The notes below the pieces were generated by a model. The model did not search any database, was not told the DNA's origin, and saw only the letters and a program-made list of their open reading frames with translations. A program made the translations under genes and the position numbers. A stretch of DNA of 64,000 nt. Origin: a virus. Lineage: Duplodnaviria; Caudoviricetes. Shown here piece by piece: positions 1 to 64,000 of this stretch. Each line of letters starts with the position of its first letter. The first letter of the stretch is position 1. The stretch lies in the IMG/VR virus record IMGVR_UViG_2974668611_000001, positions 1-64,000 of that record; one strand, given 5' to 3'.

Positions 1-178
1 CCCTTAAACACACAGAATCCTAGTTCAGAAAAAATAGGGTTATCTTTTTTGGCTGCTTCAGGGCGCACTTATCCATCTCTCAAACTTCCTTTCTTTGATT
101 GTCTAAATCATATCACGTTATCAAAAATAATGCAACACTTTTTTATGTAAAAAGTCACCAATCGGTGACTAATATTCT

Positions 179-2764
179 TTAGCTAATAATCCATTTAATA
201 TACAAACCGTAAAGCCACATTACAAAACCGTACAAACCACCAGCAATAAACAATGCAACAATCCACGCTAGAAAGTTCCCAATCTTATCTTTCATGTCAT
301 CACTTTTCCAATCTCACACTAATCGAGACGTCGCATTTTGTAAAATAAACTTTTTGACGACGATAATACGAAATTAAGTTATTCATGCTATTAAATGACG
401 CTTCAATACTGTCTTGATAACGTGTCATAATTGGCACTAACGAGTAATGTTTTGACTCGCCTGACGCATTGCAAACCACAAAGTAAACAGCGTCACTGAT
501 TAACTGATTATTAGCAACTTGCATTAACGTGTCTCCCGGCTCATAGTCATCTGTCACTTTAATATTATTGTCAATATTAATGCCTACCATTATTACACTC
601 TCCTATATCTATTCCATTTCTTCTACACGTTCCCACGCAGTATCTAATAAGCTATGAGTTGAACTATTTTCCAATCCTAACTTATGTGATTGCGAGATTA
701 GTGCCATCATCAATAAAGCCCAAGCTCCCTCATCACTCATATCAGAGCCAAACTTCAAGTTACCATCTACAACACTAGCTACAAGCACTCCATTTAAATT
801 ATCCAATAATATATCTTCTTTCAATTAATATAAATTCTTTACAATATCAATGACTTCAAAAAACTTATCTGTATAATTTGACCACGAGTTTTTAGTATTG
901 ATAGTTAAATTAATTACCTTATCTTCAAATTCTTTGTCAAAATTTGGTAGTACATTTTTAAATGCAATTCTAAAGCAATTTTCTAGTACGCTATTATTAA
1001 ATCCTTGTACAACTTCTCCACCGTTAACGTTATTTAAAATGTATTCAATTTCAAGTAACGCTTTATGTTCACTTTTATTCCCATCGTTCGTTGCTTCTTT
1101 ATACATTCGTTCTGCAAAGTCCTTAGGGTTAATATTTTCTAACAAAATCTTATAGTATTCATCTAAAACATTATTCATATCTTATTCCTCACTTTTTAAG
1201 CTTGACTCATCATTAATTGACCAATATATATCGTCGCGTATACGAATATTGCAATCGCCGCTAATATCAAGATTGTCAATATAACGTTGTAGATTATATT
1301 ATTGTTTAATATAAACTGACACACCTTAGTTTGTTCAATCATTGATATTGCAAACATTACCAGTCCGATTGCAACCAATATCAAAAACATGGTCATAAAT
1401 CCTACACAAAAACTAATAAATATATCCATTATGTTCACCTAAAACGTTACCAAATATGTTCCTTTCAATAGGTGGTCATTGTTTTTGTCATATGAATGAC
1501 TAATTAAACTTTCCTTATCTTCTGACGTTACACACACCTTACCGTTCTCTAGGTCAACCAGTGAATATTCGGAAGTTACTAAATAATAGTTGCCATGAGC
1601 CACAATCACGTTGCCGGGTTCATACATGTCGCTTGCAGTTTCTGCTTTTTCATTAATCTTCATATTTTCCTCCTAATGGATTACTAACGTATTATCATTG
1701 ATATAATTGAACTTATCAATTGAAAAGCGTTCAAAGAACTCATTAAGTTCCATTAACCCGTAAATTAATTTTCCAGTGGTTAAATCAACCAAACCATAAA
1801 GAAGACGTTCTCCACCTTTCTTAGAGATTACAAGGCATGTCTTGCCGTCATAACTAACGACATTTCCAGACTGTAATACTTCTCCTTCTGTTGGTTTCGG
1901 CTTCTTATACATTATCTTCATTTAATATCATCTCCAACACCATTGGCTTCAATATAGGCGTCCAGCAATTCTGTTAACATGTCTACAGATTCTTGATAGT
2001 CATAGTCACAAACATCAAGAATCAGGTGCATTAATGGTGTGCCAATAGCATTTAATGCGTCTGATACATTTGAGTCATCGTCAGATTCAAGTACCTTCAT
2101 ATGGTTCCCATCTTCGTTAACTTCAATTAAAATTTTAACCATTATATATCCTCCTATTTAATCTTCATAGCTTTCTAGCGCTAAATTTGCAAATTCAAAA
2201 TCTGTTAATTTATCATCGTTGTTCCGATTTTCTTTTTTGACAATCTTTGCGGCTGAATGCAACAATAATGCAATTGTCATAGCTTGGTCAAAATCACTAT
2301 CTACGTATACTGAACCAGTATTAACCATAACTTGAATTTTACCGTTTTCCATTTTTATATTTCCTCCTAATTAAGACATGCGTCTACATACTTCTACAAC
2401 TGCTCCTAGAAAAATTGAAATCGGAACTAAGATATGAGGGTACACAGACACTCCCATAATTACAATCCCAAGGATTGCCAAGGCCACTAACCCAAGAATG
2501 AACGATACCATAAAGTGAAAAAAGCCATATCTTAACATTATTGTCACCTCTTTATTTAACTCCTAGTAGTTTTACAAGTCTGTCAATTTCTTCTTTTGTT
2601 AAGTTATAACTATCTTGATTAGTTAATCGTACTTCACGAAGAATACTGTTGATACTAAGGATATACTGTAAATTAATGTAAACTCCTGACGATTGTAGAA
2701 AGAACATTATTATCACCTCGTTTTCTATATATGTATCATACCACCTAATTCGGTGATATGTCAA
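179..2764 (-). CDS. Cluster of ~12 small hypothetical early proteins (179-295, 300-590, 609-824, 825-1178, 1196-1438, 1439-1663, 1673-1921, 1918-2142, 2158-2352, 2371-2538, 2552-2708/2764); several are membrane peptides
   Basis: Tightly packed same-strand ORFs, most preceded by GGAGG-type SD (seen as cctcc on +). 179-295 (38 aa) and 2371-2538 (55 aa) were read manually and are hydrophobic. No recognisable domains. Confidence 0.75.
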
Positions 2765-2765
2765 A
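2736..2765 (-). promoter_or_regulatory. Host sigma70/sigmaA-type early promoter
   Basis: Minus strand TTGACA-18nt-TATGAT with TG extension. Confidence 0.65.
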
Positions 2766-2768
2766 CTA

Positions 2769-3401
2769 TTATTCTAAATTATCTTCTTTAATTTCTTTGT
2801 GCTTTGATAGGTCAAAGTCTGGAACTTCTTTCAATGAATCCTTGTAGGCCGGAAGATACTGGATAACGTATCGGTCGATTTCCTTACCGTTAACCTTTTG
2901 ACGGTCTCGTTTTAGTATCCCATATTTTGACATATAGTCTCTAAAGTCATCATACTTCATTTTTCTAGTACGAGTGCCAAATCTATGGTCTGCACAGAAT
3001 TTTGAGTATTCCTTGAATAAATCCTTAATAACAACAGATGTGTCTCTATCATTGTACCATTCAAGCTTTGACCAGTCCCAGTATTGATTTAAGAATAAGC
3101 AGAGAATTTCTCGTTTGGTTAAGTCCTTCTTTTCATTGTGACCGATAAATCTACTGTCGATACTATCTAAGAATTTACTATCTTGCTCAGAAATGTCATA
3201 TCCTTGTTGGATACCGTAGATGATATATGCTAAATGTCGAGAATTTTCAGATTCTGGAACTAACATACCATATTTTAGGATTTCATCTACTGAGCCAAGT
3301 TTAGCAATCACTCCATCATCGTATTCTAGCTCCTTGCAATTTTCAAGTTCCTCTAACAATAAGTTTTCATCTAATCCTTTTTGTGTTAAACGACTATCCA
3401 T
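2769..3401 (-). CDS. Hypothetical protein, C-terminal half resembles a D5/primase-associated winged-helix DNA-binding domain
   Basis: 210 aa ORF with AGGAGG SD. KDLFKEYSKFCADH...YDDFRDYMSKYG resembles the wHTH at the C-terminus of phage/plasmid primase-helicases (pattern recognition only). Confidence 0.5.
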   Translation of the reverse strand: MDSRLTQKGLDENLLLEELENCKELEYDDGVIAKLGSVDEILKYGMLVPESENSRHLAYIIYGIQQGYDISEQDSKFLDSIDSRFIGHNEKKDLTKREILCLFLNQYWDWSKLEWYNDRDTSVVIKDLFKEYSKFCADHRFGTRTRKMKYDDFRDYMSKYGILKRDRQKVNGKEIDRYVIQYLPAYKDSLKEVPDFDLSKHKEIKEDNLE

Positions 3402-3432
3402 AATTTTATTCCTCCTTTTAATTTATGTATAT

Positions 3433-3461
3433 ATTATAGATTGATGGCTGTCGTTTGTCAA
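3433..3461 (-). promoter_or_regulatory. sigmaA-type early promoter
   Basis: Minus strand TTGACA-17nt-TATAAT, consensus. Confidence 0.8.
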
Positions 3462-3559
3462 CAATAAACGAAAAATAATTTTTTATTATGTCATCTTCAA
3501 AATGACTTTATATCAACGTTTGTTGCTATGATAAAAATTTATCAAAAATATTTTTTTTG

Positions 3560-3612
3560 AGCGGGGAAAATAGTGTTTAAATTTACGAAAAAACGACAAT
3601 ATTTTCCCCGCT
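3560..3612. repeat. 13-bp perfect inverted repeat at the early/late divergence
   Basis: AGCGGGGAAAATA (3560-3572) and TATTTTCCCCGCT (3600-3612). Confidence 0.8.
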
Positions 3613-3823
3613 TTTTGAGTATAGTGTAAGGGCCTAGGGGGAGAGGAAACAACAACAGCTTGCTGTTGGTGTTGACGGTGAGGGGGTGTCCCGATGTCGC
3701 GTCTGGCGACCTCATAGTTAACACAACATGAATGCAACTAAGAGTTCGAGCGTTAGCGAGTTACTCTTAGTTAGTGGCTATGCCACTTATATCTAGTTAC
3801 ATATTATAAAGGAGGAATATATA

Positions 3824-4033
3824 ATGGATTCAAGTGATAACAAGTTAAAGATTATTAAAGCCATTCTATATGCAAGTGATGACATTGACACAGAAGAAAA
3901 ATTAAATGCGGTACGGTACTTAGTTCATGGTTGGGATAACGAACCAGATGGTAGTATTAAATTCAAACAGCCATGGGCAAGCGGTTTATCTGTTGAAACC
4001 AGAAATCTAATTAATGGTAAGTCAGACGACTAA
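3824..4033 (+). CDS. Hypothetical protein, first late-strand gene
   Basis: AAAGGAGG SD, 69 aa ORF. Confidence 0.75.
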   Translation: MDSSDNKLKIIKAILYASDDIDTEEKLNAVRYLVHGWDNEPDGSIKFKQPWASGLSVETRNLINGKSDD

Positions 4034-4261
4034 TATTCTATTAATACATTCAATTCACTAATTCATTCATTATTATACTTTCCTCCACGGGAGATTAATT
4101 TCTCCCGTTACATATACTATGGAATGTGGCGAACACTATCATTACCGTGGGTAATTGAGATGTTGTTCAAAAACTACAGTTCAGTGCACTAACTGGAACG
4201 TCCTGAATGTTTCCTAAGCCTTTCTTATCAGGACAATACATATAAAAAGGGAGGACTTAGC

Positions 4262-4393
4262 ATGACAAAAGAATGTCCGTCATGTTCGACTCCAGTTGAG
4301 ATAAACAAGAAAGATGATTATGTCATTTGTCCTTACTGTGGCAACTTGCTTGAAGTGGACGGTGATGACCTTGAAGAATACACAATCGGGTAG
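4262..4393 (+). CDS. Small zinc-ribbon protein (43 aa, CPSC...CPYC)
   Basis: Not in ORF track. GGGAGG SD then ATG at 4262: MTKECPSCSTPVEINKKDDYVICPYCGNLLEVDGDDLEEYTIG*. Confidence 0.75.
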   Translation: MTKECPSCSTPVEINKKDDYVICPYCGNLLEVDGDDLEEYTIG

Positions 4394-4397
4394 AGAC

Positions 4398-4802
4398 TTG
4401 TCTGTATGTCCTTATTGTGGAATGATTGTAGAAACGAGTTCTCATAATTGTCCTGCAAAAAGGAAGAGAGACAATCGTAATGCAAGGGTTGCACGTCAAA
4501 ATCAAACAGTCACAGAGAAAGCTTTGACATCTCAAAGGTGGCGCTCTTTTAGAAAGAAGATTATTCTAAGAGACGGTGGTGAGTGTCAACGTTGTTTAAT
4601 AAAGCTACACAAACACGTTTATGATGATTTGACTGTACATCACATACAACCACGTGTCAAGCACCCAGAGCTAATGTATGACGAATCAAATTGCGTCACA
4701 CTTTGCCGTGAATGCAACTTAGCTATGGGTCTAAACGGTATCGACTTCGACTGGAATTTAACAAAGACTAAAATAAATTTAGATGATACACTTCATTTCT
4801 AA
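4398..4802 (+). CDS. Terminase-associated HNH endonuclease (HK97 gp74-like)
   Basis: WRSFRKKIILRDGGECQRC...VHHIQP...NCVTLCRECN motif, directly upstream of terS. TTG at 4398 preferred over 4314, which overlaps the zinc-ribbon ORF. Confidence 0.85.
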   Translation: MSVCPYCGMIVETSSHNCPAKRKRDNRNARVARQNQTVTEKALTSQRWRSFRKKIILRDGGECQRCLIKLHKHVYDDLTVHHIQPRVKHPELMYDESNCVTLCRECNLAMGLNGIDFDWNLTKTKINLDDTLHF

Positions 4803-4814
4803 GGGGGTGAACAC

Positions 4815-5321
4815 ATGCCTAACGCTAGAAAGCCTGCGGCGCTAGTTAAAGGTCACAACGAATCGGCTTCTGCTTTAAAGAAAAGAATGGAAGACGAGGA
4901 GCGACTAAAAGGTGCTAACGACGAGGTACGTGTGGCACCTGACTTTATCAAAGGGTGGGAAACCGCTGAAAAATATTACGACTATATTTGTGACTTGTTA
5001 GAGGATTCAGATATTCTGTCTAACTTAGATAGAATGGGGGTGGGCGCACTTGCCGAATGTCTCGCTCGTATGGAAGAGTCAAACAAAGCGATGGCAGATG
5101 ATGGCGGTAGCCTTATGATTACCGTTGAAACCAAGAACGGATATAAGACGGTTGAAAATCCATATATTAAAACTCACCTTAAATTCTTTGATAGGTTCAG
5201 GGTGTTGTCAACACAATATGGGTTGTCACCATCGAGTCGGGCACAGCTAAGCGCGTTAACCATTGAAGATAGAAGTAAAGGCAACAGCGCGCTTGAAAGT
5301 ATTATCAACAGTGATGATTGA
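4815..5321 (+). CDS. terS: Terminase small subunit (P27 family)
   Basis: ENPYIK...YGLSPSSRAQL motif; position after HNH. Confidence 0.9.
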   Translation: MPNARKPAALVKGHNESASALKKRMEDEERLKGANDEVRVAPDFIKGWETAEKYYDYICDLLEDSDILSNLDRMGVGALAECLARMEESNKAMADDGGSLMITVETKNGYKTVENPYIKTHLKFFDRFRVLSTQYGLSPSSRAQLSALTIEDRSKGNSALESIINSDD

Positions 5322-5475
5322 AGATATTACTTCCTAGTCTTGATTAGGCTAGGCTACATAATTAGCTCAAGGAGCAAAATACAGCGAGGTAGTTTAACTC
5401 GCTTATGTTACATAGTAATATGCTTATTTTGGGAGTTGTACCCATTTTAAGAAAGAAAAAGGTAGGTAAAGTCAA

Positions 5476-5988
5476 ATGACAAAATCAAGAAGTATTTATC
5501 AACTTGAAAACTTTGAGCATATGATGCAAAGAGAACGTGATTTGAACTTAGATGTAATTAAGGTTAGCGCTAGGTCTGATGACCAAGCGAACAGTGCATG
5601 TAACTTATTAAAGAAACTTTATTATTATCTTGATTGGATGACTCAGAGAGCAGTTGCTAGTTATAGAGATAAAAATAATGATTCTGGTGGCAGTATGGAC
5701 TTTGATGATGATAAATGCAACGACCGTTTATCTCATATTGTTTACCAACAAATCAACTATGAAGACCCGTTTATTAGAGATTTATCAAGTTGTGAGTGTA
5801 AATTTTTAGGGCCAATTAAAAGTATTCTTAATCGGTTTGGAATGGAAGTGCAAGTCCTTCTGTCATACGTCGGCGCTGGCAACCCTGTCCCCGAAAACTA
5901 TACAGTTGCTGGTGTAGTAAAATTCATGCAAGAAATGCAAGAAACAATCAATGATTTCTTGTCTGGCGAATTAAATTATAATAAATGA
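5476..5988 (+). CDS. Hypothetical protein
   Basis: 170 aa ORF with AAGGTAGGT SD. Confidence 0.75.
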   Translation: MTKSRSIYQLENFEHMMQRERDLNLDVIKVSARSDDQANSACNLLKKLYYYLDWMTQRAVASYRDKNNDSGGSMDFDDDKCNDRLSHIVYQQINYEDPFIRDLSSCECKFLGPIKSILNRFGMEVQVLLSYVGAGNPVPENYTVAGVVKFMQEMQETINDFLSGELNYNK

Positions 5989-6245
5989 CACAGTTTTAAG
6001 TTCCGAGAAGCGCGCATACGAAAGTAAAAGTTCCATAACGGAGTAGCCTTTGGAGGCGAGCATTCTTTTACGAGTAGAAAACCAAGTCTATCTGGTCTAA
6101 CCCCGGTTGAGATAGACAAAGCCCCAATAACATGACACTTAGGGTGCCAGTGCGTTGGGCATACATACCCATTATTTAGGTGTTGAGACATTAAGCATTA
6201 AATCTGACAACACTCCACTGTGTAAAAAGTCTAGCTTAATGTTAT

Positions 6246-6317
6246 TGCTCAGTAGTTCAGTGGTAGAATATCTGACTGTTAATCATATGGTCGCTGGTTC
6301 GAACCCAGCTCGGGCAG
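6246..6317 (+). tRNA. tRNA-Asn(GTT), with stem mismatches
   Basis: Cloverleaf, anticodon loop CT-GTT-AA, T arm GCTGG-TTCGAAC-CCAGC. One mismatch each in acceptor and anticodon stems. No encoded CCA. Confidence 0.8.
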
Positions 6318-6364
6318 TATCATCATATATTTTAGGCTGATAATTTGAAAGAATTTCAACCATA

Positions 6365-6890
6365 ACTATACATAGTGTCAAGCTAGTGTATAAGAGATTG
6401 TCAATCTCGCCTAGCAGTGCTGTCATAATGTGTATTACGTCTATATAGTGATAGCTAGTAGATTTAATAAACCTATTGTTGTAGTGACAAGGGTTGTGGT
6501 GAAAGAAAGCCATCGCGGATTCAGTACTAGATACAAGCTTGTCGATAAATGCATCAACAGTTACGATAGCATAATACGCAGACCCTAAGCTAATGTTAGT
6601 GTGATAACTAGCAGAACCAAGTAGGGAAATCAGTAAGCTATTTTCTAGTTGATGGAGGGTAATTCCTCCTATAAGTAACTAGTTGAGTATTAGTAGGGTA
6701 AATCTAGGAATACAAATATAAAAATATTATATGTAGAAATATAAATATAAAATATTATATGCCTAAAGACATCTGAAAGTTATCAGTCATCGTGCTGGAT
6801 TACACATTATAATGGAACAACAGCTAGCTTGGTAGCTCCTAGTTAGTAGGCGTTGTTCAGTGTATGGCAGAATATATCGTAAAAGCTAAA
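6365..6890 (+). ncRNA. Large structured ncRNA, ROOL-like
   Basis: ORF-free ~550 nt between tRNAs with nested long-range pairings: 6379-6386/6824-6831, 6425-6434/6801-6810, 6459-6466/6699-6706. Size and tRNA-island context fit ROOL. Boundaries approximate. Confidence 0.65.
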
Positions 6891-6924
6891 GTATACTACG
6901 CAAGCCAATGCGGACACTTGTATT

Positions 6925-6997
6925 GCTCTCGTAATCCAACGGCAGAGATAGTGGTCTTAGAAGCCATCCAGTGTGGGTCCGAATCCCACCGAGAGCA
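6925..6997 (+). tRNA. tRNA-Leu(TAG), short variable loop
   Basis: GCTCTCG/CGAGAGC acceptor, GTGGT-CT-TAG-AA-GCCAT anticodon arm, T arm GTGGG-TCCGAAT-CCCAC, A discriminator. Confidence 0.8.
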
Positions 6998-6998
6998 T

Positions 6999-7072
6999 TG
7001 CGGTGGAGTGAAACGGAAAATCACGAAAGGCTCATAACCTTTAAATAGCAGGTCCGACTCCTGCCACCGCAA
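6999..7072 (+). tRNA. tRNA with CAT anticodon (Met, initiator-like; Ile2 not excluded)
   Basis: TGCGGTG/CACCGCA acceptor, AAAGG-CT-CAT-AA-CCTTT anticodon arm, GCAGG-TCCGACT-CCTGC T arm. Confidence 0.8.
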
Positions 7073-7142
7073 CTACCAAAGGGTAGAGTTCCTAGTTTGG
7101 AACTAGAAGGTTATAGGACATACATTGAAAGAGAGGAAAACT

Positions 7143-7403
7143 ATGACAAGTAATGAATTTGTTGAAAAATGCACTAAATTAGTAAGAGACTATACTAACG
7201 AGCATATGGATAAAACTGACAATACTAGTATTAGTAATCAGGATGTATATGTAGTTTGGTATAGTAAGACTCTTCAAAACCACAAGGCGTTATTAAGCAC
7301 AACAGTATCTGACGGTATGTACTATGAATTAACATATAATGGCGATAAAGAAGACTTATACTTTGACGCCTATAAGAAGTTTGAAAATAGATGTATTAAA
7401 TAG
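7143..7403 (+). CDS. DUF6275-like phage protein
   Basis: VYVVWYSKTLQNHKALLST...YYELTYNGDK..LYFDAYKK signature; GAGAGG SD before ATG 7143. Confidence 0.75.
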   Translation: MTSNEFVEKCTKLVRDYTNEHMDKTDNTSISNQDVYVVWYSKTLQNHKALLSTTVSDGMYYELTYNGDKEDLYFDAYKKFENRCIK

Positions 7404-7412
7404 ATTTAATAC

Positions 7413-7626
7413 GTGCTTGTGGCGGAATAGTAGACGCTATGACAGATAGACAAAGGGTTGGAATTAAGGTAGCGGTAAATGGCGACACATAAATGTATCC
7501 GAGTAGCTACTGCCCTTCAAAAATAGATGGATAGTAATTCTGCCGTGGAGTTAGTCCGATAAGACCATATCCGTGTCTAAGTCATCTATAACAGGTCATG
7601 TAGGGTGCAAATCCCTACCAAGCACA
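7413..7626 (+). ncRNA. tRNA-shell RNA A (tRNA acceptor/D/T arms enclosing a ~160-nt structured insert)
   Basis: 5' GTGCTTGTGGCGGAATAGTAGACGC, 3' GTAGGGTGCAAATCCCTACCAAGCACA. Internal stems ATGAC/GTCAT, TAGACA/TGTCTA, AAGGG/CCCTT, GTAGC/GCTAC. Confidence 0.7.
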
Positions 7627-7741
7627 TAAAGCCACTATGTAAGGATACTAGCATCCTAAAAATGTCTAGAGAAACGTATGATAGTATCACGGGTGTGGCG
7701 GTGACTGGAGACATCAATATATGTCTCTGCTATCATAAATT

Positions 7742-7814
7742 GCTCCCCTAGTGTAATTGGATAACACACCAGACTTCCAATCTGGTAATGTCGGTTCGAG
7801 TCCGGCTGGGAGCT
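7742..7814 (+). tRNA. tRNA-Gly(TCC)
   Basis: CCAGA-CT-TCC-AA-TCTGG anticodon arm, TTCGAGT T loop, U discriminator as expected for Gly. Confidence 0.9.
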
Positions 7815-7933
7815 TGTAGCTTAATTTCAATAAAGTAAAACGTTTCTCGGTGTTTTCTTTCCATGTTCTTTTATGCCGAGGGTACATAAAATGTAGATTT
7901 TACAGTCTATATTATAGCATATAACGAGGTGAT

Positions 7934-9646
7934 ATGTTGAAAAATAAAGAAATTTTCGACCACCCAGCGTATCAGTATGCTCTAAAAGTTCATAATGGGG
8001 AAACTCTGGCTAATAAAGATGTTAAAATCGTTGCCGACAGGTTTATCAAAGAGGTTAACGACAGTCTTAGTGGCAAGGGTGACTACTATTTTGATATTAA
8101 CGCGCTTAATCGTGTTTCAAAACTATTAAAATTAATTATTATGGCAACTGGCCCACGTCGTGGTCAGAGTGCATATGACTCACTGGCTGGTTTTCAGTGG
8201 TTTTTCTTTGTTAACATCTTTTGTTGGCGTCATAAAGAGAATCACAAGCTGAGAAGATACCAAACAGCAACAATGTTAATTCCACGTAAGAATGGTAAGA
8301 CCTTCATTTCTGCTGTTATTTTCATTTTGTTGCTTATCTTAGAGCCAAAATATTCAAAGTTTTACTCTGTGGCACCAGATTTAGAGTTATCTTCAATGTT
8401 AAAGACACAAATTGACTCATTAATTGATGGTTCGCCTGAATTAGCACGATTTTTTAAGGTTAACAACAAGGATATTACGTGTTTGTTGACTAAAAATAGC
8501 TATAAACCACTAGCTAACAGTAATAATCGTCTTGACGCGCGTGAACCAGTAGCATTTTTGGCCGATGAAGTTGGGGCTTTGCCTAATAGCTACCCAATTA
8601 ACGCCATGAAGTCTGGTCAGACGTTGGTTGATAACCCGTTGGGTATTATCATCTCAACTGCCTACGATTCTCTCGACAATCCAATGACACAAGAAATTCA
8701 ACGTGCCACTGACAAGATTACTGACGGAGAACTGTATGACCCAACGTATTTTGCGTTGATTTATAGGCCAGATAAGCCTAAAGAGTGGGCCACAAACGAT
8801 GAAGAATTGATAAAAGTCAACCCACTATCACAAGAAATACCAAAAGTCAAAGAACGTTTATTAAACGAGCGAGAAGACGCCGTTAATTATGAAGATAAGC
8901 GTCAAAACTTCTTAACAAAGTACATGAACATCTTCGTTGATGGTGATGAAGGTGAGCAATTTACGACCGAAAGTGAGCTTGATAGAGCCGAATTACCACA
9001 AGGACTTGATTGGTATGGCCGTGATGTATTCGTGGGCCTTGACTTTGCCGAAAGTCATGATAACTTTGGTTTAGCCATGGTTACATTTGATGAAGGACAC
9101 CAAAAGTACGTTGCTAAAGCATGGTCGTTTTTCCCAGCAGACCGAATGGTTGCTAAAACAAAGGTTGAAGGCTGGGATTACCAACACTCCGAAAATGAAG
9201 GTTGGGGGTTCTCTTCTGGTCATGAAACAATTGATTATGGTTTTGTGGAAGATTTCTTCTACAATATCGAATCAAAGTATGGTGTTAAGATTAAAGGATT
9301 CGGTTACGATAAGTGGAATGCACGTTCTACGGTCGCTAAGTTTATTACCAGTGGCTATGATGGTGTTGAAATTCAACAGAATCCACGTGGGTTATATCCA
9401 GGGACAAAGCTTCTACGTGAAGCCTTGCAGAACGGAAACTTTGCGTATGATAAAAATGATATGCTACGTCAGAACTTCTTAAACGCTAAGATGGTCACTG
9501 ATAGTAATTTATCATACTTTTTAAACAAGAAAAAGTCAAGCGGCAAGATTGATATGGCCGCCGCGGTTGTTGACGCCATGTCGTTGTGGGAGATTGAAGA
9601 ATTCTCAAACATTATGGGTGGTGCAAGCAACATCACATTACTTTAA
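7934..9646 (+). CDS. terL: Terminase large subunit (HK97/Terminase_1 type)
   Basis: Walker A IPRKNGKT, Walker B FLADEV, nuclease GLDFA and KIDMAAA motifs. Confidence 0.95.
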   Translation: MLKNKEIFDHPAYQYALKVHNGETLANKDVKIVADRFIKEVNDSLSGKGDYYFDINALNRVSKLLKLIIMATGPRRGQSAYDSLAGFQWFFFVNIFCWRHKENHKLRRYQTATMLIPRKNGKTFISAVIFILLLILEPKYSKFYSVAPDLELSSMLKTQIDSLIDGSPELARFFKVNNKDITCLLTKNSYKPLANSNNRLDAREPVAFLADEVGALPNSYPINAMKSGQTLVDNPLGIIISTAYDSLDNPMTQEIQRATDKITDGELYDPTYFALIYRPDKPKEWATNDEELIKVNPLSQEIPKVKERLLNEREDAVNYEDKRQNFLTKYMNIFVDGDEGEQFTTESELDRAELPQGLDWYGRDVFVGLDFAESHDNFGLAMVTFDEGHQKYVAKAWSFFPADRMVAKTKVEGWDYQHSENEGWGFSSGHETIDYGFVEDFFYNIESKYGVKIKGFGYDKWNARSTVAKFITSGYDGVEIQQNPRGLYPGTKLLREALQNGNFAYDKNDMLRQNFLNAKMVTDSNLSYFLNKKKSSGKIDMAAAVVDAMSLWEIEEFSNIMGGASNITLL

Positions 9647-9661
9647 AAGGGGTGAGTTTAA

Positions 9662-11137
9662 ATCGCTAATAAAAATAATAAATGGTCTTTGAAGAGTATC
9701 TTCAAAATTCCATTTAGCCAGCAACAGCCGGGGCAAGATAGTCGTGGCGGTACTTTTGTTCGTTCACAGACTGGTACAGGGCCGTTAGCCTTCACGGGTG
9801 ACGATACACCTATCACAGAAGATACGGTTATGGAGATTCCGGCGTTCAGTGCGGCGTTAGCGTTGGTTGCTGACACGGTAGCTTCTCTCGACATTTTGTT
9901 GATGAAGACAAGTGACCAAGGTGTCCCACTTCCTGTTAAAGATGACGAACGAGTATTAATGCTTAATAAGCAAGCGAACGAGGAGATGTCCGCTTTCACG
10001 TATAAGCGTTCAGTTGTTAAAGACTTGTTACTATACGGTCGTTCGCTAACTTACATTGAACGAACTGGCAAAAACAAGATTAATGCTATTTATCCTTTAG
10101 CTTCTCGTTATGTTACTACCGAAGTTTATACTTATGGTGGTTATAAATATTATGGTGTTTATACCTATAACTCAGAAGCTGGTTCATTTGAATACGATGA
10201 AGAAGACCTAATGAATGTAATCTCGGATTCACAAGACGGTATTACAGCAGATGGTATTATGGCAAACTATACCGGGACGCTTCAATTAGCATTAGCGCAA
10301 CGTGATTATGAAAAAAATCTATTGTCTAACGGTGCGGTTCCTGTTGGTGCTGTGCGTTCTGATAGAGCAGTAGCACCTGAAATCCTTGATAAATTAAAGG
10401 AACAGTTCGCCTCATCTTATTCTGGTGCGGGTAATTCTGGTAAGACGCTATTCCTAGAAGGTGGCTTGTCTTATCAACAGATTAGTACGAACCCAGACAA
10501 TATGCAATTGGACTCTAGTAAGAAGAGCATGTTAGGTGAAATTGCTCGTATGTTTAACTTACCAGAAACACTTATTAACGCTAGTGCTAATAAGTATAAC
10601 TCTAATGAGCAGAACAACCTGCAATTCTTCCAATATTGTTTAAAGCCAATTTTATCAAGTTTTGAAGCCGCAATCAACAAGGAATTGTTGTTGGAATCTG
10701 AAAAAGATGAAGGTTACTTCTTCAAGTTTGATACAGACACTATTATGCAAAATACCTTCAAAGAAAAGGTCGCCGCATATGGTGCTTTATACAAGCAAGG
10801 ACTTATTAGTTATGATGAATTTCGTAACAAGTTTGGCTTTAGCAATATCGAAGGGGAAGACTTTATTAACCTTAGCCTTGGTTCTGTTCTTTACTATCCT
10901 AAGACTGGTGAAATGAAGATTCCTAACTTAGGTATCGCTGGAGGTGCTGACGTTGCCGGACAGGATTCAGGAGACCCTACACAGGTTACTCCTAAGAATC
11001 AACCAATCGGTACCATCACCCCAAACAAGAAGCCGGGAGAAAAGCAAGGTATTCAAAAAGCTCCTAACCAAAAGAATCAAGATGACAGCCATCAAACAAA
11101 GGCTGATAATAATGTGTTAGGAGGTAATGACAATTAA
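9662..11137 (+). CDS. Portal protein (HK97 family)
   Basis: EIARMFNLP, NSNEQNNLQF, F-K-F-D motifs; position after terL. Track start is TTG 9689; the SD favours ATC 9662. Confidence 0.93.
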   Translation: MANKNNKWSLKSIFKIPFSQQQPGQDSRGGTFVRSQTGTGPLAFTGDDTPITEDTVMEIPAFSAALALVADTVASLDILLMKTSDQGVPLPVKDDERVLMLNKQANEEMSAFTYKRSVVKDLLLYGRSLTYIERTGKNKINAIYPLASRYVTTEVYTYGGYKYYGVYTYNSEAGSFEYDEEDLMNVISDSQDGITADGIMANYTGTLQLALAQRDYEKNLLSNGAVPVGAVRSDRAVAPEILDKLKEQFASSYSGAGNSGKTLFLEGGLSYQQISTNPDNMQLDSSKKSMLGEIARMFNLPETLINASANKYNSNEQNNLQFFQYCLKPILSSFEAAINKELLLESEKDEGYFFKFDTDTIMQNTFKEKVAAYGALYKQGLISYDEFRNKFGFSNIEGEDFINLSLGSVLYYPKTGEMKIPNLGIAGGADVAGQDSGDPTQVTPKNQPIGTITPNKKPGEKQGIQKAPNQKNQDDSHQTKADNNVLGGNDN

Positions 11138-12236
11138 GCAAAAAGAATTACGAACACTTAGTTTCGAGACGCGAGATTTGTCTTTTGATGATAAATCTTT
11201 AAAGGTCTCTGGATATGTTAACAAAGCTGGCTCTTACAGTCAGGTGATGTCCGCTGACGGTACCCCGTTTCGTGAAACTATTTTACCACAAGCGTTTGTT
11301 GAAGCTGTTGCAACAGAAGACCCAATTGATTTTTATGCAGAGCATGACGACCAAAAGTTGCTTGCAACAACTGTCAATCATTCATTAACGCTACGTGCAG
11401 ACGATAACGGTCTGTATATGGAAGCACAAATCTTAGATACGAATGATGGTCGTGACACGTATGAGCTTATTAAAAGCGGTGTTATTACGAGTATGAGTTT
11501 CGGATTTATTGTTCTTGATGATGATTGGGACATGACAGGTGGTACGTTCGATGATGGTATTCCATTAAGGACTGTCAAAGAAATCATTTTGAAAGAAGTA
11601 TCTGCGGTACGTTTTCCTGCCTATCTAAGTTCTAGCATTGAAGCTCGTGGTATTCAGGAGCTAAAGAAGCTTGAACACAGAGGTATTAATAGCGTATCGG
11701 AAGTTGTTAATATTAAGGAGGGAAACGAATTGGAATTACGAGACGTAGAAACTAAGGAATTATTTGCTGAGCTAGAACGGCGCGCAAAGCTTCCTGCAAA
11801 TGAAGTTATTGTAAAGCCTGCTAAGCGTGATGATGAACCAGATGATACTAGTGAAACACAGGTGGCGTCTGAAACAGATGTCACTGCCTTGTCTCCAGCG
11901 AGTCAAATTGATGTTGACGAATTAGCTAAGCAAATTATTGCTTCTGTATTAGATGGGCTTCAAACTTCATTAGCACAACGTGATGGTGAGGAAGATGTTC
12001 CTGAACCAGATGGTTCTGACATGGCGACAGATGACGACACTGAAACTGACTCAATGAAGCCAGCTAAGGGTGCTAAGTCTGGTGAAAAACGTGATGACGA
12101 ATCAGACGATACTGACGAATCCGATGATGACACTGAAACTGATTCTAAGACCAGCAAGAAAGCTTCTAAGAGTGCTGAAAAGCGCAGTATGGAAGCACGG
12201 GAATTATTGAAACAAATTAACGATTTGGAGGTCTAA
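11127..12236 (+). CDS. Prohead protease (HK97-type) with acidic C-terminal extension
   Basis: FRETILPQAF, EHD, SMSFGF, EVSAVRFPAY motifs. Confidence 0.92.
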   Translation: MTIKQKELRTLSFETRDLSFDDKSLKVSGYVNKAGSYSQVMSADGTPFRETILPQAFVEAVATEDPIDFYAEHDDQKLLATTVNHSLTLRADDNGLYMEAQILDTNDGRDTYELIKSGVITSMSFGFIVLDDDWDMTGGTFDDGIPLRTVKEIILKEVSAVRFPAYLSSSIEARGIQELKKLEHRGINSVSEVVNIKEGNELELRDVETKELFAELERRAKLPANEVIVKPAKRDDEPDDTSETQVASETDVTALSPASQIDVDELAKQIIASVLDGLQTSLAQRDGEEDVPEPDGSDMATDDDTETDSMKPAKGAKSGEKRDDESDDTDESDDDTETDSKTSKKASKSAEKRSMEARELLKQINDLEV

Positions 12237-12239
12237 TTA

Positions 12240-13526
12240 ATGAAGACAAAAAAGGGTTTGCTTGAAAAGCGTTCAGCATTAAAAGGTAAGCTGGACGAAT
12301 TCAAGCCTGCTATTGAAGATGGTACCGTTACTGACGCGCAATTAGAAGAAATGCGTTCTATCAAGTCAGACATTGTATCAGTTAACGATGAAATTGCAAA
12401 TTTAGATGAACAACGGCATAATGCCGTACCTACAAAAGATGAAACTAGGGGTGCTGAAAAGATGGATAAAGATTTGAAGAAATTAGAAAAGCGCGCGGCC
12501 GCTGACCTATTCCGTAACAAATTGCGGGACAGCAAGGCAGTTCATGACTACCTTGAAGTTGCAAAGGAACATGACAAGGACGTTGACGTAGAAGACCGCG
12601 CCTTACAAGACAACGGTTTATCATGGGGCAACGCCGTAAACGGCACCGCTTCTGACGGTGGTGTTGTTATTCCCACCACTGTTTCCGATACTATTATTGA
12701 AAAGTTACAAGAAACTTCTCCAGTGTTTGCATTGGCTAACAAGCTGGGTTCAATCACTGGTAACTTGCGGGTAGCTCGCGAAACTGACAACTCTGATGAT
12801 GGTTTCGTTGGTGAACTTGAAGAAGTCAAGGCACAAACCCCAACTTTGAAATACGTTGAATTAACGCAAAAGCGTGTCGGTGCCTCAATGCAACTATCTA
12901 ACATGATGATTAATGACGGTGCGCCTGACATCGTTAGCTACGCCGTTGGTCGTTTGGGTCGTTCATTAGGTAAGGCCATCGAACGTGCCGTATTAGTTGG
13001 CGCTAAGACTGGTGAAGACGCTACGAAGACTTTCAAACCAGTTGTTGGTGGTGATGGTGTCCAAACTGTTACTTTGGCTGGTGCAACTCCTACGTTAGAC
13101 GAATTAATTGGTTTAACGACTGCACTTAACCCTGCATACTTGGGACAAGCCGTATTCGTTATGTCTCGTGAAGCATTCAACGCTGTATCTAAGTTGAAGG
13201 ACGATGACAACGAACACTTAATCTTCAAGCCACAAATGCAAACTGCTATTGCGGGTGCTGTTGGTGTTCGTCCAGGATACTCATTCCAAGGTATTCCTGT
13301 ATTTGTATCTGACCAACTTAACGGCAACGCTAATGGCCAAATCGTGTTAGGTAACTTTAACGCTGGTTACACTATTATGACTAAGCAAGGTTTGCGGTTA
13401 ACTCACGTTACGGCTGATACGCAACAGGCACTTGCTGGTGGTCACTTAGTCGTTCTTGATGGTTACATGGACGGTGCTGTTACGAACCCTGACGCATTCG
13501 TGGTTGCTAAGCCTGCGAGTAAGTAA
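12240..13526 (+). CDS. Major capsid protein (HK97 fold, N-terminal delta domain)
   Basis: Coiled-coil N-terminus, GGVVIPTTVSDTIIE, VGEL, GIPV, GNF and DG..TNPDAF motifs. Confidence 0.95.
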   Translation: MKTKKGLLEKRSALKGKLDEFKPAIEDGTVTDAQLEEMRSIKSDIVSVNDEIANLDEQRHNAVPTKDETRGAEKMDKDLKKLEKRAAADLFRNKLRDSKAVHDYLEVAKEHDKDVDVEDRALQDNGLSWGNAVNGTASDGGVVIPTTVSDTIIEKLQETSPVFALANKLGSITGNLRVARETDNSDDGFVGELEEVKAQTPTLKYVELTQKRVGASMQLSNMMINDGAPDIVSYAVGRLGRSLGKAIERAVLVGAKTGEDATKTFKPVVGGDGVQTVTLAGATPTLDELIGLTTALNPAYLGQAVFVMSREAFNAVSKLKDDDNEHLIFKPQMQTAIAGAVGVRPGYSFQGIPVFVSDQLNGNANGQIVLGNFNAGYTIMTKQGLRLTHVTADTQQALAGGHLVVLDGYMDGAVTNPDAFVVAKPASK

Positions 13527-13590
13527 TCCGGCGCCAACGGTCACTAACGTTACCCCTGACGTGAATAGTGCTACGGTGGTAGCTAAGTAA
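13525..13590 (+). other. +1-frame C-terminal extension of major capsid protein (NPAPTVTNVTPDVNSATVVAK*)
   Basis: Open in the +1 frame across the MCP stop, with no start codon or SD of its own; homologous to the tail extension at 16315-16386. Confidence 0.7.
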
Positions 13591-13656
13591 TAAATCCGAT
13601 TATTAACCTCCTCGTTTGAGGAGGTGTACATACCTACATGATAGGAGGGAATACTA

Positions 13657-14115
13657 TTGGCACAAAACTTTGATATTTACGATGACAAAGATGAAAAGAT
13701 TGTAACCAATCAACCATCTCCAGTTGTAATCTCAGATTTAAACCCGGCTACTAAGTATTCTGGTTATAAGATTGCTTATACTGGTAAAGATTCAAAGACA
13801 ACGATTGATGATTTTACAACCACCAACCAAGTACCTGGTAAGCCAACATTGATGGCTAAGGCTGGCGACGGCAAGATTGATGTTATCTTCACCGATGGTG
13901 CAAACCTAGGTACAGTAGTTACTAAGCGTACTGTTTACTGGAAGTCAGCAGACGGTAAGACTGGTACGGCTGATTTGGGTCAAACTTCTAGCGGTTCAGT
14001 TGACGGTTTGACGAACGGTACAGAATATACCTTGCAAGGTGTATGTACAAACGCCGCTGGTGACTCTGAAAAGTCAGATGAAGTAACAGCTACTCCAGTT
14101 TCAGCGGCTGGATAA
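13657..14115 (+). CDS. Fibronectin type III (Ig-like) virion decoration protein: truncated FN3 plus complete FN3
   Basis: ISDLNPATKY and VDGLTNGTEYTLQGVCTNAAGDSEKS FN3 signatures; AGGAGG SD with TTG start. Confidence 0.85.
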   Translation: MAQNFDIYDDKDEKIVTNQPSPVVISDLNPATKYSGYKIAYTGKDSKTTIDDFTTTNQVPGKPTLMAKAGDGKIDVIFTDGANLGTVVTKRTVYWKSADGKTGTADLGQTSSGSVDGLTNGTEYTLQGVCTNAAGDSEKSDEVTATPVSAAG

Positions 14116-14152
14116 CTCTACCCCATTTTGGGGTACATAGGAGGTGTGATAG

Positions 14153-14440
14153 ATGTCAGTGACCGTTAATGATTTTAAAAACCAAATTAACGCAGATTCA
14201 GATGAAGATGTTGATTTATATTTTAACCATGCTGTTGATTACGTTAATTTTTATGTATCAAAAATTACAGGTCAGTTCGCTGGTGAACGTGAAAAACAAT
14301 TTGAGTCTACCATAGATAGAGCTATATTGGAAGTAGCCACAACCTTGTATCTAAAGCGTGATGGTGCACCTGTCAGTGGCACTATTAATTCCTCATCACT
14401 AGAAACCATTATTAATTATGGCAGGAACTTTTCCATTTAG
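14153..14440 (+). CDS. Head-tail connector (gp6/gp15-like)
   Basis: AVDYV..Y...RAILEVATTLYLKR pattern; synteny. Confidence 0.8.
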   Translation: MSVTVNDFKNQINADSDEDVDLYFNHAVDYVNFYVSKITGQFAGEREKQFESTIDRAILEVATTLYLKRDGAPVSGTINSSSLETIINYGRNFSI

Positions 14441-14452
14441 TGAGGTGAGAAA

Positions 14453-14881
14453 ATGGCAAATAAGGTTGACCTATGGCGTTACAAAGAGAAGTTAGAGCTT
14501 GGCACAAATGAATCATGGAAAGAGCTAGATAACGGGAATATTATTAACTCTGGAGCTGACATTAATGACGATACATTTGATGTTAAGTATACTTTTCATT
14601 GCGCGCAATATCGGGTATCAGATAGAAATATTACGAGTGTTAACGGAATGGACGACGAAAACACACTTGTAGTTGCCGTTAAACACAGGCCAAACTTTGA
14701 TTACGATAGTTATCGGGCAAGGTTTAGGAAAAAATATTATATTGTAACCTATATTGTACCAGATACCGCCGCAATTGTGTCATATGATTTATTATCATTG
14801 AAATCAGTTATTAAAAACGGCGGTTCATCTGGTGTGTCTGGCACTTCAAGTTATGGAGGGGGCGATTCATATGGCGATTAA
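14453..14881 (+). CDS. Head closure / head-tail adaptor protein
   Basis: Synteny, beta-rich sequence, VVAVKH...YDLLSLK as in LAB phage homologs. Confidence 0.7.
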   Translation: MANKVDLWRYKEKLELGTNESWKELDNGNIINSGADINDDTFDVKYTFHCAQYRVSDRNITSVNGMDDENTLVVAVKHRPNFDYDSYRARFRKKYYIVTYIVPDTAAIVSYDLLSLKSVIKNGGSSGVSGTSSYGGGDSYGD

Positions 14882-15323
14882 TAAGAAATTGGTTACTACC
14901 GGCTTAGGTTCGATTGAGGTAACTGGCGAAGACGAGTTGCTTAAACAGTTAGACAAATTTAAATTATCTCGTAAGGAACGTTCAGCTATTGTTGAAGCCG
15001 CTATTCCAATTGCCGAAAAGCACCTATATGATAGCACACCTTATGATGAATTTGAAGATGTTCAGAACAAAAAACTATATGGTAAGTCGATTGGTCATTT
15101 AAGAGACCATATCACACATAAGCCAAACCAATTTATTGACGGTGGTACTGAATTAGGATTTGAGCAAAAAGCTTATCCTATTGCTGTCTGGACTGACTGG
15201 GGGACATATCGTCAACCAGCACAGTTTTGGTTTGAGAAGTCCATTGAAACTATGCCATACGACCAAATCTTTGCTGCACAAACTCAAACAGCCAAGGCTA
15301 TTTTAAAGGCAAAGGGGTTGTAA
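14871..15323 (+). CDS. HK97 gp10-like tail-completion/neck protein
   Basis: GHLRDHI...WTDWGTYRQPAQFWFE motif; GGAGGGG SD before ATG 14871. Confidence 0.8.
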   Translation: MAINKKLVTTGLGSIEVTGEDELLKQLDKFKLSRKERSAIVEAAIPIAEKHLYDSTPYDEFEDVQNKKLYGKSIGHLRDHITHKPNQFIDGGTELGFEQKAYPIAVWTDWGTYRQPAQFWFEKSIETMPYDQIFAAQTQTAKAILKAKGL

Positions 15324-15326
15324 GAT

Positions 15327-15704
15327 TTGATTTCAAACGACGTAAAACAATTAATTAGAGACGCCAATATTGACGGAATTGACCCAAAATATGTCTTTGC
15401 ATATGCTCTTCCTGATAATATTAAGGCGGCAGTTCAGAATAAAATAGTGATTTTAGTTAACGATATTTCACGCATTCCTAGTAAATTTGGTAGCGATGAT
15501 ATTATTGCTGATGACGGTACGGTACAAGTACAGTTCTTTTATCCACTAAGTATTGACGGAGACGTTACAGCGTTGTATGAGCACCCTGTGCGCAACATGT
15601 TGCGTGACAATGGTTGGTATCAGACAATCGGTGGCGGAATTGACCGTGAACCAAACACTTCACAACTTTATTCAACTTATCATTTTAAGAAAACCATTTA
15701 TTAA
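15327..15704 (+). CDS. Tail terminator protein (DUF806-like)
   Basis: VQVQFFY...GWYQ pattern; immediately before major tail protein. Confidence 0.75.
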   Translation: MISNDVKQLIRDANIDGIDPKYVFAYALPDNIKAAVQNKIVILVNDISRIPSKFGSDDIIADDGTVQVQFFYPLSIDGDVTALYEHPVRNMLRDNGWYQTIGGGIDREPNTSQLYSTYHFKKTIY

Positions 15705-15722
15705 AGAAAGAGGTAATTACTA

Positions 15723-16334
15723 ATGGCAAAAACCAAAGGTATTGACAGCGCCCGGCTTGCTATCTTTAAGCAAGACGCTGAAACGGTTGACCTAACAAAT
15801 ACGGCAATCGGGGCAACGGGTGTTTATAAATTAGACGAAAAGACCGCACAAGGTATGACGGTCGGTAACATTACTGGTCTTGCACCAACGATGACTAAGA
15901 TTTATGGTTCTGACATGGTTGTTGAAACTTCCGGTAAAGGTGTTGGCTCTGTTCAAGCGACTGTTGGTGCTAACGACATTCCAGAAGCAATTATTGACGC
16001 CATTACTGGTGTTGATAACACGCAAGGATTCTCTGTTGTTACGTCAGACACGCGTGCTCCATATTCAGTTATTGAATTTATTACGCACGGTCGTCTGAAT
16101 AACGTATTGCATTTTGCTTTGTTGAAAGGTACTTTCGGCCTTGAAGAACACAACATGCAAACGAACACTGAATCAGAACAGTTGGCACCAGACTCATTGA
16201 CGTTTACTGGTGTTAACCGCCAAGCTGATAAAGCCGCTTATGCTAAAGGTGACGAAGCCAACGAAACATTTAAGATTGATGATTGGACTAAATTTGTATT
16301 TCCTGGGTACACCCCCAGCGGAACCGGCGCCTAA
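15723..16334 (+). CDS. Major tail (tube) protein
   Basis: NITGLAP..TKIYGSD, APYS, ALLKGTF motifs typical of LAB siphophage MTPs. Confidence 0.9.
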   Translation: MAKTKGIDSARLAIFKQDAETVDLTNTAIGATGVYKLDEKTAQGMTVGNITGLAPTMTKIYGSDMVVETSGKGVGSVQATVGANDIPEAIIDAITGVDNTQGFSVVTSDTRAPYSVIEFITHGRLNNVLHFALLKGTFGLEEHNMQTNTESEQLAPDSLTFTGVNRQADKAAYAKGDEANETFKIDDWTKFVFPGYTPSGTGA

Positions 16335-16386
16335 GATTGCGTCGATAACCCCAAGTATAACAAGTGCTACTATCGTGGCAGAATAG
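16315..16386 (+). other. +1-frame C-terminal extension of major tail protein (PAEPAPKIASITPSITSATIVAE*)
   Basis: Entered by a +1 shift at ACC-CCC-AGC; homologous to the capsid extension. Confidence 0.75.
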
Positions 16387-16462
16387 TCTCTATGCGCCTC
16401 ATCGAGGGGCGCGTCTACATATCCAAAAATAAAATATTTAGATGAAAGACGAGGAGATTCAT

Positions 16463-16861
16463 ATGACTGTCAAAATCAATGCAAAAGATTTAGGAATTCG
16501 TAAGCCCGTTGAAGTAAACGAGACTAACAAGAACATTAAGAAAACATTAAAGGTGCAAATGAAGTTGGAAGCGTTAGGTAATATTGATGCCGAAAACATG
16601 ACCGATGAAGAAGCATACAGTTTGTTTATTAAGAACCAATATGAAGCAAACGAAGCAACCACCGAATATATTGCTGACCTTTTACGTTTATCAGAATCAC
16701 AAATTGATAAACTAGAAGACTTAGAATCAAGCAAGACCGATGAATTGTTTGCTCAAATCGTTCAAAAGATTATGCACATTGACCAGATTGTGGACGGTGA
16801 CGAAGACGACGGTACGCCCAGCGGAACCACAGACGTTTCAGGAGACGCTGGACGAGATTAA
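16463..16861 (+). CDS. Tail assembly chaperone (gpG-like)
   Basis: Between MTP and tape measure gene; GAGGAG SD before ATG 16463; acidic. Confidence 0.85.
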   Translation: MTVKINAKDLGIRKPVEVNETNKNIKKTLKVQMKLEALGNIDAENMTDEEAYSLFIKNQYEANEATTEYIADLLRLSESQIDKLEDLESSKTDELFAQIVQKIMHIDQIVDGDEDDGTPSGTTDVSGDAGRD

Positions 16862-17039
16862 TCGTCTCGAAAAAACACTGATTTCTCAAAACCAAGACAC
16901 ATTTAATAATTTAGAGGAAACTAACTATTTTGATTTATTAGAAACTCTATCTGTCGATGACGACGGTGGTGGTTCTGGTTCTGACGATAAAGTAGAGCCT
17001 TTAGGTTACTGGTTGGAAAATAACATTGCTGATAAGTGA
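16818..17039 (+). CDS. Frameshifted C-terminal part of tail assembly chaperone (gpGT-like), +1 frame
   Basis: Overlapping ORF PAEPQTFQETLDEINRLEK...LEETNYFDLLETL with no SD; CCC-AGC-GGA-ACC at 16817-16828. Confidence 0.75.
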   Translation, partial: PAEPQTFQETLDEINRLEKTLISQNQDTFNNLEETNYFDLLETLSVDDDGGGSGSDDKVEPLGYWLENNIADK

Positions 17040-17070
17040 TGTTATTGTTTTTTTTCTTGTTTTGTTGGTT

Positions 17071-17098
17071 AAGTTCGCTTTGGCGGGCTTGTTTTTTT
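17071..17098 (+). terminator. Intrinsic terminator-like hairpin before tape measure gene
   Basis: AAGTTCGC-TTTG-GCGGGCTT followed by GTTTTTTT. Confidence 0.6.
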
Positions 17099-17114
17099 GC
17101 AAGGAGGGTTTTAA

Positions 17115-20100
17115 ATGAAACAGGCCGCATATGGTAGTTTAACATATAATGTTAATATTAACGATACAAAAGCTCAATCGAGTTTGCGTACGTTAAAAGG
17201 AGCTATTCGCTCCACAGGCCAAGAATGGCGTTCTAACGCTTCTGCAATGCAAGCCGCCGGTGATAGTGCAAGTGCTTTAGACGCTAAGATAACAGGTCTT
17301 AACAAAGAAATTGAGTTACAAACCGATTATAACAAGCGCTTAGCAGAAGCATTGAAGAATGCCAATGCTACGACTGACAAGGAAAAGCTTGCAGTTATGC
17401 GCTGGACGAATGAATTAACCAGAAGTAATGCGGCACTTAAACGTCGTCAAAGCGAACTGGATAGTGCACGAGCGGCCGAAATCAGATACTCAACTGGTAT
17501 TGACAGAGCACAAAAGTCTCACAGGGCTTATACCAATGCGATTGAAGCTAGTGAGAAAGCTCTATCAGCAGAAGGTAAAGAAGAACAAGCAAGCGCTAAA
17601 CACAAGGAACTCTTAGCGGCTAAGACGTCTTCATTGAAAGATGAGCTTGGTCGGGAAGAGAAAGCGTTCAAAGCGTTAAAGGCTAGCGCTAGCTCTTCTA
17701 ACGTTGACATCAACAAGCAATCTGCTGTCGTGTCAAAAGCTCGTGAGGCTTATGCTAAAGCTCGTGAAGAACAGCGTAAGTATTCTACTGGTCTCCATCA
17801 AATGGAACAGTATTCTAAGTCGACTGCTGAAATATCGCAATCACTTGCTTCAAGATTACGAGCAGAAGGCAAGAACTATACTGCAATGTCGGTAGAGTTA
17901 AAGACATTAATTGGTTCTCGTAAAGGGTTGTTGACTCAATACAAGACTGAAATGTCCGAATTAGAATTAATTAAGAAGCGCTCTGGTGATACAAGCGCGG
18001 CCTATTCAGCACAGGCTAAAAAGGTCAATGATTTAGGCGCAAGGATTGGAGAAACGGACTCAAAAATCCGTTCTTTAAATAAAAATGTTGGTTTATCTGG
18101 TTCAGCAATAAACTCATTTAGTGATAAAATTGGTGGTATGCAAAAGAAATACGCTGGCGTTGCTAATGCAATGTCTGCCGTTTCTCGTGGTACTGGCTAT
18201 GCAACATTAGGTCTTGCCGCCGTAACCAAGCAAGGTGTCTCAATGTCAACCTCGCTACAATCTTCTTTTACTAAGACTAAAAACTTAATTGTTAAGTCTA
18301 ATACAGAAGGAACTGGTGAGATTAACCGTAACCTTGCAAAGATGAAAGAGAATGCTCAATCATATTCTAAAGAATATGGTTTAACACAGCAAAAGATTTC
18401 TGACGGTTATCAAGACTTAATCAAACGTGGTTACAGTTCGGCACAAGCATTAGGTTCAATGAAGACATTAGTTAAAGGTGCTATTGCCACTGGCGATGAC
18501 TTCAACGATGTTACAGCCGTTTCTACACAGACTTTGGAATCATTCGGTCTGAGGGCTAACTCTACTGCTCAAATGGCCAAGAATACGTCTAAGGTTGTTA
18601 ACGAGATGGCCTATGCCGCCGATATGACGGCTACCGATTTCCAAAGCTTGGGTAAAGGTATGGAATATGTCGGTAACACGGCCCATCAAGCAGGGTTTAG
18701 TATCTCTGAAACCGCTAGTGCCATGGGTATTTTATCGAACAACGGTTTGGAATCTGACAAAGCTGGTACTGGACTACGTAAGACGATTAACTCATTGGTA
18801 TCTCCTACTGATAACGCTACTGGCGCTTTGAAGAAATTAGGGTTATCAACAAGTAGTTTTACAGATAAGAACGGTAAGATGAAGTCGATGTCGGATATTT
18901 TCGGCATTTTGAACTCTCATATGAAGAACTTATCTGGTCATGACCGTACTGACGTGTTCCATGCAATCTTTGGTACGACTGGTCAACAGGCTGGTGGTAT
19001 TTTAACTGATAATTACAAGTCACTGAAGAATTTGAACGGTGAAGTCGAGCGTTCAGCAAAGACAGACTATATTGGTGGTTTGTCTGCAAAGAACATGGAA
19101 ACTGCACAGAACCAGTTTAACAAGTTTAAGGTTACTTTTCAAGCTTTAGAGATTGAGTTCGCGAACGTATTACTTCCATATTTAACCAAAGGTGCTAAAG
19201 CACTAACGGGATTAATGGATAAGTTCGATAAGTTGAGTCCTTCTGCTAAAAAAGCCGCCGGAGCAACGCTTCTATTGGTTCCAGCAATTAGTGCTGTTAC
19301 TGGTGTAATTGCCGCTTTCATTCGTAATTCCGGAACAATTGCAACTGTTGTTTCAAAATTATTCAGTAAATCTAAGATTGATACTGCTGGTGCAAGCAAG
19401 TCTGCTGTTGCCGCAATTGACGAGCAAACCGCCGCTGTAAAGGCTCTCGCATTAGCATGGGCCGACGCTGGGGAAGCCGCTGGAGCAGAAGCGGCAGAAG
19501 CCGGCGCTGGTAGTGCTGGTGGTCTCAAAGGAAAAGCTGGTAAGACAGCTTCCGAAGTAGAATCTGTTGGTACTCGTGAAGAGTATCAAGCGGCTAAAAA
19601 GTCTCGTTCTAAGTCATCTGTATTAAAACGTATGGCTAAAGGCCAGACAACTACTGAGGACGCCGAAGCTATTTCGTCAAGGATTGGTAAGGTCGGTACT
19701 ACTGGTTCCAAGCTAGGTAAAATAGCTAGGGGTACTGGTGGACTTCTGAAACGTATTCCGTGGTTACAAACTGGTTTGGCCGCCATGAACCTTATTGGTA
19801 TCAACAAGAAGAACGCGGGCCAAAAGGTCGGTTCTACTGCTGGTCAATTAGGTGGTACAATTGGCGGTGGTGCTATCGGTACTGGTATTGGTGGTCTAGT
19901 CGGTGGTGGACTTGGTACTTTCTTTGGCCCGGCAGGAACAGTAGCCGGCGCTAAGATTGGTTCTACCGTTGGTGGACTTGCTGGTAGTTTCTTTGGTGGC
20001 TCTAAGGGCCAAGATTGGGGTGGACAGCTAGGTAAGAAGATTCAGAAGTCTATGAAGAACTTCAAAATGCCTAAGATGTCAACCATCACTAAGTCAATCG

Positions 20101-22778
20101 GTGATTGGTTTGGTGGTATCGGTAAGTGGTTTAGTAAGTTAAAAATGCCAAAAATTAATTTCGGTAAGATGTTCAAAGGATTTAAAATGCCTAACATTGG
20201 TAAAATGTTTAAGAATTTTAAAATGCCTAAGATTAGCGGAATTGGTAAATGGTTTAGTGGACTATTCAAGGGACTTAAAGTTCCTAGTCTTGGCAGTCTT
20301 GGTAAGACAATCGGCTCAGCGTTTGGGAAGATGTTCTCTGGGCTTGGTAAAACAGGTATCGGAAAGTCCATCTCAAAGATGTTGGCCGGTATTGGTAAAA
20401 CCATGTCTGGCTGGGCTAAAGGGATTGGCAAGTTCTTCGCGCCTGCTGTTAAAGCAATTCAAACCCCATTTGAAAAGATTGGTAAATGGTTTAAGACCAG
20501 CCCAGTTGGTAAGTCAATTGTAACTATTGGTAAAGATATTGCCGGTGTAGTTAAAGGTATTGGTAAGTTCATCGCCGCATTAGGGGCGATTGCCGGAAAG
20601 CTGGCCGCGATTGGTTTAGTTAAATTATTCCAAGGTGTTGGCAAGGCTGTTAAAGGCATGGGCAAGTTCTTTACTGATGTTGGTAAGACAATCGGTAGAT
20701 GGGCTAAAAATGTTCGTAAGACCATTGACAACATGGTTAAGCCAATCCAGAAAACGATGAACAAAATCGGTAGCGGTATCTCTAAGGCATGGAGCGACAC
20801 CTTAAAGAATGTTACGAAGTTCGTTAAGAATATTTATAACACTGCTACTAGATGGATTGGCAAACTATTGTCTCCATTGGCTAAGGCTTGGCAATCTATT
20901 TCTAAGACTGCCGCTAGATGGTGGAAGAGTATATCTAACACCGTTGGCAGTTGGGCACACAACCTTTACAAAGGGGTAACTAAGTGGGTCGGAAACTTAC
21001 TAAGTCCCGTAGCTAAGGCTTGGCAGTCCATTTCAAAAACCGCAGGTCGTTGGTGGAAATCAATTTCCAATACAATTGGTAGTTGGGCTAAGAATATCTA
21101 TAATAACGTTACTAAATGGTTTAGGAACCTGTTATCTCCAGTTGCTAAGGCATGGAAGAACGTTTCTAATACTATCGGTGGCTGGATTAAAGGTATTTGG
21201 AAGAACATTTCTAAATTCGGTGACAACATGGCAAGCTTCTTCAAGAAGCTTCCAGGACGTATCTCTAGTGCTCTGAGAGGTGCATGGCACGGTATTTGGA
21301 ACTCAATGGCCGGTATTGTTAACAATGGTGTCATTCACCCTGTTGTTAAAGGTTGGAATGCTGTTGCAGACGCTATTAATGGCGTTGAGAAGAAGATTGG
21401 TGTCGGTAAGAGTTTTAGACTTGGTGAAGCAAGTTATAGCTCAGCTAAATTAAGCACCTATGCTAAGGGTACTCCTGGCGGCCCAGCGTTGGTAAATGAC
21501 GCTAAGTCTAAATACTGGCGCGAAGCTTATAAGCTTCCAGATGGCCGTATGGGTATGTTCCCCAACAAGCGTAACATTATCGTCAACCTTCCAAAAGGTA
21601 CCGAAATCGCCAAAGGTGAAGACGCCAGAATGGTTCAACCTTACCTTGAACATACTGGTGGTAATATTCCAGCTTTCGCTTCGGCTACTGGTTGGTTAGA
21701 TGGTATTGGTAGTGCTATCGGTGGTGCTGTTCACGGTGTTGGTAGTTGGTTCTCTGGGGTTGAAACTAAAGCTTCTAAGCTTATTGATAATTTAGGAAAG
21801 ATGATTAAATCACCTGCTAAATATTTATCTGCTATGATTGCTTCACCATTAAATGCCTTAGCAAAAGGCGGTGGCCTAGCCGCTAAAGCTGTTGGTATGA
21901 CTGGTGATATTGTTGTCAACTCTCTTACCAGTTGGTTCAAAAAGATGTTAAAAGCAGGTCAGGATGAACAACTTGTCGGTAACGTCAAGCTTGGTGGTAG
22001 CGTTGCTTCACGTGCCCGTGCGTTAGCTAAAGCATTCAAGCAAGGTTATCCTGCTTCTAACAATGGTGGTATTGCTGGTATCTTAGGTAACTGGATTCAA
22101 GAATCTAATTTGAATCCTTCCGCTGTCAACTCTAGTGACCATGGTACTGGTTTAGGACAATGGACTTTCACCCGTGAAACTGGATTAAGAAATTGGTTAA
22201 GTAAGCACGGTTATGCATGGAATTCTGCCGCTGGTCAAATTGGCTATGCCTTAAATGAACCCGGCGTGAACGGAATGTTAAAGGCTGTATTAAGAATGAC
22301 AAACCCTACTGCCGCGGCTCAAAAGTTCTTCGCAACTTGGGAGTCTGGTGGTAACATGGACGCTTCTGGTGGTGCTCGTTTGAGCAATGCTTCTGCTGTA
22401 TATCGCTACATTAAGGGTATGGAGAGTGGTGGCCTTGTTGATAAGGCTCAAATGATTAACATTGCGGAACATAACAAGCCAGAAATGGTTGTGTCTTTGA
22501 CCAACAAAGATGCCGCAATTCGTCAATTGAAGCAATCAATCAGCTACCTAGAAAGCGGTAATACTGCCACTAACGTGAATACTCAAAATACGTCGTCTGC
22601 TGATAGCCAAGCAATTGAACAAATTGCAACTGCTATCCAGCAAACTAACGCATTATTGCAAGCTATTCTGTCATCAAGCAATACTCCAAACGTTGCTTAC
22701 GTTGCTTCACAAAGTGTTGTAGACGCTGTTGAGGCACAAAAGTTAGCTAAAGCAAGGTACAATAACTTGATTAACTAA
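17115..22778 (+). CDS. Tape measure protein with C-terminal phage tail lysozyme domain
   Basis: 1887 aa, Ala/Gly/Lys-rich, TP901-type core (AGTGLRKTINSL), Trp-spaced ~44-aa repeats near 20.8-21.2 kb, AGILGNWIQESNLNP..GLGQWT lysozyme motif. Confidence 0.95.
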   Translation: MKQAAYGSLTYNVNINDTKAQSSLRTLKGAIRSTGQEWRSNASAMQAAGDSASALDAKITGLNKEIELQTDYNKRLAEALKNANATTDKEKLAVMRWTNELTRSNAALKRRQSELDSARAAEIRYSTGIDRAQKSHRAYTNAIEASEKALSAEGKEEQASAKHKELLAAKTSSLKDELGREEKAFKALKASASSSNVDINKQSAVVSKAREAYAKAREEQRKYSTGLHQMEQYSKSTAEISQSLASRLRAEGKNYTAMSVELKTLIGSRKGLLTQYKTEMSELELIKKRSGDTSAAYSAQAKKVNDLGARIGETDSKIRSLNKNVGLSGSAINSFSDKIGGMQKKYAGVANAMSAVSRGTGYATLGLAAVTKQGVSMSTSLQSSFTKTKNLIVKSNTEGTGEINRNLAKMKENAQSYSKEYGLTQQKISDGYQDLIKRGYSSAQALGSMKTLVKGAIATGDDFNDVTAVSTQTLESFGLRANSTAQMAKNTSKVVNEMAYAADMTATDFQSLGKGMEYVGNTAHQAGFSISETASAMGILSNNGLESDKAGTGLRKTINSLVSPTDNATGALKKLGLSTSSFTDKNGKMKSMSDIFGILNSHMKNLSGHDRTDVFHAIFGTTGQQAGGILTDNYKSLKNLNGEVERSAKTDYIGGLSAKNMETAQNQFNKFKVTFQALEIEFANVLLPYLTKGAKALTGLMDKFDKLSPSAKKAAGATLLLVPAISAVTGVIAAFIRNSGTIATVVSKLFSKSKIDTAGASKSAVAAIDEQTAAVKALALAWADAGEAAGAEAAEAGAGSAGGLKGKAGKTASEVESVGTREEYQAAKKSRSKSSVLKRMAKGQTTTEDAEAISSRIGKVGTTGSKLGKIARGTGGLLKRIPWLQTGLAAMNLIGINKKNAGQKVGSTAGQLGGTIGGGAIGTGIGGLVGGGLGTFFGPAGTVAGAKIGSTVGGLAGSFFGGSKGQDWGGQLGKKIQKSMKNFKMPKMSTITKSIGDWFGGIGKWFSKLKMPKINFGKMFKGFKMPNIGKMFKNFKMPKISGIGKWFSGLFKGLKVPSLGSLGKTIGSAFGKMFSGLGKTGIGKSISKMLAGIGKTMSGWAKGIGKFFAPAVKAIQTPFEKIGKWFKTSPVGKSIVTIGKDIAGVVKGIGKFIAALGAIAGKLAAIGLVKLFQGVGKAVKGMGKFFTDVGKTIGRWAKNVRKTIDNMVKPIQKTMNKIGSGISKAWSDTLKNVTKFVKNIYNTATRWIGKLLSPLAKAWQSISKTAARWWKSISNTVGSWAHNLYKGVTKWVGNLLSPVAKAWQSISKTAGRWWKSISNTIGSWAKNIYNNVTKWFRNLLSPVAKAWKNVSNTIGGWIKGIWKNISKFGDNMASFFKKLPGRISSALRGAWHGIWNSMAGIVNNGVIHPVVKGWNAVADAINGVEKKIGVGKSFRLGEASYSSAKLSTYAKGTPGGPALVNDAKSKYWREAYKLPDGRMGMFPNKRNIIVNLPKGTEIAKGEDARMVQPYLEHTGGNIPAFASATGWLDGIGSAIGGAVHGVGSWFSGVETKASKLIDNLGKMIKSPAKYLSAMIASPLNALAKGGGLAAKAVGMTGDIVVNSLTSWFKKMLKAGQDEQLVGNVKLGGSVASRARALAKAFKQGYPASNNGGIAGILGNWIQESNLNPSAVNSSDHGTGLGQWTFTRETGLRNWLSKHGYAWNSAAGQIGYALNEPGVNGMLKAVLRMTNPTAAAQKFFATWESGGNMDASGGARLSNASAVYRYIKGMESGGLVDKAQMINIAEHNKPEMVVSLTNKDAAIRQLKQSISYLESGNTATNVNTQNTSSADSQAIEQIATAIQQTNALLQAILSSSNTPNVAYVASQSVVDAVEAQKLAKARYNNLIN

Positions 22779-22834
22779 CTAATACGAGGGGTAATCCCCT
22801 CGTGTACATAATGATTGAATGGGAGGTAAAACCA

Positions 22835-24613
22835 TTGGCACTAAAAGAAGATGAATTTAGTCTAGGCGGTCTTAATAGCCGCACAGACTTACACGTTATT
22901 ATGGGAATGGTGCTCCCACCAATTGCACCAGCAATGTCAGAATTGTCAACCGATATTCCTGCTAAATATGGTGTTCACTTTGGCGGTATTGATTATACCA
23001 CTAAGACAATCAATATTCCAATTACAATCATGGCACCGCATAATTCACAGTCATATATTGATTACGCACAAACTTTGGCTGGTTTGCTATTAACAGACGA
23101 ACCAGATAATGACCAAGAAATTCCATTAGTATTTGGATTCCAACCTGATTTAACTTATTGGGGTCACATCACTTCAATCTCTGACCCACAAGTAACGCAA
23201 GAAGGGGCTTGGGATTCGACATCTACGATTACATTCGTTATGTCTGACCCTAGAGCAACTTTACCACAAGTTGAGGTTGGTTTAAAGCCTGGATTAAACG
23301 TTATCACCGTTGACGGAACAGCACAAACAGAACCAGTCATTCAGATTATCCCTTCTAAAGCATTGAAATACGTCGGGTATACACTTAATGGCGGTAATTA
23401 CGGTATTGGCCCAGAAGACCCATTGGAGCAAGCACAGGCTGTTCAGGAGTGGGAGAAGGTATTAGACGACCCTGTTGAAACAATGGCAATGTGGACTAAT
23501 GACGCAGGTGCTATTGGCGGTCTTATTCCGCCTAACGGTGGTGACTATACTGTATTCCAAGGTGAAGCGATGATTAACGATGCCACTTCTGCTATGACAG
23601 TTAAACGTGACCCCGGTGGTGCTAACCAGCAGTTCGGTACTCATCAAACTGGTTGGTATGGCCCGGCTTTAAGATATACTGGTTTGACACAGTCACTCAC
23701 AGATTGGCGTTTAAGAGCCGGTATTCATCATGGACGATATGGTGGCACTCATAATGAGCGTGCGATGGGTGCAGTTCAATTCCAATGGACTGACACTGGC
23801 GGTAAGGCAATCGGTAATTTCTGTATCGTAGACCCCGGGCAAAACGGTCGTCCGCGTTGTCGTTTACAAATTTGTCAGCCAGGTTCAGTTCTAGCTCCCG
23901 GTGATGGTAAACACCGTGACCTATTGACCACAACAGGGCCTAGTGGAGCTTTCACAAACAAGAAAGACACAGCAGTTAAAATCAAAACTGGAACCAAAAC
24001 AGTTAAAAAGACAGTTAAGACTAAAGCCAAGAACGGCAAGGTAACTAAGAAGACTATCAATCAAAAGGTAGATACTTACGTCACCGTTTGGAACCGTCAA
24101 GAAACTGGGGCCCTAACAGATGGTTGGATTAAGATGGATATGCAACATGTCGGCCAGACGTGGAGTTGGTCTGTTATTCAGTATAACACTGACAACGGAC
24201 AGCCATATACTAACCCTAACAAGTATTTAATCACTCACTCGCAACAGCCAATTAACACTGGTGATAAGTACCAAACAGCACTGGGTGGTTTTGGTATCAT
24301 GTTCTTAAAGCATTCTATCACAGAAGACGATAAAAAGATTGATTATAAGGCGCCTTATATGTCATTAACTGGTATTGAACTGTGGAAGCATAATGATGTT
24401 CCAGATTCTTCAACACCAACATATATCGCCAGCTCTGGTTCTGAAATTGTCATGGACTCAGAAGCACAGCGGACAACTATCGGTGGTCGGATTTCATACC
24501 CAGTATGGTCTACCAGCTATCCAAAGTTAAAGCCGGGCTTAAACTCGCTTAACATGGTTGGCGACCTAGAAGGTGCAAAAATGGTATTAAAATATTTACC
24601 AAGAAAACTTTAA
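22835..24613 (+). CDS. Distal tail protein (evolved Dit with large insertion)
   Basis: Dit-like N-terminus (ITFVMSDP) and C-terminus (YPKLKPGLNSL); GGGAGGT SD before TTG 22835. Confidence 0.85.
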   Translation: MALKEDEFSLGGLNSRTDLHVIMGMVLPPIAPAMSELSTDIPAKYGVHFGGIDYTTKTINIPITIMAPHNSQSYIDYAQTLAGLLLTDEPDNDQEIPLVFGFQPDLTYWGHITSISDPQVTQEGAWDSTSTITFVMSDPRATLPQVEVGLKPGLNVITVDGTAQTEPVIQIIPSKALKYVGYTLNGGNYGIGPEDPLEQAQAVQEWEKVLDDPVETMAMWTNDAGAIGGLIPPNGGDYTVFQGEAMINDATSAMTVKRDPGGANQQFGTHQTGWYGPALRYTGLTQSLTDWRLRAGIHHGRYGGTHNERAMGAVQFQWTDTGGKAIGNFCIVDPGQNGRPRCRLQICQPGSVLAPGDGKHRDLLTTTGPSGAFTNKKDTAVKIKTGTKTVKKTVKTKAKNGKVTKKTINQKVDTYVTVWNRQETGALTDGWIKMDMQHVGQTWSWSVIQYNTDNGQPYTNPNKYLITHSQQPINTGDKYQTALGGFGIMFLKHSITEDDKKIDYKAPYMSLTGIELWKHNDVPDSSTPTYIASSGSEIVMDSEAQRTTIGGRISYPVWSTSYPKLKPGLNSLNMVGDLEGAKMVLKYLPRKL

Positions 24614-24668
24614 TAACAACAAGGGATAAAATCCCTTGATACATAAATAATGATTAGGAGGTAATGGA

Positions 24669-27053
24669 ATGTCATTAGGTAATCAATACCTCATTTTGGA
24701 TTCACATTTTAACAATGTTGGCCTATTGACTGTTGATGGAGCTACAAGATTTACTAACGACTCCATTACTATGCAGTTGGCAGACTCAGACCAGCAAAAT
24801 ACACAATACGACGATGACGTTAGTGTCGGTAGCGAAGATAGCTACGAAGGTAAAACTAACCTTAACGCACAATCAAAAAAATACGACCATAGCGGTACTG
24901 TAACGGTGCCACAAGGACAACCAGATAGCGATAAGGTAGTGTCTGGTAACTATTTAGCATATCACGATGACTACCTTAACCGTTGGTATATCATGTACAT
25001 TTACTCAACTTCCGAAGAATCTACTTCAACAACTTCTGTAAATACCGTTGCATATGTATGTAATTTAGTTCTAAGGGACTTAGCATTTACGATTCCATTG
25101 CAATCAACAGTAAAACAGCAGAATGTCGAACAAGTTTTTAGCAAGGTTTTCCAAAACTCTGGCTGGCAAGTAGAATACAACACAGGAAGCGCAACCTTAG
25201 CAGATACGGATTCTTTTGATGGTAAAACAAAAGGAACTGTATTATTGCAGAACGCATTACAACTATTTGATGTTGAAATTGACGCTTATGTTAAAATCAA
25301 TACACAAGGTAAGGTTGTAGACAAGATAGTAGAAGTGACAGATGAGTTATCTTCTGATATCGTTTACCAAGAAGCTATTTTTGGTGAGAATATCACGAAC
25401 ATTAAACGTGTCACAGTTGCGGCGCCTATTACAAAGTTGTACGCGTATGGTGCAAACGGCTCAACGATGGCTCCTCATAACAATGGTATGACTTATATTG
25501 TTGATGATGATGCCAATCAGCTTTATAACTATGAAGGTTCATTACACGGTAAATACCTAGAAGGTGTTATCACCGCAAACCAGATTAGTGATAACACTGG
25601 TTTACAATCTTGGGCAAAACAGATGTTGAAGCTATTCAATCACCCTAGAACTTACTATGATGTTAACGTTGCTCCCGGATTCTTACCACCACTAGGTGCT
25701 ACGATTCGTTTTAAAGATGAACACATTACGCCAGCATTAGACGCCACTGGACGTGTTATTCAAAGAACAATTAGTTTCTCATCACCATATTCAAGCTCTA
25801 TTGCCTTTGGTGAGTTCGTAACCGTTCCTGTAGCAACACCACAATGGTTAACAGATTATCAATCAGCATTAGCTGACGCCGTAGCCAAAGCCATTAATGA
25901 CGCTACTGCTATTACTCCAGTACTATCACACCCAGATGGTCTTGACTTTGCACAAGGTGAATCGTCAAAACGTCTATTGTTAAGCGCATGGGTTGGTAAG
26001 CAAAATATCAGCACATATATTGATAGCAAGGGGTTTGCATGGCGGCACGTTAATACTGACGGCTCAATTGACCCTAATTGGGAACAAACTGGTGACATCA
26101 TTAACGTAACCCCATCTTTAATGGGCAACATTAGAGCTTATATTGATGGTGATTATATATCAGAAGACCCTGAGTTGTCAATCAATCAGAACAATTACGT
26201 TAAAATTGGTGAATTTGACCCATACGATAGCGATGTTCATCGTATTGTACAACACATTGAACAATTAGACGACGGAACTTGGTACGTATCAGCCGCCACT
26301 TCTGGTGATGATTGTAATTACATGCACCGCGATAAAGATTTTAAACTGATTGATAAAATGGTTCTAAAAGGTGGAGGGCACGGCACTTCATTCGGTGTTC
26401 TATATCAAGAAGGGCAACCATGGATTATTTGTAATCAAAGAAATAGTGCTGGTAACTGGGATATTGTCAGGTTCAAATATCAAGGTGGCAAAACACTAGA
26501 TATTAACGATACTGACCACTTAATTACTCCCGGTGGTTATCCTCGTGTTAGTTTTGACAGGAAAAACAATATGATGGGGTACAGTAGCGGTGGTTACAAA
26601 TTCTTTATATTAAATGTATCAGACCTATTGGCTGGAGTCAAGACGGTTATGTATACGATTGATATGCTTGATTATGACTTTGTTGGTGATGATGATATTT
26701 TCCAAGGGCAGGCATTAGACTTCCCATACGTTTACTGGAGTGTTGGTAATCAATTTTTAGGTAAAACGTGTTCTTTCTATTGTGTAAACATTTTACACCG
26801 CGGTGAAGTTATGCACCCGTATTACGACGCCTTAATCGGTTTGGGGTTGACTGGAAAAATAATTGAACCAGAAAGTCTATCATTCGCAACAATTAACGGC
26901 AAACGAACCTTGGTTCACTCATTCAACGTTACTCCGCCAGACGGGAACCCGCCTAAGAAACAAATGCAATATGCTACTGATATTATTTATCGGCCAGCAA
27001 TGCCAGTTGTCAGCGGTGGTAGTGATGGTAGTGACGATACAGGTAACGAGTAG
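24669..27053 (+). CDS. Tail-associated (Tal)/baseplate hub protein with C-terminal beta-propeller-like region
   Basis: FGENITNIKR...ITKLYAYG motif; GGHGTSFG and FQGQAL repeats in the C-terminal part. Confidence 0.8.
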   Translation: MSLGNQYLILDSHFNNVGLLTVDGATRFTNDSITMQLADSDQQNTQYDDDVSVGSEDSYEGKTNLNAQSKKYDHSGTVTVPQGQPDSDKVVSGNYLAYHDDYLNRWYIMYIYSTSEESTSTTSVNTVAYVCNLVLRDLAFTIPLQSTVKQQNVEQVFSKVFQNSGWQVEYNTGSATLADTDSFDGKTKGTVLLQNALQLFDVEIDAYVKINTQGKVVDKIVEVTDELSSDIVYQEAIFGENITNIKRVTVAAPITKLYAYGANGSTMAPHNNGMTYIVDDDANQLYNYEGSLHGKYLEGVITANQISDNTGLQSWAKQMLKLFNHPRTYYDVNVAPGFLPPLGATIRFKDEHITPALDATGRVIQRTISFSSPYSSSIAFGEFVTVPVATPQWLTDYQSALADAVAKAINDATAITPVLSHPDGLDFAQGESSKRLLLSAWVGKQNISTYIDSKGFAWRHVNTDGSIDPNWEQTGDIINVTPSLMGNIRAYIDGDYISEDPELSINQNNYVKIGEFDPYDSDVHRIVQHIEQLDDGTWYVSAATSGDDCNYMHRDKDFKLIDKMVLKGGGHGTSFGVLYQEGQPWIICNQRNSAGNWDIVRFKYQGGKTLDINDTDHLITPGGYPRVSFDRKNNMMGYSSGGYKFFILNVSDLLAGVKTVMYTIDMLDYDFVGDDDIFQGQALDFPYVYWSVGNQFLGKTCSFYCVNILHRGEVMHPYYDALIGLGLTGKIIEPESLSFATINGKRTLVHSFNVTPPDGNPPKKQMQYATDIIYRPAMPVVSGGSDGSDDTGNE

Positions 27054-27064
27054 GAGGTTATCAA

Positions 27065-30000
27065 ATGGCAAGAAGTGCATTTGTTGAAGTTAACATTACT
27101 AACCCTACTAAACTAGCGCAAGATTCACAAGACACTGCCGACAAAGCGGTTCAAGGTGTCACAGATTTAAATGACCCTAATTTAATGTCCGTGATTGAAA
27201 AGCAAAACAACGTTGTGCAGTTCGCTGGTTTAACATCTCAATATAACGTTCTCGTTCAGAACGCTAAAGATGAGGGGATTAGCACAACCGCCGTAACTAC
27301 GGCGTACGATAATTTAAACAAGTTCATGGCTGACGTTCTAGCAGACCCTGACCACGCTAGTGACGTTGACCGTGTAACGTACAAGAAATATCAGGACGCT
27401 TATAATGAAGAATTAGCAAAACTTCAAAGTGCTCTGCAAAACAACGCAAACAATAAAATCACAAGTGCCGCTAGTGCTTCTAGTCAAGCGGCCTCAACAG
27501 CTAGTCAGGCGGCCAGCCAAGCACAGTCTGCTGTTGATTATACTAATAGTCAGATTGCTTCACAGGCAAGTGCTGTTTCAGAAGCTTCTAAGAGCGCTTC
27601 CGAAGCTTCATCGCAAGCTAATAGCGCTCTTGACACTGCCACTAGCGCTACTGCTGAAATCACAAAACTAAAAGGTGGCTCAACCTTAACCATTGCAGAA
27701 TTAGAGAATGGTTTGGGTACGAAGGTTTCTAATGATACATTCACGACGTATCAGACGCAAACCACTAGTCAGTTTGCGGAGACAGTTAAAGAAGCCGACT
27801 TTCAAACTTACCAAACTCAAACAAGCAAATTGATTGAGGCAAAGGTTGATAACGGAACTTATCAAACGGATAAAACTCAAACAGCTAAAGATATTGCTTC
27901 AAAAGTTTCTTCTAGTGATTTTGAATCTTATCAAACGCAAACAGATGGTATGATTGCCAGCAAGGTTTCTAAGAAAGACGCCAACAACGTTAACTTAATA
28001 CCTTACTCTAGCAACTTTTCAGATTCTTTAGAAGGTTGGCAATTAATGGACTGGGGGGCAACTGATAGAAAACTATTAGTAACTACCCACACTTTCTACC
28101 AAAATGGTACTGGAAAGCTACTATATCTCAATACAGCGCAGAATGCAACTTCTGCCGCCGGTTCATTGCGATTTTCAGTGTTGCCAAACACCAAATATAC
28201 ATTCCAATTTAAGGCATTTGCTTCATCTAATGTCGTTGGGGCCAATGTATATTTTCTGTCACGTGCTTATGGTTCAACTGAAGAATATGATACCGTCCAT
28301 GGTTTGTTTAACAATCTAGTGACTTCTCCATCGCATATTGACCAGTATACAGTTACATTCACGACTGGTGCTAATGATAACGAAGGTTATATTCGAGTTG
28401 ACAACATTGGGTCTAATAATAGTGCTTCTTCTGGGTTATTCTTTACTGAACTAAAGATGGAGCCTGGTGATACTGCGACAAACTATATTTACGGCGGTCA
28501 AGATTCTATGATTTCTCAAATGTCTAACGATATTATTTTGAGGGTAACCAAAGATGACCTAATTGACCAAATTAATATTCAAGCTGGTAACACTTTGATT
28601 TCATCTAGTGGTCAATTGACATTATCTGGAAAAAGCGTCTTCCTTGATAGTGTCGACCCTGTTATCATGAAAAGTGCGAACATTGACACACTCCTTGTTG
28701 GTAAGAAATTGACGGCGGCTGACATTGCGGCTAATACTTTTACAACTAACAACGGGACTTTCACAGTAGACTCGAACGGTCTTGTCACAGCTACAAGTTT
28801 AATTATCCGTGGTTCAACGAACCTAGTTTATAACTCAGCATTATCTGGTGGCAATGGCTCATATATTCCGGGGTGGACAATAGGTTCAATGGGGTATTTA
28901 TCAAATGTTACTTTGCATGACGGTGTCCCTTCTGTTGGGTTTAATAATTCAACTGGTTCTGGGAACTGGGTAAACTTTGGGCAGACCAAAAGAGTGCCAC
29001 TAAATGGTTTAACTGGACAGCCTTACAGTGCGTCAGTCTGGTTTATTGACGCCGGTAGTGACGCTACAATGACATACCAAATGGCACTAGCTTTCTATGA
29101 CGCCAACGGTAACAGGTTGCCGGCTGGGAATTACACCAGTGTAAATTTACACGGGACTGGTAGTGCTCAGGCATGGCAGTATCTAACTATCGACGGTTTT
29201 AATGCTCCTAGCACTGCGTCATCTGTCGGCCTACAGTATTGGGCGTACAACGGCAAAGGCCATGCTTTATTTAGCTCACCAATGTTGACACAAACTGCTC
29301 ATTCAACTGGTTATCAACCAGACGCTGGTAACGTTGTTAGTGCCGGTACTGTTTTGGGTAGCATCATTAGTGGTTCAACCATTAATGCGACGACTTTCAA
29401 CGGTGGTGACCTTATTAATAATGCCAACAACACCAGTAATTTTTATCCATTTACCATTGAACCTACTGGTAAAGCTTCCACAACACTCTTCAACTCAATG
29501 GACGCTCTGAGAACAGAGATGAGTGGTGGCGGACTAAGAACCATGTATCGTGCGATAAATGCTTCTGGTAGCCAATATGAAGCTTATGACGGTAATTTTA
29601 GTGGTGACGCGATTTCTTTAAACTCTGGATTTACGAATGGTAGAGACACGTCGTTCTCACAATCTGTTTCTGGCAATCAATTAACTGGTCAAGTTGTGCT
29701 TAGCCCGTTGAACGGAATTCATTTATGGGGGAGCACACAAGCTATTCATTTTAGTGGCCTTCAAATGAATGGGACGGGTATTACGTTTAACAGTTATGGC
29801 AATATCATTGCAGACCAAGCTTCTACTTGGTGGCGGGTTACCAATTTTTCTGGGTCTGATATTGCAAACTTTGGTACTGACACGGCTGGCTCTAACGTCA
29901 TTCAGTTTAATCGTGAGCTAGACATTGGCAATATCCAGATTAATACTGGGCACACAGTAACTAGCGCTGATAAGGGGGCCATTCACTTTGCTAAAGGTGG

Positions 30001-30406
30001 GGGCGGAACTGTTGATATTTATGCTGGCGCTGTTCACTACACAAGTCTTGTTAATTCGTCATTGCTTAGCGTTAAGCGAGACGTGAAGAAAGCAGACACC
30101 GCTTATTGGGCACAATTAGTCAATGCAATTGATTTAGCAACTTATCAATACAAAACAGATGATAACACTAGTCACATTAGATTGTCTGGTATTGTTGATG
30201 ACGTTAATGAAACAAAACAGTGGCAGTTACCGGACATTTTTATCAATCGCGATGAAAATGGAAAGTTAAGTGGTGTTGATAATAGTGTCTTGTTGAACGC
30301 CGCTTTGGCGACTATTCAAGAACAGCAAAAACAAATTTCTACCTTAAACGGGCATAATATGGAATTAGAATCAAGACTTAACAAGCTGGAGGATAAAATC
30401 AAATGA
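27065..30406 (+). CDS. Tail fibre/host-specificity protein with CBM-like domains and C-terminal intramolecular chaperone
   Basis: Ser/Ala-rich stalk, QTQT repeats, two NL(I/V)..S.. carbohydrate-binding-like domains, SSLLSVKRDVK plus terminal coiled coil (peptidase S74-like). Confidence 0.8.
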   Translation: MARSAFVEVNITNPTKLAQDSQDTADKAVQGVTDLNDPNLMSVIEKQNNVVQFAGLTSQYNVLVQNAKDEGISTTAVTTAYDNLNKFMADVLADPDHASDVDRVTYKKYQDAYNEELAKLQSALQNNANNKITSAASASSQAASTASQAASQAQSAVDYTNSQIASQASAVSEASKSASEASSQANSALDTATSATAEITKLKGGSTLTIAELENGLGTKVSNDTFTTYQTQTTSQFAETVKEADFQTYQTQTSKLIEAKVDNGTYQTDKTQTAKDIASKVSSSDFESYQTQTDGMIASKVSKKDANNVNLIPYSSNFSDSLEGWQLMDWGATDRKLLVTTHTFYQNGTGKLLYLNTAQNATSAAGSLRFSVLPNTKYTFQFKAFASSNVVGANVYFLSRAYGSTEEYDTVHGLFNNLVTSPSHIDQYTVTFTTGANDNEGYIRVDNIGSNNSASSGLFFTELKMEPGDTATNYIYGGQDSMISQMSNDIILRVTKDDLIDQINIQAGNTLISSSGQLTLSGKSVFLDSVDPVIMKSANIDTLLVGKKLTAADIAANTFTTNNGTFTVDSNGLVTATSLIIRGSTNLVYNSALSGGNGSYIPGWTIGSMGYLSNVTLHDGVPSVGFNNSTGSGNWVNFGQTKRVPLNGLTGQPYSASVWFIDAGSDATMTYQMALAFYDANGNRLPAGNYTSVNLHGTGSAQAWQYLTIDGFNAPSTASSVGLQYWAYNGKGHALFSSPMLTQTAHSTGYQPDAGNVVSAGTVLGSIISGSTINATTFNGGDLINNANNTSNFYPFTIEPTGKASTTLFNSMDALRTEMSGGGLRTMYRAINASGSQYEAYDGNFSGDAISLNSGFTNGRDTSFSQSVSGNQLTGQVVLSPLNGIHLWGSTQAIHFSGLQMNGTGITFNSYGNIIADQASTWWRVTNFSGSDIANFGTDTAGSNVIQFNRELDIGNIQINTGHTVTSADKGAIHFAKGGGGTVDIYAGAVHYTSLVNSSLLSVKRDVKKADTAYWAQLVNAIDLATYQYKTDDNTSHIRLSGIVDDVNETKQWQLPDIFINRDENGKLSGVDNSVLLNAALATIQEQQKQISTLNGHNMELESRLNKLEDKIK

Positions 30407-30624
30407 ACAACATCTTAATTACGAATTATAAACCAGATTATACGAATAACATTATGACCATTAGTATTCAGATTAACACATTAGCGATTAGTTCACAAGT
30501 AAGCATTACTATGGACGAGTTCAATACCGCTATTATAGGCGGTGTAGATAATGTTAAATTGAAAGTGCTGAATACATTGATTGATAGTTTAACTGCATTA
30601 AAACCATCTAGCGAAGAAAAATAG
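30403..30624 (+). CDS. Small tail-associated hypothetical protein
   Basis: GGAGG SD; overlaps the previous stop. Confidence 0.75.
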   Translation: MNNILITNYKPDYTNNIMTISIQINTLAISSQVSITMDEFNTAIIGGVDNVKLKVLNTLIDSLTALKPSSEEK

Positions 30625-30638
30625 GAGGAAATTAAACT

Positions 30639-31061
30639 ATGAAATTTGAATTACAAAATCAATTCGTCTCACCATCAATTGAATTCCTAAAAAGATTACC
30701 ACTCGCTGGCTATCAATCAATCGCTAGAACACGTTTGATTAAAATGTTGTCTGACAAGAATGATGAAATTGTTGGTCTTCAAAAAGACCTGATTAAAGAA
30801 TATGCTGAAAAAGATGATAAGGGTGAACCTATTGTTAAAGATGGTCAGTATAACTTTACGTCCGAAAATGATTTAGCTTTCAGAAAAGCTTATTTTGAAT
30901 TGATGATGGAAAATGGTGAAATTGAAAAAGCCACTTATTCACATCATAAAGAAGATTGTCAAAGCTTCTTATTAAACGCAGACATTAACGTGTCTGGTGA
31001 TGAAGCAACATGTTACGACGCGTTATGTGAAGCGTTAGATGTTGACTTTGACAAGCGATAG
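30639..31061 (+). CDS. DUF1617-like protein
   Basis: SIARTRLIKML...KEYAEKDDKGE pattern; position after tail fibre. Confidence 0.7.
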   Translation: MKFELQNQFVSPSIEFLKRLPLAGYQSIARTRLIKMLSDKNDEIVGLQKDLIKEYAEKDDKGEPIVKDGQYNFTSENDLAFRKAYFELMMENGEIEKATYSHHKEDCQSFLLNADINVSGDEATCYDALCEALDVDFDKR

Positions 31062-31077
31062 AAAGGAATGATTTGGT

Positions 31078-32277
31078 TTGGCAAAAACATTAGAATATGC
31101 TGATACTTCCGCTCAAACCGTAAAAATTGGCGACACAACCACCAGTTTTGTGATGGTGTTGGGTGAGGATAGCAATCCTGTTGACCTTACCAATGCTACA
31201 AGCATTATTGCCAAGCTAGGTAACAGTACCGGCTACCTAAAATCGCAAACAATCACTTCTGACAATATCCCAGACCCGTTGTCTGGTCAGGTGGTTATTA
31301 AATTTGACTCTGATTTTATGAGTGGGCTTCCAGCAGGTTCTTACTTGTTAGAAGTTTGGGTAACTTATGATAGTGGGGTTGCTATCTACCCTAGTGGTGC
31401 TTTAACAGGGTTCACAATCAATAATAACATTGAAAGTCAATCTGGCTCAGTTATTACAACAATTAGTTATGAAGATTTTGTCGAAGCAATGAATAAGGCC
31501 GCAAGTACGATTGCTAAGGGTGACAAAGGTGATAAAGGTGACATTGGGCCACAAGGTGTTATGACAAATGAACAAGTTAACACAGCTATTGACAGCAAGA
31601 TAAAGTATACTTCTATCCCGAATGGTACTGACTTATTCACTCACATTAATAACACGGGGAATACAGAACATTTGTGTACAAATTCTAATGCGGCCGCTAT
31701 GTCATTGTTGAACTGCCCCGTGACAACGGTATTCACACTTGATATTAAAACCGCTTCACCAGCAAACAGACCAACAGGTTCTGCTGGTGGCCCTACGTGG
31801 GTTTATAATCAGCTTGAACTTCACCCATACCAATCTAGCGATATTTACACAACATCTATCGAAACAGATGGTAATGGTGCATTTGTTACTCACCCATGGA
31901 AAAAGCTTGCTACTCAAACGTCTGGTACTTTAGATGTTGAGTCAGCATTCTATAAATCTGGTACGACTAGTAGCACAGGGGCTTTGAATTACGTGCTAAC
32001 CGGCAATGTATTACACGTCAGCGGTGTGGTTTCCCCAAGTGCTGACCTAGCCATTGGGTCGGCTACTGTATTGTTCAACTTACCATCTTCAATTGGCACT
32101 ATCGCAGAGAATGTTGCTGTTGTTCAGCAATCATCTGGGTGGAACTTATACTGTTTATCGTGGCTTCCAAACGGTGCTGTGTCGGTATTGAAACACAATA
32201 CTGCTGGTACTGCAACAGCAATTACGACCACAACCCAGCTACAAGTATGCGCTGATATTATTATTAATCCTAAGTAA
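31078..32277 (+). CDS. BppU-like baseplate/receptor-binding protein with short collagen-like repeat
   Basis: KIGDTTTSF...YLLEVWV...IYPS N-terminal domain; KGDKGDKGDIGPQG. Confidence 0.75.
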   Translation: MAKTLEYADTSAQTVKIGDTTTSFVMVLGEDSNPVDLTNATSIIAKLGNSTGYLKSQTITSDNIPDPLSGQVVIKFDSDFMSGLPAGSYLLEVWVTYDSGVAIYPSGALTGFTINNNIESQSGSVITTISYEDFVEAMNKAASTIAKGDKGDKGDIGPQGVMTNEQVNTAIDSKIKYTSIPNGTDLFTHINNTGNTEHLCTNSNAAAMSLLNCPVTTVFTLDIKTASPANRPTGSAGGPTWVYNQLELHPYQSSDIYTTSIETDGNGAFVTHPWKKLATQTSGTLDVESAFYKSGTTSSTGALNYVLTGNVLHVSGVVSPSADLAIGSATVLFNLPSSIGTIAENVAVVQQSSGWNLYCLSWLPNGAVSVLKHNTAGTATAITTTTQLQVCADIIINPK

Positions 32278-32350
32278 CAATAAAATTTGAATTTTACTCT
32301 GAAATAAACTATTGATAAGTGAACATTAATATATAAAAGGAGACAAAAAG

Positions 32351-33742
32351 ATGAACAAACGACTAAAACACGTACTATATGGTACTGCATTAGCATTATC
32401 GTTAGGATTATCTGCTTCTGCTATTAGCACGCAGAATGCCAGTGCCGCCAACACTAGTGATGGTGCCATTGTTAAGAAAGTGGTCGATATTTCGGAATGG
32501 CAAGGTAATGTGTCTTATCAGAAAGCTTTAGCTTTGAAATCTGAAACTTCATTTGTAATTGTCCGTGTTCAATACGGTTCTAATTACCAGGACGTTCAAT
32601 ACAAGAACACGATTGCCAACCTCGAAAAGGCCGGGACACCATATGGTGTTTATTCTTATTCACGCTATGTGAATGCTTCTGACGCCAAACAAGAAGCTAA
32701 AGATTTATACAGTCGTGCTAAGAATGCTAAGTTCTTTGTTAACGACGCAGAAGAAGTTACTACGACTAGTGGCTCTTATTCCAGTGCTGTTAAGGCTTGG
32801 GGTGCTGAAATGCAAAGTCTCACCAGCAAACCAGTTATCTTATATTCTGGTAGTTATTTCTACAATAATTATATTGGAACCATGAGCAACTATGACGCTT
32901 TCTGGGAAGCTAACTATAGCAACCATTATCTCAAAGACCCAGCATTATGGCAATACACAGATTCTGGTTATTCAACTAGTCTTGGCTTAGGTGTTGATAC
33001 CAACAAGGTTATCACGTCTAAACACCCTGTGAAGTGGTGGATTGGTTCTAGTGCGGCTGACAAGCAGAACGTAGACAAGTATCACGTTGGCGGATTCAAG
33101 GTTGGCGACAAGGTTAAGATTAACTCTAACGTCGCTAAATGGGACGCTGGCGATACTAAGACTCCAATTGATAGTTCTGTACTAAAGAAGACCTATACTG
33201 TTGGTCAAATCAAGCAAGTAACGGAAGGTAAATCTAACCAGATGCTCTTGTTAAAGAGTGGCAACACTGTTGTTGGTTGGACGTTAGCTGAACACGTTAC
33301 GAAGCAAGGTTCTAGCTCAAACTCTAGCTCATCTAACAGCAACAAGGCTTCCAGCCAGACCTATAACCAAAACGGTACGTTCTACCCAAACACTACTCTG
33401 AATGTTCGTACTGGCGCTGGTACCAACTATTCTAAGGTAGCCACTTATTACAGCGGCGAAAGTGTTAAGTATAACCAAGTAATCATCAAGTCTGACTATG
33501 TGTGGGCTAGATATTTACGTTCTAACGGTTATTATGGATATATTGCTCTGGGCGTAAGCGGTGGCGAAAGCTACGGCAAGCGTGTTGTCGGCTCTTCTCA
33601 TACCTATTATACAGTTAAATCTGGTGACAGTCTATGGAAGATTGCCAATGACCATGGGACTACGATTAGTAATTTAACTAGTCTTAACGGAATTTCGATG
33701 TATAGCACAATCTATCCAAACCAACGACTAATTATCAGCTGA
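32351..33742 (+). CDS. Endolysin: signal peptide, GH25 muramidase, SH3 domain(s), LysM
   Basis: N-terminal Sec signal (ASA), VDISEWQG, DAEE, WQYT, LNVRTGAGTNY, YTVKSGDSLWKIA. Confidence 0.93.
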   Translation: MNKRLKHVLYGTALALSLGLSASAISTQNASAANTSDGAIVKKVVDISEWQGNVSYQKALALKSETSFVIVRVQYGSNYQDVQYKNTIANLEKAGTPYGVYSYSRYVNASDAKQEAKDLYSRAKNAKFFVNDAEEVTTTSGSYSSAVKAWGAEMQSLTSKPVILYSGSYFYNNYIGTMSNYDAFWEANYSNHYLKDPALWQYTDSGYSTSLGLGVDTNKVITSKHPVKWWIGSSAADKQNVDKYHVGGFKVGDKVKINSNVAKWDAGDTKTPIDSSVLKKTYTVGQIKQVTEGKSNQMLLLKSGNTVVGWTLAEHVTKQGSSSNSSSSNSNKASSQTYNQNGTFYPNTTLNVRTGAGTNYSKVATYYSGESVKYNQVIIKSDYVWARYLRSNGYYGYIALGVSGGESYGKRVVGSSHTYYTVKSGDSLWKIANDHGTTISNLTSLNGISMYSTIYPNQRLIIS

Positions 33743-33759
33743 TAAGGGAGGTTCACCAC

Positions 33760-34098
33760 ATGGTATTGAGTAACATTATTGCCGCCGTTCCGCCTCATTA
33801 TTTTTTTGGGTATAATCTCAGTGAGTGGACGGAATTGATTGCCATTGTGAGTGCTTTTTTATCACTAGTTTCTTGGCTGTTTAAACGTGTTATTATTGAC
33901 CCGTTAATGGAAAAGATTAGTGACTTAGGTGACAGTATTAAGCAACTGTCTGCTACGCAGAATGAAGACTCTAATACGTTTATGCAAACGTTAGAGAAAC
34001 ACACCGAAGAACTTGGCGAAGTTAAGATTACAATGGCGAGGCACGATGAAGAATTAAGGTCTCTTTGGAAGGGGAGAAATAAACATGGACAAGATTAA
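33760..34098 (+). CDS. Holin-accessory / XhlA-like membrane protein
   Basis: One TM helix plus coiled coil; in lysis cassette. Confidence 0.65.
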   Translation: MVLSNIIAAVPPHYFFGYNLSEWTELIAIVSAFLSLVSWLFKRVIIDPLMEKISDLGDSIKQLSATQNEDSNTFMQTLEKHTEELGEVKITMARHDEELRSLWKGRNKHGQD

Positions 34099-34693
34099 AA
34101 CTGCATTTAACAACTTTATTGCTCAATTCGTAAAAACATTTGAAGCTAACAAGACCAAGCCTAGCTACTGGTTACAAATTATTGGTTCCATTTTAATTAT
34201 CGGTTTGGCTATTGGCTCAGCATTCTTTGGCTTGAAGATTGACCGCAGTGATGTTCTTATGACGTTTACGGTTATTGGTTCAGTGCTCGCATTCGTGGGT
34301 ACTGTTACAGATAACTCTATCCTTGAAAACGTCGGCAACGGTATTAAAGACGATTCTGACAGCTTAACGAATAGCGAACAGGACGTTCTTAACAAGCTTG
34401 TTGAAGCTCAAAAGGCTATTGAAAATGCAAAGAAGCCTGCTGAAAAGGCGCAGTTGGCATTGAGTGCCGCTAACGAAGCCCAATCCGTAGCGGATAGTTT
34501 AGCAAGTGAGTTATCTAAAGAAGCCGTTTCAGACGCAAGCGTTAATCCACAGGTTGTGACGCAGGCCGTAACTAGTGAATCAGCTAGTGTTGCTGAACCA
34601 GCTAGTGCTATTTCAGAAGCGCCGGTAAGTGAAGCCACGTCAGAAGTTTCTAGCGAAGCTCCTGTTAGTGAAGTTCCTTCTAGCGAAGCCTAG
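34085..34693 (+). CDS. Holin with Ser/Glu/Ala-rich C-terminal tail
   Basis: Two TM helices in the N-terminal half; after endolysin. Confidence 0.7.
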   Translation: MDKIKTAFNNFIAQFVKTFEANKTKPSYWLQIIGSILIIGLAIGSAFFGLKIDRSDVLMTFTVIGSVLAFVGTVTDNSILENVGNGIKDDSDSLTNSEQDVLNKLVEAQKAIENAKKPAEKAQLALSAANEAQSVADSLASELSKEAVSDASVNPQVVTQAVTSESASVAEPASAISEAPVSEATSEVSSEAPVSEVPSSEA

Positions 34694-34750
34694 TATTAAT
34701 CCTCACATTATGTGGGGGTACATAAAATATAAAGGGAATGGTGAGATACA

Positions 34751-35725
34751 ATGGAACTATTTAATCAAGAAGTCTGGGACACAAAAGTCAAAGACGAAGA
34801 CAAAGAAGCCTTAGAAGATTACTTATTGGAGCTAGAAGCCAACGGTCGTGCTGTTAAAACTCGTTACCAATATAAGGCAGATATTCGTGGATTTTTATGT
34901 TACTCAAATAAGAAGTACCCTAAAAAAACTGTAACACAATTAAAGCGTAAAGACTTTCGTAACTTTTTTTTATTAATGCAACGTGATGGTACTAGCCATG
35001 CACGTATTAATCGTTTTCAGAGTAGTATAAGAAACTTTCTGGAATATCTTACTATTAGTGAAGATTATGAGTATGAAATTAATCAAATGCACGCCATTAA
35101 GGGTTTAATCAAAGAACCCGTTAAGACACACACTTACTTGACAGATGGCGAAATAAATATGCTTCTTGATTATTTAATTCGTCACAAGAAATATGAAAAA
35201 GCGTTATTTGTTAGTCTTGCATACGAATCATGCGGTCGTCGGAATGAAATTCTTCAAGTTAAAAAGGACGGATTTGTTAAATCAAATCAAACAAATACCG
35301 TTATTGGTAAGCGTGCAAAGCGTTTTGAATTGATTTATTTTAAGCGCACACAACAGATTGCAGACCTTTATTTAAAGCAACGTGGCGACGATGACATTGA
35401 CAGTCTATGGATTTCAGACTACGGTGAAGAACGCCATGTCATTAACTACTCTGTTTTTTACGAGTGGTGCAATCAATTCGGACGAATTTTGACAAAGCTT
35501 ACTGGTCGTGAAGTCGCTGTTCACCCTCACGACTTTAGACGGACAGGCCTTGAAAACTATTCTGTCGGCACTCACCATGTGTTAGTAGAGTCTGACAAGA
35601 AGGCATTACCACTAGAAGTATTGAAGCTGGTAGCTCATCATTCAAGTTCTGAAACGACAGAAGGCTACTTAAAGAACCATGATGATGATAAATTAAGTAA
35701 TGCGTTCGGGATTGAAATTGAATAA
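34751..35725 (+). CDS. Tyrosine recombinase (XerC/D-like)
   Basis: Catalytic R (CGRRNE), HDFRR, H(SSS) and Y (TEGY) residues. Confidence 0.9.
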   Translation: MELFNQEVWDTKVKDEDKEALEDYLLELEANGRAVKTRYQYKADIRGFLCYSNKKYPKKTVTQLKRKDFRNFFLLMQRDGTSHARINRFQSSIRNFLEYLTISEDYEYEINQMHAIKGLIKEPVKTHTYLTDGEINMLLDYLIRHKKYEKALFVSLAYESCGRRNEILQVKKDGFVKSNQTNTVIGKRAKRFELIYFKRTQQIADLYLKQRGDDDIDSLWISDYGEERHVINYSVFYEWCNQFGRILTKLTGREVAVHPHDFRRTGLENYSVGTHHVLVESDKKALPLEVLKLVAHHSSSETTEGYLKNHDDDKLSNAFGIEIE

Positions 35726-35740
35726 GGAGTGTTTTAAATT

Positions 35741-35989
35741 ATGAATACAATTGAAGTAAGAGATGGAGAAGCAGGCTTAACACGAGCCGTTCTATTTGAT
35801 TCTCGTGCAAAAGGCATGGCGGCATTCTTCACAAAGCGTGATTTAGATGATTACCTTGAACTATTATACTACAAGAATAACAAAGATGACACCAAAATCA
35901 ATAAAAGAAAATACAACGCGATGGTTAAAAAGTTGAACATTGATGAGTATGATTATTGTGGGGTAAAATTAGGATATTTAGTAAAATAA
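35741..35989 (+). CDS. Hypothetical protein
   Basis: AAGGAG SD, 82 aa. Confidence 0.7.
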   Translation: MNTIEVRDGEAGLTRAVLFDSRAKGMAAFFTKRDLDDYLELLYYKNNKDDTKINKRKYNAMVKKLNIDEYDYCGVKLGYLVK

Positions 35990-35996
35990 AAACACG

Positions 35997-36028
35997 AAAA
36001 GGACACCCAAAATAGGGTGCCCTTTTTT
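35997..36028. terminator. Bidirectional intrinsic terminator between convergent late and early units
   Basis: AAAAGGACACCC-AAAATA-GGGTGCCCTTTTTT. Confidence 0.85.
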
Positions 36029-38498
36029 ATTTGTCAAAACTTAGCTTTACTCTCCTACCATATCCGTTGATTAACATTATTGTTGTGCTAAAATTAGCGT
36101 CACGTCTTAGTCTAAACGAGTCTTGTTGACGATAGCCAGTCACTGCTAGTTTGTTTCCTCTTTCTAGCCAACTATCAGACACACAGTGACGATTTTTTCC
36201 TTTACCAGCCATTTCTTTTTTGCCAACTTTAGAGTAGAGAGAACGTCCTAATGAAACAATCGCCAATCCATCTGGAGTTAATAGACTAACTGTTGATTTC
36301 ATATTATTTTTAGCCACAATAGTTCCGGCAATAATGTGATTCTCGTAAATTGAAAACTTACGACCATTTCGACTAGTCACTTCTTTGATGACTTTAGGTT
36401 CTGGTTCTAGGTCGTTGAATGATTGATAGTTTAGTATTGTACTTAACGATGATACTTCTAATTCATGTTTTTCAGGATAGAAGTTCAGCGCTTCAAAGGC
36501 CCAGTGTTCTGGATTCCCTTCACATTCCTTTAGCCATAATTCAGCACAGCGAGTCTTCCTTTCAATTTCAACTGCTTCTGGAGTTTTTAACCATTCTTTC
36601 AGTGGTTCTGAGAATGAATTAAACCACTTATTGTAACGCTTTGTATCAATGTTAATGTTGTCACTATCAATGCTCCATAAGCTTCCCTCTGGTTTCTTTT
36701 TTAGTCCTTCCTCATATTTTGTAATTAGAGGTTCAATGGTGTTAATGAACCAGCGCCCAATAGGGCTGTCAAGCTTAACGGTATTATCTTTAACGTGCTT
36801 CTTCATTAGATAAGCATTCTTTTGTAATTCATATTCTTCTGGAATTTTCTTATCAATCTTATTAATCTGAACCGTAGTTAACTTTTGTTTCGGTTCCGTG
36901 ACTTTAGAAATATAATCAATCATGAGCTTTCTGCGGTCATCATCAAAGCAATTAAGCGCTCCAGATTTAATTAAAAGAATCATCTTCTTGGTTGAAAAGA
37001 CGTCTTTGTTCTTGTTCATAAAGTCATCTAATGATTCATAAGGTCGATTGTCCATAATGCTCTCAATCTCGCTGATTCCAATACCAGAAATAGCGTTTAG
37101 GCCCAACAAAATATTTTTTGATTGTTTTGTAATCTTAGGGACAAATCCAATCTCACTACGATTAATATCTGGGTATGTTACTAGTCCTTTTGGTAATTGA
37201 CCAATCGCTGTAGCTAACTTATTGTAGTCTGGGTTTGACGTTTCATCTCCATATGTCTTTGCATTAACTGATAATACAGCAGTTTGCCAATAAATAGGGT
37301 CGAATCGCTTGCAGATATTCATTTCAACCATTAACAATAATGTGTATGGCAAAGAGTGACTAACGGAAAACGCGTAACCTGACTGAATAGCAATTTGTTT
37401 ATCCCAAATATATTTTGCAAACTCATCTCGTAATCCATATGTTTTAGCTTTCTTCAAGAAAAATACATGCTGTTCTTCTTGTTTCTTTTTATCTTTTTTA
37501 GCAATCGACTTACGCAATTTGTTGGCTTCTTCTAACGAATAGCCAGCAATCTTTAACACCATTTGCATTAGCCGTTCCTGCGAGTTATTAACACCTTTAT
37601 AATCATCAAGTAGTTCGTGCATTAATTGCTTCTCGTCGTTATTAAGTCCTGCACTATCCATATCCTTATCCCAATCATTAGGATTATTCTGATAGCGGAT
37701 ATATCTATCAAGCGCTAATTCGTCATCATCACCACCAGTTAATCTCATAAGACCGTTGGCAGATACTAAGGCTAAGTAATCACGCGCGTTTAGCTTACGC
37801 AATGTCTTATAGCCAACCGACGAACTAAATTCAAAGGCATCAATAACGTCTCCGTTGAAGAGCATTTTATACATATCAACGTTCGTCATATCAAGTGCTT
37901 CTGGGCCAAAATACTTCATATAAGTGTCACGCAACGTGTCTTCTTTATTGATTCTGTCGTCTTTAATCAGCATGTCAATTGCTGAATGGATTTTATCCAA
38001 TGCTGATAGTGATAAGAAATCAAACTTAATCATACCAGCATATTCAGAATCATCTGCGTCAAATTGAGTAACAGCGATTTGATGAGGTGTAACCATCATT
38101 GCATTGTGTTCTTCATAACCATTATTGGCGATAAGAACGCCAGACGCGTGTTCACTACGGCCAACCACCAACCCAAACAATCCAAGAATTGTCTCTTTCA
38201 TCTTTGGGTATTTATCGACTTCTTCTAACAATTTATTAGATGGTTTACGACCATTTTTCTCGTTGCCAAGTAATGCGTCTGTGATAGGCCATTCGTCATG
38301 ACCATCTGCTGGTAGTAAGCTAACAATATAATTAACTTCGTTATTATCAATACCTAAACCTCTACCAGCATATTTGATAGCTCCACGCGTTTTGATTGTG
38401 CTAAAGGTGGCAAAGTTAAGAACCTTATCATTACCGTAAATTTCTTTAATTTTGTCGATAATCTTTCCACGTTTGGTGCCTTCGGAATCTGTATCAAT
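36027..38498 (-). CDS. dnaE: DNA polymerase III alpha subunit, exon 2
   Basis: IDTD, SEHASGV, KFDFLSL, GYAFSVSH, PDINRS, GLNAISGIG motifs. Confidence 0.93.
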   Translation of the reverse strand: MDTDSEGTKRGKIIDKIKEIYGNDKVLNFATFSTIKTRGAIKYAGRGLGIDNNEVNYIVSLLPADGHDEWPITDALLGNEKNGRKPSNKLLEEVDKYPKMKETILGLFGLVVGRSEHASGVLIANNGYEEHNAMMVTPHQIAVTQFDADDSEYAGMIKFDFLSLSALDKIHSAIDMLIKDDRINKEDTLRDTYMKYFGPEALDMTNVDMYKMLFNGDVIDAFEFSSSVGYKTLRKLNARDYLALVSANGLMRLTGGDDDELALDRYIRYQNNPNDWDKDMDSAGLNNDEKQLMHELLDDYKGVNNSQERLMQMVLKIAGYSLEEANKLRKSIAKKDKKKQEEQHVFFLKKAKTYGLRDEFAKYIWDKQIAIQSGYAFSVSHSLPYTLLLMVEMNICKRFDPIYWQTAVLSVNAKTYGDETSNPDYNKLATAIGQLPKGLVTYPDINRSEIGFVPKITKQSKNILLGLNAISGIGISEIESIMDNRPYESLDDFMNKNKDVFSTKKMILLIKSGALNCFDDDRRKLMIDYISKVTEPKQKLTTVQINKIDKKIPEEYELQKNAYLMKKHVKDNTVKLDSPIGRWFINTIEPLITKYEEGLKKKPEGSLWSIDSDNINIDTKRYNKWFNSFSEPLKEWLKTPEAVEIERKTRCAELWLKECEGNPEHWAFEALNFYPEKHELEVSSLSTILNYQSFNDLEPEPKVIKEVTSRNGRKFSIYENHIIAGTIVAKNNMKSTVSLLTPDGLAIVSLGRSLYSKVGKKEMAGKGKNRHCVSDSWLERGNKLAVTGYRQQDSFRLRRDANFSTTIMLINGYGRRVKLSFDK

Positions 38499-39508
38499 CA
38501 CTCTTGTGTTACCACAAGGGCAGACTATATCTTCATCTGACTAATAGTCAGAGCCTAGCGCTTCCACATATGGCCCGCAAGCCATAGTGTACTCTACTAA
38601 CTTCCACATATTAATGCGCGCTTTCGATAGTCGTTTCACATTTATTAATGTCGTGCGTATTGTTTGTAACTCCAGTTATCCAATACTTTATATTCTTTTT
38701 TAATATGATGGTTTCTGTTAATTGATGTGATGTCTTTTAGTTCTGTGTGAATCAGGTTTTCAGATACCCATTTTGACATATCTTTTAACAAATCAAACTT
38801 CATTTCAAATCCTTCTGGGCCAAACAGAATACATGAAGAAGCGGTTGGGTTTTTAACTCCCTCAAACGACCCCTGTTTCTTGGCTTTCTCTCTCGCCGCT
38901 TCTTTCATTTTACTGTCCCATTTGTGCCCATAGTTTGGATTGTCTTTTCCTTCGTAACGACCCACCATTTTGTCTGACATATGCTTTCGTTGTTCTTTGC
39001 TCCAATGGTTATTATAATTGGGATTATTTTTTCCGCTAATTATAAGCTCTCTTGTTTTTAAAAACCCGTTTTGATAATACTTGTTCTGATAAACATATTC
39101 TGCCGTAAACAAGTTTTCGCTACGGTCACAAGATACATATAACCAAACAACTTCTACATTTTCTATGCCAATCATCTTGACATATTTTTTATACCTGTCA
39201 TTCCTCTGGGTCTTAAAGTCATATGCTCTATTGTTGTTTACTCGTTGTTGTCCAACATAGAACACTCTTCCATCAATTTTGTTTACATGTGCGTATATTC
39301 CTCTCATAGTTTTCCTCCTATAAAAATATATACGCACGACATTAAATTTAGCACAGCGATTGCCCCTCATAGGGGTTTCCCTGTTAGCAAGAATATTAAT
39401 CGACCATTTCCTGTCAAAATCCATTTTTGGATATTCTCACACCGATTGTTAATCGTTCACTAGGAATTATTTCGAGGTGTCGCCACCAAGCCAGACGTTA
39501 ATAAGTTC
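38499..39508 (-). mobile_element. Group I intron in dnaE
   Basis: Removal restores NYPD/IDTD. P1 CCAGAU/GUCUGG with U.G at the 5' splice site; R-like ACGACUA and S element AAGAUAUAGUC; terminal G at 38499. Confidence 0.92.
38645..39307 (-). CDS. Intron-encoded GIY-YIG homing endonuclease with NUMOD3-like repeats
   Basis: MRGIY...FYVGQ...R; NPNYG/NPNYN repeats; AGGAGG SD before ATG 39307. Confidence 0.88.
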   Translation of the reverse strand: MRGIYAHVNKIDGRVFYVGQQRVNNNRAYDFKTQRNDRYKKYVKMIGIENVEVVWLYVSCDRSENLFTAEYVYQNKYYQNGFLKTRELIISGKNNPNYNNHWSKEQRKHMSDKMVGRYEGKDNPNYGHKWDSKMKEAAREKAKKQGSFEGVKNPTASSCILFGPEGFEMKFDLLKDMSKWVSENLIHTELKDITSINRNHHIKKEYKVLDNWSYKQYARH

Positions 39509-40897
39509 ATCTGGATAATTTGACGCCTTATTGTCTGTCACACGTTCGGCAGATAAGAAGCGATAATGTGGTAAATTGTATTTTAGAGCGTCAACTTGTG
39601 TTAAGCCAATCAAATAATTTAATAGCCAGCATGAAGAACTACCACGGCCGGGGCCGACTAAGCTTTGAGTCCACATAATGTCAACAAAATCATGTTGAGC
39701 AACAAAATAAGAACTCATTGGCTGACCAATATTTTCAGTAATTTTTACAAGTTCACCAACTTCTAGGTCAAGTCGTTTTAAATAATCATTATTATCTTTA
39801 AGGCCGTGTTTTTTAAGTCCATCTAAAGCCAGTTTCATTAAATAACTATCAGTCTTGTTACTACTCTCAACCATCTTTTTGATATTAGGTAAATCTTCAC
39901 CGTGGTAAAAGTCAGCATAAGATGGGGTTGAGAACTCAGGAATACGTCCTTGTGGTACAATTGGTTCGTGTTCTAATGTGTAGTCCTGAACTCTGTCAAA
40001 AATCGTATGCAGTGTTGTAAATGCTTTTGTCAGTGTGTCGTCATCAAAGAACTCAAATAATTCTTCTACGCTAAATAAATGAGCTGTATCATAAGCCGTT
40101 AAATCTCTATCTTGATTACGGGATAGTAATAAAGCATTGTGTACTGGACGCTGAGCTTCATTTAAATAGTGAGCGTCTGTCGTAATAATGTACGGAATAC
40201 CAATTGATTCGCTAATCTTTTTAAGCCAATTGTTTACGATAATCTGTTCTTCATGGTGGCTAGGCATTAATTCTAAAAAGACATTCTCTTTCCCAAAAAC
40301 ATTGACCATCCACTTAATCATGCCTTTTACTTTTTCAAAATGTGAATTATCGTTATCTTCGTTGTATGACAGAATTTCCTGTGCCACATAACCACCAAGA
40401 CAAGCCGTACTAGCAATGACATGCCCCTTATAATTGCCATCTTCCATTAGCTTTTGAATCTCTCCATAGAAGCTAGGAACTCGTTCCATGTGGCGATAGG
40501 TGTGATAATGAGACCATGCTAATGATGATTGTTTCTGTAAAAACTCATGTCCCTTCTTATCAAGAGCATTAATAAGAAAATGATTGAACTTGAACCGTTC
40601 TCCTTTTTCTTCTGCTTCTTCCATATCGCTCTTTTTGACTAAGTAAATTTCATTACCCAAAACAAGCTTAATGTTCTTGAACCTATCTCGATTGCTATGG
40701 TAATATTTTTCTGCTTTAATGTGGTCTGAAAGTGCTTCATGACCAGTAAACGAAACTGCCTTCAATCCAATCTCATTGCTATAATCAAGCATTTCCTTAA
40801 CGGTAATTGAGCTATCTAATAGACGCAGGTTGCTTGATAAATCCGTATGCCCGTGAAGATTGCCATACCCATATTTAATTAATTCACTTTTATTCAT
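39509..40897 (-). CDS. dnaE: DNA polymerase III alpha subunit, exon 1 (PHP domain)
   Basis: LHGHT, TACLGG, TTDAHY, GPGRGSS motifs. Confidence 0.93.
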
Positions 40898-41024
40898 TAT
40901 TTTTCCTCCTCTATATTACTATAATAACATAATCAAACGAATATCTCAATCTAAATAATAAAAAACGACCGTTTGCAGACGGCCGAAAGACTAGATATAT
41001 AATTTAATTAATTAAGTAGCAACG

Positions 41025-42208
41025 CTACTTAACGTACATTAGACAAATAGGGTCAAGATATTTTAGATGAACGTCGCCATTTTTATCGACCTCTAAGTTT
41101 TTATAAATCGTTCCCATATAAACGAATCCATCATTCAAATTGCTAACAATTAAGGTATCAGAAGATGTTTGTGAGTCATCATCAATAACATTTTCTTTTA
41201 GTAATCTATCTCTGGTATTCTTTGACATAACCAGTTGTTCGTCACTTGAATATAAAAATCCACCATTATTAAGGTCTACAAAATAAAAGTCAACCGGCGC
41301 TTCTTGAAGCGCCAGAGAAATTTTATTGTTTAAATACAGATTATCCTTTAACATTATAGTCCTCCTAGCTTCTTCATATGCTCGTCTACAATATGACTAA
41401 TTTCATTATCATTAAATCCCGTTGCTTGCAGAATTGCATATACTGCCAACAAGTCCTTCTCAGCAAATGAGCGTACAGGAGTTTCACTACCAGCTACGCT
41501 ATAACCATATCCTAAATCAACTGCGATTGCAGAGAACTTAGGCGATGAGTAAAACGTCGCAAAGCTTTCACCATCGATAGAGCCATGATTGCCATGTGCA
41601 TGATTCCATCTGCTCCGTGGGTAATCTCCTCTAAAAACAGAAAAATAACGCTTATATTTACTGTTTTTCATTGCTGTTTTTCTTTGGTGTGACGTCTGTT
41701 TCAAAATATTGTTGTGCTTCTTCAACCTTATCAACCCCATCTTCAAAAATCTTATCGTACTCGTCGATATATTCTCTGACACTTTTTACTTTCTTGTCAT
41801 TCTTAGCAACTACATTCTTTGCATAATATCTCAGTGCATGTGCCAATCCGCCATGATATGTTCTGTCGATATGAATCTTTGAACTGCTCTTTGACTTAGT
41901 ACGATGTTCAAGAATGACTCCAGAGGACGAGTGTTCATTGTTTACAATCCACCATGACGTACTCAGCTTAATTTCTAAACTCATTATGTTTTCCTTTCTT
42001 ATCCAGCAATATCTGATAAAAATTCAGACAACGAATAACCCTTACTTAAATGATAGTCTGTTGCCTTTCCGATTATTGGAGCTGTTATCTTTAAAATGCA
42101 ATAAGGAATTACAATAAGGATACAGAACGTTCCTTTTAGTAAATACCATAGTGCAATATCAATTAATAAAAGTGTTAATCCTAACATTTTAATTATAGCG
42201 TTAACCAT
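41025..42208 (-). CDS. Hypothetical proteins (41025-41354, ~41354-41670, 41658-41984, 41999-42208)
   Basis: Same-strand packed ORFs with SDs; 41658-41984 resembles the DUF5405-like small phage family (weak). Confidence 0.65.
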
Positions 42209-42236
42209 TCTAAGCCCTCCTTCTGTGTAAATAAAA

Positions 42237-42308
42237 TGTGTCTTGACAGAGTCGAACTGTCATTCCATGATTAGGAGTCATGTGTCTTATCCATTAGACT
42301 AAAGACAC
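42237..42308 (-). tRNA. tRNA-Arg(CCT)
   Basis: GTGTCTT/AAGACAC acceptor, CATGA-CT-CCT-AA-TCATG arm, TTCGACT T loop. Confidence 0.88.
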
Positions 42309-42312
42309 GTTA

Positions 42313-42395
42313 TGCGGGACCCTGTAGTCGAACCAGCGCTTTCGGGCCAGTTTTACTGTGCGCACCCCGATAGACTACCGTTATCTTAATCCCGC
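42313..42395 (-). ncRNA. Aberrant tRNA-like RNA with expanded anticodon loop
   Basis: GCGGGAT/GTCCCGC acceptor, D arm, TCGGG/CCCGA stem closing a 19-nt loop containing CAGT-AAA-ACTG, imperfect T arm with GTTCGAC. Confidence 0.6.
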
Positions 42396-42397
42396 TA

Positions 42398-42506
42398 TGT
42401 GCTTGGTAGGGATTTGCACCCTACATGATTGCCCGGATTAATCGACAGCTCCGTCAAGCTTAATCAGGTATTGCCTTCTTGCGTTTACCTATTCCGCCAC
42501 AAGCAC
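42398..42506 (-). ncRNA. tRNA-shell RNA B
   Basis: Same 18-nt 5' end and 31-nt 3' end as 7413-7626; ~55-nt insert forming a GATTAA/TTAATC hairpin. Confidence 0.7.
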
Positions 42507-42521
42507 ACCATTACATTACCA

Positions 42522-42595
42522 TGCGTCCTGTCGGGTACGGTCCGACAACCTACGGATTAGAAATCCGTTGCTCTATCCAGTTGAGCTAAGGACGC
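42522..42595 (-). tRNA. tRNA-Arg(TCT), atypical T loop
   Basis: GCGTCCT/AGGACGC acceptor, ACGGA-TT-TCT-AA-TCCGT arm, T loop ACCGTAC. Confidence 0.85.
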
Positions 42596-42698
42596 TTAAA
42601 GTGAGAGTAACCGTCTCTCACAAGAAGTGCTAATTGAAAGTTTCTATCAAGTTTAACCTTACATATAATATGTTATCATACTATTTTGTAAATGTCAA

Positions 42699-44941
42699 CT
42701 ATTCTCTCAAAATATCATAAATTAAATTGTCACCAATAGTTTCATTGCCACTCATTTCTCTAACATCAACTGTACTTTTCTGAAGTTTACCAGAATCTGC
42801 CAGTCCGTCGTATTTCCTTTTGTCAGCACCAAACAAATCATTGTAAGATTCTTGTATAATTGCTTCTTTTGGGGTTTTGGCTTCCACTACGCTGTATTTT
42901 GTGTATACCACCACTTCATCTGTGTCTTCATATTCATCTACCAATAAGTATTTCTTCATTTTTTTTACTTCTCCTCTTCATAAGATGAATTAAAATCATA
43001 ATCTGTAATCACTCGTCGTGGTAAAATAGGTAATTCTTTATCTTTCACAATCCAATCACCAATATTTATCTTTTGATTACCATTAACAGACGTTAAATAA
43101 AATTCATCATCTTCCCGAACATTAAGGTCTCTACCATATGGGTTCTTTGCATGTACAGAAAACCCTTTTGCCTTTTTGTAAATCCAATATTTATCACACA
43201 TTTCTTTACTGCCGTCAAATTGTTCTGCAATTACGGTTCCTTTTTGCCGATACGTTTTCTTCATAATATGTCCTCCAATAAATTAAACAATAATAATGTT
43301 GTTAACAACGTATTTATACCAAAAGAATTTTATAACTCTTTAATAAGCATAATAGTCTTTTTCGTAACGATTGTCAACTCTAAATTTATTAATAAATCCA
43401 ATTTTTACTTTTTTATAGTTAATCTGTTTCTTAGAATTAAAAGTTATCTTGCCTTTAGTCCAACTAGAGACATAGCTAATCTCATAGTGTGCAGGTTCAT
43501 GATTCGTTTGAATCTCCGTGCCTACTTTAAATAGTTTAATTTTTGAATTAAATTTACTGTCAAAAATGTCTGGAAACAAGTGTTGCATTAAATCTTTGTC
43601 TGCAATATTTTCATTTTTATAAGCAACACCGTTAACATCTCCATCTTCACAATTAGCCATTGTACCGTCAGATAAGCTTATCTCCGTTAATTTAATAATC
43701 CTTTTATACTTATATTCGTTAGATGTCCTCAATCCTGTAATATAAGCATAGCTATTCTTCGCCGGCACATACTTTTGAGATACAACAGTTGCTACAGAAT
43801 TCTCATACGTTTCATTCTTATCATGAATGAAGTTAATCATAAGCCCTAACAATACCGTAAGTAATACAGAAACAATTACAATTAACACAGATTTCATGGT
43901 AATGTTCTTAATCTTTTTCATCTTTTACGTTATCCTCCTTTTGTATATTTGTTTGATTATTGTCGCTTCCGATGATAATTAAACTGACATTCGGGTTTAT
44001 CCCGGTTATATTCTCTGCGTACACAAAATCTCCTCGCTTATATATTCTTAACTTCTTATTATTTTCTCTCATTCATACGCCTCGGTTAATCTACCGTAAA
44101 ATACTCATTTTATTTCCGTTTTTTGACCACGCTAACGCCACAATACCATAATGGTACTCATACGTCAATCCTAAACAATTTTATCCCGTCCCAGGTATAA
44201 TTAGTCTAAGATTATTTTAAAACGTCTCTAACAAGCTCTCACGGGATTATTTTTTCTTGGTAGCTGTTTTTTTCTTCTAAAATGGATACGAAAGGTCTTC
44301 ATCACCGTCAAGGCTAATTTCGCATACATTGTCATCTAGTGAGATGTCATATCCTAAATCACTAAAGTATTTTTCAATCGCAATAGTTCTTTCCTGATTA
44401 GTGTTAAACAAAAACGCTACATAAACGTATGTCTCACCTCTTGCAACAGCTTTCTCAATCTTTCCTTTAATAATATTGGCTTTTCTATCTTTATCAATAT
44501 TCTTTAAGTAATACTCCACACGCTCTTGTTTATTATTTTTGCTAATTGACAATGCTTTTTCAGCGCTCATAAACTTGGTCATTATTCACTGCTCCAATCA
44601 ATATTAACGTAAATATCTTTAAAATAGCCTTCTTTATCTCCTAACGGGTCTGCTGGTAGTGGGTTAATGTGTGTTTCAATTTCAAACCTCAAATTCTCGC
44701 GTTTAAAATTTGAGGCATAAAGAAGTTGATTTTCAGAAATGTCTTTTAACATCTTTGCTTGATTGTCATATAAATCTGCCTTATTATTAAACAATCTCCC
44801 GTGAATATCTAAACAATAATGCCCACTAATTGCAGAATCTTTCATAGCATTAACTAGCCTATCCCAGTATTCTGGTTTCTTCTTTCTTTCAATCGCCTTT
44901 TCAGTTGTCTCTTGAAGTTCTGTAAACAAATCCTTTTCCAA
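42699..44941 (-). CDS. Hypothetical early proteins (42699-42959, 42965-43264, 43340-43921, 44277-44582, 44582-44941)
   Basis: ORFs with SDs. 42965-43264 has the common phage AEQFDG...GDWIVK pattern; 43340-43921 has an N-terminal membrane anchor. Confidence 0.7.
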
Positions 44942-45027
44942 TTAAATCATCTCCTTAAAACAATAGTATCATATTTTAAATTCTGTGTCAACAAAAAAAG
45001 AGACATACTAATGTATGTCTCTCAATT

Positions 45028-45726
45028 TTAATATGCAGTTTCAGACCAAGCACCCATTCCTTGTGCTTTATAAAGCTGAACGGCTTCATCTACTTGTGAT
45101 GATACACTACCGTGGCTAGAACGCATTAATTGTAATAACCCATACGCACCACTTCCTTCTGAATTAGAAATGTTTACGTTACCTTTAGATTCGCGATTGA
45201 TAATCGTGCTCCATGTTGATGAAGATTGACCAGTACGAGAAGCCATTTCTTCGGCAACCTGATTGATTTCTGATTGACTTAATTGACCAGAAGTCTTTGA
45301 CATTAAAGAGCTTTGTGTGCTCTGCGAACTTGGTGAGCTCTGTGATTTTTGTTGCGTCTGAACACTCTGCGTTTGGATTTCAGCACTCGAATAGTTAACT
45401 GCCTTGTTGCCAGTTACCGTTGGTTGCGTTTGCTCACTTTTTGGTTGTTCAGTCTTCACTGCTGGTACTTGAACAGACACTTTGGTTGTTTGATTAGCAG
45501 TGTTTACATTGCCATTAACTTGTAACTTGTCACCGACAAAGATTAGGTTTGGATTACTTAAAGAGTTTTCGTTTATGATGTCGCTAACAGACGTTCCATG
45601 CTCATGGGCGATTTCGCTAACAGTATCTCCGGCTTGTACAGTCACTGTGTCTGCGCTAACCGTCTGCACTCCCAATGCCAAACCTGCTACTACTGCCGCA
45701 CTTGCTACTAAAGTATTTTTATTCAT
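45028..45726 (-). CDS. Secreted LysM + lytic transglycosylase (SLT/Rpf-like) protein
   Basis: Signal peptide (VSA), VTVQAGDTVSEIA LysM, Ser/Gln linker, IINRESKG...GAYGLLQL...QGMGAW. Confidence 0.88.
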   Translation of the reverse strand: MNKNTLVASAAVVAGLALGVQTVSADTVTVQAGDTVSEIAHEHGTSVSDIINENSLSNPNLIFVGDKLQVNGNVNTANQTTKVSVQVPAVKTEQPKSEQTQPTVTGNKAVNYSSAEIQTQSVQTQQKSQSSPSSQSTQSSLMSKTSGQLSQSEINQVAEEMASRTGQSSSTWSTIINRESKGNVNISNSEGSGAYGLLQLMRSSHGSVSSQVDEAVQLYKAQGMGAWSETAY

Positions 45727-45803
45727 TTAAAATAAACCTCTTTCTTTAGTTGATAATATGATTATACCATCTTCTTATTTCATATTGATTACAACAATAT
45801 TAA

Positions 45804-46337
45804 TTACTCTTTACATAATATATTGTTTGAAATTTTAATCAACTCTTGCTTGTTTGCTAATTCAACAAATAGTTTCTTCTCAACCTCCTCAATCTTCTTC
45901 TCTTGGTCTAGGTAATAATCTTGGCGTTTCGTACTATTATGAACCTCTTGAAGTTCATTTAGCGCCTTAATAATGTTGTTGATTTTTTTATTTTGTTTGC
46001 GAAGCATACCATCAAATGAGCTAGTTAAGCTATCGACAACATCATTGATTATGCTCTTGTTTGCCATCTCGTTATTAGACCGTTTAGAAATCCATACAAT
46101 ATCATGTAAAGAGTATGTAGTAACCAGACTCTTATTATAGGTATCTAGTACAATTCTAATTTCTTCATTATCTAAAAATGCAATATTCTCTTGTTCTGTG
46201 TGGCAAAGACTACCATGGGCGGCAATGTTGGCAATCCATGACTTCATAGTAGTTTTTGAAATACCAAATCTTTGACGTGCTCGTTTTTTAAAGTGGTCAC
46301 TTCTAATATAATCTACAATTTCATTTCTATTAATCAT
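45804..46337 (-). CDS. Hypothetical protein (SDHFKKRARQRF motif plus coiled coil)
   Basis: 177 aa ORF; HxxxR motif reminiscent of BECR-fold RNases (weak). Confidence 0.6.
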   Translation of the reverse strand: MINRNEIVDYIRSDHFKKRARQRFGISKTTMKSWIANIAAHGSLCHTEQENIAFLDNEEIRIVLDTYNKSLVTTYSLHDIVWISKRSNNEMANKSIINDVVDSLTSSFDGMLRKQNKKINNIIKALNELQEVHNSTKRQDYYLDQEKKIEEVEKKLFVELANKQELIKISNNILCKE

Positions 46338-46680
46338 GATTTAATTTCTCCCTCATTGAAATCGCAACTTGAAGCTTCATAAATACATCTCTAGCTTCTT
46401 CACTGTCATACTTGCCGATAAAAAATATGTGTTCAGTATCTTCTGAATTATCTATAATCTTAATAATCTTTTTATTGTTGGAAACGATAAAAAATGTTTC
46501 GTCGTTATTGTCTAAAAAACTATTTACATATTTCATAATATAGTCAAAGGCATCTTGCTCGTTGCTATCTTTTCTAAATTTTCTATAATAAAAGTTCTTC
46601 GTCTCACCATTAGCGCAAGCATAAGCTACTCTAGCACCGTTATAAATCTTATTATACGAAATATAAATTCTCATAGACAT
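46330..46680 (-). CDS. Hypothetical protein
   Basis: GGAGG SD within the upstream gene end. Confidence 0.65.
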   Translation of the reverse strand: MSMRIYISYNKIYNGARVAYACANGETKNFYYRKFRKDSNEQDAFDYIMKYVNSFLDNNDETFFIVSNNKKIIKIIDNSEDTEHIFFIGKYDSEEARDVFMKLQVAISMREKLNHD

Positions 46681-47033
46681 AATGCAACCTCCAGGCACTT
46701 GTTGACTTCATTCAAAATGTCTTCTTCTAATCGGTCGATTCTGTAATATAACTGGCTAACATTGATTGTTTGAACCTGCTCACACAGTGCAGTGTTATGA
46801 ATCATTTCACCGTTATTAGGTAATCCAAAGCTAACATGTGTTGGTAGATTATGTTTATTCTTAGTTGTTAATGGCACGATTGTAATTGCCGGTGAATATT
46901 TATTAGCCATATTATTAGATACGACAACCACCGGCCGTTTTCCTCGCTGAATCGCGTCATGTGAGTCTTGTCGCGACTCCAAATTTGCAAAGAAGACATC
47001 CCCTCTTTTAATTTTTTCTCCATTTACCAACAT
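46671..47033 (-). CDS. PemK/MazF family endoribonuclease-like protein
   Basis: KRGDVFFANL...Q.GKRPVVVVSN.MAN..SP...IVPLTT...ALCEQVQTI signature. Confidence 0.88.
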   Translation of the reverse strand: MLVNGEKIKRGDVFFANLESRQDSHDAIQRGKRPVVVVSNNMANKYSPAITIVPLTTKNKHNLPTHVSFGLPNNGEMIHNTALCEQVQTINVSQLYYRIDRLEEDILNEVNKCLEVALCL

Positions 47034-47061
47034 ATTTATGACCTCTTTCTTTGATATGTAT

Positions 47062-47092
47062 ATAGCATACTAGATAATGTATGCTATGTCAA
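47062..47092 (-). promoter_or_regulatory. sigmaA promoter with overlapping palindrome, upstream of the MazF-like gene
   Basis: TTGACA-17-TATGCT; inverted repeat ATAGCATAC/GTATGCTAT. Confidence 0.7.
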
Positions 47093-47125
47093 CACTTAAT
47101 TTTAATTGATTGCAAAAATCATACT

Positions 47126-48306
47126 TTAGTCAGCAAGGCTGTCAATAACATTCTGTAATTTATCAACAATCTCTTCTTTGCTAAGCCCGATTAAAAGTGA
47201 AATAATCTTGGACTCTGTATAGCCATCACCATAACGGAGACCATGCGCTCCAAAACATACATTTCTATTATTCTTTGTCGGAAAATCTGCGTTAGATGTA
47301 TAATTATTGATGGTACCATGTGCTAATCTAAACAGTCTCCTGTTTTCTTGTGGTAAACAGTCATCATTATTTTTCGCAATCTGTCTTGCGTATTCAACTC
47401 TCCTATAAAAATCTTCGTGTAATCGTTGGTTGTATGTTTTCATATTTAATTCCTCCATGTTATTTCAAAATCTCATCTAAGGATTCGGAAACCTTCTTAT
47501 AGTCTTCAATGTTATAGTTTCCAAAAAACAGTTCATTAATGTTATGTTCAATCTTTTTCTTATATTGTGAACGTTCTTTAACTTGTTTTTCCCATTCTTC
47601 TCCAAAATTTTCGTCGTCAGAGATATAGTGTAACTCAATAAAACTAGGTCGCCACATTTTTGGCAACGTTCCCGTTGTCTTTAAACGCATATAGCTATTT
47701 GTTCGGTCATATTTGCTGTACGAGAAATAAAAATTTGTTTTATTCTTTTTGATAACATATACCTTAGACATCTTTACATGGCTGTTATCATCAATATAGA
47801 AATCATATAACTCTTGACCAACTTCTAAATCTTTAGCTTTTGTTTTTGTCATCATTATTTACCTCTCTTTCATTTATCAACATAAAAAGCATACCAGAAA
47901 TGATATGCTTTGTCAAATATTTTTTATTAATCTTAGTAAGTAGACTCAAAGTTCAACCACAATCGGGCAACTCATATTACTCTTCATAATCCTTACTAAA
48001 ATCCATTAGTGCATAAATTGATGGTAACGTGCCATATTTGATAAAATCATTGTAGTCGTCTGTAACAGCGCTAACAGATGAGCTACCGTCCGTTAACCTT
48101 GCGATTGTCATGATAATAGTTCCATCTTCATATTCTAACTCATCATTTGTAAGAGATTCTATGTCTTTTCTAAACTGGTTGGCGTCTTCCTTACTGTATA
48201 CGACTGAAATCAATCTGTTGTACTTATGTTTGCTTAGAACAGCAACGAAATCACCATCACCAATAATGTCGTCAAAATTATCTAATAAATAATCTTTAAG
48301 TGTCAT
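47126..48306 (-). CDS. Hypothetical proteins (47126-47458, 47460-47855, 47977-48306)
   Basis: ORFs with SDs; promoter TTGACA-17-TATGCT at 47888-47916. Confidence 0.7.
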
Positions 48307-48770
48307 TAGAATACCCTCCCTTCAAACGGCTTATTCTTAATATCTAAGAAATTAAAATCAGCTAACTCACTAATGTCAATAACTTGTGCGCATCCCTTAG
48401 CAATCATTAAATTAAGCGGAGCACCACTATCAATAACAACGATAACTGGCTTATGTTGCGCGAAAGCATATCCCATTTCCCACGCTGTTCCTTCGTCTAC
48501 ATTATTAGTATCAATTACAGCTAATACTACATCAGAATAATCAATCCCACCGCAGTCTCCAAAGAATGTTCCAGACTGCCACTCAACATCATATAATAAT
48601 GAATCGTCGTCTTCAACGACCATTCCTTTATATTGGTTGTCTAGTGGAATATATGAATTTTTAATATCAACAGTGTTATTGTTAATAAGACTTTTCTTTG
48701 CTTTCTCTAACAGGGATTTTTGCGATTCTGAAAACCAACCAGAAGCTAAATATAGTCGTTTACTACTCAT
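48306..48770 (-). CDS. Nucleoside 2-deoxyribosyltransferase
   Basis: LYLASGWFS, DEGTAWEMGYA, LNLMI motifs. Confidence 0.92.
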   Translation of the reverse strand: MSSKRLYLASGWFSESQKSLLEKAKKSLINNNTVDIKNSYIPLDNQYKGMVVEDDDSLLYDVEWQSGTFFGDCGGIDYSDVVLAVIDTNNVDEGTAWEMGYAFAQHKPVIVVIDSGAPLNLMIAKGCAQVIDISELADFNFLDIKNKPFEGRVF

Positions 48771-49087
48771 TATTTTACCTCCGTCTTATCATGCTTTGCT
48801 CCATAGATTACGGCAAGCTTTTTAATGGCTTCTGGGTTAAATCCGCTCCACATGCCAGTTTGTGACCAAGAATACCCATTACTAGATTCTAGGTAGCTAA
48901 ATGATACGATAGGTGCATGGCCGAATCCCTTTTCTTTAAGAACATCAATTTCGTCTGACGACATTGAACTAATGCTATTTTCAAAGTAAGCAATATCATA
49001 ATGTTTGAATAATTTTTTAGTCATATTGCATTGACCACAATTATCTTTGGTGTAAATATCTACCCTAATTTGTTCCTTGTTTTTCAT
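48770..49087 (-). CDS. NrdH-like glutaredoxin
   Basis: IYTKDNCGQCNMTK...APIV...WSGFNP; start taken at the second Met. Confidence 0.88.
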   Translation of the reverse strand: MKNKEQIRVDIYTKDNCGQCNMTKKLFKHYDIAYFENSISSMSSDEIDVLKEKGFGHAPIVSFSYLESSNGYSWSQTGMWSGFNPEAIKKLAVIYGAKHDKTEVK

Positions 49088-49233
49088 CTTTAGCACTCTC
49101 CATCTCACTAATTTTATATCTTAAATCATCATTTTCAAGTTTTAACTCATCTGATTGTTCTTCTAACTCCGCAACTCTGTCCTGATAATACCAAATCTGT
49201 TCTAATAGTTCTGTCATGCTACCGTATTCCATA

Positions 49234-49575
49234 TTATTCACCATAATCTAAGCCAAAAATTGGTTCTTTAATATAATACTTTATGGATAGCATATCAGCA
49301 ATCTTTTTAAATTCCCCAGAAGTAATACCGTTACCAATCATAGAATGAATATCATTGATAATTTCAGGTACATTAGAGTTTTCAAGCCTTTCCCTTAATT
49401 TGACGTTCTCCTTATACAAATCATCATAGTCTTGTTCAAGAGAATCATATTCTCGTGATAATTCTTGGTTATCAATCTCGCTATTATCAAGCTCAGTGCC
49501 AAGTGAATCATTTTCAGCTTCAAGGTCTTCAACCTGTTCTTCTAGTTCTCTAATATATTCCTCTTCATTACCCAT
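49234..49575 (-). CDS. Acidic coiled-coil hypothetical protein
   Basis: Heptad-rich ORF; promoter TTGACA-17-TATACT near 49627-49655. Confidence 0.65.
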   Translation of the reverse strand: MGNEEEYIRELEEQVEDLEAENDSLGTELDNSEIDNQELSREYDSLEQDYDDLYKENVKLRERLENSNVPEIINDIHSMIGNGITSGEFKKIADMLSIKYYIKEPIFGLDYGE

Positions 49576-49664
49576 TACAATCACTTTTCCTTTCAAAAAT
49601 ATAAAATCCTAGCTACCAACGTATTAAGTATACATGATAACTAGGAAAATGTCAATATATTAAT

Positions 49665-50432
49665 TTAAATTTCTTTTACTTTATCCCTTGCAAACCACTT
49701 ACTATCAAAGAATGCAACTAAATCATTAAGAATATAAAGCATATAGGTGAAGAACAGAACCCAAACAGCTTCTCCTTGCATAGCAGTTACTAACCACAGT
49801 GCGACAGAGCTAAGTCCTTGTGCGAACCAAAAGTAATAAGAAGCTCTGAAACGACGAACAGTTAAAATTGCTCCAGTCAATCCAATAGTTGCTGATAAAG
49901 CGTCAATAGCTGGACGAGGACTGGTTAAGATAACTGTATCTAAACCGTAAGTCACGATGAAGAATCCAATAAAAGTGAATAAAGTCTGCCAAGCAAACTT
50001 AATATTCATCTTGCGCGGTTCTAAATCCTTACCGTTGTTCCAAGTCTTATTAAGCAATACTGGTAAATCTAACAGGAAGATATAGAAAGTTTGCATAATA
50101 ATGTCAGAGAAGTTCCCAGTCTTCAAAGCCACATAAATTAACATGATAGCAGAAACGAATCCTAATACACCGTTAATGGGCCGTCCGTTTGTAATACTTA
50201 ACGTGCATGTGAAACCAATTAAACCAGCAACTGTTGAAGTGACTCCTAAGCCAGTAATTCCATGACCAAGCCCAACGTACAGCAGAAATAACCAACCAAC
50301 TACTAATAAGACGTAGCTGGATTTAGTCCAACCAGTCATTTGTTCTTTATACCATCGCCAGTTGAACACCCGACTAACTGACTCTGGATTATAACCTAAA
50401 TCATTGACACCATTTGTATTTTGCAAAACCAA
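49665..50432 (-). CDS. pnuC: PnuC-family nucleoside/nicotinamide riboside transporter
   Basis: Multi-TM protein; GRPINGVLG, DALSATIG..G..L...R...Y.FW motifs. Confidence 0.85.
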   Translation of the reverse strand: MVLQNTNGVNDLGYNPESVSRVFNWRWYKEQMTGWTKSSYVLLVVGWLFLLYVGLGHGITGLGVTSTVAGLIGFTCTLSITNGRPINGVLGFVSAIMLIYVALKTGNFSDIIMQTFYIFLLDLPVLLNKTWNNGKDLEPRKMNIKFAWQTLFTFIGFFIVTYGLDTVILTSPRPAIDALSATIGLTGAILTVRRFRASYYFWFAQGLSSVALWLVTAMQGEAVWVLFFTYMLYILNDLVAFFDSKWFARDKVKEI

Positions 50433-50491
50433 AACCTCTTCCTATTTTTATTAGGTCGTCAAAAGACGCCTTATCCCCGAATAAACGGTTT

Positions 50492-51724
50492 TTATAACAT
50501 TACTGGTAACGGTGTAATCGTACCGTCATTGCTTACGTCTAGCATAACCTGTGAGCGTGAAGCTCGGTAGTGTAGACGTTCTGAATAGCTTGTTGGGCCA
50601 ATAAGAGACCCAGACTGAATGACAAGGCCAGATTCTTCGTGGACTGACAAACTATGGAAGTGACCGCCAACTAAAGCGTCATATCTAATATTGTCAAATT
50701 GGCTAGAAATTGCAATCGTTTCTGGCTTAGCAATGTTCTGCAAGTCACCATGGACAAACTTAATATTTGCGCCATTTACGCTGATATGGTCTTCTGTGAC
50801 CTTATCAGGTTCTTTCACCTTAATATCATAATCAGTCTGTTCAACAATCATCTTGATTGCTTCATTTAATACAGTTGAGAATCCATCATCTGGCAGGTTG
50901 TCTTTCTTGTTTCCGTTAGCCCTATCGTGGTTTCCAAGAATACCAGAATAAATTACTGGGATTCCAGTGCTGTATGCAATGTTGATAATGAATTCCGAGA
51001 TTAACTTAATTGCTGTATTAATCTGGTCAGATAGCTTTAATGAGATTTCGTAAGACTGATTGTATCTCATATAAGCTCCTTCAATGCTGTCCCCTAGATT
51101 TTCAATATAGATTGTCCCAGGATTAGAAAAAGCAACGTACTGAATAATCTTACTTGCATACTTAGATAGTTCATCTTTAGCAATTAATTCATCGTACTTA
51201 TAACCATCAACATCTACTTTGGCGCCAATATGAATATCAGACAAAGAGACAATCAAAACGCTCCCACTATCTTCTGGGGCCAACATGCCACAATCTAACT
51301 CACTAGGGACGACGGTGATTCCATCTTTTAGTGAACGTTTTACATCGCGTTTAAATAATTCCATGTCTGCATAATCTCGCCGACTTTTATTGAATTCACG
51401 ACGCATTACTTGCAATTCTCGCTTTTCAAGTAGCATTTCGTCAATTTCTTTGTTAAGCGCGTTACGTTTATGGTCTAGTTCATTTGAACGTTGCTGTTCA
51501 ACAGAATTAATTGTACCAGTTTTATATTGGTACCTTTTAATTAACTGGCGAAATCCTTCACATTGCTTTGCGTCATATCCATCTTGTCGCAACAAACGGG
51601 CCACTTTGCCCCAATTGGCACGCCCGTTGTCTCGTTGCAATTCAGTTTTGTATTTGGCGGCCATTTTTAGGCCAACATCATCAATTTCATGTGTTTTACC
51701 TTTATTATCAGTATAAGTTGCCAT
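50492..51724 (-). CDS. Calcineurin-like metallophosphoesterase
   Basis: SDIHIG, LGDSIEG, GNHDR, VHGD, GHFH motifs. Confidence 0.88.
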   Translation of the reverse strand: MATYTDNKGKTHEIDDVGLKMAAKYKTELQRDNGRANWGKVARLLRQDGYDAKQCEGFRQLIKRYQYKTGTINSVEQQRSNELDHKRNALNKEIDEMLLEKRELQVMRREFNKSRRDYADMELFKRDVKRSLKDGITVVPSELDCGMLAPEDSGSVLIVSLSDIHIGAKVDVDGYKYDELIAKDELSKYASKIIQYVAFSNPGTIYIENLGDSIEGAYMRYNQSYEISLKLSDQINTAIKLISEFIINIAYSTGIPVIYSGILGNHDRANGNKKDNLPDDGFSTVLNEAIKMIVEQTDYDIKVKEPDKVTEDHISVNGANIKFVHGDLQNIAKPETIAISSQFDNIRYDALVGGHFHSLSVHEESGLVIQSGSLIGPTSYSERLHYRASRSQVMLDVSNDGTITPLPVML

Positions 51725-51736
51725 TAAGTTCTCCCT

Positions 51737-52780
51737 CTAGTAGCCTTTCTTTTTTGCCGTTTCAGTTAATTCTGACAAGATGATTGCCAAATCTTCTGAA
51801 CGATTATCAGAAAGTTCATTGACCTTGTGTCCCTTACCTAGTGTCTTTTCAACGATTGTTGTCAATGTCTTAATATCATTGTTCTTTTGGAACAAAATTG
51901 CGACAGCTTTCGTCTTTTCTAGCAGTTCTGAGAAATCGTATTGAACGTCTTTAGCGTCAGCGTGCAATACTTTCTTTTCGGTAGTCTCATCATAGTTGCT
52001 ACCAAGAACACGTGAAACTTCCTTCTTATACGCTTCTGCACTAAACGGAATGATTGGCTTAACGCCCTTAAACGTTGTACCAGCTTCGTACTGGAGCGTC
52101 CCTCGCAGGTGCAATACACGTTGTTCTTCTCCATTTACTAAGTTATTTTCAGCATACAGAATATTGTCGACCATCTTCGTTACTGGGGATAGACCTTTTT
52201 CTTTCAAGTCTGGAGAAATCTTAGTGAATTCAACCATTTGTTTTCCATCATTGGCCTTAGACAAAACAGCGTCTGGAATGGCATTCATTTCATTAGAATC
52301 AATATACGGAATCTTAACAATCTTTTCAGTTGAATGTGATACAAAGATATTAGTATATGGCAATGATTCTAATTCTTTCAATCCCCGGAACCATACTTCA
52401 CTAAGACGAGTGTGGTCTCGTCCATATCCAACATCACCGTCGCCGACACTAAATTCATCAAATTGAGAAGCCGTAAACTTACTTGCATAACGATACAAGT
52501 TTTCAACAGTATCAATGGAAACAGCGTCATACATTTCTTGTACTTCTTTGCGCTTCAATTGTGATAGAACCTGTTTAAATTCACCCCAAGTTGAAATATA
52601 CTGAACCATTGCACCATCTAGCGCACCATACCGACGTTCCGTCATGATATTAAGAACTCGTGGGAATAATTCATTTACGAATGTTGTCTTACCAATCTTA
52701 GACGGCCCATATAGCAATAAACTATAACTTGAAGGTTCGGTTGATACTTTATTAGCAGTAATCTTAGTTAAATCAATCAT
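51737..52780 (-). CDS. AAA_24/Sak4-like ATPase (SPbeta YorG-like)
   Basis: LYGPSKIGKTT Walker A, IDTV, FVSH. Confidence 0.85.
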   Translation of the reverse strand: MIDLTKITANKVSTEPSSYSLLLYGPSKIGKTTFVNELFPRVLNIMTERRYGALDGAMVQYISTWGEFKQVLSQLKRKEVQEMYDAVSIDTVENLYRYASKFTASQFDEFSVGDGDVGYGRDHTRLSEVWFRGLKELESLPYTNIFVSHSTEKIVKIPYIDSNEMNAIPDAVLSKANDGKQMVEFTKISPDLKEKGLSPVTKMVDNILYAENNLVNGEEQRVLHLRGTLQYEAGTTFKGVKPIIPFSAEAYKKEVSRVLGSNYDETTEKKVLHADAKDVQYDFSELLEKTKAVAILFQKNNDIKTLTTIVEKTLGKGHKVNELSDNRSEDLAIILSELTETAKKKGY

Positions 52781-52807
52781 TTTTATACTCTCACTCCTAT
52801 AATAAAT

Positions 52808-53149
52808 CTAGTTAAACAAATTAATCTTCTTTAGGTCATCAAAACTTAATTCAATTGACATTGAATCTGATAACTGTTCAGACGTCAATAGCATAATTTG
52901 TTCATCACATGTCGTTGTATACACGACATATGGCTTTTCTTCTTCGTTTTCAAACGTCGATGGCAACTCAACTTCATCATGTGCGTTATCGTCAAATGAA
53001 TCCAAGTCAATATTCCATTTACTCCCATCAAAGCTTACTTTAATTCCAGCTTCGTTAAGTTTTGAAGTATCGACAACTGGAGTTTTTTCTCCAGACAAAT
53101 AATCAACAACATTAACCTCTTTACCGTCATAGCTACGTTTAAATTTCAT
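52808..53149 (-). CDS. Hypothetical protein
   Basis: Acidic 113 aa ORF with SD. Confidence 0.7.
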   Translation of the reverse strand: MKFKRSYDGKEVNVVDYLSGEKTPVVDTSKLNEAGIKVSFDGSKWNIDLDSFDDNAHDEVELPSTFENEEEKPYVVYTTTCDEQIMLLTSEQLSDSMSIELSFDDLKKINLFN

Positions 53150-53164
53150 TTTTATAATCTCCTA

Positions 53165-54148
53165 TTAAAATGGCAAGTCGTCGTCAGAAATATCAATTTG
53201 ACCGGCACTTTTAGCGAATGGGTTAGACGTTTCACTCTTGCTGTTATCTCCAAATCCGCTACGAGCACCGCTTTGTGCTGGTACAGAAGCTTGACCGTTT
53301 GAACGTGAAATCGCTTCTGTACGTTGCTTACGCAATTCTTCATGGGCCTTTTGAACCTGTTCTTCACTCAAATCTAAGTCACTATTGTCCAATGGCTTAC
53401 CACCAGTTACTAGCAATTGTCGAACATATGAGTTGGTTTGAACAACTTCGTGAATCTGACCAAATGAACCACCACCGTCATTATCAACATTTTGCTTCTT
53501 AACGACTACATAGTTCAAAATATTGTAGTACAACATACCAGTGCTTCCTTCCGGGAAGAATCCTTGCATGTCACCAATCAAATCGTCCTTAACCTTTAAG
53601 TCCATGATACGACCAACACGGCCATTGTAGCCAACAGTTAACGCTTTAACCTTATATAATCCAGTAGGGTTATCTTCATTGTCTAATTCTTCTTCATAGC
53701 TTTCGATAGCCGCCGGAATTTGACCAAACGCACCATCTTCAAGACCCTTCTTGTCGTTTACACGATGTAAGGTTGTAGCCCGAAAACGGTTTGATTCATT
53801 GACAATTTCACCATCTGGAGAATATACGTTATATGACAAATCACCGTTTACACTGACTCGGTCTGCCTTTTCTTCGTCACCGTTTGTATCTTGTAATGAT
53901 ACATATTCTTCCATAACCGTCTTCATGCCAGCATATAGCTTGTTTTCATTACCCTTATTGGTAAACTTACGGTTATAAACATTAAACGTAATTACGTTTA
54001 CCTTATCATTTTGCTTTACTTGAACACGAATCGACCCTTTAATAATTTCTTCGTTATTCTTATCAGTTCCAAGTTCCAGAGATACTTCTGATAGCGTACC
54101 AACTACAGTTAACGCGTTACCCTTCAATTCTTTTAATTCAACAGCCAT
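53165..54148 (-). CDS. Putative single-stranded DNA-binding protein (SPbeta YorF-like)
   Basis: OB-like beta-rich body; SSB-type acidic tail ISDDDLPF; promoter TTGACA-17-TATACT at ~54185-54213. Confidence 0.75.
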   Translation of the reverse strand: MAVELKELKGNALTVVGTLSEVSLELGTDKNNEEIIKGSIRVQVKQNDKVNVITFNVYNRKFTNKGNENKLYAGMKTVMEEYVSLQDTNGDEEKADRVSVNGDLSYNVYSPDGEIVNESNRFRATTLHRVNDKKGLEDGAFGQIPAAIESYEEELDNEDNPTGLYKVKALTVGYNGRVGRIMDLKVKDDLIGDMQGFFPEGSTGMLYYNILNYVVVKKQNVDNDGGGSFGQIHEVVQTNSYVRQLLVTGGKPLDNSDLDLSEEQVQKAHEELRKQRTEAISRSNGQASVPAQSGARSGFGDNSKSETSNPFAKSAGQIDISDDDLPF

Positions 54149-54219
54149 TACAAATTCCTCCTAGTTGTTTTTCATTACTATTACAGTATATCATTCATAA
54201 ATACTTATGTCAACTATTT

Positions 54220-54537
54220 TTATAAGTTTGTTGCAAATAATTTTTTATCGAAAGGATATTCTTCGTCTTCACCAGTAATAATATACGTCGACATCATTTC
54301 CATAAAATGTAAGACATTATCATTCTCTGACATAACTTGTTCAGACGGCGTCTTAGCTAAGTATTGAGAACTGCAATAGTCTTCTAAGAAGTGATTATTG
54401 TTTTCTGAAATAAACTTTTTAACGTCCTCTACTCTTTCATCTGCTGAATGTCCTTGGTCATAATACTTTTCAAAAAATAATTGCTTTAATTCATCTATTG
54501 TGACGCCATCTAACGCCCCCTCAAATTTACGATACAT
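54220..54537 (-). CDS. Hypothetical protein
   Basis: ORF with GGAG SD. Confidence 0.65.
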   Translation of the reverse strand: MYRKFEGALDGVTIDELKQLFFEKYYDQGHSADERVEDVKKFISENNNHFLEDYCSSQYLAKTPSEQVMSENDNVLHFMEMMSTYIITGEDEEYPFDKKLFATNL

Positions 54538-54973
54538 CGTTATCTCTCCAGTCATAATTCACATTATCGTGATATTGAATTTCATATTTTTTAGTCGTTC
54601 CCATAATCTTAGTTTTAAAATCGTGTGTTCTAACAACAACAACTTCTACTGGAACTCCATACGTCTCAGCAAACAGCTTAAATGAAATATTAGCACCTCT
54701 ATCAATGGCGTAGTTCGTAAAGCCATTCTTGACATCATAGACATGCACAATGAGGTCATCTTTATCTAAGACGACAAAGTCTGGTTTATAAGTAATTCCT
54801 CTAATACTAATTTTGTCGTTTATAACAACTTTATCTAATAATCTGAATTTATCATGAACAATAATCTTGTAGCCAGAGTTTTCTAAAAACCTTTTGTAAA
54901 AATTATATTCTTTCTGGCTATCAAAAGTAATGCCACCCTCTTTAATCTTTTTTCCGTAATGCTGTAAGCCCAT
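54527..54973 (-). CDS. DUF1064-family PD-(D/E)xK nuclease
   Basis: GITFDSQKE...ITYKPDF...YDVK; AAGGAG SD before ATG 54973. Confidence 0.82.
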   Translation of the reverse strand: MGLQHYGKKIKEGGITFDSQKEYNFYKRFLENSGYKIIVHDKFRLLDKVVINDKISIRGITYKPDFVVLDKDDLIVHVYDVKNGFTNYAIDRGANISFKLFAETYGVPVEVVVVRTHDFKTKIMGTTKKYEIQYHDNVNYDWRDNDVS

Positions 54974-56125
54974 AATTAGCATACTCCTTATCATTTGTAA
55001 ACCACCTGTTAGTAGCGATTGAAAAGTGTGTGCCCTTTTCTGGTTTTGCATTTGTATTTTTAATTTTATCTAAGCATTCCTCATATGTGCCAACAAAGTC
55101 GAATCTCTGCACAATAAGTTCTGGCATATCATCGGAAGCTGTGATTACTTGACATAAATCATACAAACAAATAGATTTATTTTTAATGTTAATAATATTG
55201 TCTTTAACTTCTTCCATATATTTCTCTCCTGAAAATTATTGTTATATCTTTCCGATACGTTAATACTATTATACAATTAATGTTGAATTTTGTCAACCAT
55301 ATGTAGAATAAAGAAAGACACTCTTTATTCATTATCAATCTTTTCAACGCTATGTTTTTTAAATACTTTTGACTCTTCTGAATTATTGATTGATACTATC
55401 AACATATCATCTGTTTCTTGGCACATATCAAATACATTGGTATATCCGACGACAACTCCATAAATATTTGTAGATTTAACTCTAACTAAATCACCAATAT
55501 TAATCATATTAAGCATACTTCCTTATATTTATTTGTTCGATACCATTTGCGGAAAGTGATATATAAGTTCCAATCTCATAATATACCTTTGCGTTTCCTT
55601 TCATAGTTACTTCAATGTGTGTAACTCCTTTGTCTCCGATACGATACATATTACCAACAAATTTTATTGAATCTACATACATACTATTGGGATATTCAAT
55701 TAACATTATTTTCCCTCACTAATATTAATATGAAGCACAGTAACCGATATATTGACTTCTTTATTGATAAAGAATCTCCTAAATCTCATTGTAGACTTTT
55801 TATTAACTAAACTAACTCCATCAATATATCTATATTTCTTATCGTGAATTAACTTGTTGTAAAAATCGCTGTCTCCTGACCTAATAAAATCAATATCACC
55901 ATGAAACATATCGTTTGCTTTTTCTAAACAAGACCACAATAGCTTACTATTAGATACAATCTGTTCATAAATAGACACATCAACTGGTTTATCGTTTACA
56001 TAACACTTAACCAATAAGTTGGTGTGGCCACTCTTTATTAGTTTCTTAATAATTTCTTTGTAGTCAGATTCAAATAATAAATCTTCCTCTTCTTTTAATT
56101 GTCCCGCTAATTTATTCACATTCAT
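54942..56125 (-). CDS. Hypothetical proteins (54942-55217, 55325-55516, 55509-55706, 55706-56125)
   Basis: Packed ORFs with SDs; promoters near 55268-55296 and 56152-56180. Confidence 0.65.
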
Positions 56126-56199
56126 ATTATTATATCCTCCTTATTATATCAATTATACCATAGTATATGTAATAAGTAAACAATAATATAGTATTGTTC

Positions 56200-56886
56200 G
56201 AAATATCTCGGCTTAGAAACCGCCTGGGTTGAGACTATATAATATTGATAGCATGTCTGTCGTTAGTATGTAGTTCTTAACGTCTTGTGTTCTACGTGAC
56301 GGCTATTAAATAAATAACACCCTAATTTAACTAATTGTTATCACAATTACAAAATCAAACACACGTTCAGCCACCACAGTTTGTAATGCGATTTGTTTGA
56401 GCGATACAGTCTTTGCCTGTCAACACAAAGTATTATACACTTGTTCATTAGACAGTAGCAAAGACGAATTAGTTCGCAACGCTGATAGCCGTCGCTTCTA
56501 ACAGGGTGAATTATCTTTGATTGGTATTTCAACCAATCACTAGCTTTTAACTCCCATGCTTATCCAGTCCCGGAAGCAGAACTTTCGTTCTATACTAGTT
56601 TGCCTAAAGGATTGTGTTAAGTCCCAGCGCCTATTAATAGTAAATATATGAACTCATATCATACAGTGACTACTTAGTACGACTGGGCGAACATTAGCCC
56701 AACCATTCCATCTTTCGCATATCCATTTCATAAGGACTTAGTTTTCATCTTCACAGATTGGAGGCTTTGGAATTTTTACCCCCTGACTCAATCAACAACA
56801 CTTCAATTCACCTAAAGCAATGCCGACACATACCATTTTGTTACGCGGTAGGTTATCCGCTTGAATCTGTTCTATTAAAATGTCAT
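56200..56886 (-). ncRNA. Putative ~680-nt structured non-coding RNA
   Basis: Consensus promoter upstream, no credible ORF, many stems including a GAAA tetraloop on the minus strand. 3' boundary approximate. Confidence 0.55.
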
Positions 56887-56892
56887 AAAAAC

Positions 56893-56921
56893 ATTATATA
56901 GTCATATAATTTGAAAGTCAA
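56893..56921 (-). promoter_or_regulatory. sigmaA promoter driving the non-coding region
   Basis: TTGACT-17-TATAAT on the minus strand. Confidence 0.8.
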
Positions 56922-56943
56922 GCAATGTTTTATATTTTTTATG

Positions 56944-56972
56944 TTGACTTATTAAAAAATATATAGTATACT
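56944..56972 (+). promoter_or_regulatory. sigmaA promoter of the rightward replication operon
   Basis: TTGACT-17-TATACT. Confidence 0.8.
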
Positions 56973-57005
56973 TTACTAAGTTAAAGAATTGGAGGATGTG
57001 CAATA

Positions 57006-57439
57006 GTGGATTATGATGATTTTAAGGAAAAATTAAAGAATTAGGATATGAAGTGGTAGCGCATGGGCATAAAATTTATATTCTTAATAAAAGTAGGACT
57101 TTAATTACTATTAGTGGTCAATATGAACTAGAAATTGACGATAAAGAATATTTCAAGATGTTACCATTATGTAACGAGTTATTTCTATTATCATCTGAAT
57201 TTTCTTCGGAACTAACAATGTTTAATAAATATTATATCTTAATTCCGGGGATTTCAGATGGGTGGAATTATATTAACCTCAATATAGGTTCAAATGAAAT
57301 TTTTATTTGTGACAAAGGAGAGCCACATGTTAGCAACGGATTTAAAGCGGCTTTCACGTGGAAAGAGGTCGAAGATATTCGAGGTAGACTAAACGTAATT
57401 AATTGGGGTAATGTAAAATATGAACGTGTCAAAGATTAG
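57006..57439 (+). pseudogene. Hypothetical gene with apparent 1-nt frameshift near codon 10
   Basis: GGAGG SD then GTG 57006 (MDYDDFKEKLKN*). The -1 frame continues ELGYEVVAHGHK into track ORF 57053-57439. Confidence 0.5.
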
Positions 57440-57985
57440 AGGGTTTTTAAATCGTAATTATTTTGTCAAGTCAGAAGAAATCATATACACATGGTGGAGA
57501 TACGATGTAAAAGAATATCTACTAAAAATAAATTTCAAGCAAGTCAAGAACAAAGAAATTCATTTGTGTAGAAATAATTCCCTAGTATGCTATAAGATAG
57601 ATGTGGGGCGTAGGGTGTTTGATGTATGCGAACTACCAATTGATAAAGACGGAATATTGACAGTTGATAATGGATTCTTTGAGAAAGGTGATATTGAAGA
57701 ATGGAAAAACAAATTGTTATGAGTCCAGAAGAATATGAGGAATTGGAAGCTGATTCTAACAGATTGACTTATATCATGTCATTTTTTAAGCTAGAAGGTA
57801 ACACAATCTTCCTGAATAAAAGTGAAATTTTATCCATGGTTTTGTCAAAGCAGTTAGTCGATGAGGGCTATGGACAAGTCACGCCTATCTATGGTAGTGG
57901 AAAAATGATTTTATTAGAGGGTTTAAACGAAAAAGGGCAATCAAAAGAAGTGGAGTTGAGCGAATATGACATCAAAACAGAATAA
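57420..57985 (+). CDS. Two hypothetical proteins (57420-57722, 57701-57985)
   Basis: Overlapping ORFs with SD-like sequences. Confidence 0.65.
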
Positions 57986-58499
57986 CGAGAGTGCGACACC
58001 AACGCATTATCAAAAAGATGGCCAAGACTTATTATCTCACCTTGAACATATTTTACCAGAAGAAGAAATGCGAGGGGCATATCGTTTTAACATTATAAAA
58101 TACGCGACACGAGCTGGACGCAAAGATGACATTACCTTAGAACTTGATAAGATAACTCAATATGCAAAACGCTGGAAGCAGTTTGAGCAATCATTAAAGA
58201 AAGCATCTCCATCAATCAAAGACAGTGCGTGGTCAAGAAAAGGTGGCCTTCTTCTTCAATTCACGGATAAATATTATAATGGTTGGGATATTTTATATCG
58301 TATTGATAGGACTATGCCGAATGATGGATTATGTCGGTTGTTTTTAGCAGGAGGTAGTCCAGCGTACATTGATGATAGTGGATTTGTTTCCATCGGTGAT
58401 TCGGTAACGTACTACACTAAAAAACAATTAATGACATTCTTCAATGAGTGTAAGGACGATAAGTTTACTTGTTTAGAAATATTGATTGAAGAAGCATAA
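57966..58499 (+). CDS. DUF3310 (T7 gp1.7-like nucleotide kinase) domain protein
   Basis: PTHYQ...NIIKYATRAGRKD...LDK...Y signature. Confidence 0.82.
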   Translation: MTSKQNNESATPTHYQKDGQDLLSHLEHILPEEEMRGAYRFNIIKYATRAGRKDDITLELDKITQYAKRWKQFEQSLKKASPSIKDSAWSRKGGLLLQFTDKYYNGWDILYRIDRTMPNDGLCRLFLAGGSPAYIDDSGFVSIGDSVTYYTKKQLMTFFNECKDDKFTCLEILIEEA

Positions 58500-58516
58500 A
58501 ATTAGGAGGAAAAATA

Positions 58517-59224
58517 TTGTTAATTAATATCATGGCCGCGTTTGGGGCCGGAAAAAGCACGTTAGTAGAGATTTTAAGCAAAGATTTAGAAGCAACAAAA
58601 TATTTAGAAGACCCGTATGCGATTCCGATTTTGAAAGATTATTATTCTGGTGGTAAAGAAACACGCAAAAAGTTTGGATTCCCACTGCAAATTGCATGGC
58701 TCGATGAACGTTTTGGACAACTAAGGGAAGCTGTCGTACAAAATCGCGCTATTATGGACTCTAATTTGGTAGCGGATTCGATTGTCTACAAAGTTATTCA
58801 TGACCGAGGTGAAACAACAGACCAAGAATACTACTTATATTTAAAGCTGTTGCGTCATATGTTAGATTCTGTTAGCGCAGAACCAAAAGGGCATTATCCA
58901 GACCTATATGTATTCTTAGATATTTCACCAGAAAATGAAGTAAAAAATATCCTAGAACGTAACCGTGAAATGGAAACAGCAGACCCTGCACTGATTGAAT
59001 ACTATCATTCAATTAATGAGGGATTTAAGAATTGGGCCGATTCTTATAGTGAAGCACCGATTGTTAGGATTGACAGGAATAAATTTGACTTTGTGAACAG
59101 TATTGACGACAGAATTGCTGTTTTAAACATTATTGAAGAAAAGCTGGTTGAATTAGGCTACTTAACAGATTCAGAATTTGAAGAAATTAAAAATACAAGA
59201 GAGAAGCGAGGAATTTTAGAATGA
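58517..59224 (+). CDS. Deoxynucleoside kinase (dNK family)
   Basis: FGAGKST P-loop, LQIAWLDERF, PDLYVFLD, ERNREME. Confidence 0.9.
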   Translation: MLINIMAAFGAGKSTLVEILSKDLEATKYLEDPYAIPILKDYYSGGKETRKKFGFPLQIAWLDERFGQLREAVVQNRAIMDSNLVADSIVYKVIHDRGETTDQEYYLYLKLLRHMLDSVSAEPKGHYPDLYVFLDISPENEVKNILERNREMETADPALIEYYHSINEGFKNWADSYSEAPIVRIDRNKFDFVNSIDDRIAVLNIIEEKLVELGYLTDSEFEEIKNTREKRGILE

Positions 59225-59421
59225 AGACTTTTGTTTCAGCAATTACATTTTTACTTGTAGCATTATTTATGATTATTTTCTACGGTTTGGTTGCGTCTGT
59301 ACTTGGTGTACTATGGGGGTTTAATGTTACAGCACTTTTAGCGGTAAAGTGTGGGATTACCGCCTATATTTTGTCAATCGTATTACCAATGATTATGGTT
59401 CCGGCTTCTTCACAAGAATAA
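59221..59421 (+). CDS. Small membrane protein
   Basis: Two hydrophobic helices. Confidence 0.7.
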   Translation: MKTFVSAITFLLVALFMIIFYGLVASVLGVLWGFNVTALLAVKCGITAYILSIVLPMIMVPASSQE

Positions 59422-59490
59422 TATCAACTGCACGCTTGTTAGCGTGCTTTTTTTGTGCTATAATATACTAGAAACAGGAGGTTAAAACCA

Positions 59491-59961
59491 ATGAGACTGC
59501 TAACTTGTTATGGGCCTAATTGCTATAAGCAAGGAGTAAAGCACCCTAAAAGTGAATTAACGAATTTTCACGGAAAGAATTATTGTGATAAATGTTTAAA
59601 TGAAGTAATGAATAATTACGAATTTAGACAGTCATTAACGTCATTGCTTTTAGAAGACTACAAAAGTGATTACTTGCCAGGTATTGTGATGGCACAAATC
59701 AAAAAATATCGTAAAATTGGAATGACATACGAAGGAATGTATAATACAGCTTTATGGATAAAGAAGAACCAAAATGTTGTGTTTGAGAATAAATATGGAA
59801 TCGCTTTGATTAAATACCACTATGATAGTCATTCCTCTTATAAAGAGAATAGTGCCGGAGATAATCAAGCTAAGGTTGAGAATGCAACTGTAATCATATC
59901 GAAGCCAAAGCGCAAACATAAACAAATTAGAGAAATTAGTGGAGATGATTTACTTGATTAA
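59491..59961 (+). CDS. Zn-finger protein preceding the helicase (SPbeta YorH-like, possible loader)
   Basis: CYGPNC...YCDKC, YGIALIKYHY; AGGAGG SD. Confidence 0.7.
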   Translation: MRLLTCYGPNCYKQGVKHPKSELTNFHGKNYCDKCLNEVMNNYEFRQSLTSLLLEDYKSDYLPGIVMAQIKKYRKIGMTYEGMYNTALWIKKNQNVVFENKYGIALIKYHYDSHSSYKENSAGDNQAKVENATVIISKPKRKHKQIREISGDDLLD

Positions 59962-61543
59962 TCATAACGAATTAAAAGCACTGACACCACAAAGTCAAAT
60001 CTTTGGAGTATTGGGTGTCCTATTAAATAATCCAGAAAAATTGCTCTCAGATGATGTATTCTTAGATAAAGAAGACTTTCAAAATAATGTTCATAGAATC
60101 ATCTTTTTTGCTATTAACAACATTATCAAAGAATCAGAGCACTTAGAAGAAATATCTGCAATTGATGTTGATACTTATTTAACTCAATTTGAACAATATC
60201 ATGCAATCTTTGCGTCGTCTAAAGGTATTGATTATGTTCAATCAGCAAAAGATAATGCAAATGTTGGTACATTTAGTTCAAACTATCATTATTTAAAAAA
60301 GATGACGGTTCTCAGAAAGTTTGCAGAGAACGGAATTGATATTAGTGATATTTATGACATTCACACAGAAGATATTAAACTGCTAGAAGAACAGCAGAAA
60401 AGACTCAGCCAATTATCAGAAGAAGATATTGTCAATCATTTTACGCAAGTAGTAAGCGGGATTAGAAATGAAGTTTCAGATTGGCAAAACAATTCATCAT
60501 CGTTCTCTGCTGGTGATGATATTGAATCGTTTATTGAACATATCAACGATGAACCTCAATTCGGATATGGTTTCAAAGATACATTCATGAACTCATTAAC
60601 TGGTGGTATGCAACTTGGTAAGCTATATTTGCGTTCAATGAAAACTGGTGGTGGTAAGTCACGTCTTGGTATTGCAGATTTAATTAACGTATCTGCGACT
60701 GAACAATATAATTGGCACAACAAGAAATGGGTCAAAAATAATGACGTAGAACCATCACTATTCATTTCAACAGAATTGGACAAAGATGAAATTCAAATGA
60801 TTCTTCTATCTGCAATTACTAATTTGGCGCCAGAGATTATCAGACGAGGTAATTTTGACCCAGAGACTAAGAAGATTATTAATCATGCCGCCGGTGTTTT
60901 ACACAATTCACCACTAATGTTTAAAGAGATTCAAGATTTTGATATTGATGACATTATGTCGATTATTGATGAGTACGTGTTTAACTATGACGTTAAATAT
61001 ATCGACTTTGATTATATTCAGGCTGTGCCTAAATTACTGCGGTCTGGAGCTAAGCTGTTCGGTGGAAGAGATGTTCGTGATGATAGAATTCTGCTGACAT
61101 TAACAGATAAGTTGCGCGCGAAGGCTAAAGAGCTTGATGTATATATTATGTCATCAACACAAATCTCGCCTTCTGGAGAAATGGATTACGAGTCATCACG
61201 TACAGAACGTGCTTTGCGTGATTCAAAATCAATCGCCGATAAGATTGATGTGGGTATGATTGTTGCAGAAGCTAACTCAAAAGACAAGAAAAACTTAGAG
61301 AAGTTAATTAATAACACCGATATTAACCCGTATGGATTGGAACCTAACATGGGCAATTTCATTTATAAAAACCGTTTGGGTAAGAAGTCAATTATAATTT
61401 GGTCTTATGTCAACTTAGGGACGCTATACAGCTATCCGTTATTTGTGACTGACTATCAATACAATTTAGTTGATGTTCCGCGTACAAAAATTGAAGTCGG
61501 CAGTGATGGTAGTTTTGGGATTAAAGAAGACCTTGTATTTTAG
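59954..61543 (+). CDS. DnaB-like replicative helicase
   Basis: TGGGKSR Walker A, FISTE, FDYIQ, SSTQ, SIADKID, KNR motifs. Confidence 0.92.
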   Translation: MINHNELKALTPQSQIFGVLGVLLNNPEKLLSDDVFLDKEDFQNNVHRIIFFAINNIIKESEHLEEISAIDVDTYLTQFEQYHAIFASSKGIDYVQSAKDNANVGTFSSNYHYLKKMTVLRKFAENGIDISDIYDIHTEDIKLLEEQQKRLSQLSEEDIVNHFTQVVSGIRNEVSDWQNNSSSFSAGDDIESFIEHINDEPQFGYGFKDTFMNSLTGGMQLGKLYLRSMKTGGGKSRLGIADLINVSATEQYNWHNKKWVKNNDVEPSLFISTELDKDEIQMILLSAITNLAPEIIRRGNFDPETKKIINHAAGVLHNSPLMFKEIQDFDIDDIMSIIDEYVFNYDVKYIDFDYIQAVPKLLRSGAKLFGGRDVRDDRILLTLTDKLRAKAKELDVYIMSSTQISPSGEMDYESSRTERALRDSKSIADKIDVGMIVAEANSKDKKNLEKLINNTDINPYGLEPNMGNFIYKNRLGKKSIIIWSYVNLGTLYSYPLFVTDYQYNLVDVPRTKIEVGSDGSFGIKEDLVF

Positions 61544-61555
61544 GAGGTATACGCG

Positions 61556-62590
61556 GTGGATTATTATAAAAGTGATTTAATCAAGGTCGTAAAATATTAT
61601 GGCCTTGATTATAAAGAAGGTCATGATTACTACCAATTGAGAACGTATTGTCATCACAGAGACGGTGATGGTAATTTTAAATTATACGCATATTTTAATG
61701 ACAACGACGTTGTGTCCTTATACTGCTACTCAAACTGTGGTTCAATGAACTTAGTAGGATTCATTATGCACTACCGAGAATGTGACTATCCGAGCGCACA
61801 ATCTGAACTTGACATGATTGTTGGCAAGCGTCAAATGGCTGGTTTTATAGCACAAGACTTATATAATCCAGCTAAGCAACTTGAAAAAAGAAGCAAAGAC
61901 AAAAATATCGACGACATTAAGAGATTAAGTGCTGGGATATTGAGCACTTATAGTAGGTACGCGTATGGTGGTTGGGTAAATGAGGGGATTAGTGTAAAAA
62001 CACAGGAAAAATTTGGCATTAGATATTCGATACCAGAGAATAAAGTTATTATTCCGCAGGTTAATAAAGACGGGGAACTGATAGGAATACGTGGTCGTAG
62101 TCTTGACCCATACGAGGTCGAGATGTTTGGCAAGTATCGACCAGTAAGATTTAGGGGCAAAATGTTATCATACCCAACAAGTTTAAATTGGTACGGACTT
62201 TATCAGAATAAAGAGTCGATTATTAATACAGGACAAGTGGTTATTTTTGAATCTGAAAAGTCTGTTATGCAGTTAGACACCATTATGAACGGGAATGGTA
62301 ATGGACTAGCGCTGTCTGGTTCTAGTATATCCGATTGGCAGATTGATGAGTTGATGAAATTAAATATCAATGAAGTTGTGGTTGGCCTTGATAAAGATTA
62401 TAAAGACGAAACTGGATATAATATTCATGCCAATATGATTGTTAAAATGTTCAAAAAACTATTGATTAGGTTCAATGTAACTGTTATATTTGATGATGTA
62501 GATGGACTACTTGGGTACAAAGATAGCCCTACTGACTGTGGTAAAGAAGCATTCTTAAAATTAATGAGAACAAGGAAGGTAATGTCTTGA
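61556..62590 (+). CDS. DNA primase (Zn-binding plus TOPRIM)
   Basis: CHH...CYSNC, GIRGR, FESEKSV, GLDKD, KDSP motifs. Confidence 0.9.
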   Translation: MDYYKSDLIKVVKYYGLDYKEGHDYYQLRTYCHHRDGDGNFKLYAYFNDNDVVSLYCYSNCGSMNLVGFIMHYRECDYPSAQSELDMIVGKRQMAGFIAQDLYNPAKQLEKRSKDKNIDDIKRLSAGILSTYSRYAYGGWVNEGISVKTQEKFGIRYSIPENKVIIPQVNKDGELIGIRGRSLDPYEVEMFGKYRPVRFRGKMLSYPTSLNWYGLYQNKESIINTGQVVIFESEKSVMQLDTIMNGNGNGLALSGSSISDWQIDELMKLNINEVVVGLDKDYKDETGYNIHANMIVKMFKKLLIRFNVTVIFDDVDGLLGYKDSPTDCGKEAFLKLMRTRKVMS

Positions 62591-64000
62591 AGATAGTAAA
62601 AAGTGATACGGACGTTGTTAATGAACAAATTGATGGGTTTAACGTTAATATTGTTTCAGAATCCGTGAACGATACAGTAAAAGAAGCGATTGAGTATCGC
62701 AAGAAAAACGTGTGGGGAACAAACAATGGAGCTGTGGACTTTAACTATTTACCCCACAAGGGTGAATTGAATAAAATTGCAAAAGATTTATATGATAATA
62801 ATCGAAAAGTGGCAATTTTAGTTGACGTCGATGTAGACGGTTATATGTCGGCGGCAATCATGTATAAAGCTATTAAGTCAATTAACAATGAACAAGACAT
62901 TGATATGCTGTTTCCAGATGTAAAACTACACGGTATCAAGGCCAATATCGGTTTAGTTGATGACGAATATGATTATATTTTTTGCCCTGACAGTTCAAGT
63001 AACGACTTACAAACAATCTCTAAGCTAGAAAAAAATAAAAGAACCAAAGTAGTCGTAATTGACCATCATATCCTAGAGCATGAAGATTATATTATTGATA
63101 ATCCTGATAAGTTCTTAATTGTTAGTAATCAATATCAAGATTCAGAGTTAAATAAAGAATTGACAGGGGCAGGTATGTCATTATTAGTTTCAGAACTATG
63201 GGGAGAAAATTATAATATTGAAATCAATTTTGACTTGGCCGCCGTTGGTCAAATTGCAGATATGAGTGACCTTAATGATGAAGGAATATTTGATATTGTT
63301 AAAAAAGGTTTATCAGAAACGACCAACGAGATGTTGTTAACATTTTTTAAGGATGATGAAGAAGTGCGTTCAATTAAGCATATTCAGTTTACTTTGATTC
63401 CCCGGATAAATGCCGTGTCAAGAATCGGTAATCATGAAGAGCGCCAACTAATCTTTAACTCGTTCATTGACAAAGGCGGAGTAGTTCCAGTGAGCGTTAG
63501 ACATAAAGGTGGTGACGGTAAAATGCACACCGATAGTGTCGATATGAATGTATATGAGCGAGCGAATAATGTCTTGAAAAAGGTTAAGGGGCGTCAAGAT
63601 AGACTGGTAAAAAGTGCATTAAAAGACGTTGAGTGGCTTAGTGATAATAAATCAGAATATAACGCAATTGTGATTGGCGATAAGTTTAGTAAGGGGATTT
63701 CTGGTTTAGTAGCTAACAAATTGTTGGGGCAAACTAAAAAACCATCACTGGTATTTAAGCGTGATGGCGATAGGCTAAATGGTAGTGGACGTTTTCCTGA
63801 AAATATTAATGGCCTTAAATTATTAAAAGACATTGATGGCGTGTTCGCCGCTGGTCACGAGCAAGCATTTGGTGTTGGCTTTCCAGAAGATGAATTTAAA
63901 ATTGTATCAAAGGTTGTTAATACCGCGTCAAAGAAATCTCCAGACTATGTGTACAGGGTTGATTCCGCCTATGTTGATGAATTACCTACTATCGAAGAAA
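62587..64000 (+). CDS. recJ: RecJ-like DHH single-stranded DNA exonuclease (runs off window end)
   Basis: Read manually from TTG 62587: DVDVDG (62824), DHH (63061), GQIADM, GSGR, AGHEQAFG. Confidence 0.9.
   Translation, partial: MKIVKSDTDVVNEQIDGFNVNIVSESVNDTVKEAIEYRKKNVWGTNNGAVDFNYLPHKGELNKIAKDLYDNNRKVAILVDVDVDGYMSAAIMYKAIKSINNEQDIDMLFPDVKLHGIKANIGLVDDEYDYIFCPDSSSNDLQTISKLEKNKRTKVVVIDHHILEHEDYIIDNPDKFLIVSNQYQDSELNKELTGAGMSLLVSELWGENYNIEINFDLAAVGQIADMSDLNDEGIFDIVKKGLSETTNEMLLTFFKDDEEVRSIKHIQFTLIPRINAVSRIGNHEERQLIFNSFIDKGGVVPVSVRHKGGDGKMHTDSVDMNVYERANNVLKKVKGRQDRLVKSALKDVEWLSDNKSEYNAIVIGDKFSKGISGLVANKLLGQTKKPSLVFKRDGDRLNGSGRFPENINGLKLLKDIDGVFAAGHEQAFGVGFPEDEFKIVSKVVNTASKKSPDYVYRVDSAYVDELPTIEE

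Follow-up and report, generated by a model that had tools for sequence, protein, structure and literature searches.

Hairpin-linked TACATA elements between the genes of a tailed phage: candidate intercistronic cut sites of a MazF-type RNase

Position, folding and strand of the elements

The window, the whole stretch of 64,000 nucleotides that was analysed, contains a late region with terminase, capsid and tail genes on the + strand, early regions with - strand genes, and a solitary gene for a MazF homologue (Table 1). A reading of the whole stretch gave 14 copies of TACATA on the + strand of 3770-34724 and no others on that strand within this interval. All are intergenic (called ORFs contain 0/14), and upstream of each lies an inverted repeat which ends 0-10 nt before the hexamer. 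The gap is 0-2 nt in 11/14 cases, and 5, 9 and 10 nt at 5409, 6369 and 3798, respectively. An earlier note on this DNA, made from the letters alone, had listed these 14 copies with unrelated upstream repeats. Every one was recovered where the note had placed it, and a stem-loop of variable strength was predicted at 14/14 sites when 46 nt were folded per site. The stems are of 5-10 bp and the loops of 3-25 nt, and both differ between sites, the stem sequences being unrelated.

The strength of each fold was judged against 200 shuffles of the 46-nt segment. At 4109, 13627, 14134, 22805 and 24640, 0-1/200 shuffles fold as well, and at eight late sites 3-15/200 do so. The hairpin at 6162 is at chance level (61/200), and a weak hairpin or a gap of 5-10 nt is found in five or six of the 14. 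Enrichment over shuffled DNA, proposed in the note as a check, was not found for the hexamer alone, of which the window holds 46 copies on both strands (56.7 +/- 7.6 in shuffles). The association with hairpins is enriched. In a fold scan of the 80,617-bp genome, hairpins reaching -10 kcal/mol or lower precede 9/60 TACATA, compared with 1.06% of positions; TTTTTT alone exceeded TACATA in the number of hairpin-linked copies (13/152). At hairpin-linked sites the hexamer is predicted to be unpaired with a probability of 0.60-0.72, where random positions give 0.45. Some folds pair the first 1-2 hexamer bases at the stem foot, which could hinder a single-strand-specific enzyme.

Table 1. Hairpin-TACATA elements and associated features
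Positions	Strand	Feature	Detail
144..170	-	early-region copy: hairpin, TTT, TACATA	
2730..2760	-	early-region copy: hairpin within promoter spacer; TACATA overlaps last -10 base of TTGACA-18-TATGAT	
3424..3461	-	consensus promoter TTGACA-17-TATAAT, ATA, TACATA; without hairpin	
3773..3803	+	hairpin (6-bp stem, 3-nt loop), 10-nt gap, TACATA; ATG at 3824 is 20 nt on	z -1.49
4087..4114	+	hairpin (8 bp), TACATA directly after	z -4.97; 0/200 shuffles as good
4200..4242	+	hairpin (7 bp, long loop), 2 nt, TACATA, then Shine-Dalgarno	z -2.63
5333..5360	+	hairpin (8 bp, one G-U), 1 nt, TACATA; 3' of small terminase gene	z -1.48
5383..5414	+	hairpin (6 bp), 5 nt, TACATA	kept in Maenad and SA-C12
6123..6167	+	weak long-loop hairpin, 2 nt, TACATA; tRNA-Asn 78 nt downstream	z -0.43, not better than shuffles
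6345..6374	+	weak A/U hairpin, 9 nt, TACATA; tRNA-Asn 51 nt upstream	-4.7 kcal/mol
7845..7888	+	long-loop hairpin, 1 nt, TACATA; tRNA-Gly/large terminase interval	z -2.37; kept in Maenad
13606..13632	+	site A: hairpin (8 bp), G, TACATA; just 3' of major capsid gene	z -4.06
14121..14139	+	site B: hairpin (5-7 bp), TACATA, then GGAGG of head-tail connector gene	z -3.41
16392..16421	+	site C: hairpin (9 bp), 1 nt, TACATA; just 3' of tail tube gene	
22783..22810	+	site D: hairpin (9-10 bp), TACATA; tape measure/distal tail protein (Dit) interval	z -4.77
24620..24645	+	site E: hairpin (8 bp), A, TACATA; Dit gene/next tail gene interval	z -5.47
34701..34724	+	hairpin (7-9 bp), 1 nt, TACATA; 5' of integrase-like gene	kept in Maenad, SA-C12 and L014
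46114..46119	-	sole sense-strand TACATA within a called ORF genome-wide (ORF 45804-46337)	not kept in Maenad
46671-47033	-	mazF, 120-aa PemK/MazF endoribonuclease homologue, solitary	Pfam PF02452, E 3.1e-21
47055..47092	-	TTGACA-17-TATGCT promoter, spacer = 9-bp hairpin, then TACATA; mazF ATG 21 nt on	kept in SA-C12, not kept in Maenad
55300..55330	-	early-region copy: 10-bp hairpin, TACATA directly after; upstream of TTGACA/TATAAT promoter	

Across the genome, 27/60 TACATA are on the sense strand and 26 of these lie between ORFs; the late copies are sense in 14/14 cases. The restriction to the late region implied in the earlier note does not hold, as hairpin-linked copies also lie on the - strand of early regions, where the genes are on that strand (149-144, 2735-2730, 47060-47055 and 55305-55300). 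The note had regarded equal frequency in early regions or on the opposite strand as fatal to its reading. Early copies do occur, these four among them; hairpin-linked antisense copies number 0/34 by a strict criterion. The signal tracks the transcribed strand everywhere, not late genes alone.

Removal from coding sequence and conservation between genomes

Within ORFs the hexamer has been purged from the sense strand: 1 copy is present against 12.2 +/- 3.2 in synonymous shuffles (0/300 as low), while the reverse complement is at expectation (27 against 26.1). Among 2160 hexamers with a non-depleted complement, TACATA ranks third by ORF depletion. When 8 phages were pooled, all three reading frames were depleted (5/28.1, 7/48.6 and 10/69.1). 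In 4/5 phage groups no one-mismatch neighbour, of 19, is as depleted as TACATA, and TACATC comes second in three of these four groups. Between ORFs the sense copies are in excess, at 26 against 7.5 +/- 2.6 expected (3.5-fold; 0/500 simulations reach 26), whereas antisense copies number 5 against 9.6. The confinement of the purge to the sense strand of ORFs suggests that the hexamer matters as RNA, not as DNA.

Sites A-E were compared between the window and 11 related loci. Throughout these five orthologous late sites TACATA is unchanged in 40/40 instances, with the hairpin ending 0-2 nt before it, and the same 40 instances contain 32 distinct hairpin sequences. In the alignment of site D the six TACATA columns are invariant, with a mean column identity of 71%. 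A 400-kb sample of host DNA contained no hairpin-linked sense intergenic copy.

The purge from ORFs is also seen in phages without any PemK gene, namely LP65 (2 against 31.5 expected), PM411 (0 against 11.3) and Sha1 (3 against 8.0), so a phage mazF is not required to explain the avoidance. As these mazF-less phages of L. plantarum purge the hexamer too, a host enzyme may also act. PM411 has 3 hairpin-TTTT-TACATA-Shine-Dalgarno sites, and the intergenic copies of LP65 are 8 sense and 11 antisense. Phages that belong to other families, or that infect an Enterocloster, show the purge as well.

MazF enzymes of the phage and its host genus

TACATA is the exact six-nucleotide site, U^ACAUA, of the EndoA-type MazF of Bacillota. 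It has been reported that EndoA cuts U/ACAUA in vivo, only with A after UACAU (PMC11780869), and that a reporter UACAUA is cut by the MazF of B. subtilis, L. monocytogenes and S. aureus (10.64898/2026.08.06.743204).

The product of the phage gene matches PF02452 with 76 bits (cut-off 23.1) over profile positions 1-108 of 109, was recovered in a second search, and belongs to the PHROG family 'MazF-like growth inhibitor'. Its best solved relatives are EndoA of B. subtilis (4MDX), the B. anthracis enzyme (4HKE) and MazF of S. aureus. The match is closer to UACAU-clade enzymes, including EndoA (E 7e-16), than to Kid and MazF9 (1e-5). On alignment to the solved relatives, Arg33, Pro34, Asn44 and Thr56 of the phage protein face Arg25, Pro26, Asn36 and Thr48 of MazF-Bs, residues whose roles are stated in PMC8634880. 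The loop facing Gly18/Glu20 of MazF-Bs differs, and a Gln stands opposite MazF-Bs position 85 (Arg85, in the MazF-Da numbering of PMC8634880). Identity to the MazF of the host genus is only 37%.

A recognisable antitoxin does not adjoin the gene. The ORFs on either side, 47126-47443 and 46330-46680, match no family of Pfam or NCBIfam, fall in PHROG families without assigned function and gave only sub-threshold leads in an atlas search. Assignment to a type II mazEF toxin-antitoxin module, which calls for an adjacent antitoxin, was therefore set aside, and the enzyme is predicted to be solitary. A mazF homologue occurs in all the named relatives found (Gut-P1, P1, P2, Maenad, Satyr, Lenus, SA-C12 and Nyseid). 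In the host genus, Lactiplantibacillus, an alr-linked MazF of EndoA type is present in 23/23 genomes (split in 2) and matches EndoA at E 2e-50.

Candidate RNA processing and alternative readings

The positions and structures of the elements, together with their conservation, the purge from one strand only and the MazF enzymes encoded by phage and host genus, suggest that hairpin-TACATA elements are probably intercistronic cut sites of a MazF-type RNase and not promoters of a phage polymerase. The candidate cutter would be the solitary phage MazF, the alr-linked host MazF, or both; should the phage MazF be the factor involved, the statement in the earlier note that the factor is not encoded in the window would be wrong. 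If MazF is active during infection, the long polycistronic transcripts of the phage would be cleaved at the intercistronic hexamers and nowhere else, between U and A, with 5'-OH and 2',3'-cyclic phosphate ends. Upstream products would end in the hairpin plus 1-2 nt, which 3' exonucleases degrade poorly, and such hairpin-protected 3' ends would follow the genes for capsid, tail tube and tape measure. Downstream products would begin with ACAUA, either 0-26 nt ahead of a Shine-Dalgarno sequence or close to a tRNA. Such cutting might stabilise or balance the cistrons. Public RNA runs yielded contigs of relatives only, with nothing of use for locating transcript ends. Several early copies lie at predicted sigma-A-like start points, so a second role of the hexamer in transcription is possible.

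Tentatively, the Tybeckvirinae lineage may have turned an antitoxin-less MazF into an enzyme of operon maturation, with U^ACAUA erased from ORFs and the hexamer installed after intercistronic stem-loops. If so, MazF activity, normally a stress or defence response of the host, would cut phage transcripts into hairpin-capped cistrons, host messages still carrying U^ACAUA would also be cut, and proper late gene expression would depend on MazF cuts.

The reading favoured in the earlier note, that the stem-loop and TACATA form a late promoter or start element for the host polymerase with a phage factor, or for an unrecognised phage polymerase, is now considered unlikely. The note had seen no consensus promoters in the late region; the + strand has no good sigma-A-type promoter there, and its best match (10/12, at 3796-3825) overlaps a start codon. 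At the other sites no -35/-10 pair with 16-18 nt spacing is present, and a sigma-70/sigma-A promoter was rejected for the late elements. TACATA follows a TAnnnT -10 box by 1-3 nt in the phage's early promoters and in five of phage Semele, which places the predicted start inside the hexamer, and the order of hairpin and then start recalls the promoters of the N4 virion polymerase. In promoters of the N4 type a short hairpin is conserved, with particular bases and a loop of 3 nt, and a gene for a virion RNA polymerase goes together with it. The unrelated hairpins and variable loops found here do not fit that type, which was rejected on these grounds and because no polymerase gene was found in the ORFs scanned. 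No RNA polymerase or sigma factor, for which the note had advised a search of the rest of the genome, was found among 119 ORFs of the whole 80.6-kb genome by Pfam or among 55 of these by PHROGs, and the unassigned ORFs are all too small for a polymerase. Six bases invariant in every orthologous instance would be unusual for promoter boxes, and the avoidance is sense-only, although stray promoters on the antisense strand should do no less harm. The promoter reading is also opposed by the purge common to phages of other families and of the Enterocloster host, and by the early-region copies. At 14134 the Shine-Dalgarno sequence GGAGG abuts TACATA, and a -10 role would start the transcript within or past the Shine-Dalgarno sequence.

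It is improbable that the hexamer serves some other intergenic purpose, as a protein-binding or translation signal, while the hairpin blocks MazF and leaves the sites uncut. MazF acts on single-stranded RNA (PMC8634880), a preference which would suit such shielding, as would the hairpin end 0-2 nt from the scissile U-A and the folds that take the first hexamer bases into the stem. The hexamer is nevertheless mostly outside the stem and predicted to be unpaired more often than random positions, where burial would protect it better; a second function is not in evidence, and a needed hexamer equal to the nuclease site would be a coincidence. Improbable too is avoidance alone, in which MazF pressure clears the ORFs and the intergenic copies are functionless leftovers beside stabiliser or terminator hairpins. 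Cleavage between cistrons may simply be harmless, and phages without mazF purge the hexamer yet have few intergenic copies, as in LP65. Against leftovers stand the 3.5-fold sense excess between ORFs, the retention of the hexamer in 40/40 orthologous instances while hairpins and flanks diverge, the lack of hairpin-linked copies among 34 antisense ones, and the zero count in the 400-kb host sample.

Termination or cleavage had been the alternative offered in the note. Its cleavage or processing half is favoured by the EndoA hexamer and by the MazF genes of phage and host genus; ordinary termination is not. The sites resemble intrinsic terminators in having a G+C-rich stem-loop at a gene end but differ in having no U-run, the bases after the stems being TACATA, as the note had observed. 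None of the sites within 3700-23000 came up in a scan of that stretch for terminators, and an intrinsic terminator was rejected. Clear terminators lie at 17070-17091 and about 35997-36026.

Comparison with known systems

RegB of phage T4 is a sequence-specific endoribonuclease, unrelated to MazF, which recognises GGAG within Shine-Dalgarno regions; its effect is to inactivate early messages, not to separate cistrons. The likeness lies in a phage with its own short-motif RNase, as predicted here; RegB acts on mRNAs during infection. The RNase III sites of T7 are structured intercistronic signals of long transcripts, and the mRNA upstream of a cut keeps a 3' stem-loop that protects it. RNase III cleaves within extended duplex stems and does not depend on a hexamer. 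The elements here differ from the T7 sites in their 5-10 bp stems and in the conserved, putatively single-stranded hexamer beside the stem. An RNase III processing site, a long duplex cut 2 bp apart on opposite sides, was rejected on stem length; RNase III duplexes of B. subtilis are given as 10-36 bp (PMC11780869).

The likeness to the sites of EndoA (MazF-Bs) in B. subtilis and other Bacillota lies in the six identical bases of the transcribed strand; the host genus has a MazF of EndoA type and the phage a homologue. In B. subtilis, by contrast, the mapped sites are reported to lie mostly inside coding sequence and to lower mRNA (10.64898/2026.08.06.743204), while here ORFs are cleared and the hexamer is set after intercistronic hairpins, with cleavage predicted from sequence. 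The E. coli MazF site ACA is described as under-represented in RNA phages, which is attributed to MazF (PMC12151602 and its preprint); in that case the motif has three bases, the genomes are RNA and the host is Gram-negative, without installed processing sites. In SPbeta and phi3T, host MazF of EndoA type is reported to act on phage RNA and to shape infection (10.1101/2023.04.27.537455). Those phages are described as enriched in UACAU and equipped with the MazF inhibitors AimX and YosL, whereas in the phage lineage studied here the site has been purged and a MazF is encoded by the phage itself.

Hairpin-linked TACATA and the transcribed strand

The 14 + strand copies of TACATA between 3770 and 34724, proposed in the earlier note as either a late promoter or a termination/cleavage signal, were all recovered at their positions, with no other + strand copy in this interval. 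None lies inside a called ORF. The inverted repeat claimed upstream is present for each copy, with a gap of 0-2 nt in 11 of the 14 and a wider gap of 5-10 nt at 5409, 6369 and 3798. All 14 sites contain a stem-loop in 46-nt folds, and at five of them at most 1 of 200 shuffles folds equally well; the hairpin at 6162 is at chance level (61/200 shuffles as good) and that at 6369 is weak. The hexamer alone is not enriched over shuffled sequence (46 copies in the window vs 56.7 +/- 7.6), but its pairing with hairpins is. A fold scan of the whole genome placed 9 of 60 TACATA copies after a hairpin of <= -10 kcal/mol, vs 1.06% of all positions, and hairpin association is higher only for TTTTTT, which marks ordinary terminators.

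The virus record is 80,617 bp long, the window being its first 64 kb, and its genes form four strand blocks: 1-3760 (-), 3761-36000 (+), 36001-56700 (-) and 56701 to the end (+). The packaging, head, tail and lysis genes make up the second. Under a strict definition of linkage (a stem-loop of <= -7 kcal/mol ending within 3 nt; totals from an automatic gene caller), 13 of 26 copies on the sense strand, that transcribed in each block, are hairpin-linked vs none of 34 antisense copies, so the strand preference of the signal holds. Its confinement to the late region does not, as hairpin-linked copies are also found in early regions, on the - strand, where the genes run in that direction (see table). 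The signal tracks transcripts, not the late region. Large non-coding stretches beyond the window (75397-75734 and 79917-80100 of the genome) carry CA/TA-rich repeat tracts with several TACATA on both strands, none hairpin-linked; a similar tract lies at ~40148-40248 in phage SA-C12, and these tracts may be origin or regulatory repeats.

Coordinates of hairpin-linked hexamers, promoters and selected genes
Feature	Position	Strand	Remark
Early hairpin-linked TACATA	149-144	-	
Early hairpin-linked TACATA	2735-2730	-	
Early hairpin-linked TACATA	47060-47055	-	
Early hairpin-linked TACATA	55305-55300	-	
TACATA promoter	3461-3424	-	TTGACA-N17-TAnnnT, then ATA, then TACATA
TACATA promoter	47092-47055	-	TTGACA-N17-TAnnnT, then ATA, then TACATA
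TACATA promoter	2764-2730	-	TACATA overlaps last -10 base
Two hairpins then T-runs	17028-17100	+	Before tape measure gene, end of tail chaperone region
PolC-like DNA polymerase III alpha, part 1	39467-40897	-	PHP domain and N-terminal part
PolC-like DNA polymerase III alpha, part 2	36027-38501	-	Finger and HhH domains
ORF with NUMOD3 motif	38645-39424	-	Between both PolC-like parts
Tyrosine recombinase/integrase-like gene	34751-35722	+	End of lysis module; weak Pfam matches
PemK/MazF	46671-47033	-	Full length

Avoidance inside messages and a probable MazF site

Counted by strand block over the whole genome, TACATA occurs once in sense and 27 times in antisense within ORFs, and 26 times in sense and 6 times in antisense between them. 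The single sense copy in 119 called ORFs compares with 12.2 +/- 3.2 expected, a value as low being reached in 0 of 300 synonymous-codon shuffles (late block 0 vs 4.2; other blocks 1 vs 8.2). The reverse complement is present in ORFs at its expected level (27 vs 26.1), and TACATA is the third most depleted of 2160 hexamers with an undepleted complement. Between ORFs, the sense count exceeds a first-order Markov expectation of 7.5 +/- 2.6 and was equalled in none of 500 simulations; in the same test the antisense strand has 5 vs 9.6. These counts indicate that selection removes the hexamer from within messages and favours it between cistrons, both effects being confined to the RNA-like strand.

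A codon artefact is rejected as the cause of the purge because depletion is found in all three reading frames (observed/expected 5/28.1, 7/48.6 and 10/69.1 in eight pooled phages) and sets TACATA apart from neighbouring hexamers. Together these eight Lactobacillaceae phages, with or without mazF, hold 22 sense-ORF copies vs ~146 expected. TACATA is the most depleted of 19 one-mismatch neighbours in four of five phage groups, TACATC being second in three of those four. Avoidance at the DNA level, through restriction, is also rejected for TACATA, since its complement is undepleted; genuine restriction-like palindromes are scarce on either strand. Such words are strongly scarce on both strands of the ORFs of this genome: GATC-containing hexamers number 0-1 vs 14-24 expected, TTCGAA 0 vs 17, ATCGAT 1 vs 19, TGATCA 0 vs 16, CTGAAG 3 vs 24, GGATGA 4 vs 24 and TACGTA 4 vs 14.5. 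This two-strand avoidance would fit a phage that evades several restriction systems.

The hexamer corresponds in RNA to the site of a known toxin nuclease. According to a preprint (10.64898/2026.08.06.743204), the MazF of B. subtilis (EndoA, gene ndoA) has a strict six-base site, U^ACAUA, which the enzymes of L. monocytogenes and S. aureus also cut in a reporter, the latter with weak additional activity on UACAUC. In a second, peer-reviewed report, ndoA-dependent ends were mapped in vivo at U/ACAUA, UACAU being cleaved only when A follows and a 5' hydroxyl being left (PMC11780869). The phage hexamer agrees with the sequence definition of an EndoA-type site, and at the level of sequence the ORF avoidance profile matches that specificity. 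The hairpin-TACATA elements are therefore best regarded, with somewhat better than even confidence, as EndoA-type MazF sites cut in phage RNA. No earlier description of hairpin-UACAUA sites or of a UACAUA purge in these phages was found in the literature, supplements and most subscription journals lying outside the scope of the search; the paper on Gut-P1, a close relative described there as virulent (PMC10269749), mentions neither MazF, PemK, promoter nor terminator.

The genome itself encodes a full-length PemK/MazF protein (PF02452, E 3.1e-21; PHROG 'MazF-like growth inhibitor'). Its closest solved relatives are EndoA of B. subtilis (4MDX, 1NE8, 4ME7; E 7e-16), its counterpart in B. anthracis (4HKE) and the MazF of S. 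aureus; matches to Kid and to mycobacterial MazFs lie near E 1e-5. In alignment it keeps the counterparts of Arg25, Pro26, Asn36 and Thr48 of MazF-Bs, and the loop matching Gly18/Glu20 differs and has a 3-residue insertion (residue roles as given in PMC8634880). No antitoxin-like neighbour was found among the adjoining ORFs with Pfam, NCBIfam, PHROGs and a protein atlas. The atlas gave the two ORFs downstream of mazF scores below 0.9 throughout, among them a weak RNase H-like lead (0.89), and all were set aside, as was a weak LoaP hit for the ORF at 45807-46337 (NCBIfam E 0.0012, 19 bits vs a cut-off of 125). Homologues are 95% identical in Gut-P1, 72% in P1, P2, Maenad and Satyr, and 56% in Lenus, SA-C12 and Nyseid; with distant ones included, 96 phage records carry one. 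A scan of genome contigs confirmed no close bacterial relative among 74 pattern matches. Psychrobacillus phage Perkons (W04) encodes a PemK/MazF and TACATA is not scarce in it (146 forward and 91 reverse vs 149 and 97 in the control); its enzyme or host may have a different specificity.

Host genomes were located through a flavoprotein gene in the ~9 kb host flank of the PM411 record. One Lactiplantibacillus genome encodes a 130-aa MazF adjoining the alanine racemase gene (alr), matching EndoA with E 2e-50 and 37% identical to phage MazF, and relatives of this host type are present in all 23 Lactiplantibacillus genomes searched. The remark in the preprint 10.64898/2026.08.06.743204 that MazF is absent from 'Lactobacillus' thus fails for the host genus. 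In two of the 23 (G002 and G003) the alr-linked gene is split near residue 75 into two overlapping pieces, which looks like a frameshift. A second chromosomal PemK-family toxin of 121 aa was found in one genome (locus L142 of G001), its start overlapped by a 72-aa ORF, so that the two stand in the order usual for antitoxin and toxin. Over the first 400 kb of a host chromosome (G018), ORFs are moderately depleted of sense TACATA (15 vs 37.9; antisense 42 vs 52.8), TACATC standing at 46 vs 63.6, which suggests that the host transcriptome is also shaped by MazF. Because of this depletion, which leaves few genes with a site, global host shut-off is unlikely as the main role of the phage enzyme. 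The same 400 kb contain no hairpin-linked sense intergenic TACATA.

Related phages

The structural region is 90.6% identical to that of Lactiplantibacillus phage Gut-P1, ~85% identical in P1, P2, Maenad and Satyr, and ~74% in SA-C12, Nyseid and Lenus; in public records, Maenad and SA-C12 are assigned to the subfamily Tybeckvirinae. With the distal tail protein (Dit) as query, 11 related loci were recovered, five from known relatives and six from metagenome fragments. Five orthologous sites were compared: after the capsid gene, before the connector, after the tail tube, and before and after Dit. All 40 instances have an unchanged TACATA with a hairpin ending 0-2 nt before it, and the hairpins comprise 32 distinct sequences. 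At the site before Dit the six TACATA columns are invariant in an alignment with a mean column identity of 71%. Each instance was folded separately because MAFFT set unrelated stems of this site in different registers, so that pair counts would mislead. Stems have been exchanged wholesale between lineages, and what is kept is the presence of a hairpin, not its sequence. Such a pattern marks an RNA structure tied to a sequence-specific site. In public runs the matches were Logan contigs from relatives ~85-95% similar (one run recorded as RNA, three guessed), and contigs cannot show ends.

The purge recurs in Maenad and SA-C12 (genome-wide sense ORF copies 3 vs 11.3 and 3 vs 15.1), where intergenic copies divide 13/2 and 17/7 between sense and antisense. 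It was first expected to depend on phage mazF. However, LP65, Sha1 and PM411, none of which has a PemK-family gene, are also purged (2 vs 31.5, 3 vs 8.0 and 0 vs 11.3), as are ATCCB (2 vs 17.3), Semele (5 vs 37.0) and Enterocloster phage PMBT24 (8 vs 30.7); TR-TP1 is weakly so (16 vs 25.9). Antisense depletion was seen in none of the phages compared. These mazF-less controls, together with the host ORF depletion, make a host-type MazF the simplest cause of the purge. The distinguishing mark of the present lineage is its many hairpin-linked intergenic copies: 13 in this genome, 11 in Maenad, 10 in SA-C12 and 9 in ATCCB, vs 1 in LP65, 2 in Sha1 and 3 in PM411. A hairpin-TTTT-TACATA-SD form is found at the three PM411 sites and at the second site of two related loci (L015 and L016), so the arrangement is not limited to mazF-carrying phages.

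Proposed processing of phage transcripts

The earlier note saw no consensus promoters in the late region and suggested a late promoter served by a phage RNA polymerase or activator. A good sigma-A-type promoter was not found there on the + strand. The suggested promoter nevertheless finds no support: neither Pfam, across the 119 ORFs of the whole genome, nor PHROGs, across the 55 without a clear Pfam function, revealed an RNA polymerase or sigma factor. The alternative of termination or cleavage gains support in its RNA-processing form. Clear terminator-like sites are few, namely 17070-17091, within the only such region inside the late block, and ~35997-36026. With no good promoter and few terminators, long polycistronic late transcripts are to be expected.

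Under the processing model, MazF would cut these transcripts at the installed sites only. The upstream product would keep the stem-loop and one or two bases at its 3' end, and such ends should resist decay by 3' exonucleases. The sites come after the capsid, tail tube and tape measure genes. The downstream product would start with ACAUA, 0-26 nt ahead of a Shine-Dalgarno sequence, or flank tRNA genes. The hexamer is predicted to be unpaired with a probability of 0.60-0.72, vs 0.45 at random positions, and in some folds its first bases pair at the stem foot. The phage MazF, having no antitoxin, may free cutting from host MazE control. Cleavage, the enzyme that performs it and the effect on stability are inferred.

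TACATA also adjoins several early promoters, within 0-3 nt of the -10 box or overlapping its last base (see table), and five of the same TTGACA/TAnnnT-TACATA form are present in Semele (record positions 86044, 92964, 104553, 107821 and 136025). Two L. plantarum phages, one siphovirus and one myovirus, share this architecture. The spacer between -35 and -10 is often a perfect hairpin with the -10 box in its 3' arm. The copy ahead of mazF is kept in SA-C12; the Maenad promoter there differs. A start at the usual distance of ~7 nt past the -10 box would coincide with the fourth hexamer base, so that primary transcripts would lack the full site and read-through transcripts would contain it. Promoter-linked copies could give primary and processed messages matching 5' ends, or could reflect a separate start-site preference.

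RNase III processing sites in T7 and the phage-encoded RegB of T4 are similar in their way of working; the hairpin-TACATA system belongs to neither family. SPbeta and phi3T are the opposite case: UACAU is enriched in their transcripts, and these phages encode inhibitors of MazF (10.1101/2023.04.27.537455). Avoidance of ACA has been reported for E. coli RNA phages (PMC12151602). Full identity with a known nuclease site would account for an orphan motif, and the idea is directly testable. It suggests that phage genomes are shaped by MazF, and the 'MazF-like growth inhibitor' genes annotated in many phages gain a concrete candidate role. Phage genomes by themselves, through strand-specific motif avoidance, could suffice to predict which motifs RNA-targeting defence nucleases recognise, and the compact hairpin plus hexamer might find use as an insulator at the RNA level in the engineering of lactic acid bacteria.

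A hairpin-TACATA site also precedes the integrase-like gene (Phage_int_SAM_1, E 1.1e-5; Phage_integrase, E 1.9e-5, below cut-off). Elsewhere, the NUMOD3 ORF that splits the PolC-like gene looks like a homing-endonuclease insertion.

What the first reader, a model, noticed from the sequence alone, without database searches (positions are those of the whole stretch)
13525..16386. Candidate split-FN3 docking system: frameshift-appended peptide tags on both capsid and tail tube, plus an FN3 protein lacking those strands
Seen: in the +1 frame the major capsid gene continues as NPAPTVTNVTPDVNSATVVAK* (13525-13590) and the major tail gene as PAEPAPKIASITPSITSATIVAE* (16315-16386). They align without gaps as PAP-x-[VI]-x-x-[VI]-T-P-x-[VI]-x-S-A-T-[VI]-V-A-x-stop, both encode PAP with CCGGCGCC, and neither has its own start or SD. 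The gene after the capsid (13657-14115) has a complete C-terminal FN3 domain. Its N-terminal domain starts at what looks like strand C (FDIY) and has only the later strands (VVISDLNPATKY, YKIAY, FTT). Established: FN3 domains begin with P-x-x-P strand A and an S-x-T-V strand B, and phages such as SPP1 (gp17.1*) and Listeria phage PSA extend virion proteins by frameshifting. Inference: here the frameshift adds only strands A-B. These would complete the truncated FN3 in trans, so one decoration protein can dock on both head and tail at a density set by frameshift efficiency, like a natural tag/catcher pair. I cannot confirm from memory whether this has been described.
Basis: partly seen in the sequence, partly recalled or inferred. 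Interest (0 to 1): 0.92.

Follow-up and report, generated by a model that had tools for sequence, protein, structure and literature searches.

The report
Frameshift tags dock split FN3 protein
In this Lactiplantibacillus phage a rare +1 ribosomal slip probably adds a roughly 22-residue tail, the first two strands of a fibronectin-type domain, to some head and tail-tube subunits, and the gene next to the capsid gene makes a protein that starts with the other five strands, so one surface protein can probably clip onto both head and tail by completing its own fold.

Summary

- **Tags.** Both +1-frame tags exist at the stated coordinates. They recur in all 10 related Tybeckvirinae loci examined, with the stop in the same register and mostly third-codon-position changes.
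- **Shift sites.** The candidate sites are GCG AGT A (capsid) and CCC AGC G (tail tube). CCC AGC G also sits at the tail-chaperone +1 shift.
- **Acceptor.** The 152-aa protein begins 23-34 residues into an FN3 fold. In an AlphaFold model of the contiguous stretch read through its four stops, the tag takes the place of strands A and B.
- **Other phages.** The same tag-then-acceptor layout occurs in 11 lineages of Lactobacillus, Enterococcus, Staphylococcus and Brochothrix phages. The tag is reached by +1 at AGY, +1 at CCC-stop, -1 at G GGA AAG, or in frame.
- **Unsplit forms** with tag and acceptor in one frame exist.
- **Precedent.** Tuc2009 BppU/BppA is a solved example of a hairpin completing a partner's sandwich.
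- **Literature.** My searches found no description of this system.
- **Earlier scan notes.** This scan noted the same system before on other DNA.

I rate it a new variant of a known kind.

The parts
12240..13526 (+). Major capsid protein gene (428 aa, HK97-type)
   Evidence: Pfam PF05065, E 6e-42; ORF listed
13515..13521 (+). Candidate +1 shift heptamer GCG AGT A (Ty3-like), two codons before the capsid stop
   Evidence: It is conserved in all 11 Tybeckvirinae capsid gene ends. It also occurs in the tail-tube genes of P1/P2/Satyr/Maenad, in JNU_P2-type capsids (PF03864) and in L023. In L001-L003 and L009-L011 a +1-frame stop five codons upstream limits where the shift can occur.
13519..13590 (+). 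Capsid tag: 23 codons in the +1 frame plus a stop, proposed to form FN3 strands A and B
   Evidence: forms strands 8-13 and 18-22 in the read-through model
13606..13625 (+). GC-rich hairpin between the tag and the decoration gene, followed by GTACATA
   Evidence: compensatory changes are visible in the relatives' sequences
13657..13827 (+). Acceptor half-domain of the decoration protein (residues 1-57; FN3 strands C to G only); TTG start with AGGAGG 8 nt upstream
   Evidence: AlphaFold model; structural alignments start 23-34 residues into solved FN3 domains (one search compared); in the profile search, 44 of 50 near-full-length matches begin at residues 1-7 of their protein
13828..14115 (+). 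Complete FN3 display domain of the decoration protein
   Evidence: Pfam fn3, 27.1 bits against a cut-off of 25; seven strands in the model; Z 13-14 to solved FN3 domains
15723..16334 (+). Tail tube protein gene (203 aa)
   Evidence: Pfam PF04630, E 7e-27
16314..16320 (+). Candidate +1 shift heptamer CCC AGC G in the tail-tube gene
   Evidence: the same 12-mer, CCCAGCGGAACC, is found at the tail-chaperone site
16318..16386 (+). Tail-tube tag: 22 codons in the +1 frame plus a stop
16394..16412 (+). Hairpin after the tail tag, followed by TCTACATA
   Evidence: z -2.66
16442..16861 (+). Tail assembly chaperone gene (short product)
   Evidence: Pfam PF06896
16817..17039 (+). Chaperone +1 shift site CCC AGC G (16817-16823) and its +1-frame extension, which gives the long product
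   Evidence: conserved in L012, L014 and L015

Best explanation
This looks like a split-domain docking system. The steps below are marked as shown or inferred.

1. **Frameshift (inferred).** A minority of ribosomes shift +1 near the end of the capsid gene (at GCG AGT A) and of the tail-tube gene (at CCC AGC G). They replace the last 2 or 5 residues with a 22-23-residue tail.
2. **Tag (shown in sequence, inferred in structure).** The tail has the sequence pattern of FN3 strands A and B.
3. **Acceptor (shown in models).** The gene after the capsid gene encodes a 152-aa protein. Its first 57 residues are an FN3 domain lacking exactly those two strands. A complete FN3 domain follows.
4. **Docking (inferred).** The tag inserts into the open sandwich of the acceptor, with strand B pairing with strand E. 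This fixes one displayed FN3 domain non-covalently to each tagged head or tail subunit.
5. **Density (inferred).** The shift rate sets how many subunits are tagged.
6. **Role of the displayed domain (inferred by analogy).** It probably gives weak adhesion to cell-surface or environmental glycans, as proposed for other phage Ig-like domains.
For: - **Selection on the tag frames.** They are kept in every relative examined, with third-position bias and stops in register.
- **Shift heptamers.** In-frame GCGAGTA or CCCAGCG occurs only 3 times in about 18,767 codons of long ORFs: at the 3' ends of the capsid, tail-tube and chaperone genes. CCC is rare (35 codons). The chaperone's long form can only be made by a +1 shift, and it shares the 12-mer with the tail-tube site.
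- **Acceptor lacks strands A and B.**
  - With the tag, 4yfe_B aligns over 328..520 (172 residues); without it, over 357..520 (146 residues).
  - 3lpw_B aligns over 4..197 with the tag against 36..197 without.
  - 4bq6_A aligns over 884..1087 with the tag against 918..1087 without.
  - Strand E (residues 23-25) is assigned only when the tag is present.
- **Eleven lineages keep a tag directly upstream of an acceptor gene**:
  - Douglaswolinvirus, Maenadvirus, Lenusvirus, JNU_P2-type and L023 use +1 at GCG AGT A or CCC AGY G.
  - Harbinvirus uses +1 at GTG AGY A.
  - Efquatrovirus AL3 and Staphylococcus IMEP5 use +1 at CCC-stop.
  - Brochothrix BtpYZU02 uses -1 at G GGA AAG, on both capsid and tail tube.
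  - Phage 3-521 and Staphylococcus phiSA_BS2 carry the tag in frame.
- **Different capsid families.** The JNU_P2 capsid belongs to another Pfam family yet ends with the same GCG AGT AAG TAA.
- **Unsplit forms.** P0064 and P0095 carry tag and acceptor in one frame. Complete domains in P0076 and P0108 have tag-like A/B strands.
- **Published mass spectrometry.**
  - The tag-bearing ORF106 and the lone 61-aa acceptor ORF108 of phage 3-521 were found in CsCl-purified virions (PMC6563214 Table 4; ORF numbers mapped).
  - The 7.0-kDa lone acceptor of vB_EfaS-271 was found in a lysate with 93.9% coverage (PMC7503890).
- **Structural precedent.** The Tuc2009 BppU hairpin completes a sheet of BppA domain 2 (PMC4742702).
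Against: - There is no experimental evidence here for the frameshift or for the binding.
- AlphaFold models the acceptor alone with high confidence (block pLDDT 89-96), so the model does not mark it as unstable.
- In the read-through model the tag is covalently tethered, has only two rows in the alignment, and AlphaFold tends to complete familiar folds.
- No unusual RNA structure lies downstream of the shift sites (z -0.3, -1.3, -0.6).
- AGT and AGC are not rare codons in the phage (310 and 216 of 18,767), and GCG AGT A occurs about as often as chance predicts (1 seen; my estimate from the counts is about 0.9). The capsid shift site is therefore inferred only from its recurrence.
- In phage 3-521 the acceptor-FN3-tag protein ORF107 is not in the published virion list.
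- The L023 tail tube has no tag, so tail docking is not universal.
Confidence: 0.75

Rival explanations
1. The tags are made and are functional, but they act alone, for example as C-terminal arms that add a strand to neighbouring capsid or tail subunits. The 152-aa protein then binds the virion through another surface or through self-association of its open sandwich.
For: C-terminal arms that extend ring contacts are known in tail tubes: the 80alpha gp53 C-arm is described in the review PMC8718954. The acceptor alone is modelled confidently.
Against: This does not explain four things. The tag always lies next to an acceptor gene in 11 lineages. Decoration proteins themselves carry in-frame tags followed by lone acceptors. 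Unsplit forms exist. The tag superimposes on strands A and B of solved FN3 domains.
Confidence: 0.08
2. The tags are decaying remnants of formerly full-length frameshift-appended Ig-like domains and are not translated to any useful extent.
For: Full FN3 or Ig-like extensions made by frameshifting are common (PMC5009743; PMC8718954). P0095 looks like such an unbroken form. No stimulatory RNA structure was found.
Against: Sequence past the capsid stop would drift freely. Instead, 7 distinct sequences keep length, register and residue pattern, with 204 of 330 pairwise differences at third codon positions. The same truncation point recurs in unrelated lineages that use different recoding signals. 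Both tags of one genome change together: both have S-A-T in the window and G-A-T in Lenusvirus.
Confidence: 0.05
3. Tag and acceptor do pair, but the purpose is assembly control rather than display. The acceptor protein would cap or chaperone tagged subunits during head and tail assembly, or mark a subset of positions.
For: Several lineages encode a lone acceptor with no passenger domain: Efquatrovirus gp09 (66 aa), 3-521 ORF108 and phiSA_BS2 gp161. That is hard to read as display of a binding module.
Against: In this window the acceptor carries a complete FN3 domain. Across 42 fetched homologues the passengers are typical display modules: FN3, Big_2 and Thr-rich stalks. Lone acceptors were detected by mass spectrometry, in purified virions for phage 3-521 and in a purified lysate for vB_EfaS-271.
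Confidence: 0.1

Closest known systems
Bacillus phage SPP1 gp17.1* (tail tube with FN3 added by frameshift)
   Same: A frameshift at the 3' end of the tail-tube gene puts an FN3 fold on a fraction of subunits (3:1 ratio) and is dispensable for viability (PMC8718954, passages read). Staphylococcus IMEP5 and Enterococcus AL3 use a CCC-stop site. That SPP1 also shifts +1 at CCC-stop is my recollection, not from a call.
   Different: In SPP1 the whole FN3 domain is in the extension. Here only strands A and B are, and the rest of the domain is a separate gene product. Here the capsid carries the same tag.
Listeria phage PSA Cps-L and Tsh-L (also A118, A500)
   Same: +1 frameshifts near the 3' ends of both the capsid and the tail genes give long forms found in virions (review PMC5009743, passages read).
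   Different: The PSA extensions are not FN3 strands: one is a 47-residue SAP-like segment and the other a 24-residue acidic tail. A motif scan of the first 14 kb of PSA found no acceptor-like start. The PSA sites are CCC-based, not AGY-based.
Lactobacillus phage A2 gp5B and gp10B
   Same: Both the major head and the major tail protein of a Lactobacillus siphophage are extended by frameshifting (PMC5009743).
   Different: The A2 shifts are -1 and the extension is described there as Ig-like. No separate acceptor is known. I did not examine the A2 sequence.
Lactococcus phage Tuc2009 BppU hairpin with BppA domain 2 (crystal structure)
   Same: A 25-residue C-terminal beta-hairpin of one structural protein completes a beta-sheet of an incomplete sandwich in an accessory, carbohydrate-binding protein. 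The composite resembles a titin domain (PMC4742702, passages read).
   Different: In Tuc2009 the hairpin is in frame and sits on a baseplate protein, and the incomplete domain is at the C-terminus of the partner. It is not recoded, not on capsid or tail tube, and was not described as a general system. No sequence relation was tested.
Chaperone-usher pilus donor-strand complementation
   Same: An Ig-like fold that lacks strands is completed by a strand from another chain. Acceptors that carry their own tag could in principle form chains.
   Different: Pilins lack the last strand and receive an N-terminal extension with the help of a chaperone and usher. Here the first two strands are missing and come from a C-terminal tail. 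This is recalled knowledge, not tested here.
Yeast Ty3 +1 frameshift site GCG AGU U
   Same: The P-site codon (GCG) and A-site codon (AGU) are the same. The shift occurs without re-pairing and yields Ala-Val (PMC5009743), as the capsid site here would.
   Different: Ty3 is eukaryotic and depends on a special tRNA-Ala and a scarce tRNA-Ser. Nothing is known about these tRNAs in L. plantarum.

Membership tests
Frameshift-made long forms of major capsid and tail proteins (PSA, A118, SPP1, A2 type) | An open frame in another phase continues past the gene's stop and has no start signal of its own | tested here: met
Frameshift-made long forms of major capsid and tail proteins (PSA, A118, SPP1, A2 type) | A recognised shift-prone site lies in the overlap | tested here: inconclusive
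   CCC AGC G has a CCC codon that could re-pair at CCA and is shared with the chaperone site. GCG AGT A matches only the yeast Ty3 type. No reporter data exist.
Frameshift-made long forms of major capsid and tail proteins (PSA, A118, SPP1, A2 type) | Two products with the same N-terminus are present in virions | not testable with these tools
   Needs virion mass spectrometry or gels. The searches listed no proteome paper for this phage group.
Frameshift-appended Ig-like or FN3 domain (SPP1 gp17.1*, T3, A2) | The extension encodes a complete Ig-like domain | tested here: not met
   The extension is 22-23 residues and forms two strands only.
Pfam fn3 (PF00041) | Profile match above the curated cut-off and a seven-strand sandwich | tested here: met
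   C-terminal domain: 27.1 bits against a cut-off of 25; seven strands; Z 13-14 to solved FN3 domains.
Pfam fn3 (PF00041) | The same criteria applied to the N-terminal domain alone | tested here: not met
   No Pfam match on residues 1-57. The alignments begin 23-34 residues into solved FN3 domains. The fold is FN3-like but incomplete.
Composite Ig-like domain completed in trans (Tuc2009 BppU/BppA) | A C-terminal beta-hairpin of about 25 residues on a structural protein | tested here: met
   Tags of 22-23 residues are modelled as two strands.
Composite Ig-like domain completed in trans (Tuc2009 BppU/BppA) | The partner has a sandwich with an open sheet that the hairpin fills | tested here: inconclusive
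   This is seen only in a single-chain AlphaFold model of the read-through stretch. No two-chain prediction or structure is available.
Tail assembly chaperone G/GT pair | Two overlapping frames between the tail-tube and tape-measure genes, joined by a -1 slippery heptamer | tested here: not met
   The overlap is present (PF06896), but the second frame is +1 and the site is CCC AGC G. It works like G/GT with the opposite shift direction.

The most novel reading that the evidence does not exclude
The tag and acceptor form a general, mobile plug-and-socket system for phages of Bacilli.

- The plug can be put on any virion protein (two unrelated capsid families, tail tubes, a myophage protein of unknown role) by any recoding trick or in frame.
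- Sockets carry interchangeable passengers: FN3, Big_2, Thr-rich stalks and other modules.
- Sockets that carry their own plug polymerise head to tail into bead chains on the virion, much like pilus donor-strand polymers, and lone 60-75-residue sockets cap the chains.
- The recoding rate sets the surface density.
Probability: 0.4. Interest if true: 0.9.

Novelty: new variant of a known kind. Interest (0 to 1): 0.8.

Why it matters
- **Function of short extensions.** It would give a function to short, puzzling frameshift extensions on phage capsid and tail proteins.
- **Annotation.** It would explain why small proteins annotated as 'major tail protein' sit beside capsid genes in many Lactobacillus, Enterococcus and Staphylococcus phages.
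- **Mechanism.** It would show a natural use of fragment complementation of an Ig-like fold, with its amount set by recoding.
- **Applications.** It suggests a simple handle for displaying cargo on the heads and tails of these phages, and a set of natural peptide/half-domain pairs for protein engineering.
- **Recoding.** It adds a bacterial +1 site of the Ty3 type (GCG AGU A) and a +1 tail-chaperone shift to the list of recoding signals to test.

Tried and rejected
- **Gene neighbourhoods.** Their tags could not be checked.
- **PSA as a member.** Rejected. Its extensions are a SAP-like segment and an acidic tail, and a motif scan of its first 14 kb found no acceptor-like start.
- **Stimulatory RNA structure after the shift sites.** Nothing stands out (z -0.3, -1.3, -0.6).
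- **Rare-codon explanation.** Not supported by phage codon use (AGT 310, AGC 216 of 18,767 codons). Host tRNA genes were not examined. The phage's six tRNAs include none for Ser, Pro or Ala.
- **Transcriptional slippage.** Unlikely, since the longest run at a site is C5.
- **Read-through or hopping from tag into the decoration gene.** The two are in the same frame in the window, Gut-P1 and L013 but not in P1/P2, and the tail tag has no acceptor behind it. Rejected as a general mechanism.
- **Short tags in a joint alignment (A3).** MAFFT misplaced them, so A4 was made without them.
- **Context of the unsplit form P0095.** No locus was found in viral contigs.
- **Papers.**
  - The paper on FN3 fragment complementation (Dutta et al. 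2005) is not held. I saw only its citation, and what I know of its content is recalled.
  - Searches for a prior description and passages of the phage papers PMC7260188, PMC6669764, PMC6563214 and PMC7503890 mention neither the tags nor a split domain.
Table S6 of PMC7503890 (peptide lists) could hold tag peptides.

Full report
**What the window is.** The region is the structural module of a virulent Lactiplantibacillus plantarum siphophage of the subfamily Tybeckvirinae. The record is 80,617 bp. The closest named phage is Gut-P1 at 90.7% identity over 4.9 kb. P1, P2, Satyr and Maenad follow at about 83% (14 records matched, 8 over at least 80% of the query).

Pfam names the genes as follows:
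- prohead protease, 11127-12236
- major capsid protein, 12240-13526 (PF05065)
- head-tail connector proteins
- tail tube protein, 15723-16334 (PF04630)
- tail assembly chaperone, 16442-16861 (PF06896)

The tape measure gene follows at 17115.

**The observation.**
- From PAP to the stop, the two tags share 11 of 20 residues, plus 4 V/I exchanges, with no gap.
- A motif built from the pair occurs only at these two places in the six frames of the window and never in 200 shuffles.
- Conservation is the stronger test. In the 10 related loci that hold the capsid gene end (L001-L005, L009-L011, L013, L021), the 23 codons that follow the proposed shift point are always open and always stop at the same place. 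The residue pattern is kept.
- Seven distinct DNA sequences differ at codon positions 1/2/3 by 54/72/204. This sequence lies beyond the capsid stop, so only translation in the +1 frame explains the bias.
- The tail tag is kept in all 8 related loci that include it, with differences of 106/87/171.
- The two tags of one genome change together: both carry S-A-T in the window and Gut-P1, and G-A-T in Lenusvirus.

**How the tags would be made.**
- The capsid gene ends GCG AGT AAG TAA (AAT in some relatives). In six relatives a +1-frame stop five codons upstream confines the shift to the last seven codons.
- The heptamer GCG AGT A recurs just before tags in four other contexts:
  - the tail-tube genes of P1, P2, Satyr and Maenad
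  - JNU_P2-type capsids, which belong to another capsid family (PF03864)
  - the capsid of contig L023
  - Harbinvirus, in the form GTG AGT A or GTG AGC A. There a +1-frame TGA overlaps the GTG codon, so the shift cannot occur earlier.
- It has the same P- and A-site codons as yeast Ty3 GCG AGU U, which yields Ala-Val without re-pairing (review PMC5009743, passages read).
- The tail-tube gene of the window has CCC AGC G. The 12-mer CCCAGCGGAACC recurs in the chaperone gene at 16817. There the +1 frame (ORF 16740-17039) carries the second half that every long-tailed phage needs.
- The chaperone shift of this phage is therefore +1 rather than the usual -1, and it uses the tail-tube heptamer.
- In long ORFs of the whole window (about 18,767 codons) these heptamers occur in frame three times only, at these three gene ends. 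CCC is a rare codon (35 occurrences).
- Points against an efficient shift: downstream RNA folds are unremarkable, and AGT and AGC are common codons. The mechanism is inferred.

**The acceptor.**
- The 152-aa protein (13657-14115; TTG start with AGGAGG 8 nt upstream) matches Pfam fn3 only on residues 87-145.
- An AlphaFold model from a 20-row alignment (A1; pLDDT 93.2) has a seven-strand C-terminal domain and an N-terminal domain with fewer strands.
- Aligned to about 48,000 solved chains, residue 1 of the model falls 23-34 residues inside the first domain of tandem FN3 structures. Examples are 4yfe_B from residue 357, 3lpw_B from 36 and 4bq6_A from 918.
In the window, tag and gene are in the same frame, separated by four stops. 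I therefore folded the contiguous stretch 13519-14112 with X at the stops.
- In that model:
  - the tag forms two strands (residues 8-13 and 18-22; block pLDDT 76 and 89)
  - the 20-residue linker is disordered
  - strand E of the acceptor (residues 23-25 of the protein) appears only in this model
- The same solved chains now align from the start of their first domain: 4yfe_B from 328 (172 aligned against 146), 3lpw_B from 4, 4bq6_A from 884.
- This is a tethered, single-chain model with a shallow alignment for the tag. It shows that the pieces fit, not that they bind.

**Wider distribution.** A profile of ten acceptor domains (A6) found 239 proteins at E up to 0.001 among 1.84 billion cluster representatives.
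- Of the best 150, 50 matched over at least 44 of the 57 positions. Of those, 44 begin within the first seven residues of the protein and 6 are internal (my count from the table).
- I fetched 42 sequences that start with the acceptor. After the acceptor they carry FN3, one to three Big_2 domains, Thr-rich repeats or other modules.
- Six of the 42 are 62-69 residues long and consist of an acceptor alone. Six end with an in-frame tag.
- Among the internal hits, P0064 and P0095 have tag and acceptor in one frame. P0076 and P0108 have complete domains whose A/B strands resemble the tags.
- Only the hit tables are behind these counts. The gene neighbourhoods of these metagenomic proteins could not be fetched.

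In named phages and IMG/VR contigs, each of 11 lineages examined has a tag directly upstream of the acceptor gene:

| Lineage | Protein carrying the tag | How the tag is reached |
|---|---|---|
| Tybeckvirinae (3 genera) | Capsid and tail tube | +1 at GCG AGT A or CCC AGY G |
| JNU_P2 type | Capsid | +1 at GCG AGT A; the decoration protein also ends in an in-frame tag |
| L023 | Capsid only (tail tube has none) | +1 at GCG AGT A; decoration protein is acceptor + Big_2 + tag |
| Lb. brevis myophage 3-521 and L022 | Upstream protein of unknown function (phrog_21586) | In frame; followed by acceptor + FN3 + tag, then a lone 61-aa acceptor |
| Harbinvirus | Upstream phrog_21586 protein | +1 at GTG AGT A or GTG AGC A; acceptor + Thr-rich tail |
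| Staphylococcus phiSA_BS2 | Upstream 'Ig domain' protein | In frame; the same three-gene set as 3-521 |
| Staphylococcus IMEP5 | Tail tube | +1 at CCC TAA |
| Brochothrix BtpYZU02 | Capsid and tail tube | -1 at the classical G GGA AAG |
| Enterococcus AL3 | Capsid and tail tube | +1 at CCC TAG; lone 66-aa acceptor |

tblastn with the acceptor alone finds 62 phage records: 31 Enterococcus and 31 Lactobacillus or Lactiplantibacillus. A search with P0095 adds 20 Staphylococcus records and one Brochothrix record among its 30. The window's own genome has one acceptor.

**Experimental hints from papers.**
- In phage 3-521, ORF numbers in Table 4 of PMC6563214 equal the GenBank locus tags (checked on ORFs 55-71).
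  - ORF106 (tag-bearing; 7 peptides, 62% coverage) and ORF108 (lone acceptor; 1 peptide, 18% coverage) were detected in CsCl-purified virions.
  - ORF107 was not listed.
- In vB_EfaS-271 the 7.0-kDa acceptor was detected in a lysate at 93.9% coverage and was called a second major tail protein (PMC7503890).
- Neither paper mentions frameshifting of capsid or tail genes in the passages I read.

**Comparison with what is known.**
- Frameshift-made long forms of capsid and tail proteins, and frameshift-appended Ig-like domains, are established: PSA, A118, A500, A2 and T3 (PMC5009743) and SPP1 gp17.1* with a whole FN3 at 3:1 (PMC8718954).
- PSA itself is not of this kind.
- The crystal structure of the Tuc2009 tripod shows a 25-residue BppU hairpin completing a sheet of BppA domain 2, and the composite looks like a titin domain (PMC4742702).
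- New here: the recoded extension is only a fragment of a domain, and the rest of the domain comes as a separate gene product. The same fragment is placed on both head and tail. The arrangement recurs widely with interchangeable recoding signals and passengers.
- Four full-text searches for such a description returned nothing relevant. The library lacks most subscription journals, so prior description cannot be excluded.
- This scan has recorded the same system before in other genomes. Those notes are not independent evidence.

**Verdict.** My confidence in the docking mechanism is about 0.75. I class it as a new variant of a known kind, with interest 0.8.

Noticed in passing
window 16817-17039: The tail assembly chaperone's second frame is +1, not the usual -1. 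The likely site is CCC AGC G, which shares the 12-mer CCCAGCGGAACC with the tail-tube gene. It is conserved in P1, Satyr and Maenad.
   Followed up: partly
window 4087, 13606, 14120, 22784, 24622 (and 16394): GC-rich perfect hairpins followed within 0-4 nt by (G)TACATA lie at gene junctions of the structural module, all on the + strand and none on the - strand. Relatives show compensatory stem changes. They may be an RNA processing, stabilising or terminator-like signal.
   Followed up: partly
L022 2890-2960: In a 123-kb contig like phage 3-521, the decoration protein's own tag lies behind an in-frame TAA (context TAA C), while the tag sequence stays intact. This could be stop read-through, a recent mutation or a sequencing error.
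   Followed up: no
L023 3520-3600: The junction 'end of tag plus start of acceptor' is duplicated after the decoration gene. This leaves a truncated 21-codon second acceptor start, a trace of recombination at the cassette boundary.
   Followed up: no
L032 78-1014 and 1738-3184: The Staphylococcus phage IMEP5 record holds two identical tail-tube genes. The first is followed by a truncated acceptor gene. This is a duplication or an assembly artefact.
   Followed up: no
window 6245-7814 and 42237-42595: The window has six tRNA genes (Asn, Leu-TAG, Met, Gly-TCC, Arg-CCT, Arg-TCT). None reads Ser, Pro or Ala codons of the shift sites.
   Followed up: no
window 13657-14115 and homologues: RefSeq and PHROG (phrog_341, phrog_14018) call this decoration protein and the lone acceptors 'major tail protein'. 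The real tail tube protein is a different gene, so the name is misleading.
   Followed up: yes
L009 1680-3869 compared with L010 1679-2599 and 2565-3869: In SA-C12 the protease and capsid genes are annotated as one 2.2-kb 'major head protein'. In Nyseid and Lenus they are two overlapping genes. This is either an annotation difference or another recoding event.
   Followed up: no
window 11127-12236: The prohead protease gene (S78 domain on residues 15-180) carries a long acidic, Ser/Asp/Glu-rich C-terminal half of about 190 residues. It may be a fused scaffold-like region.
   Followed up: no
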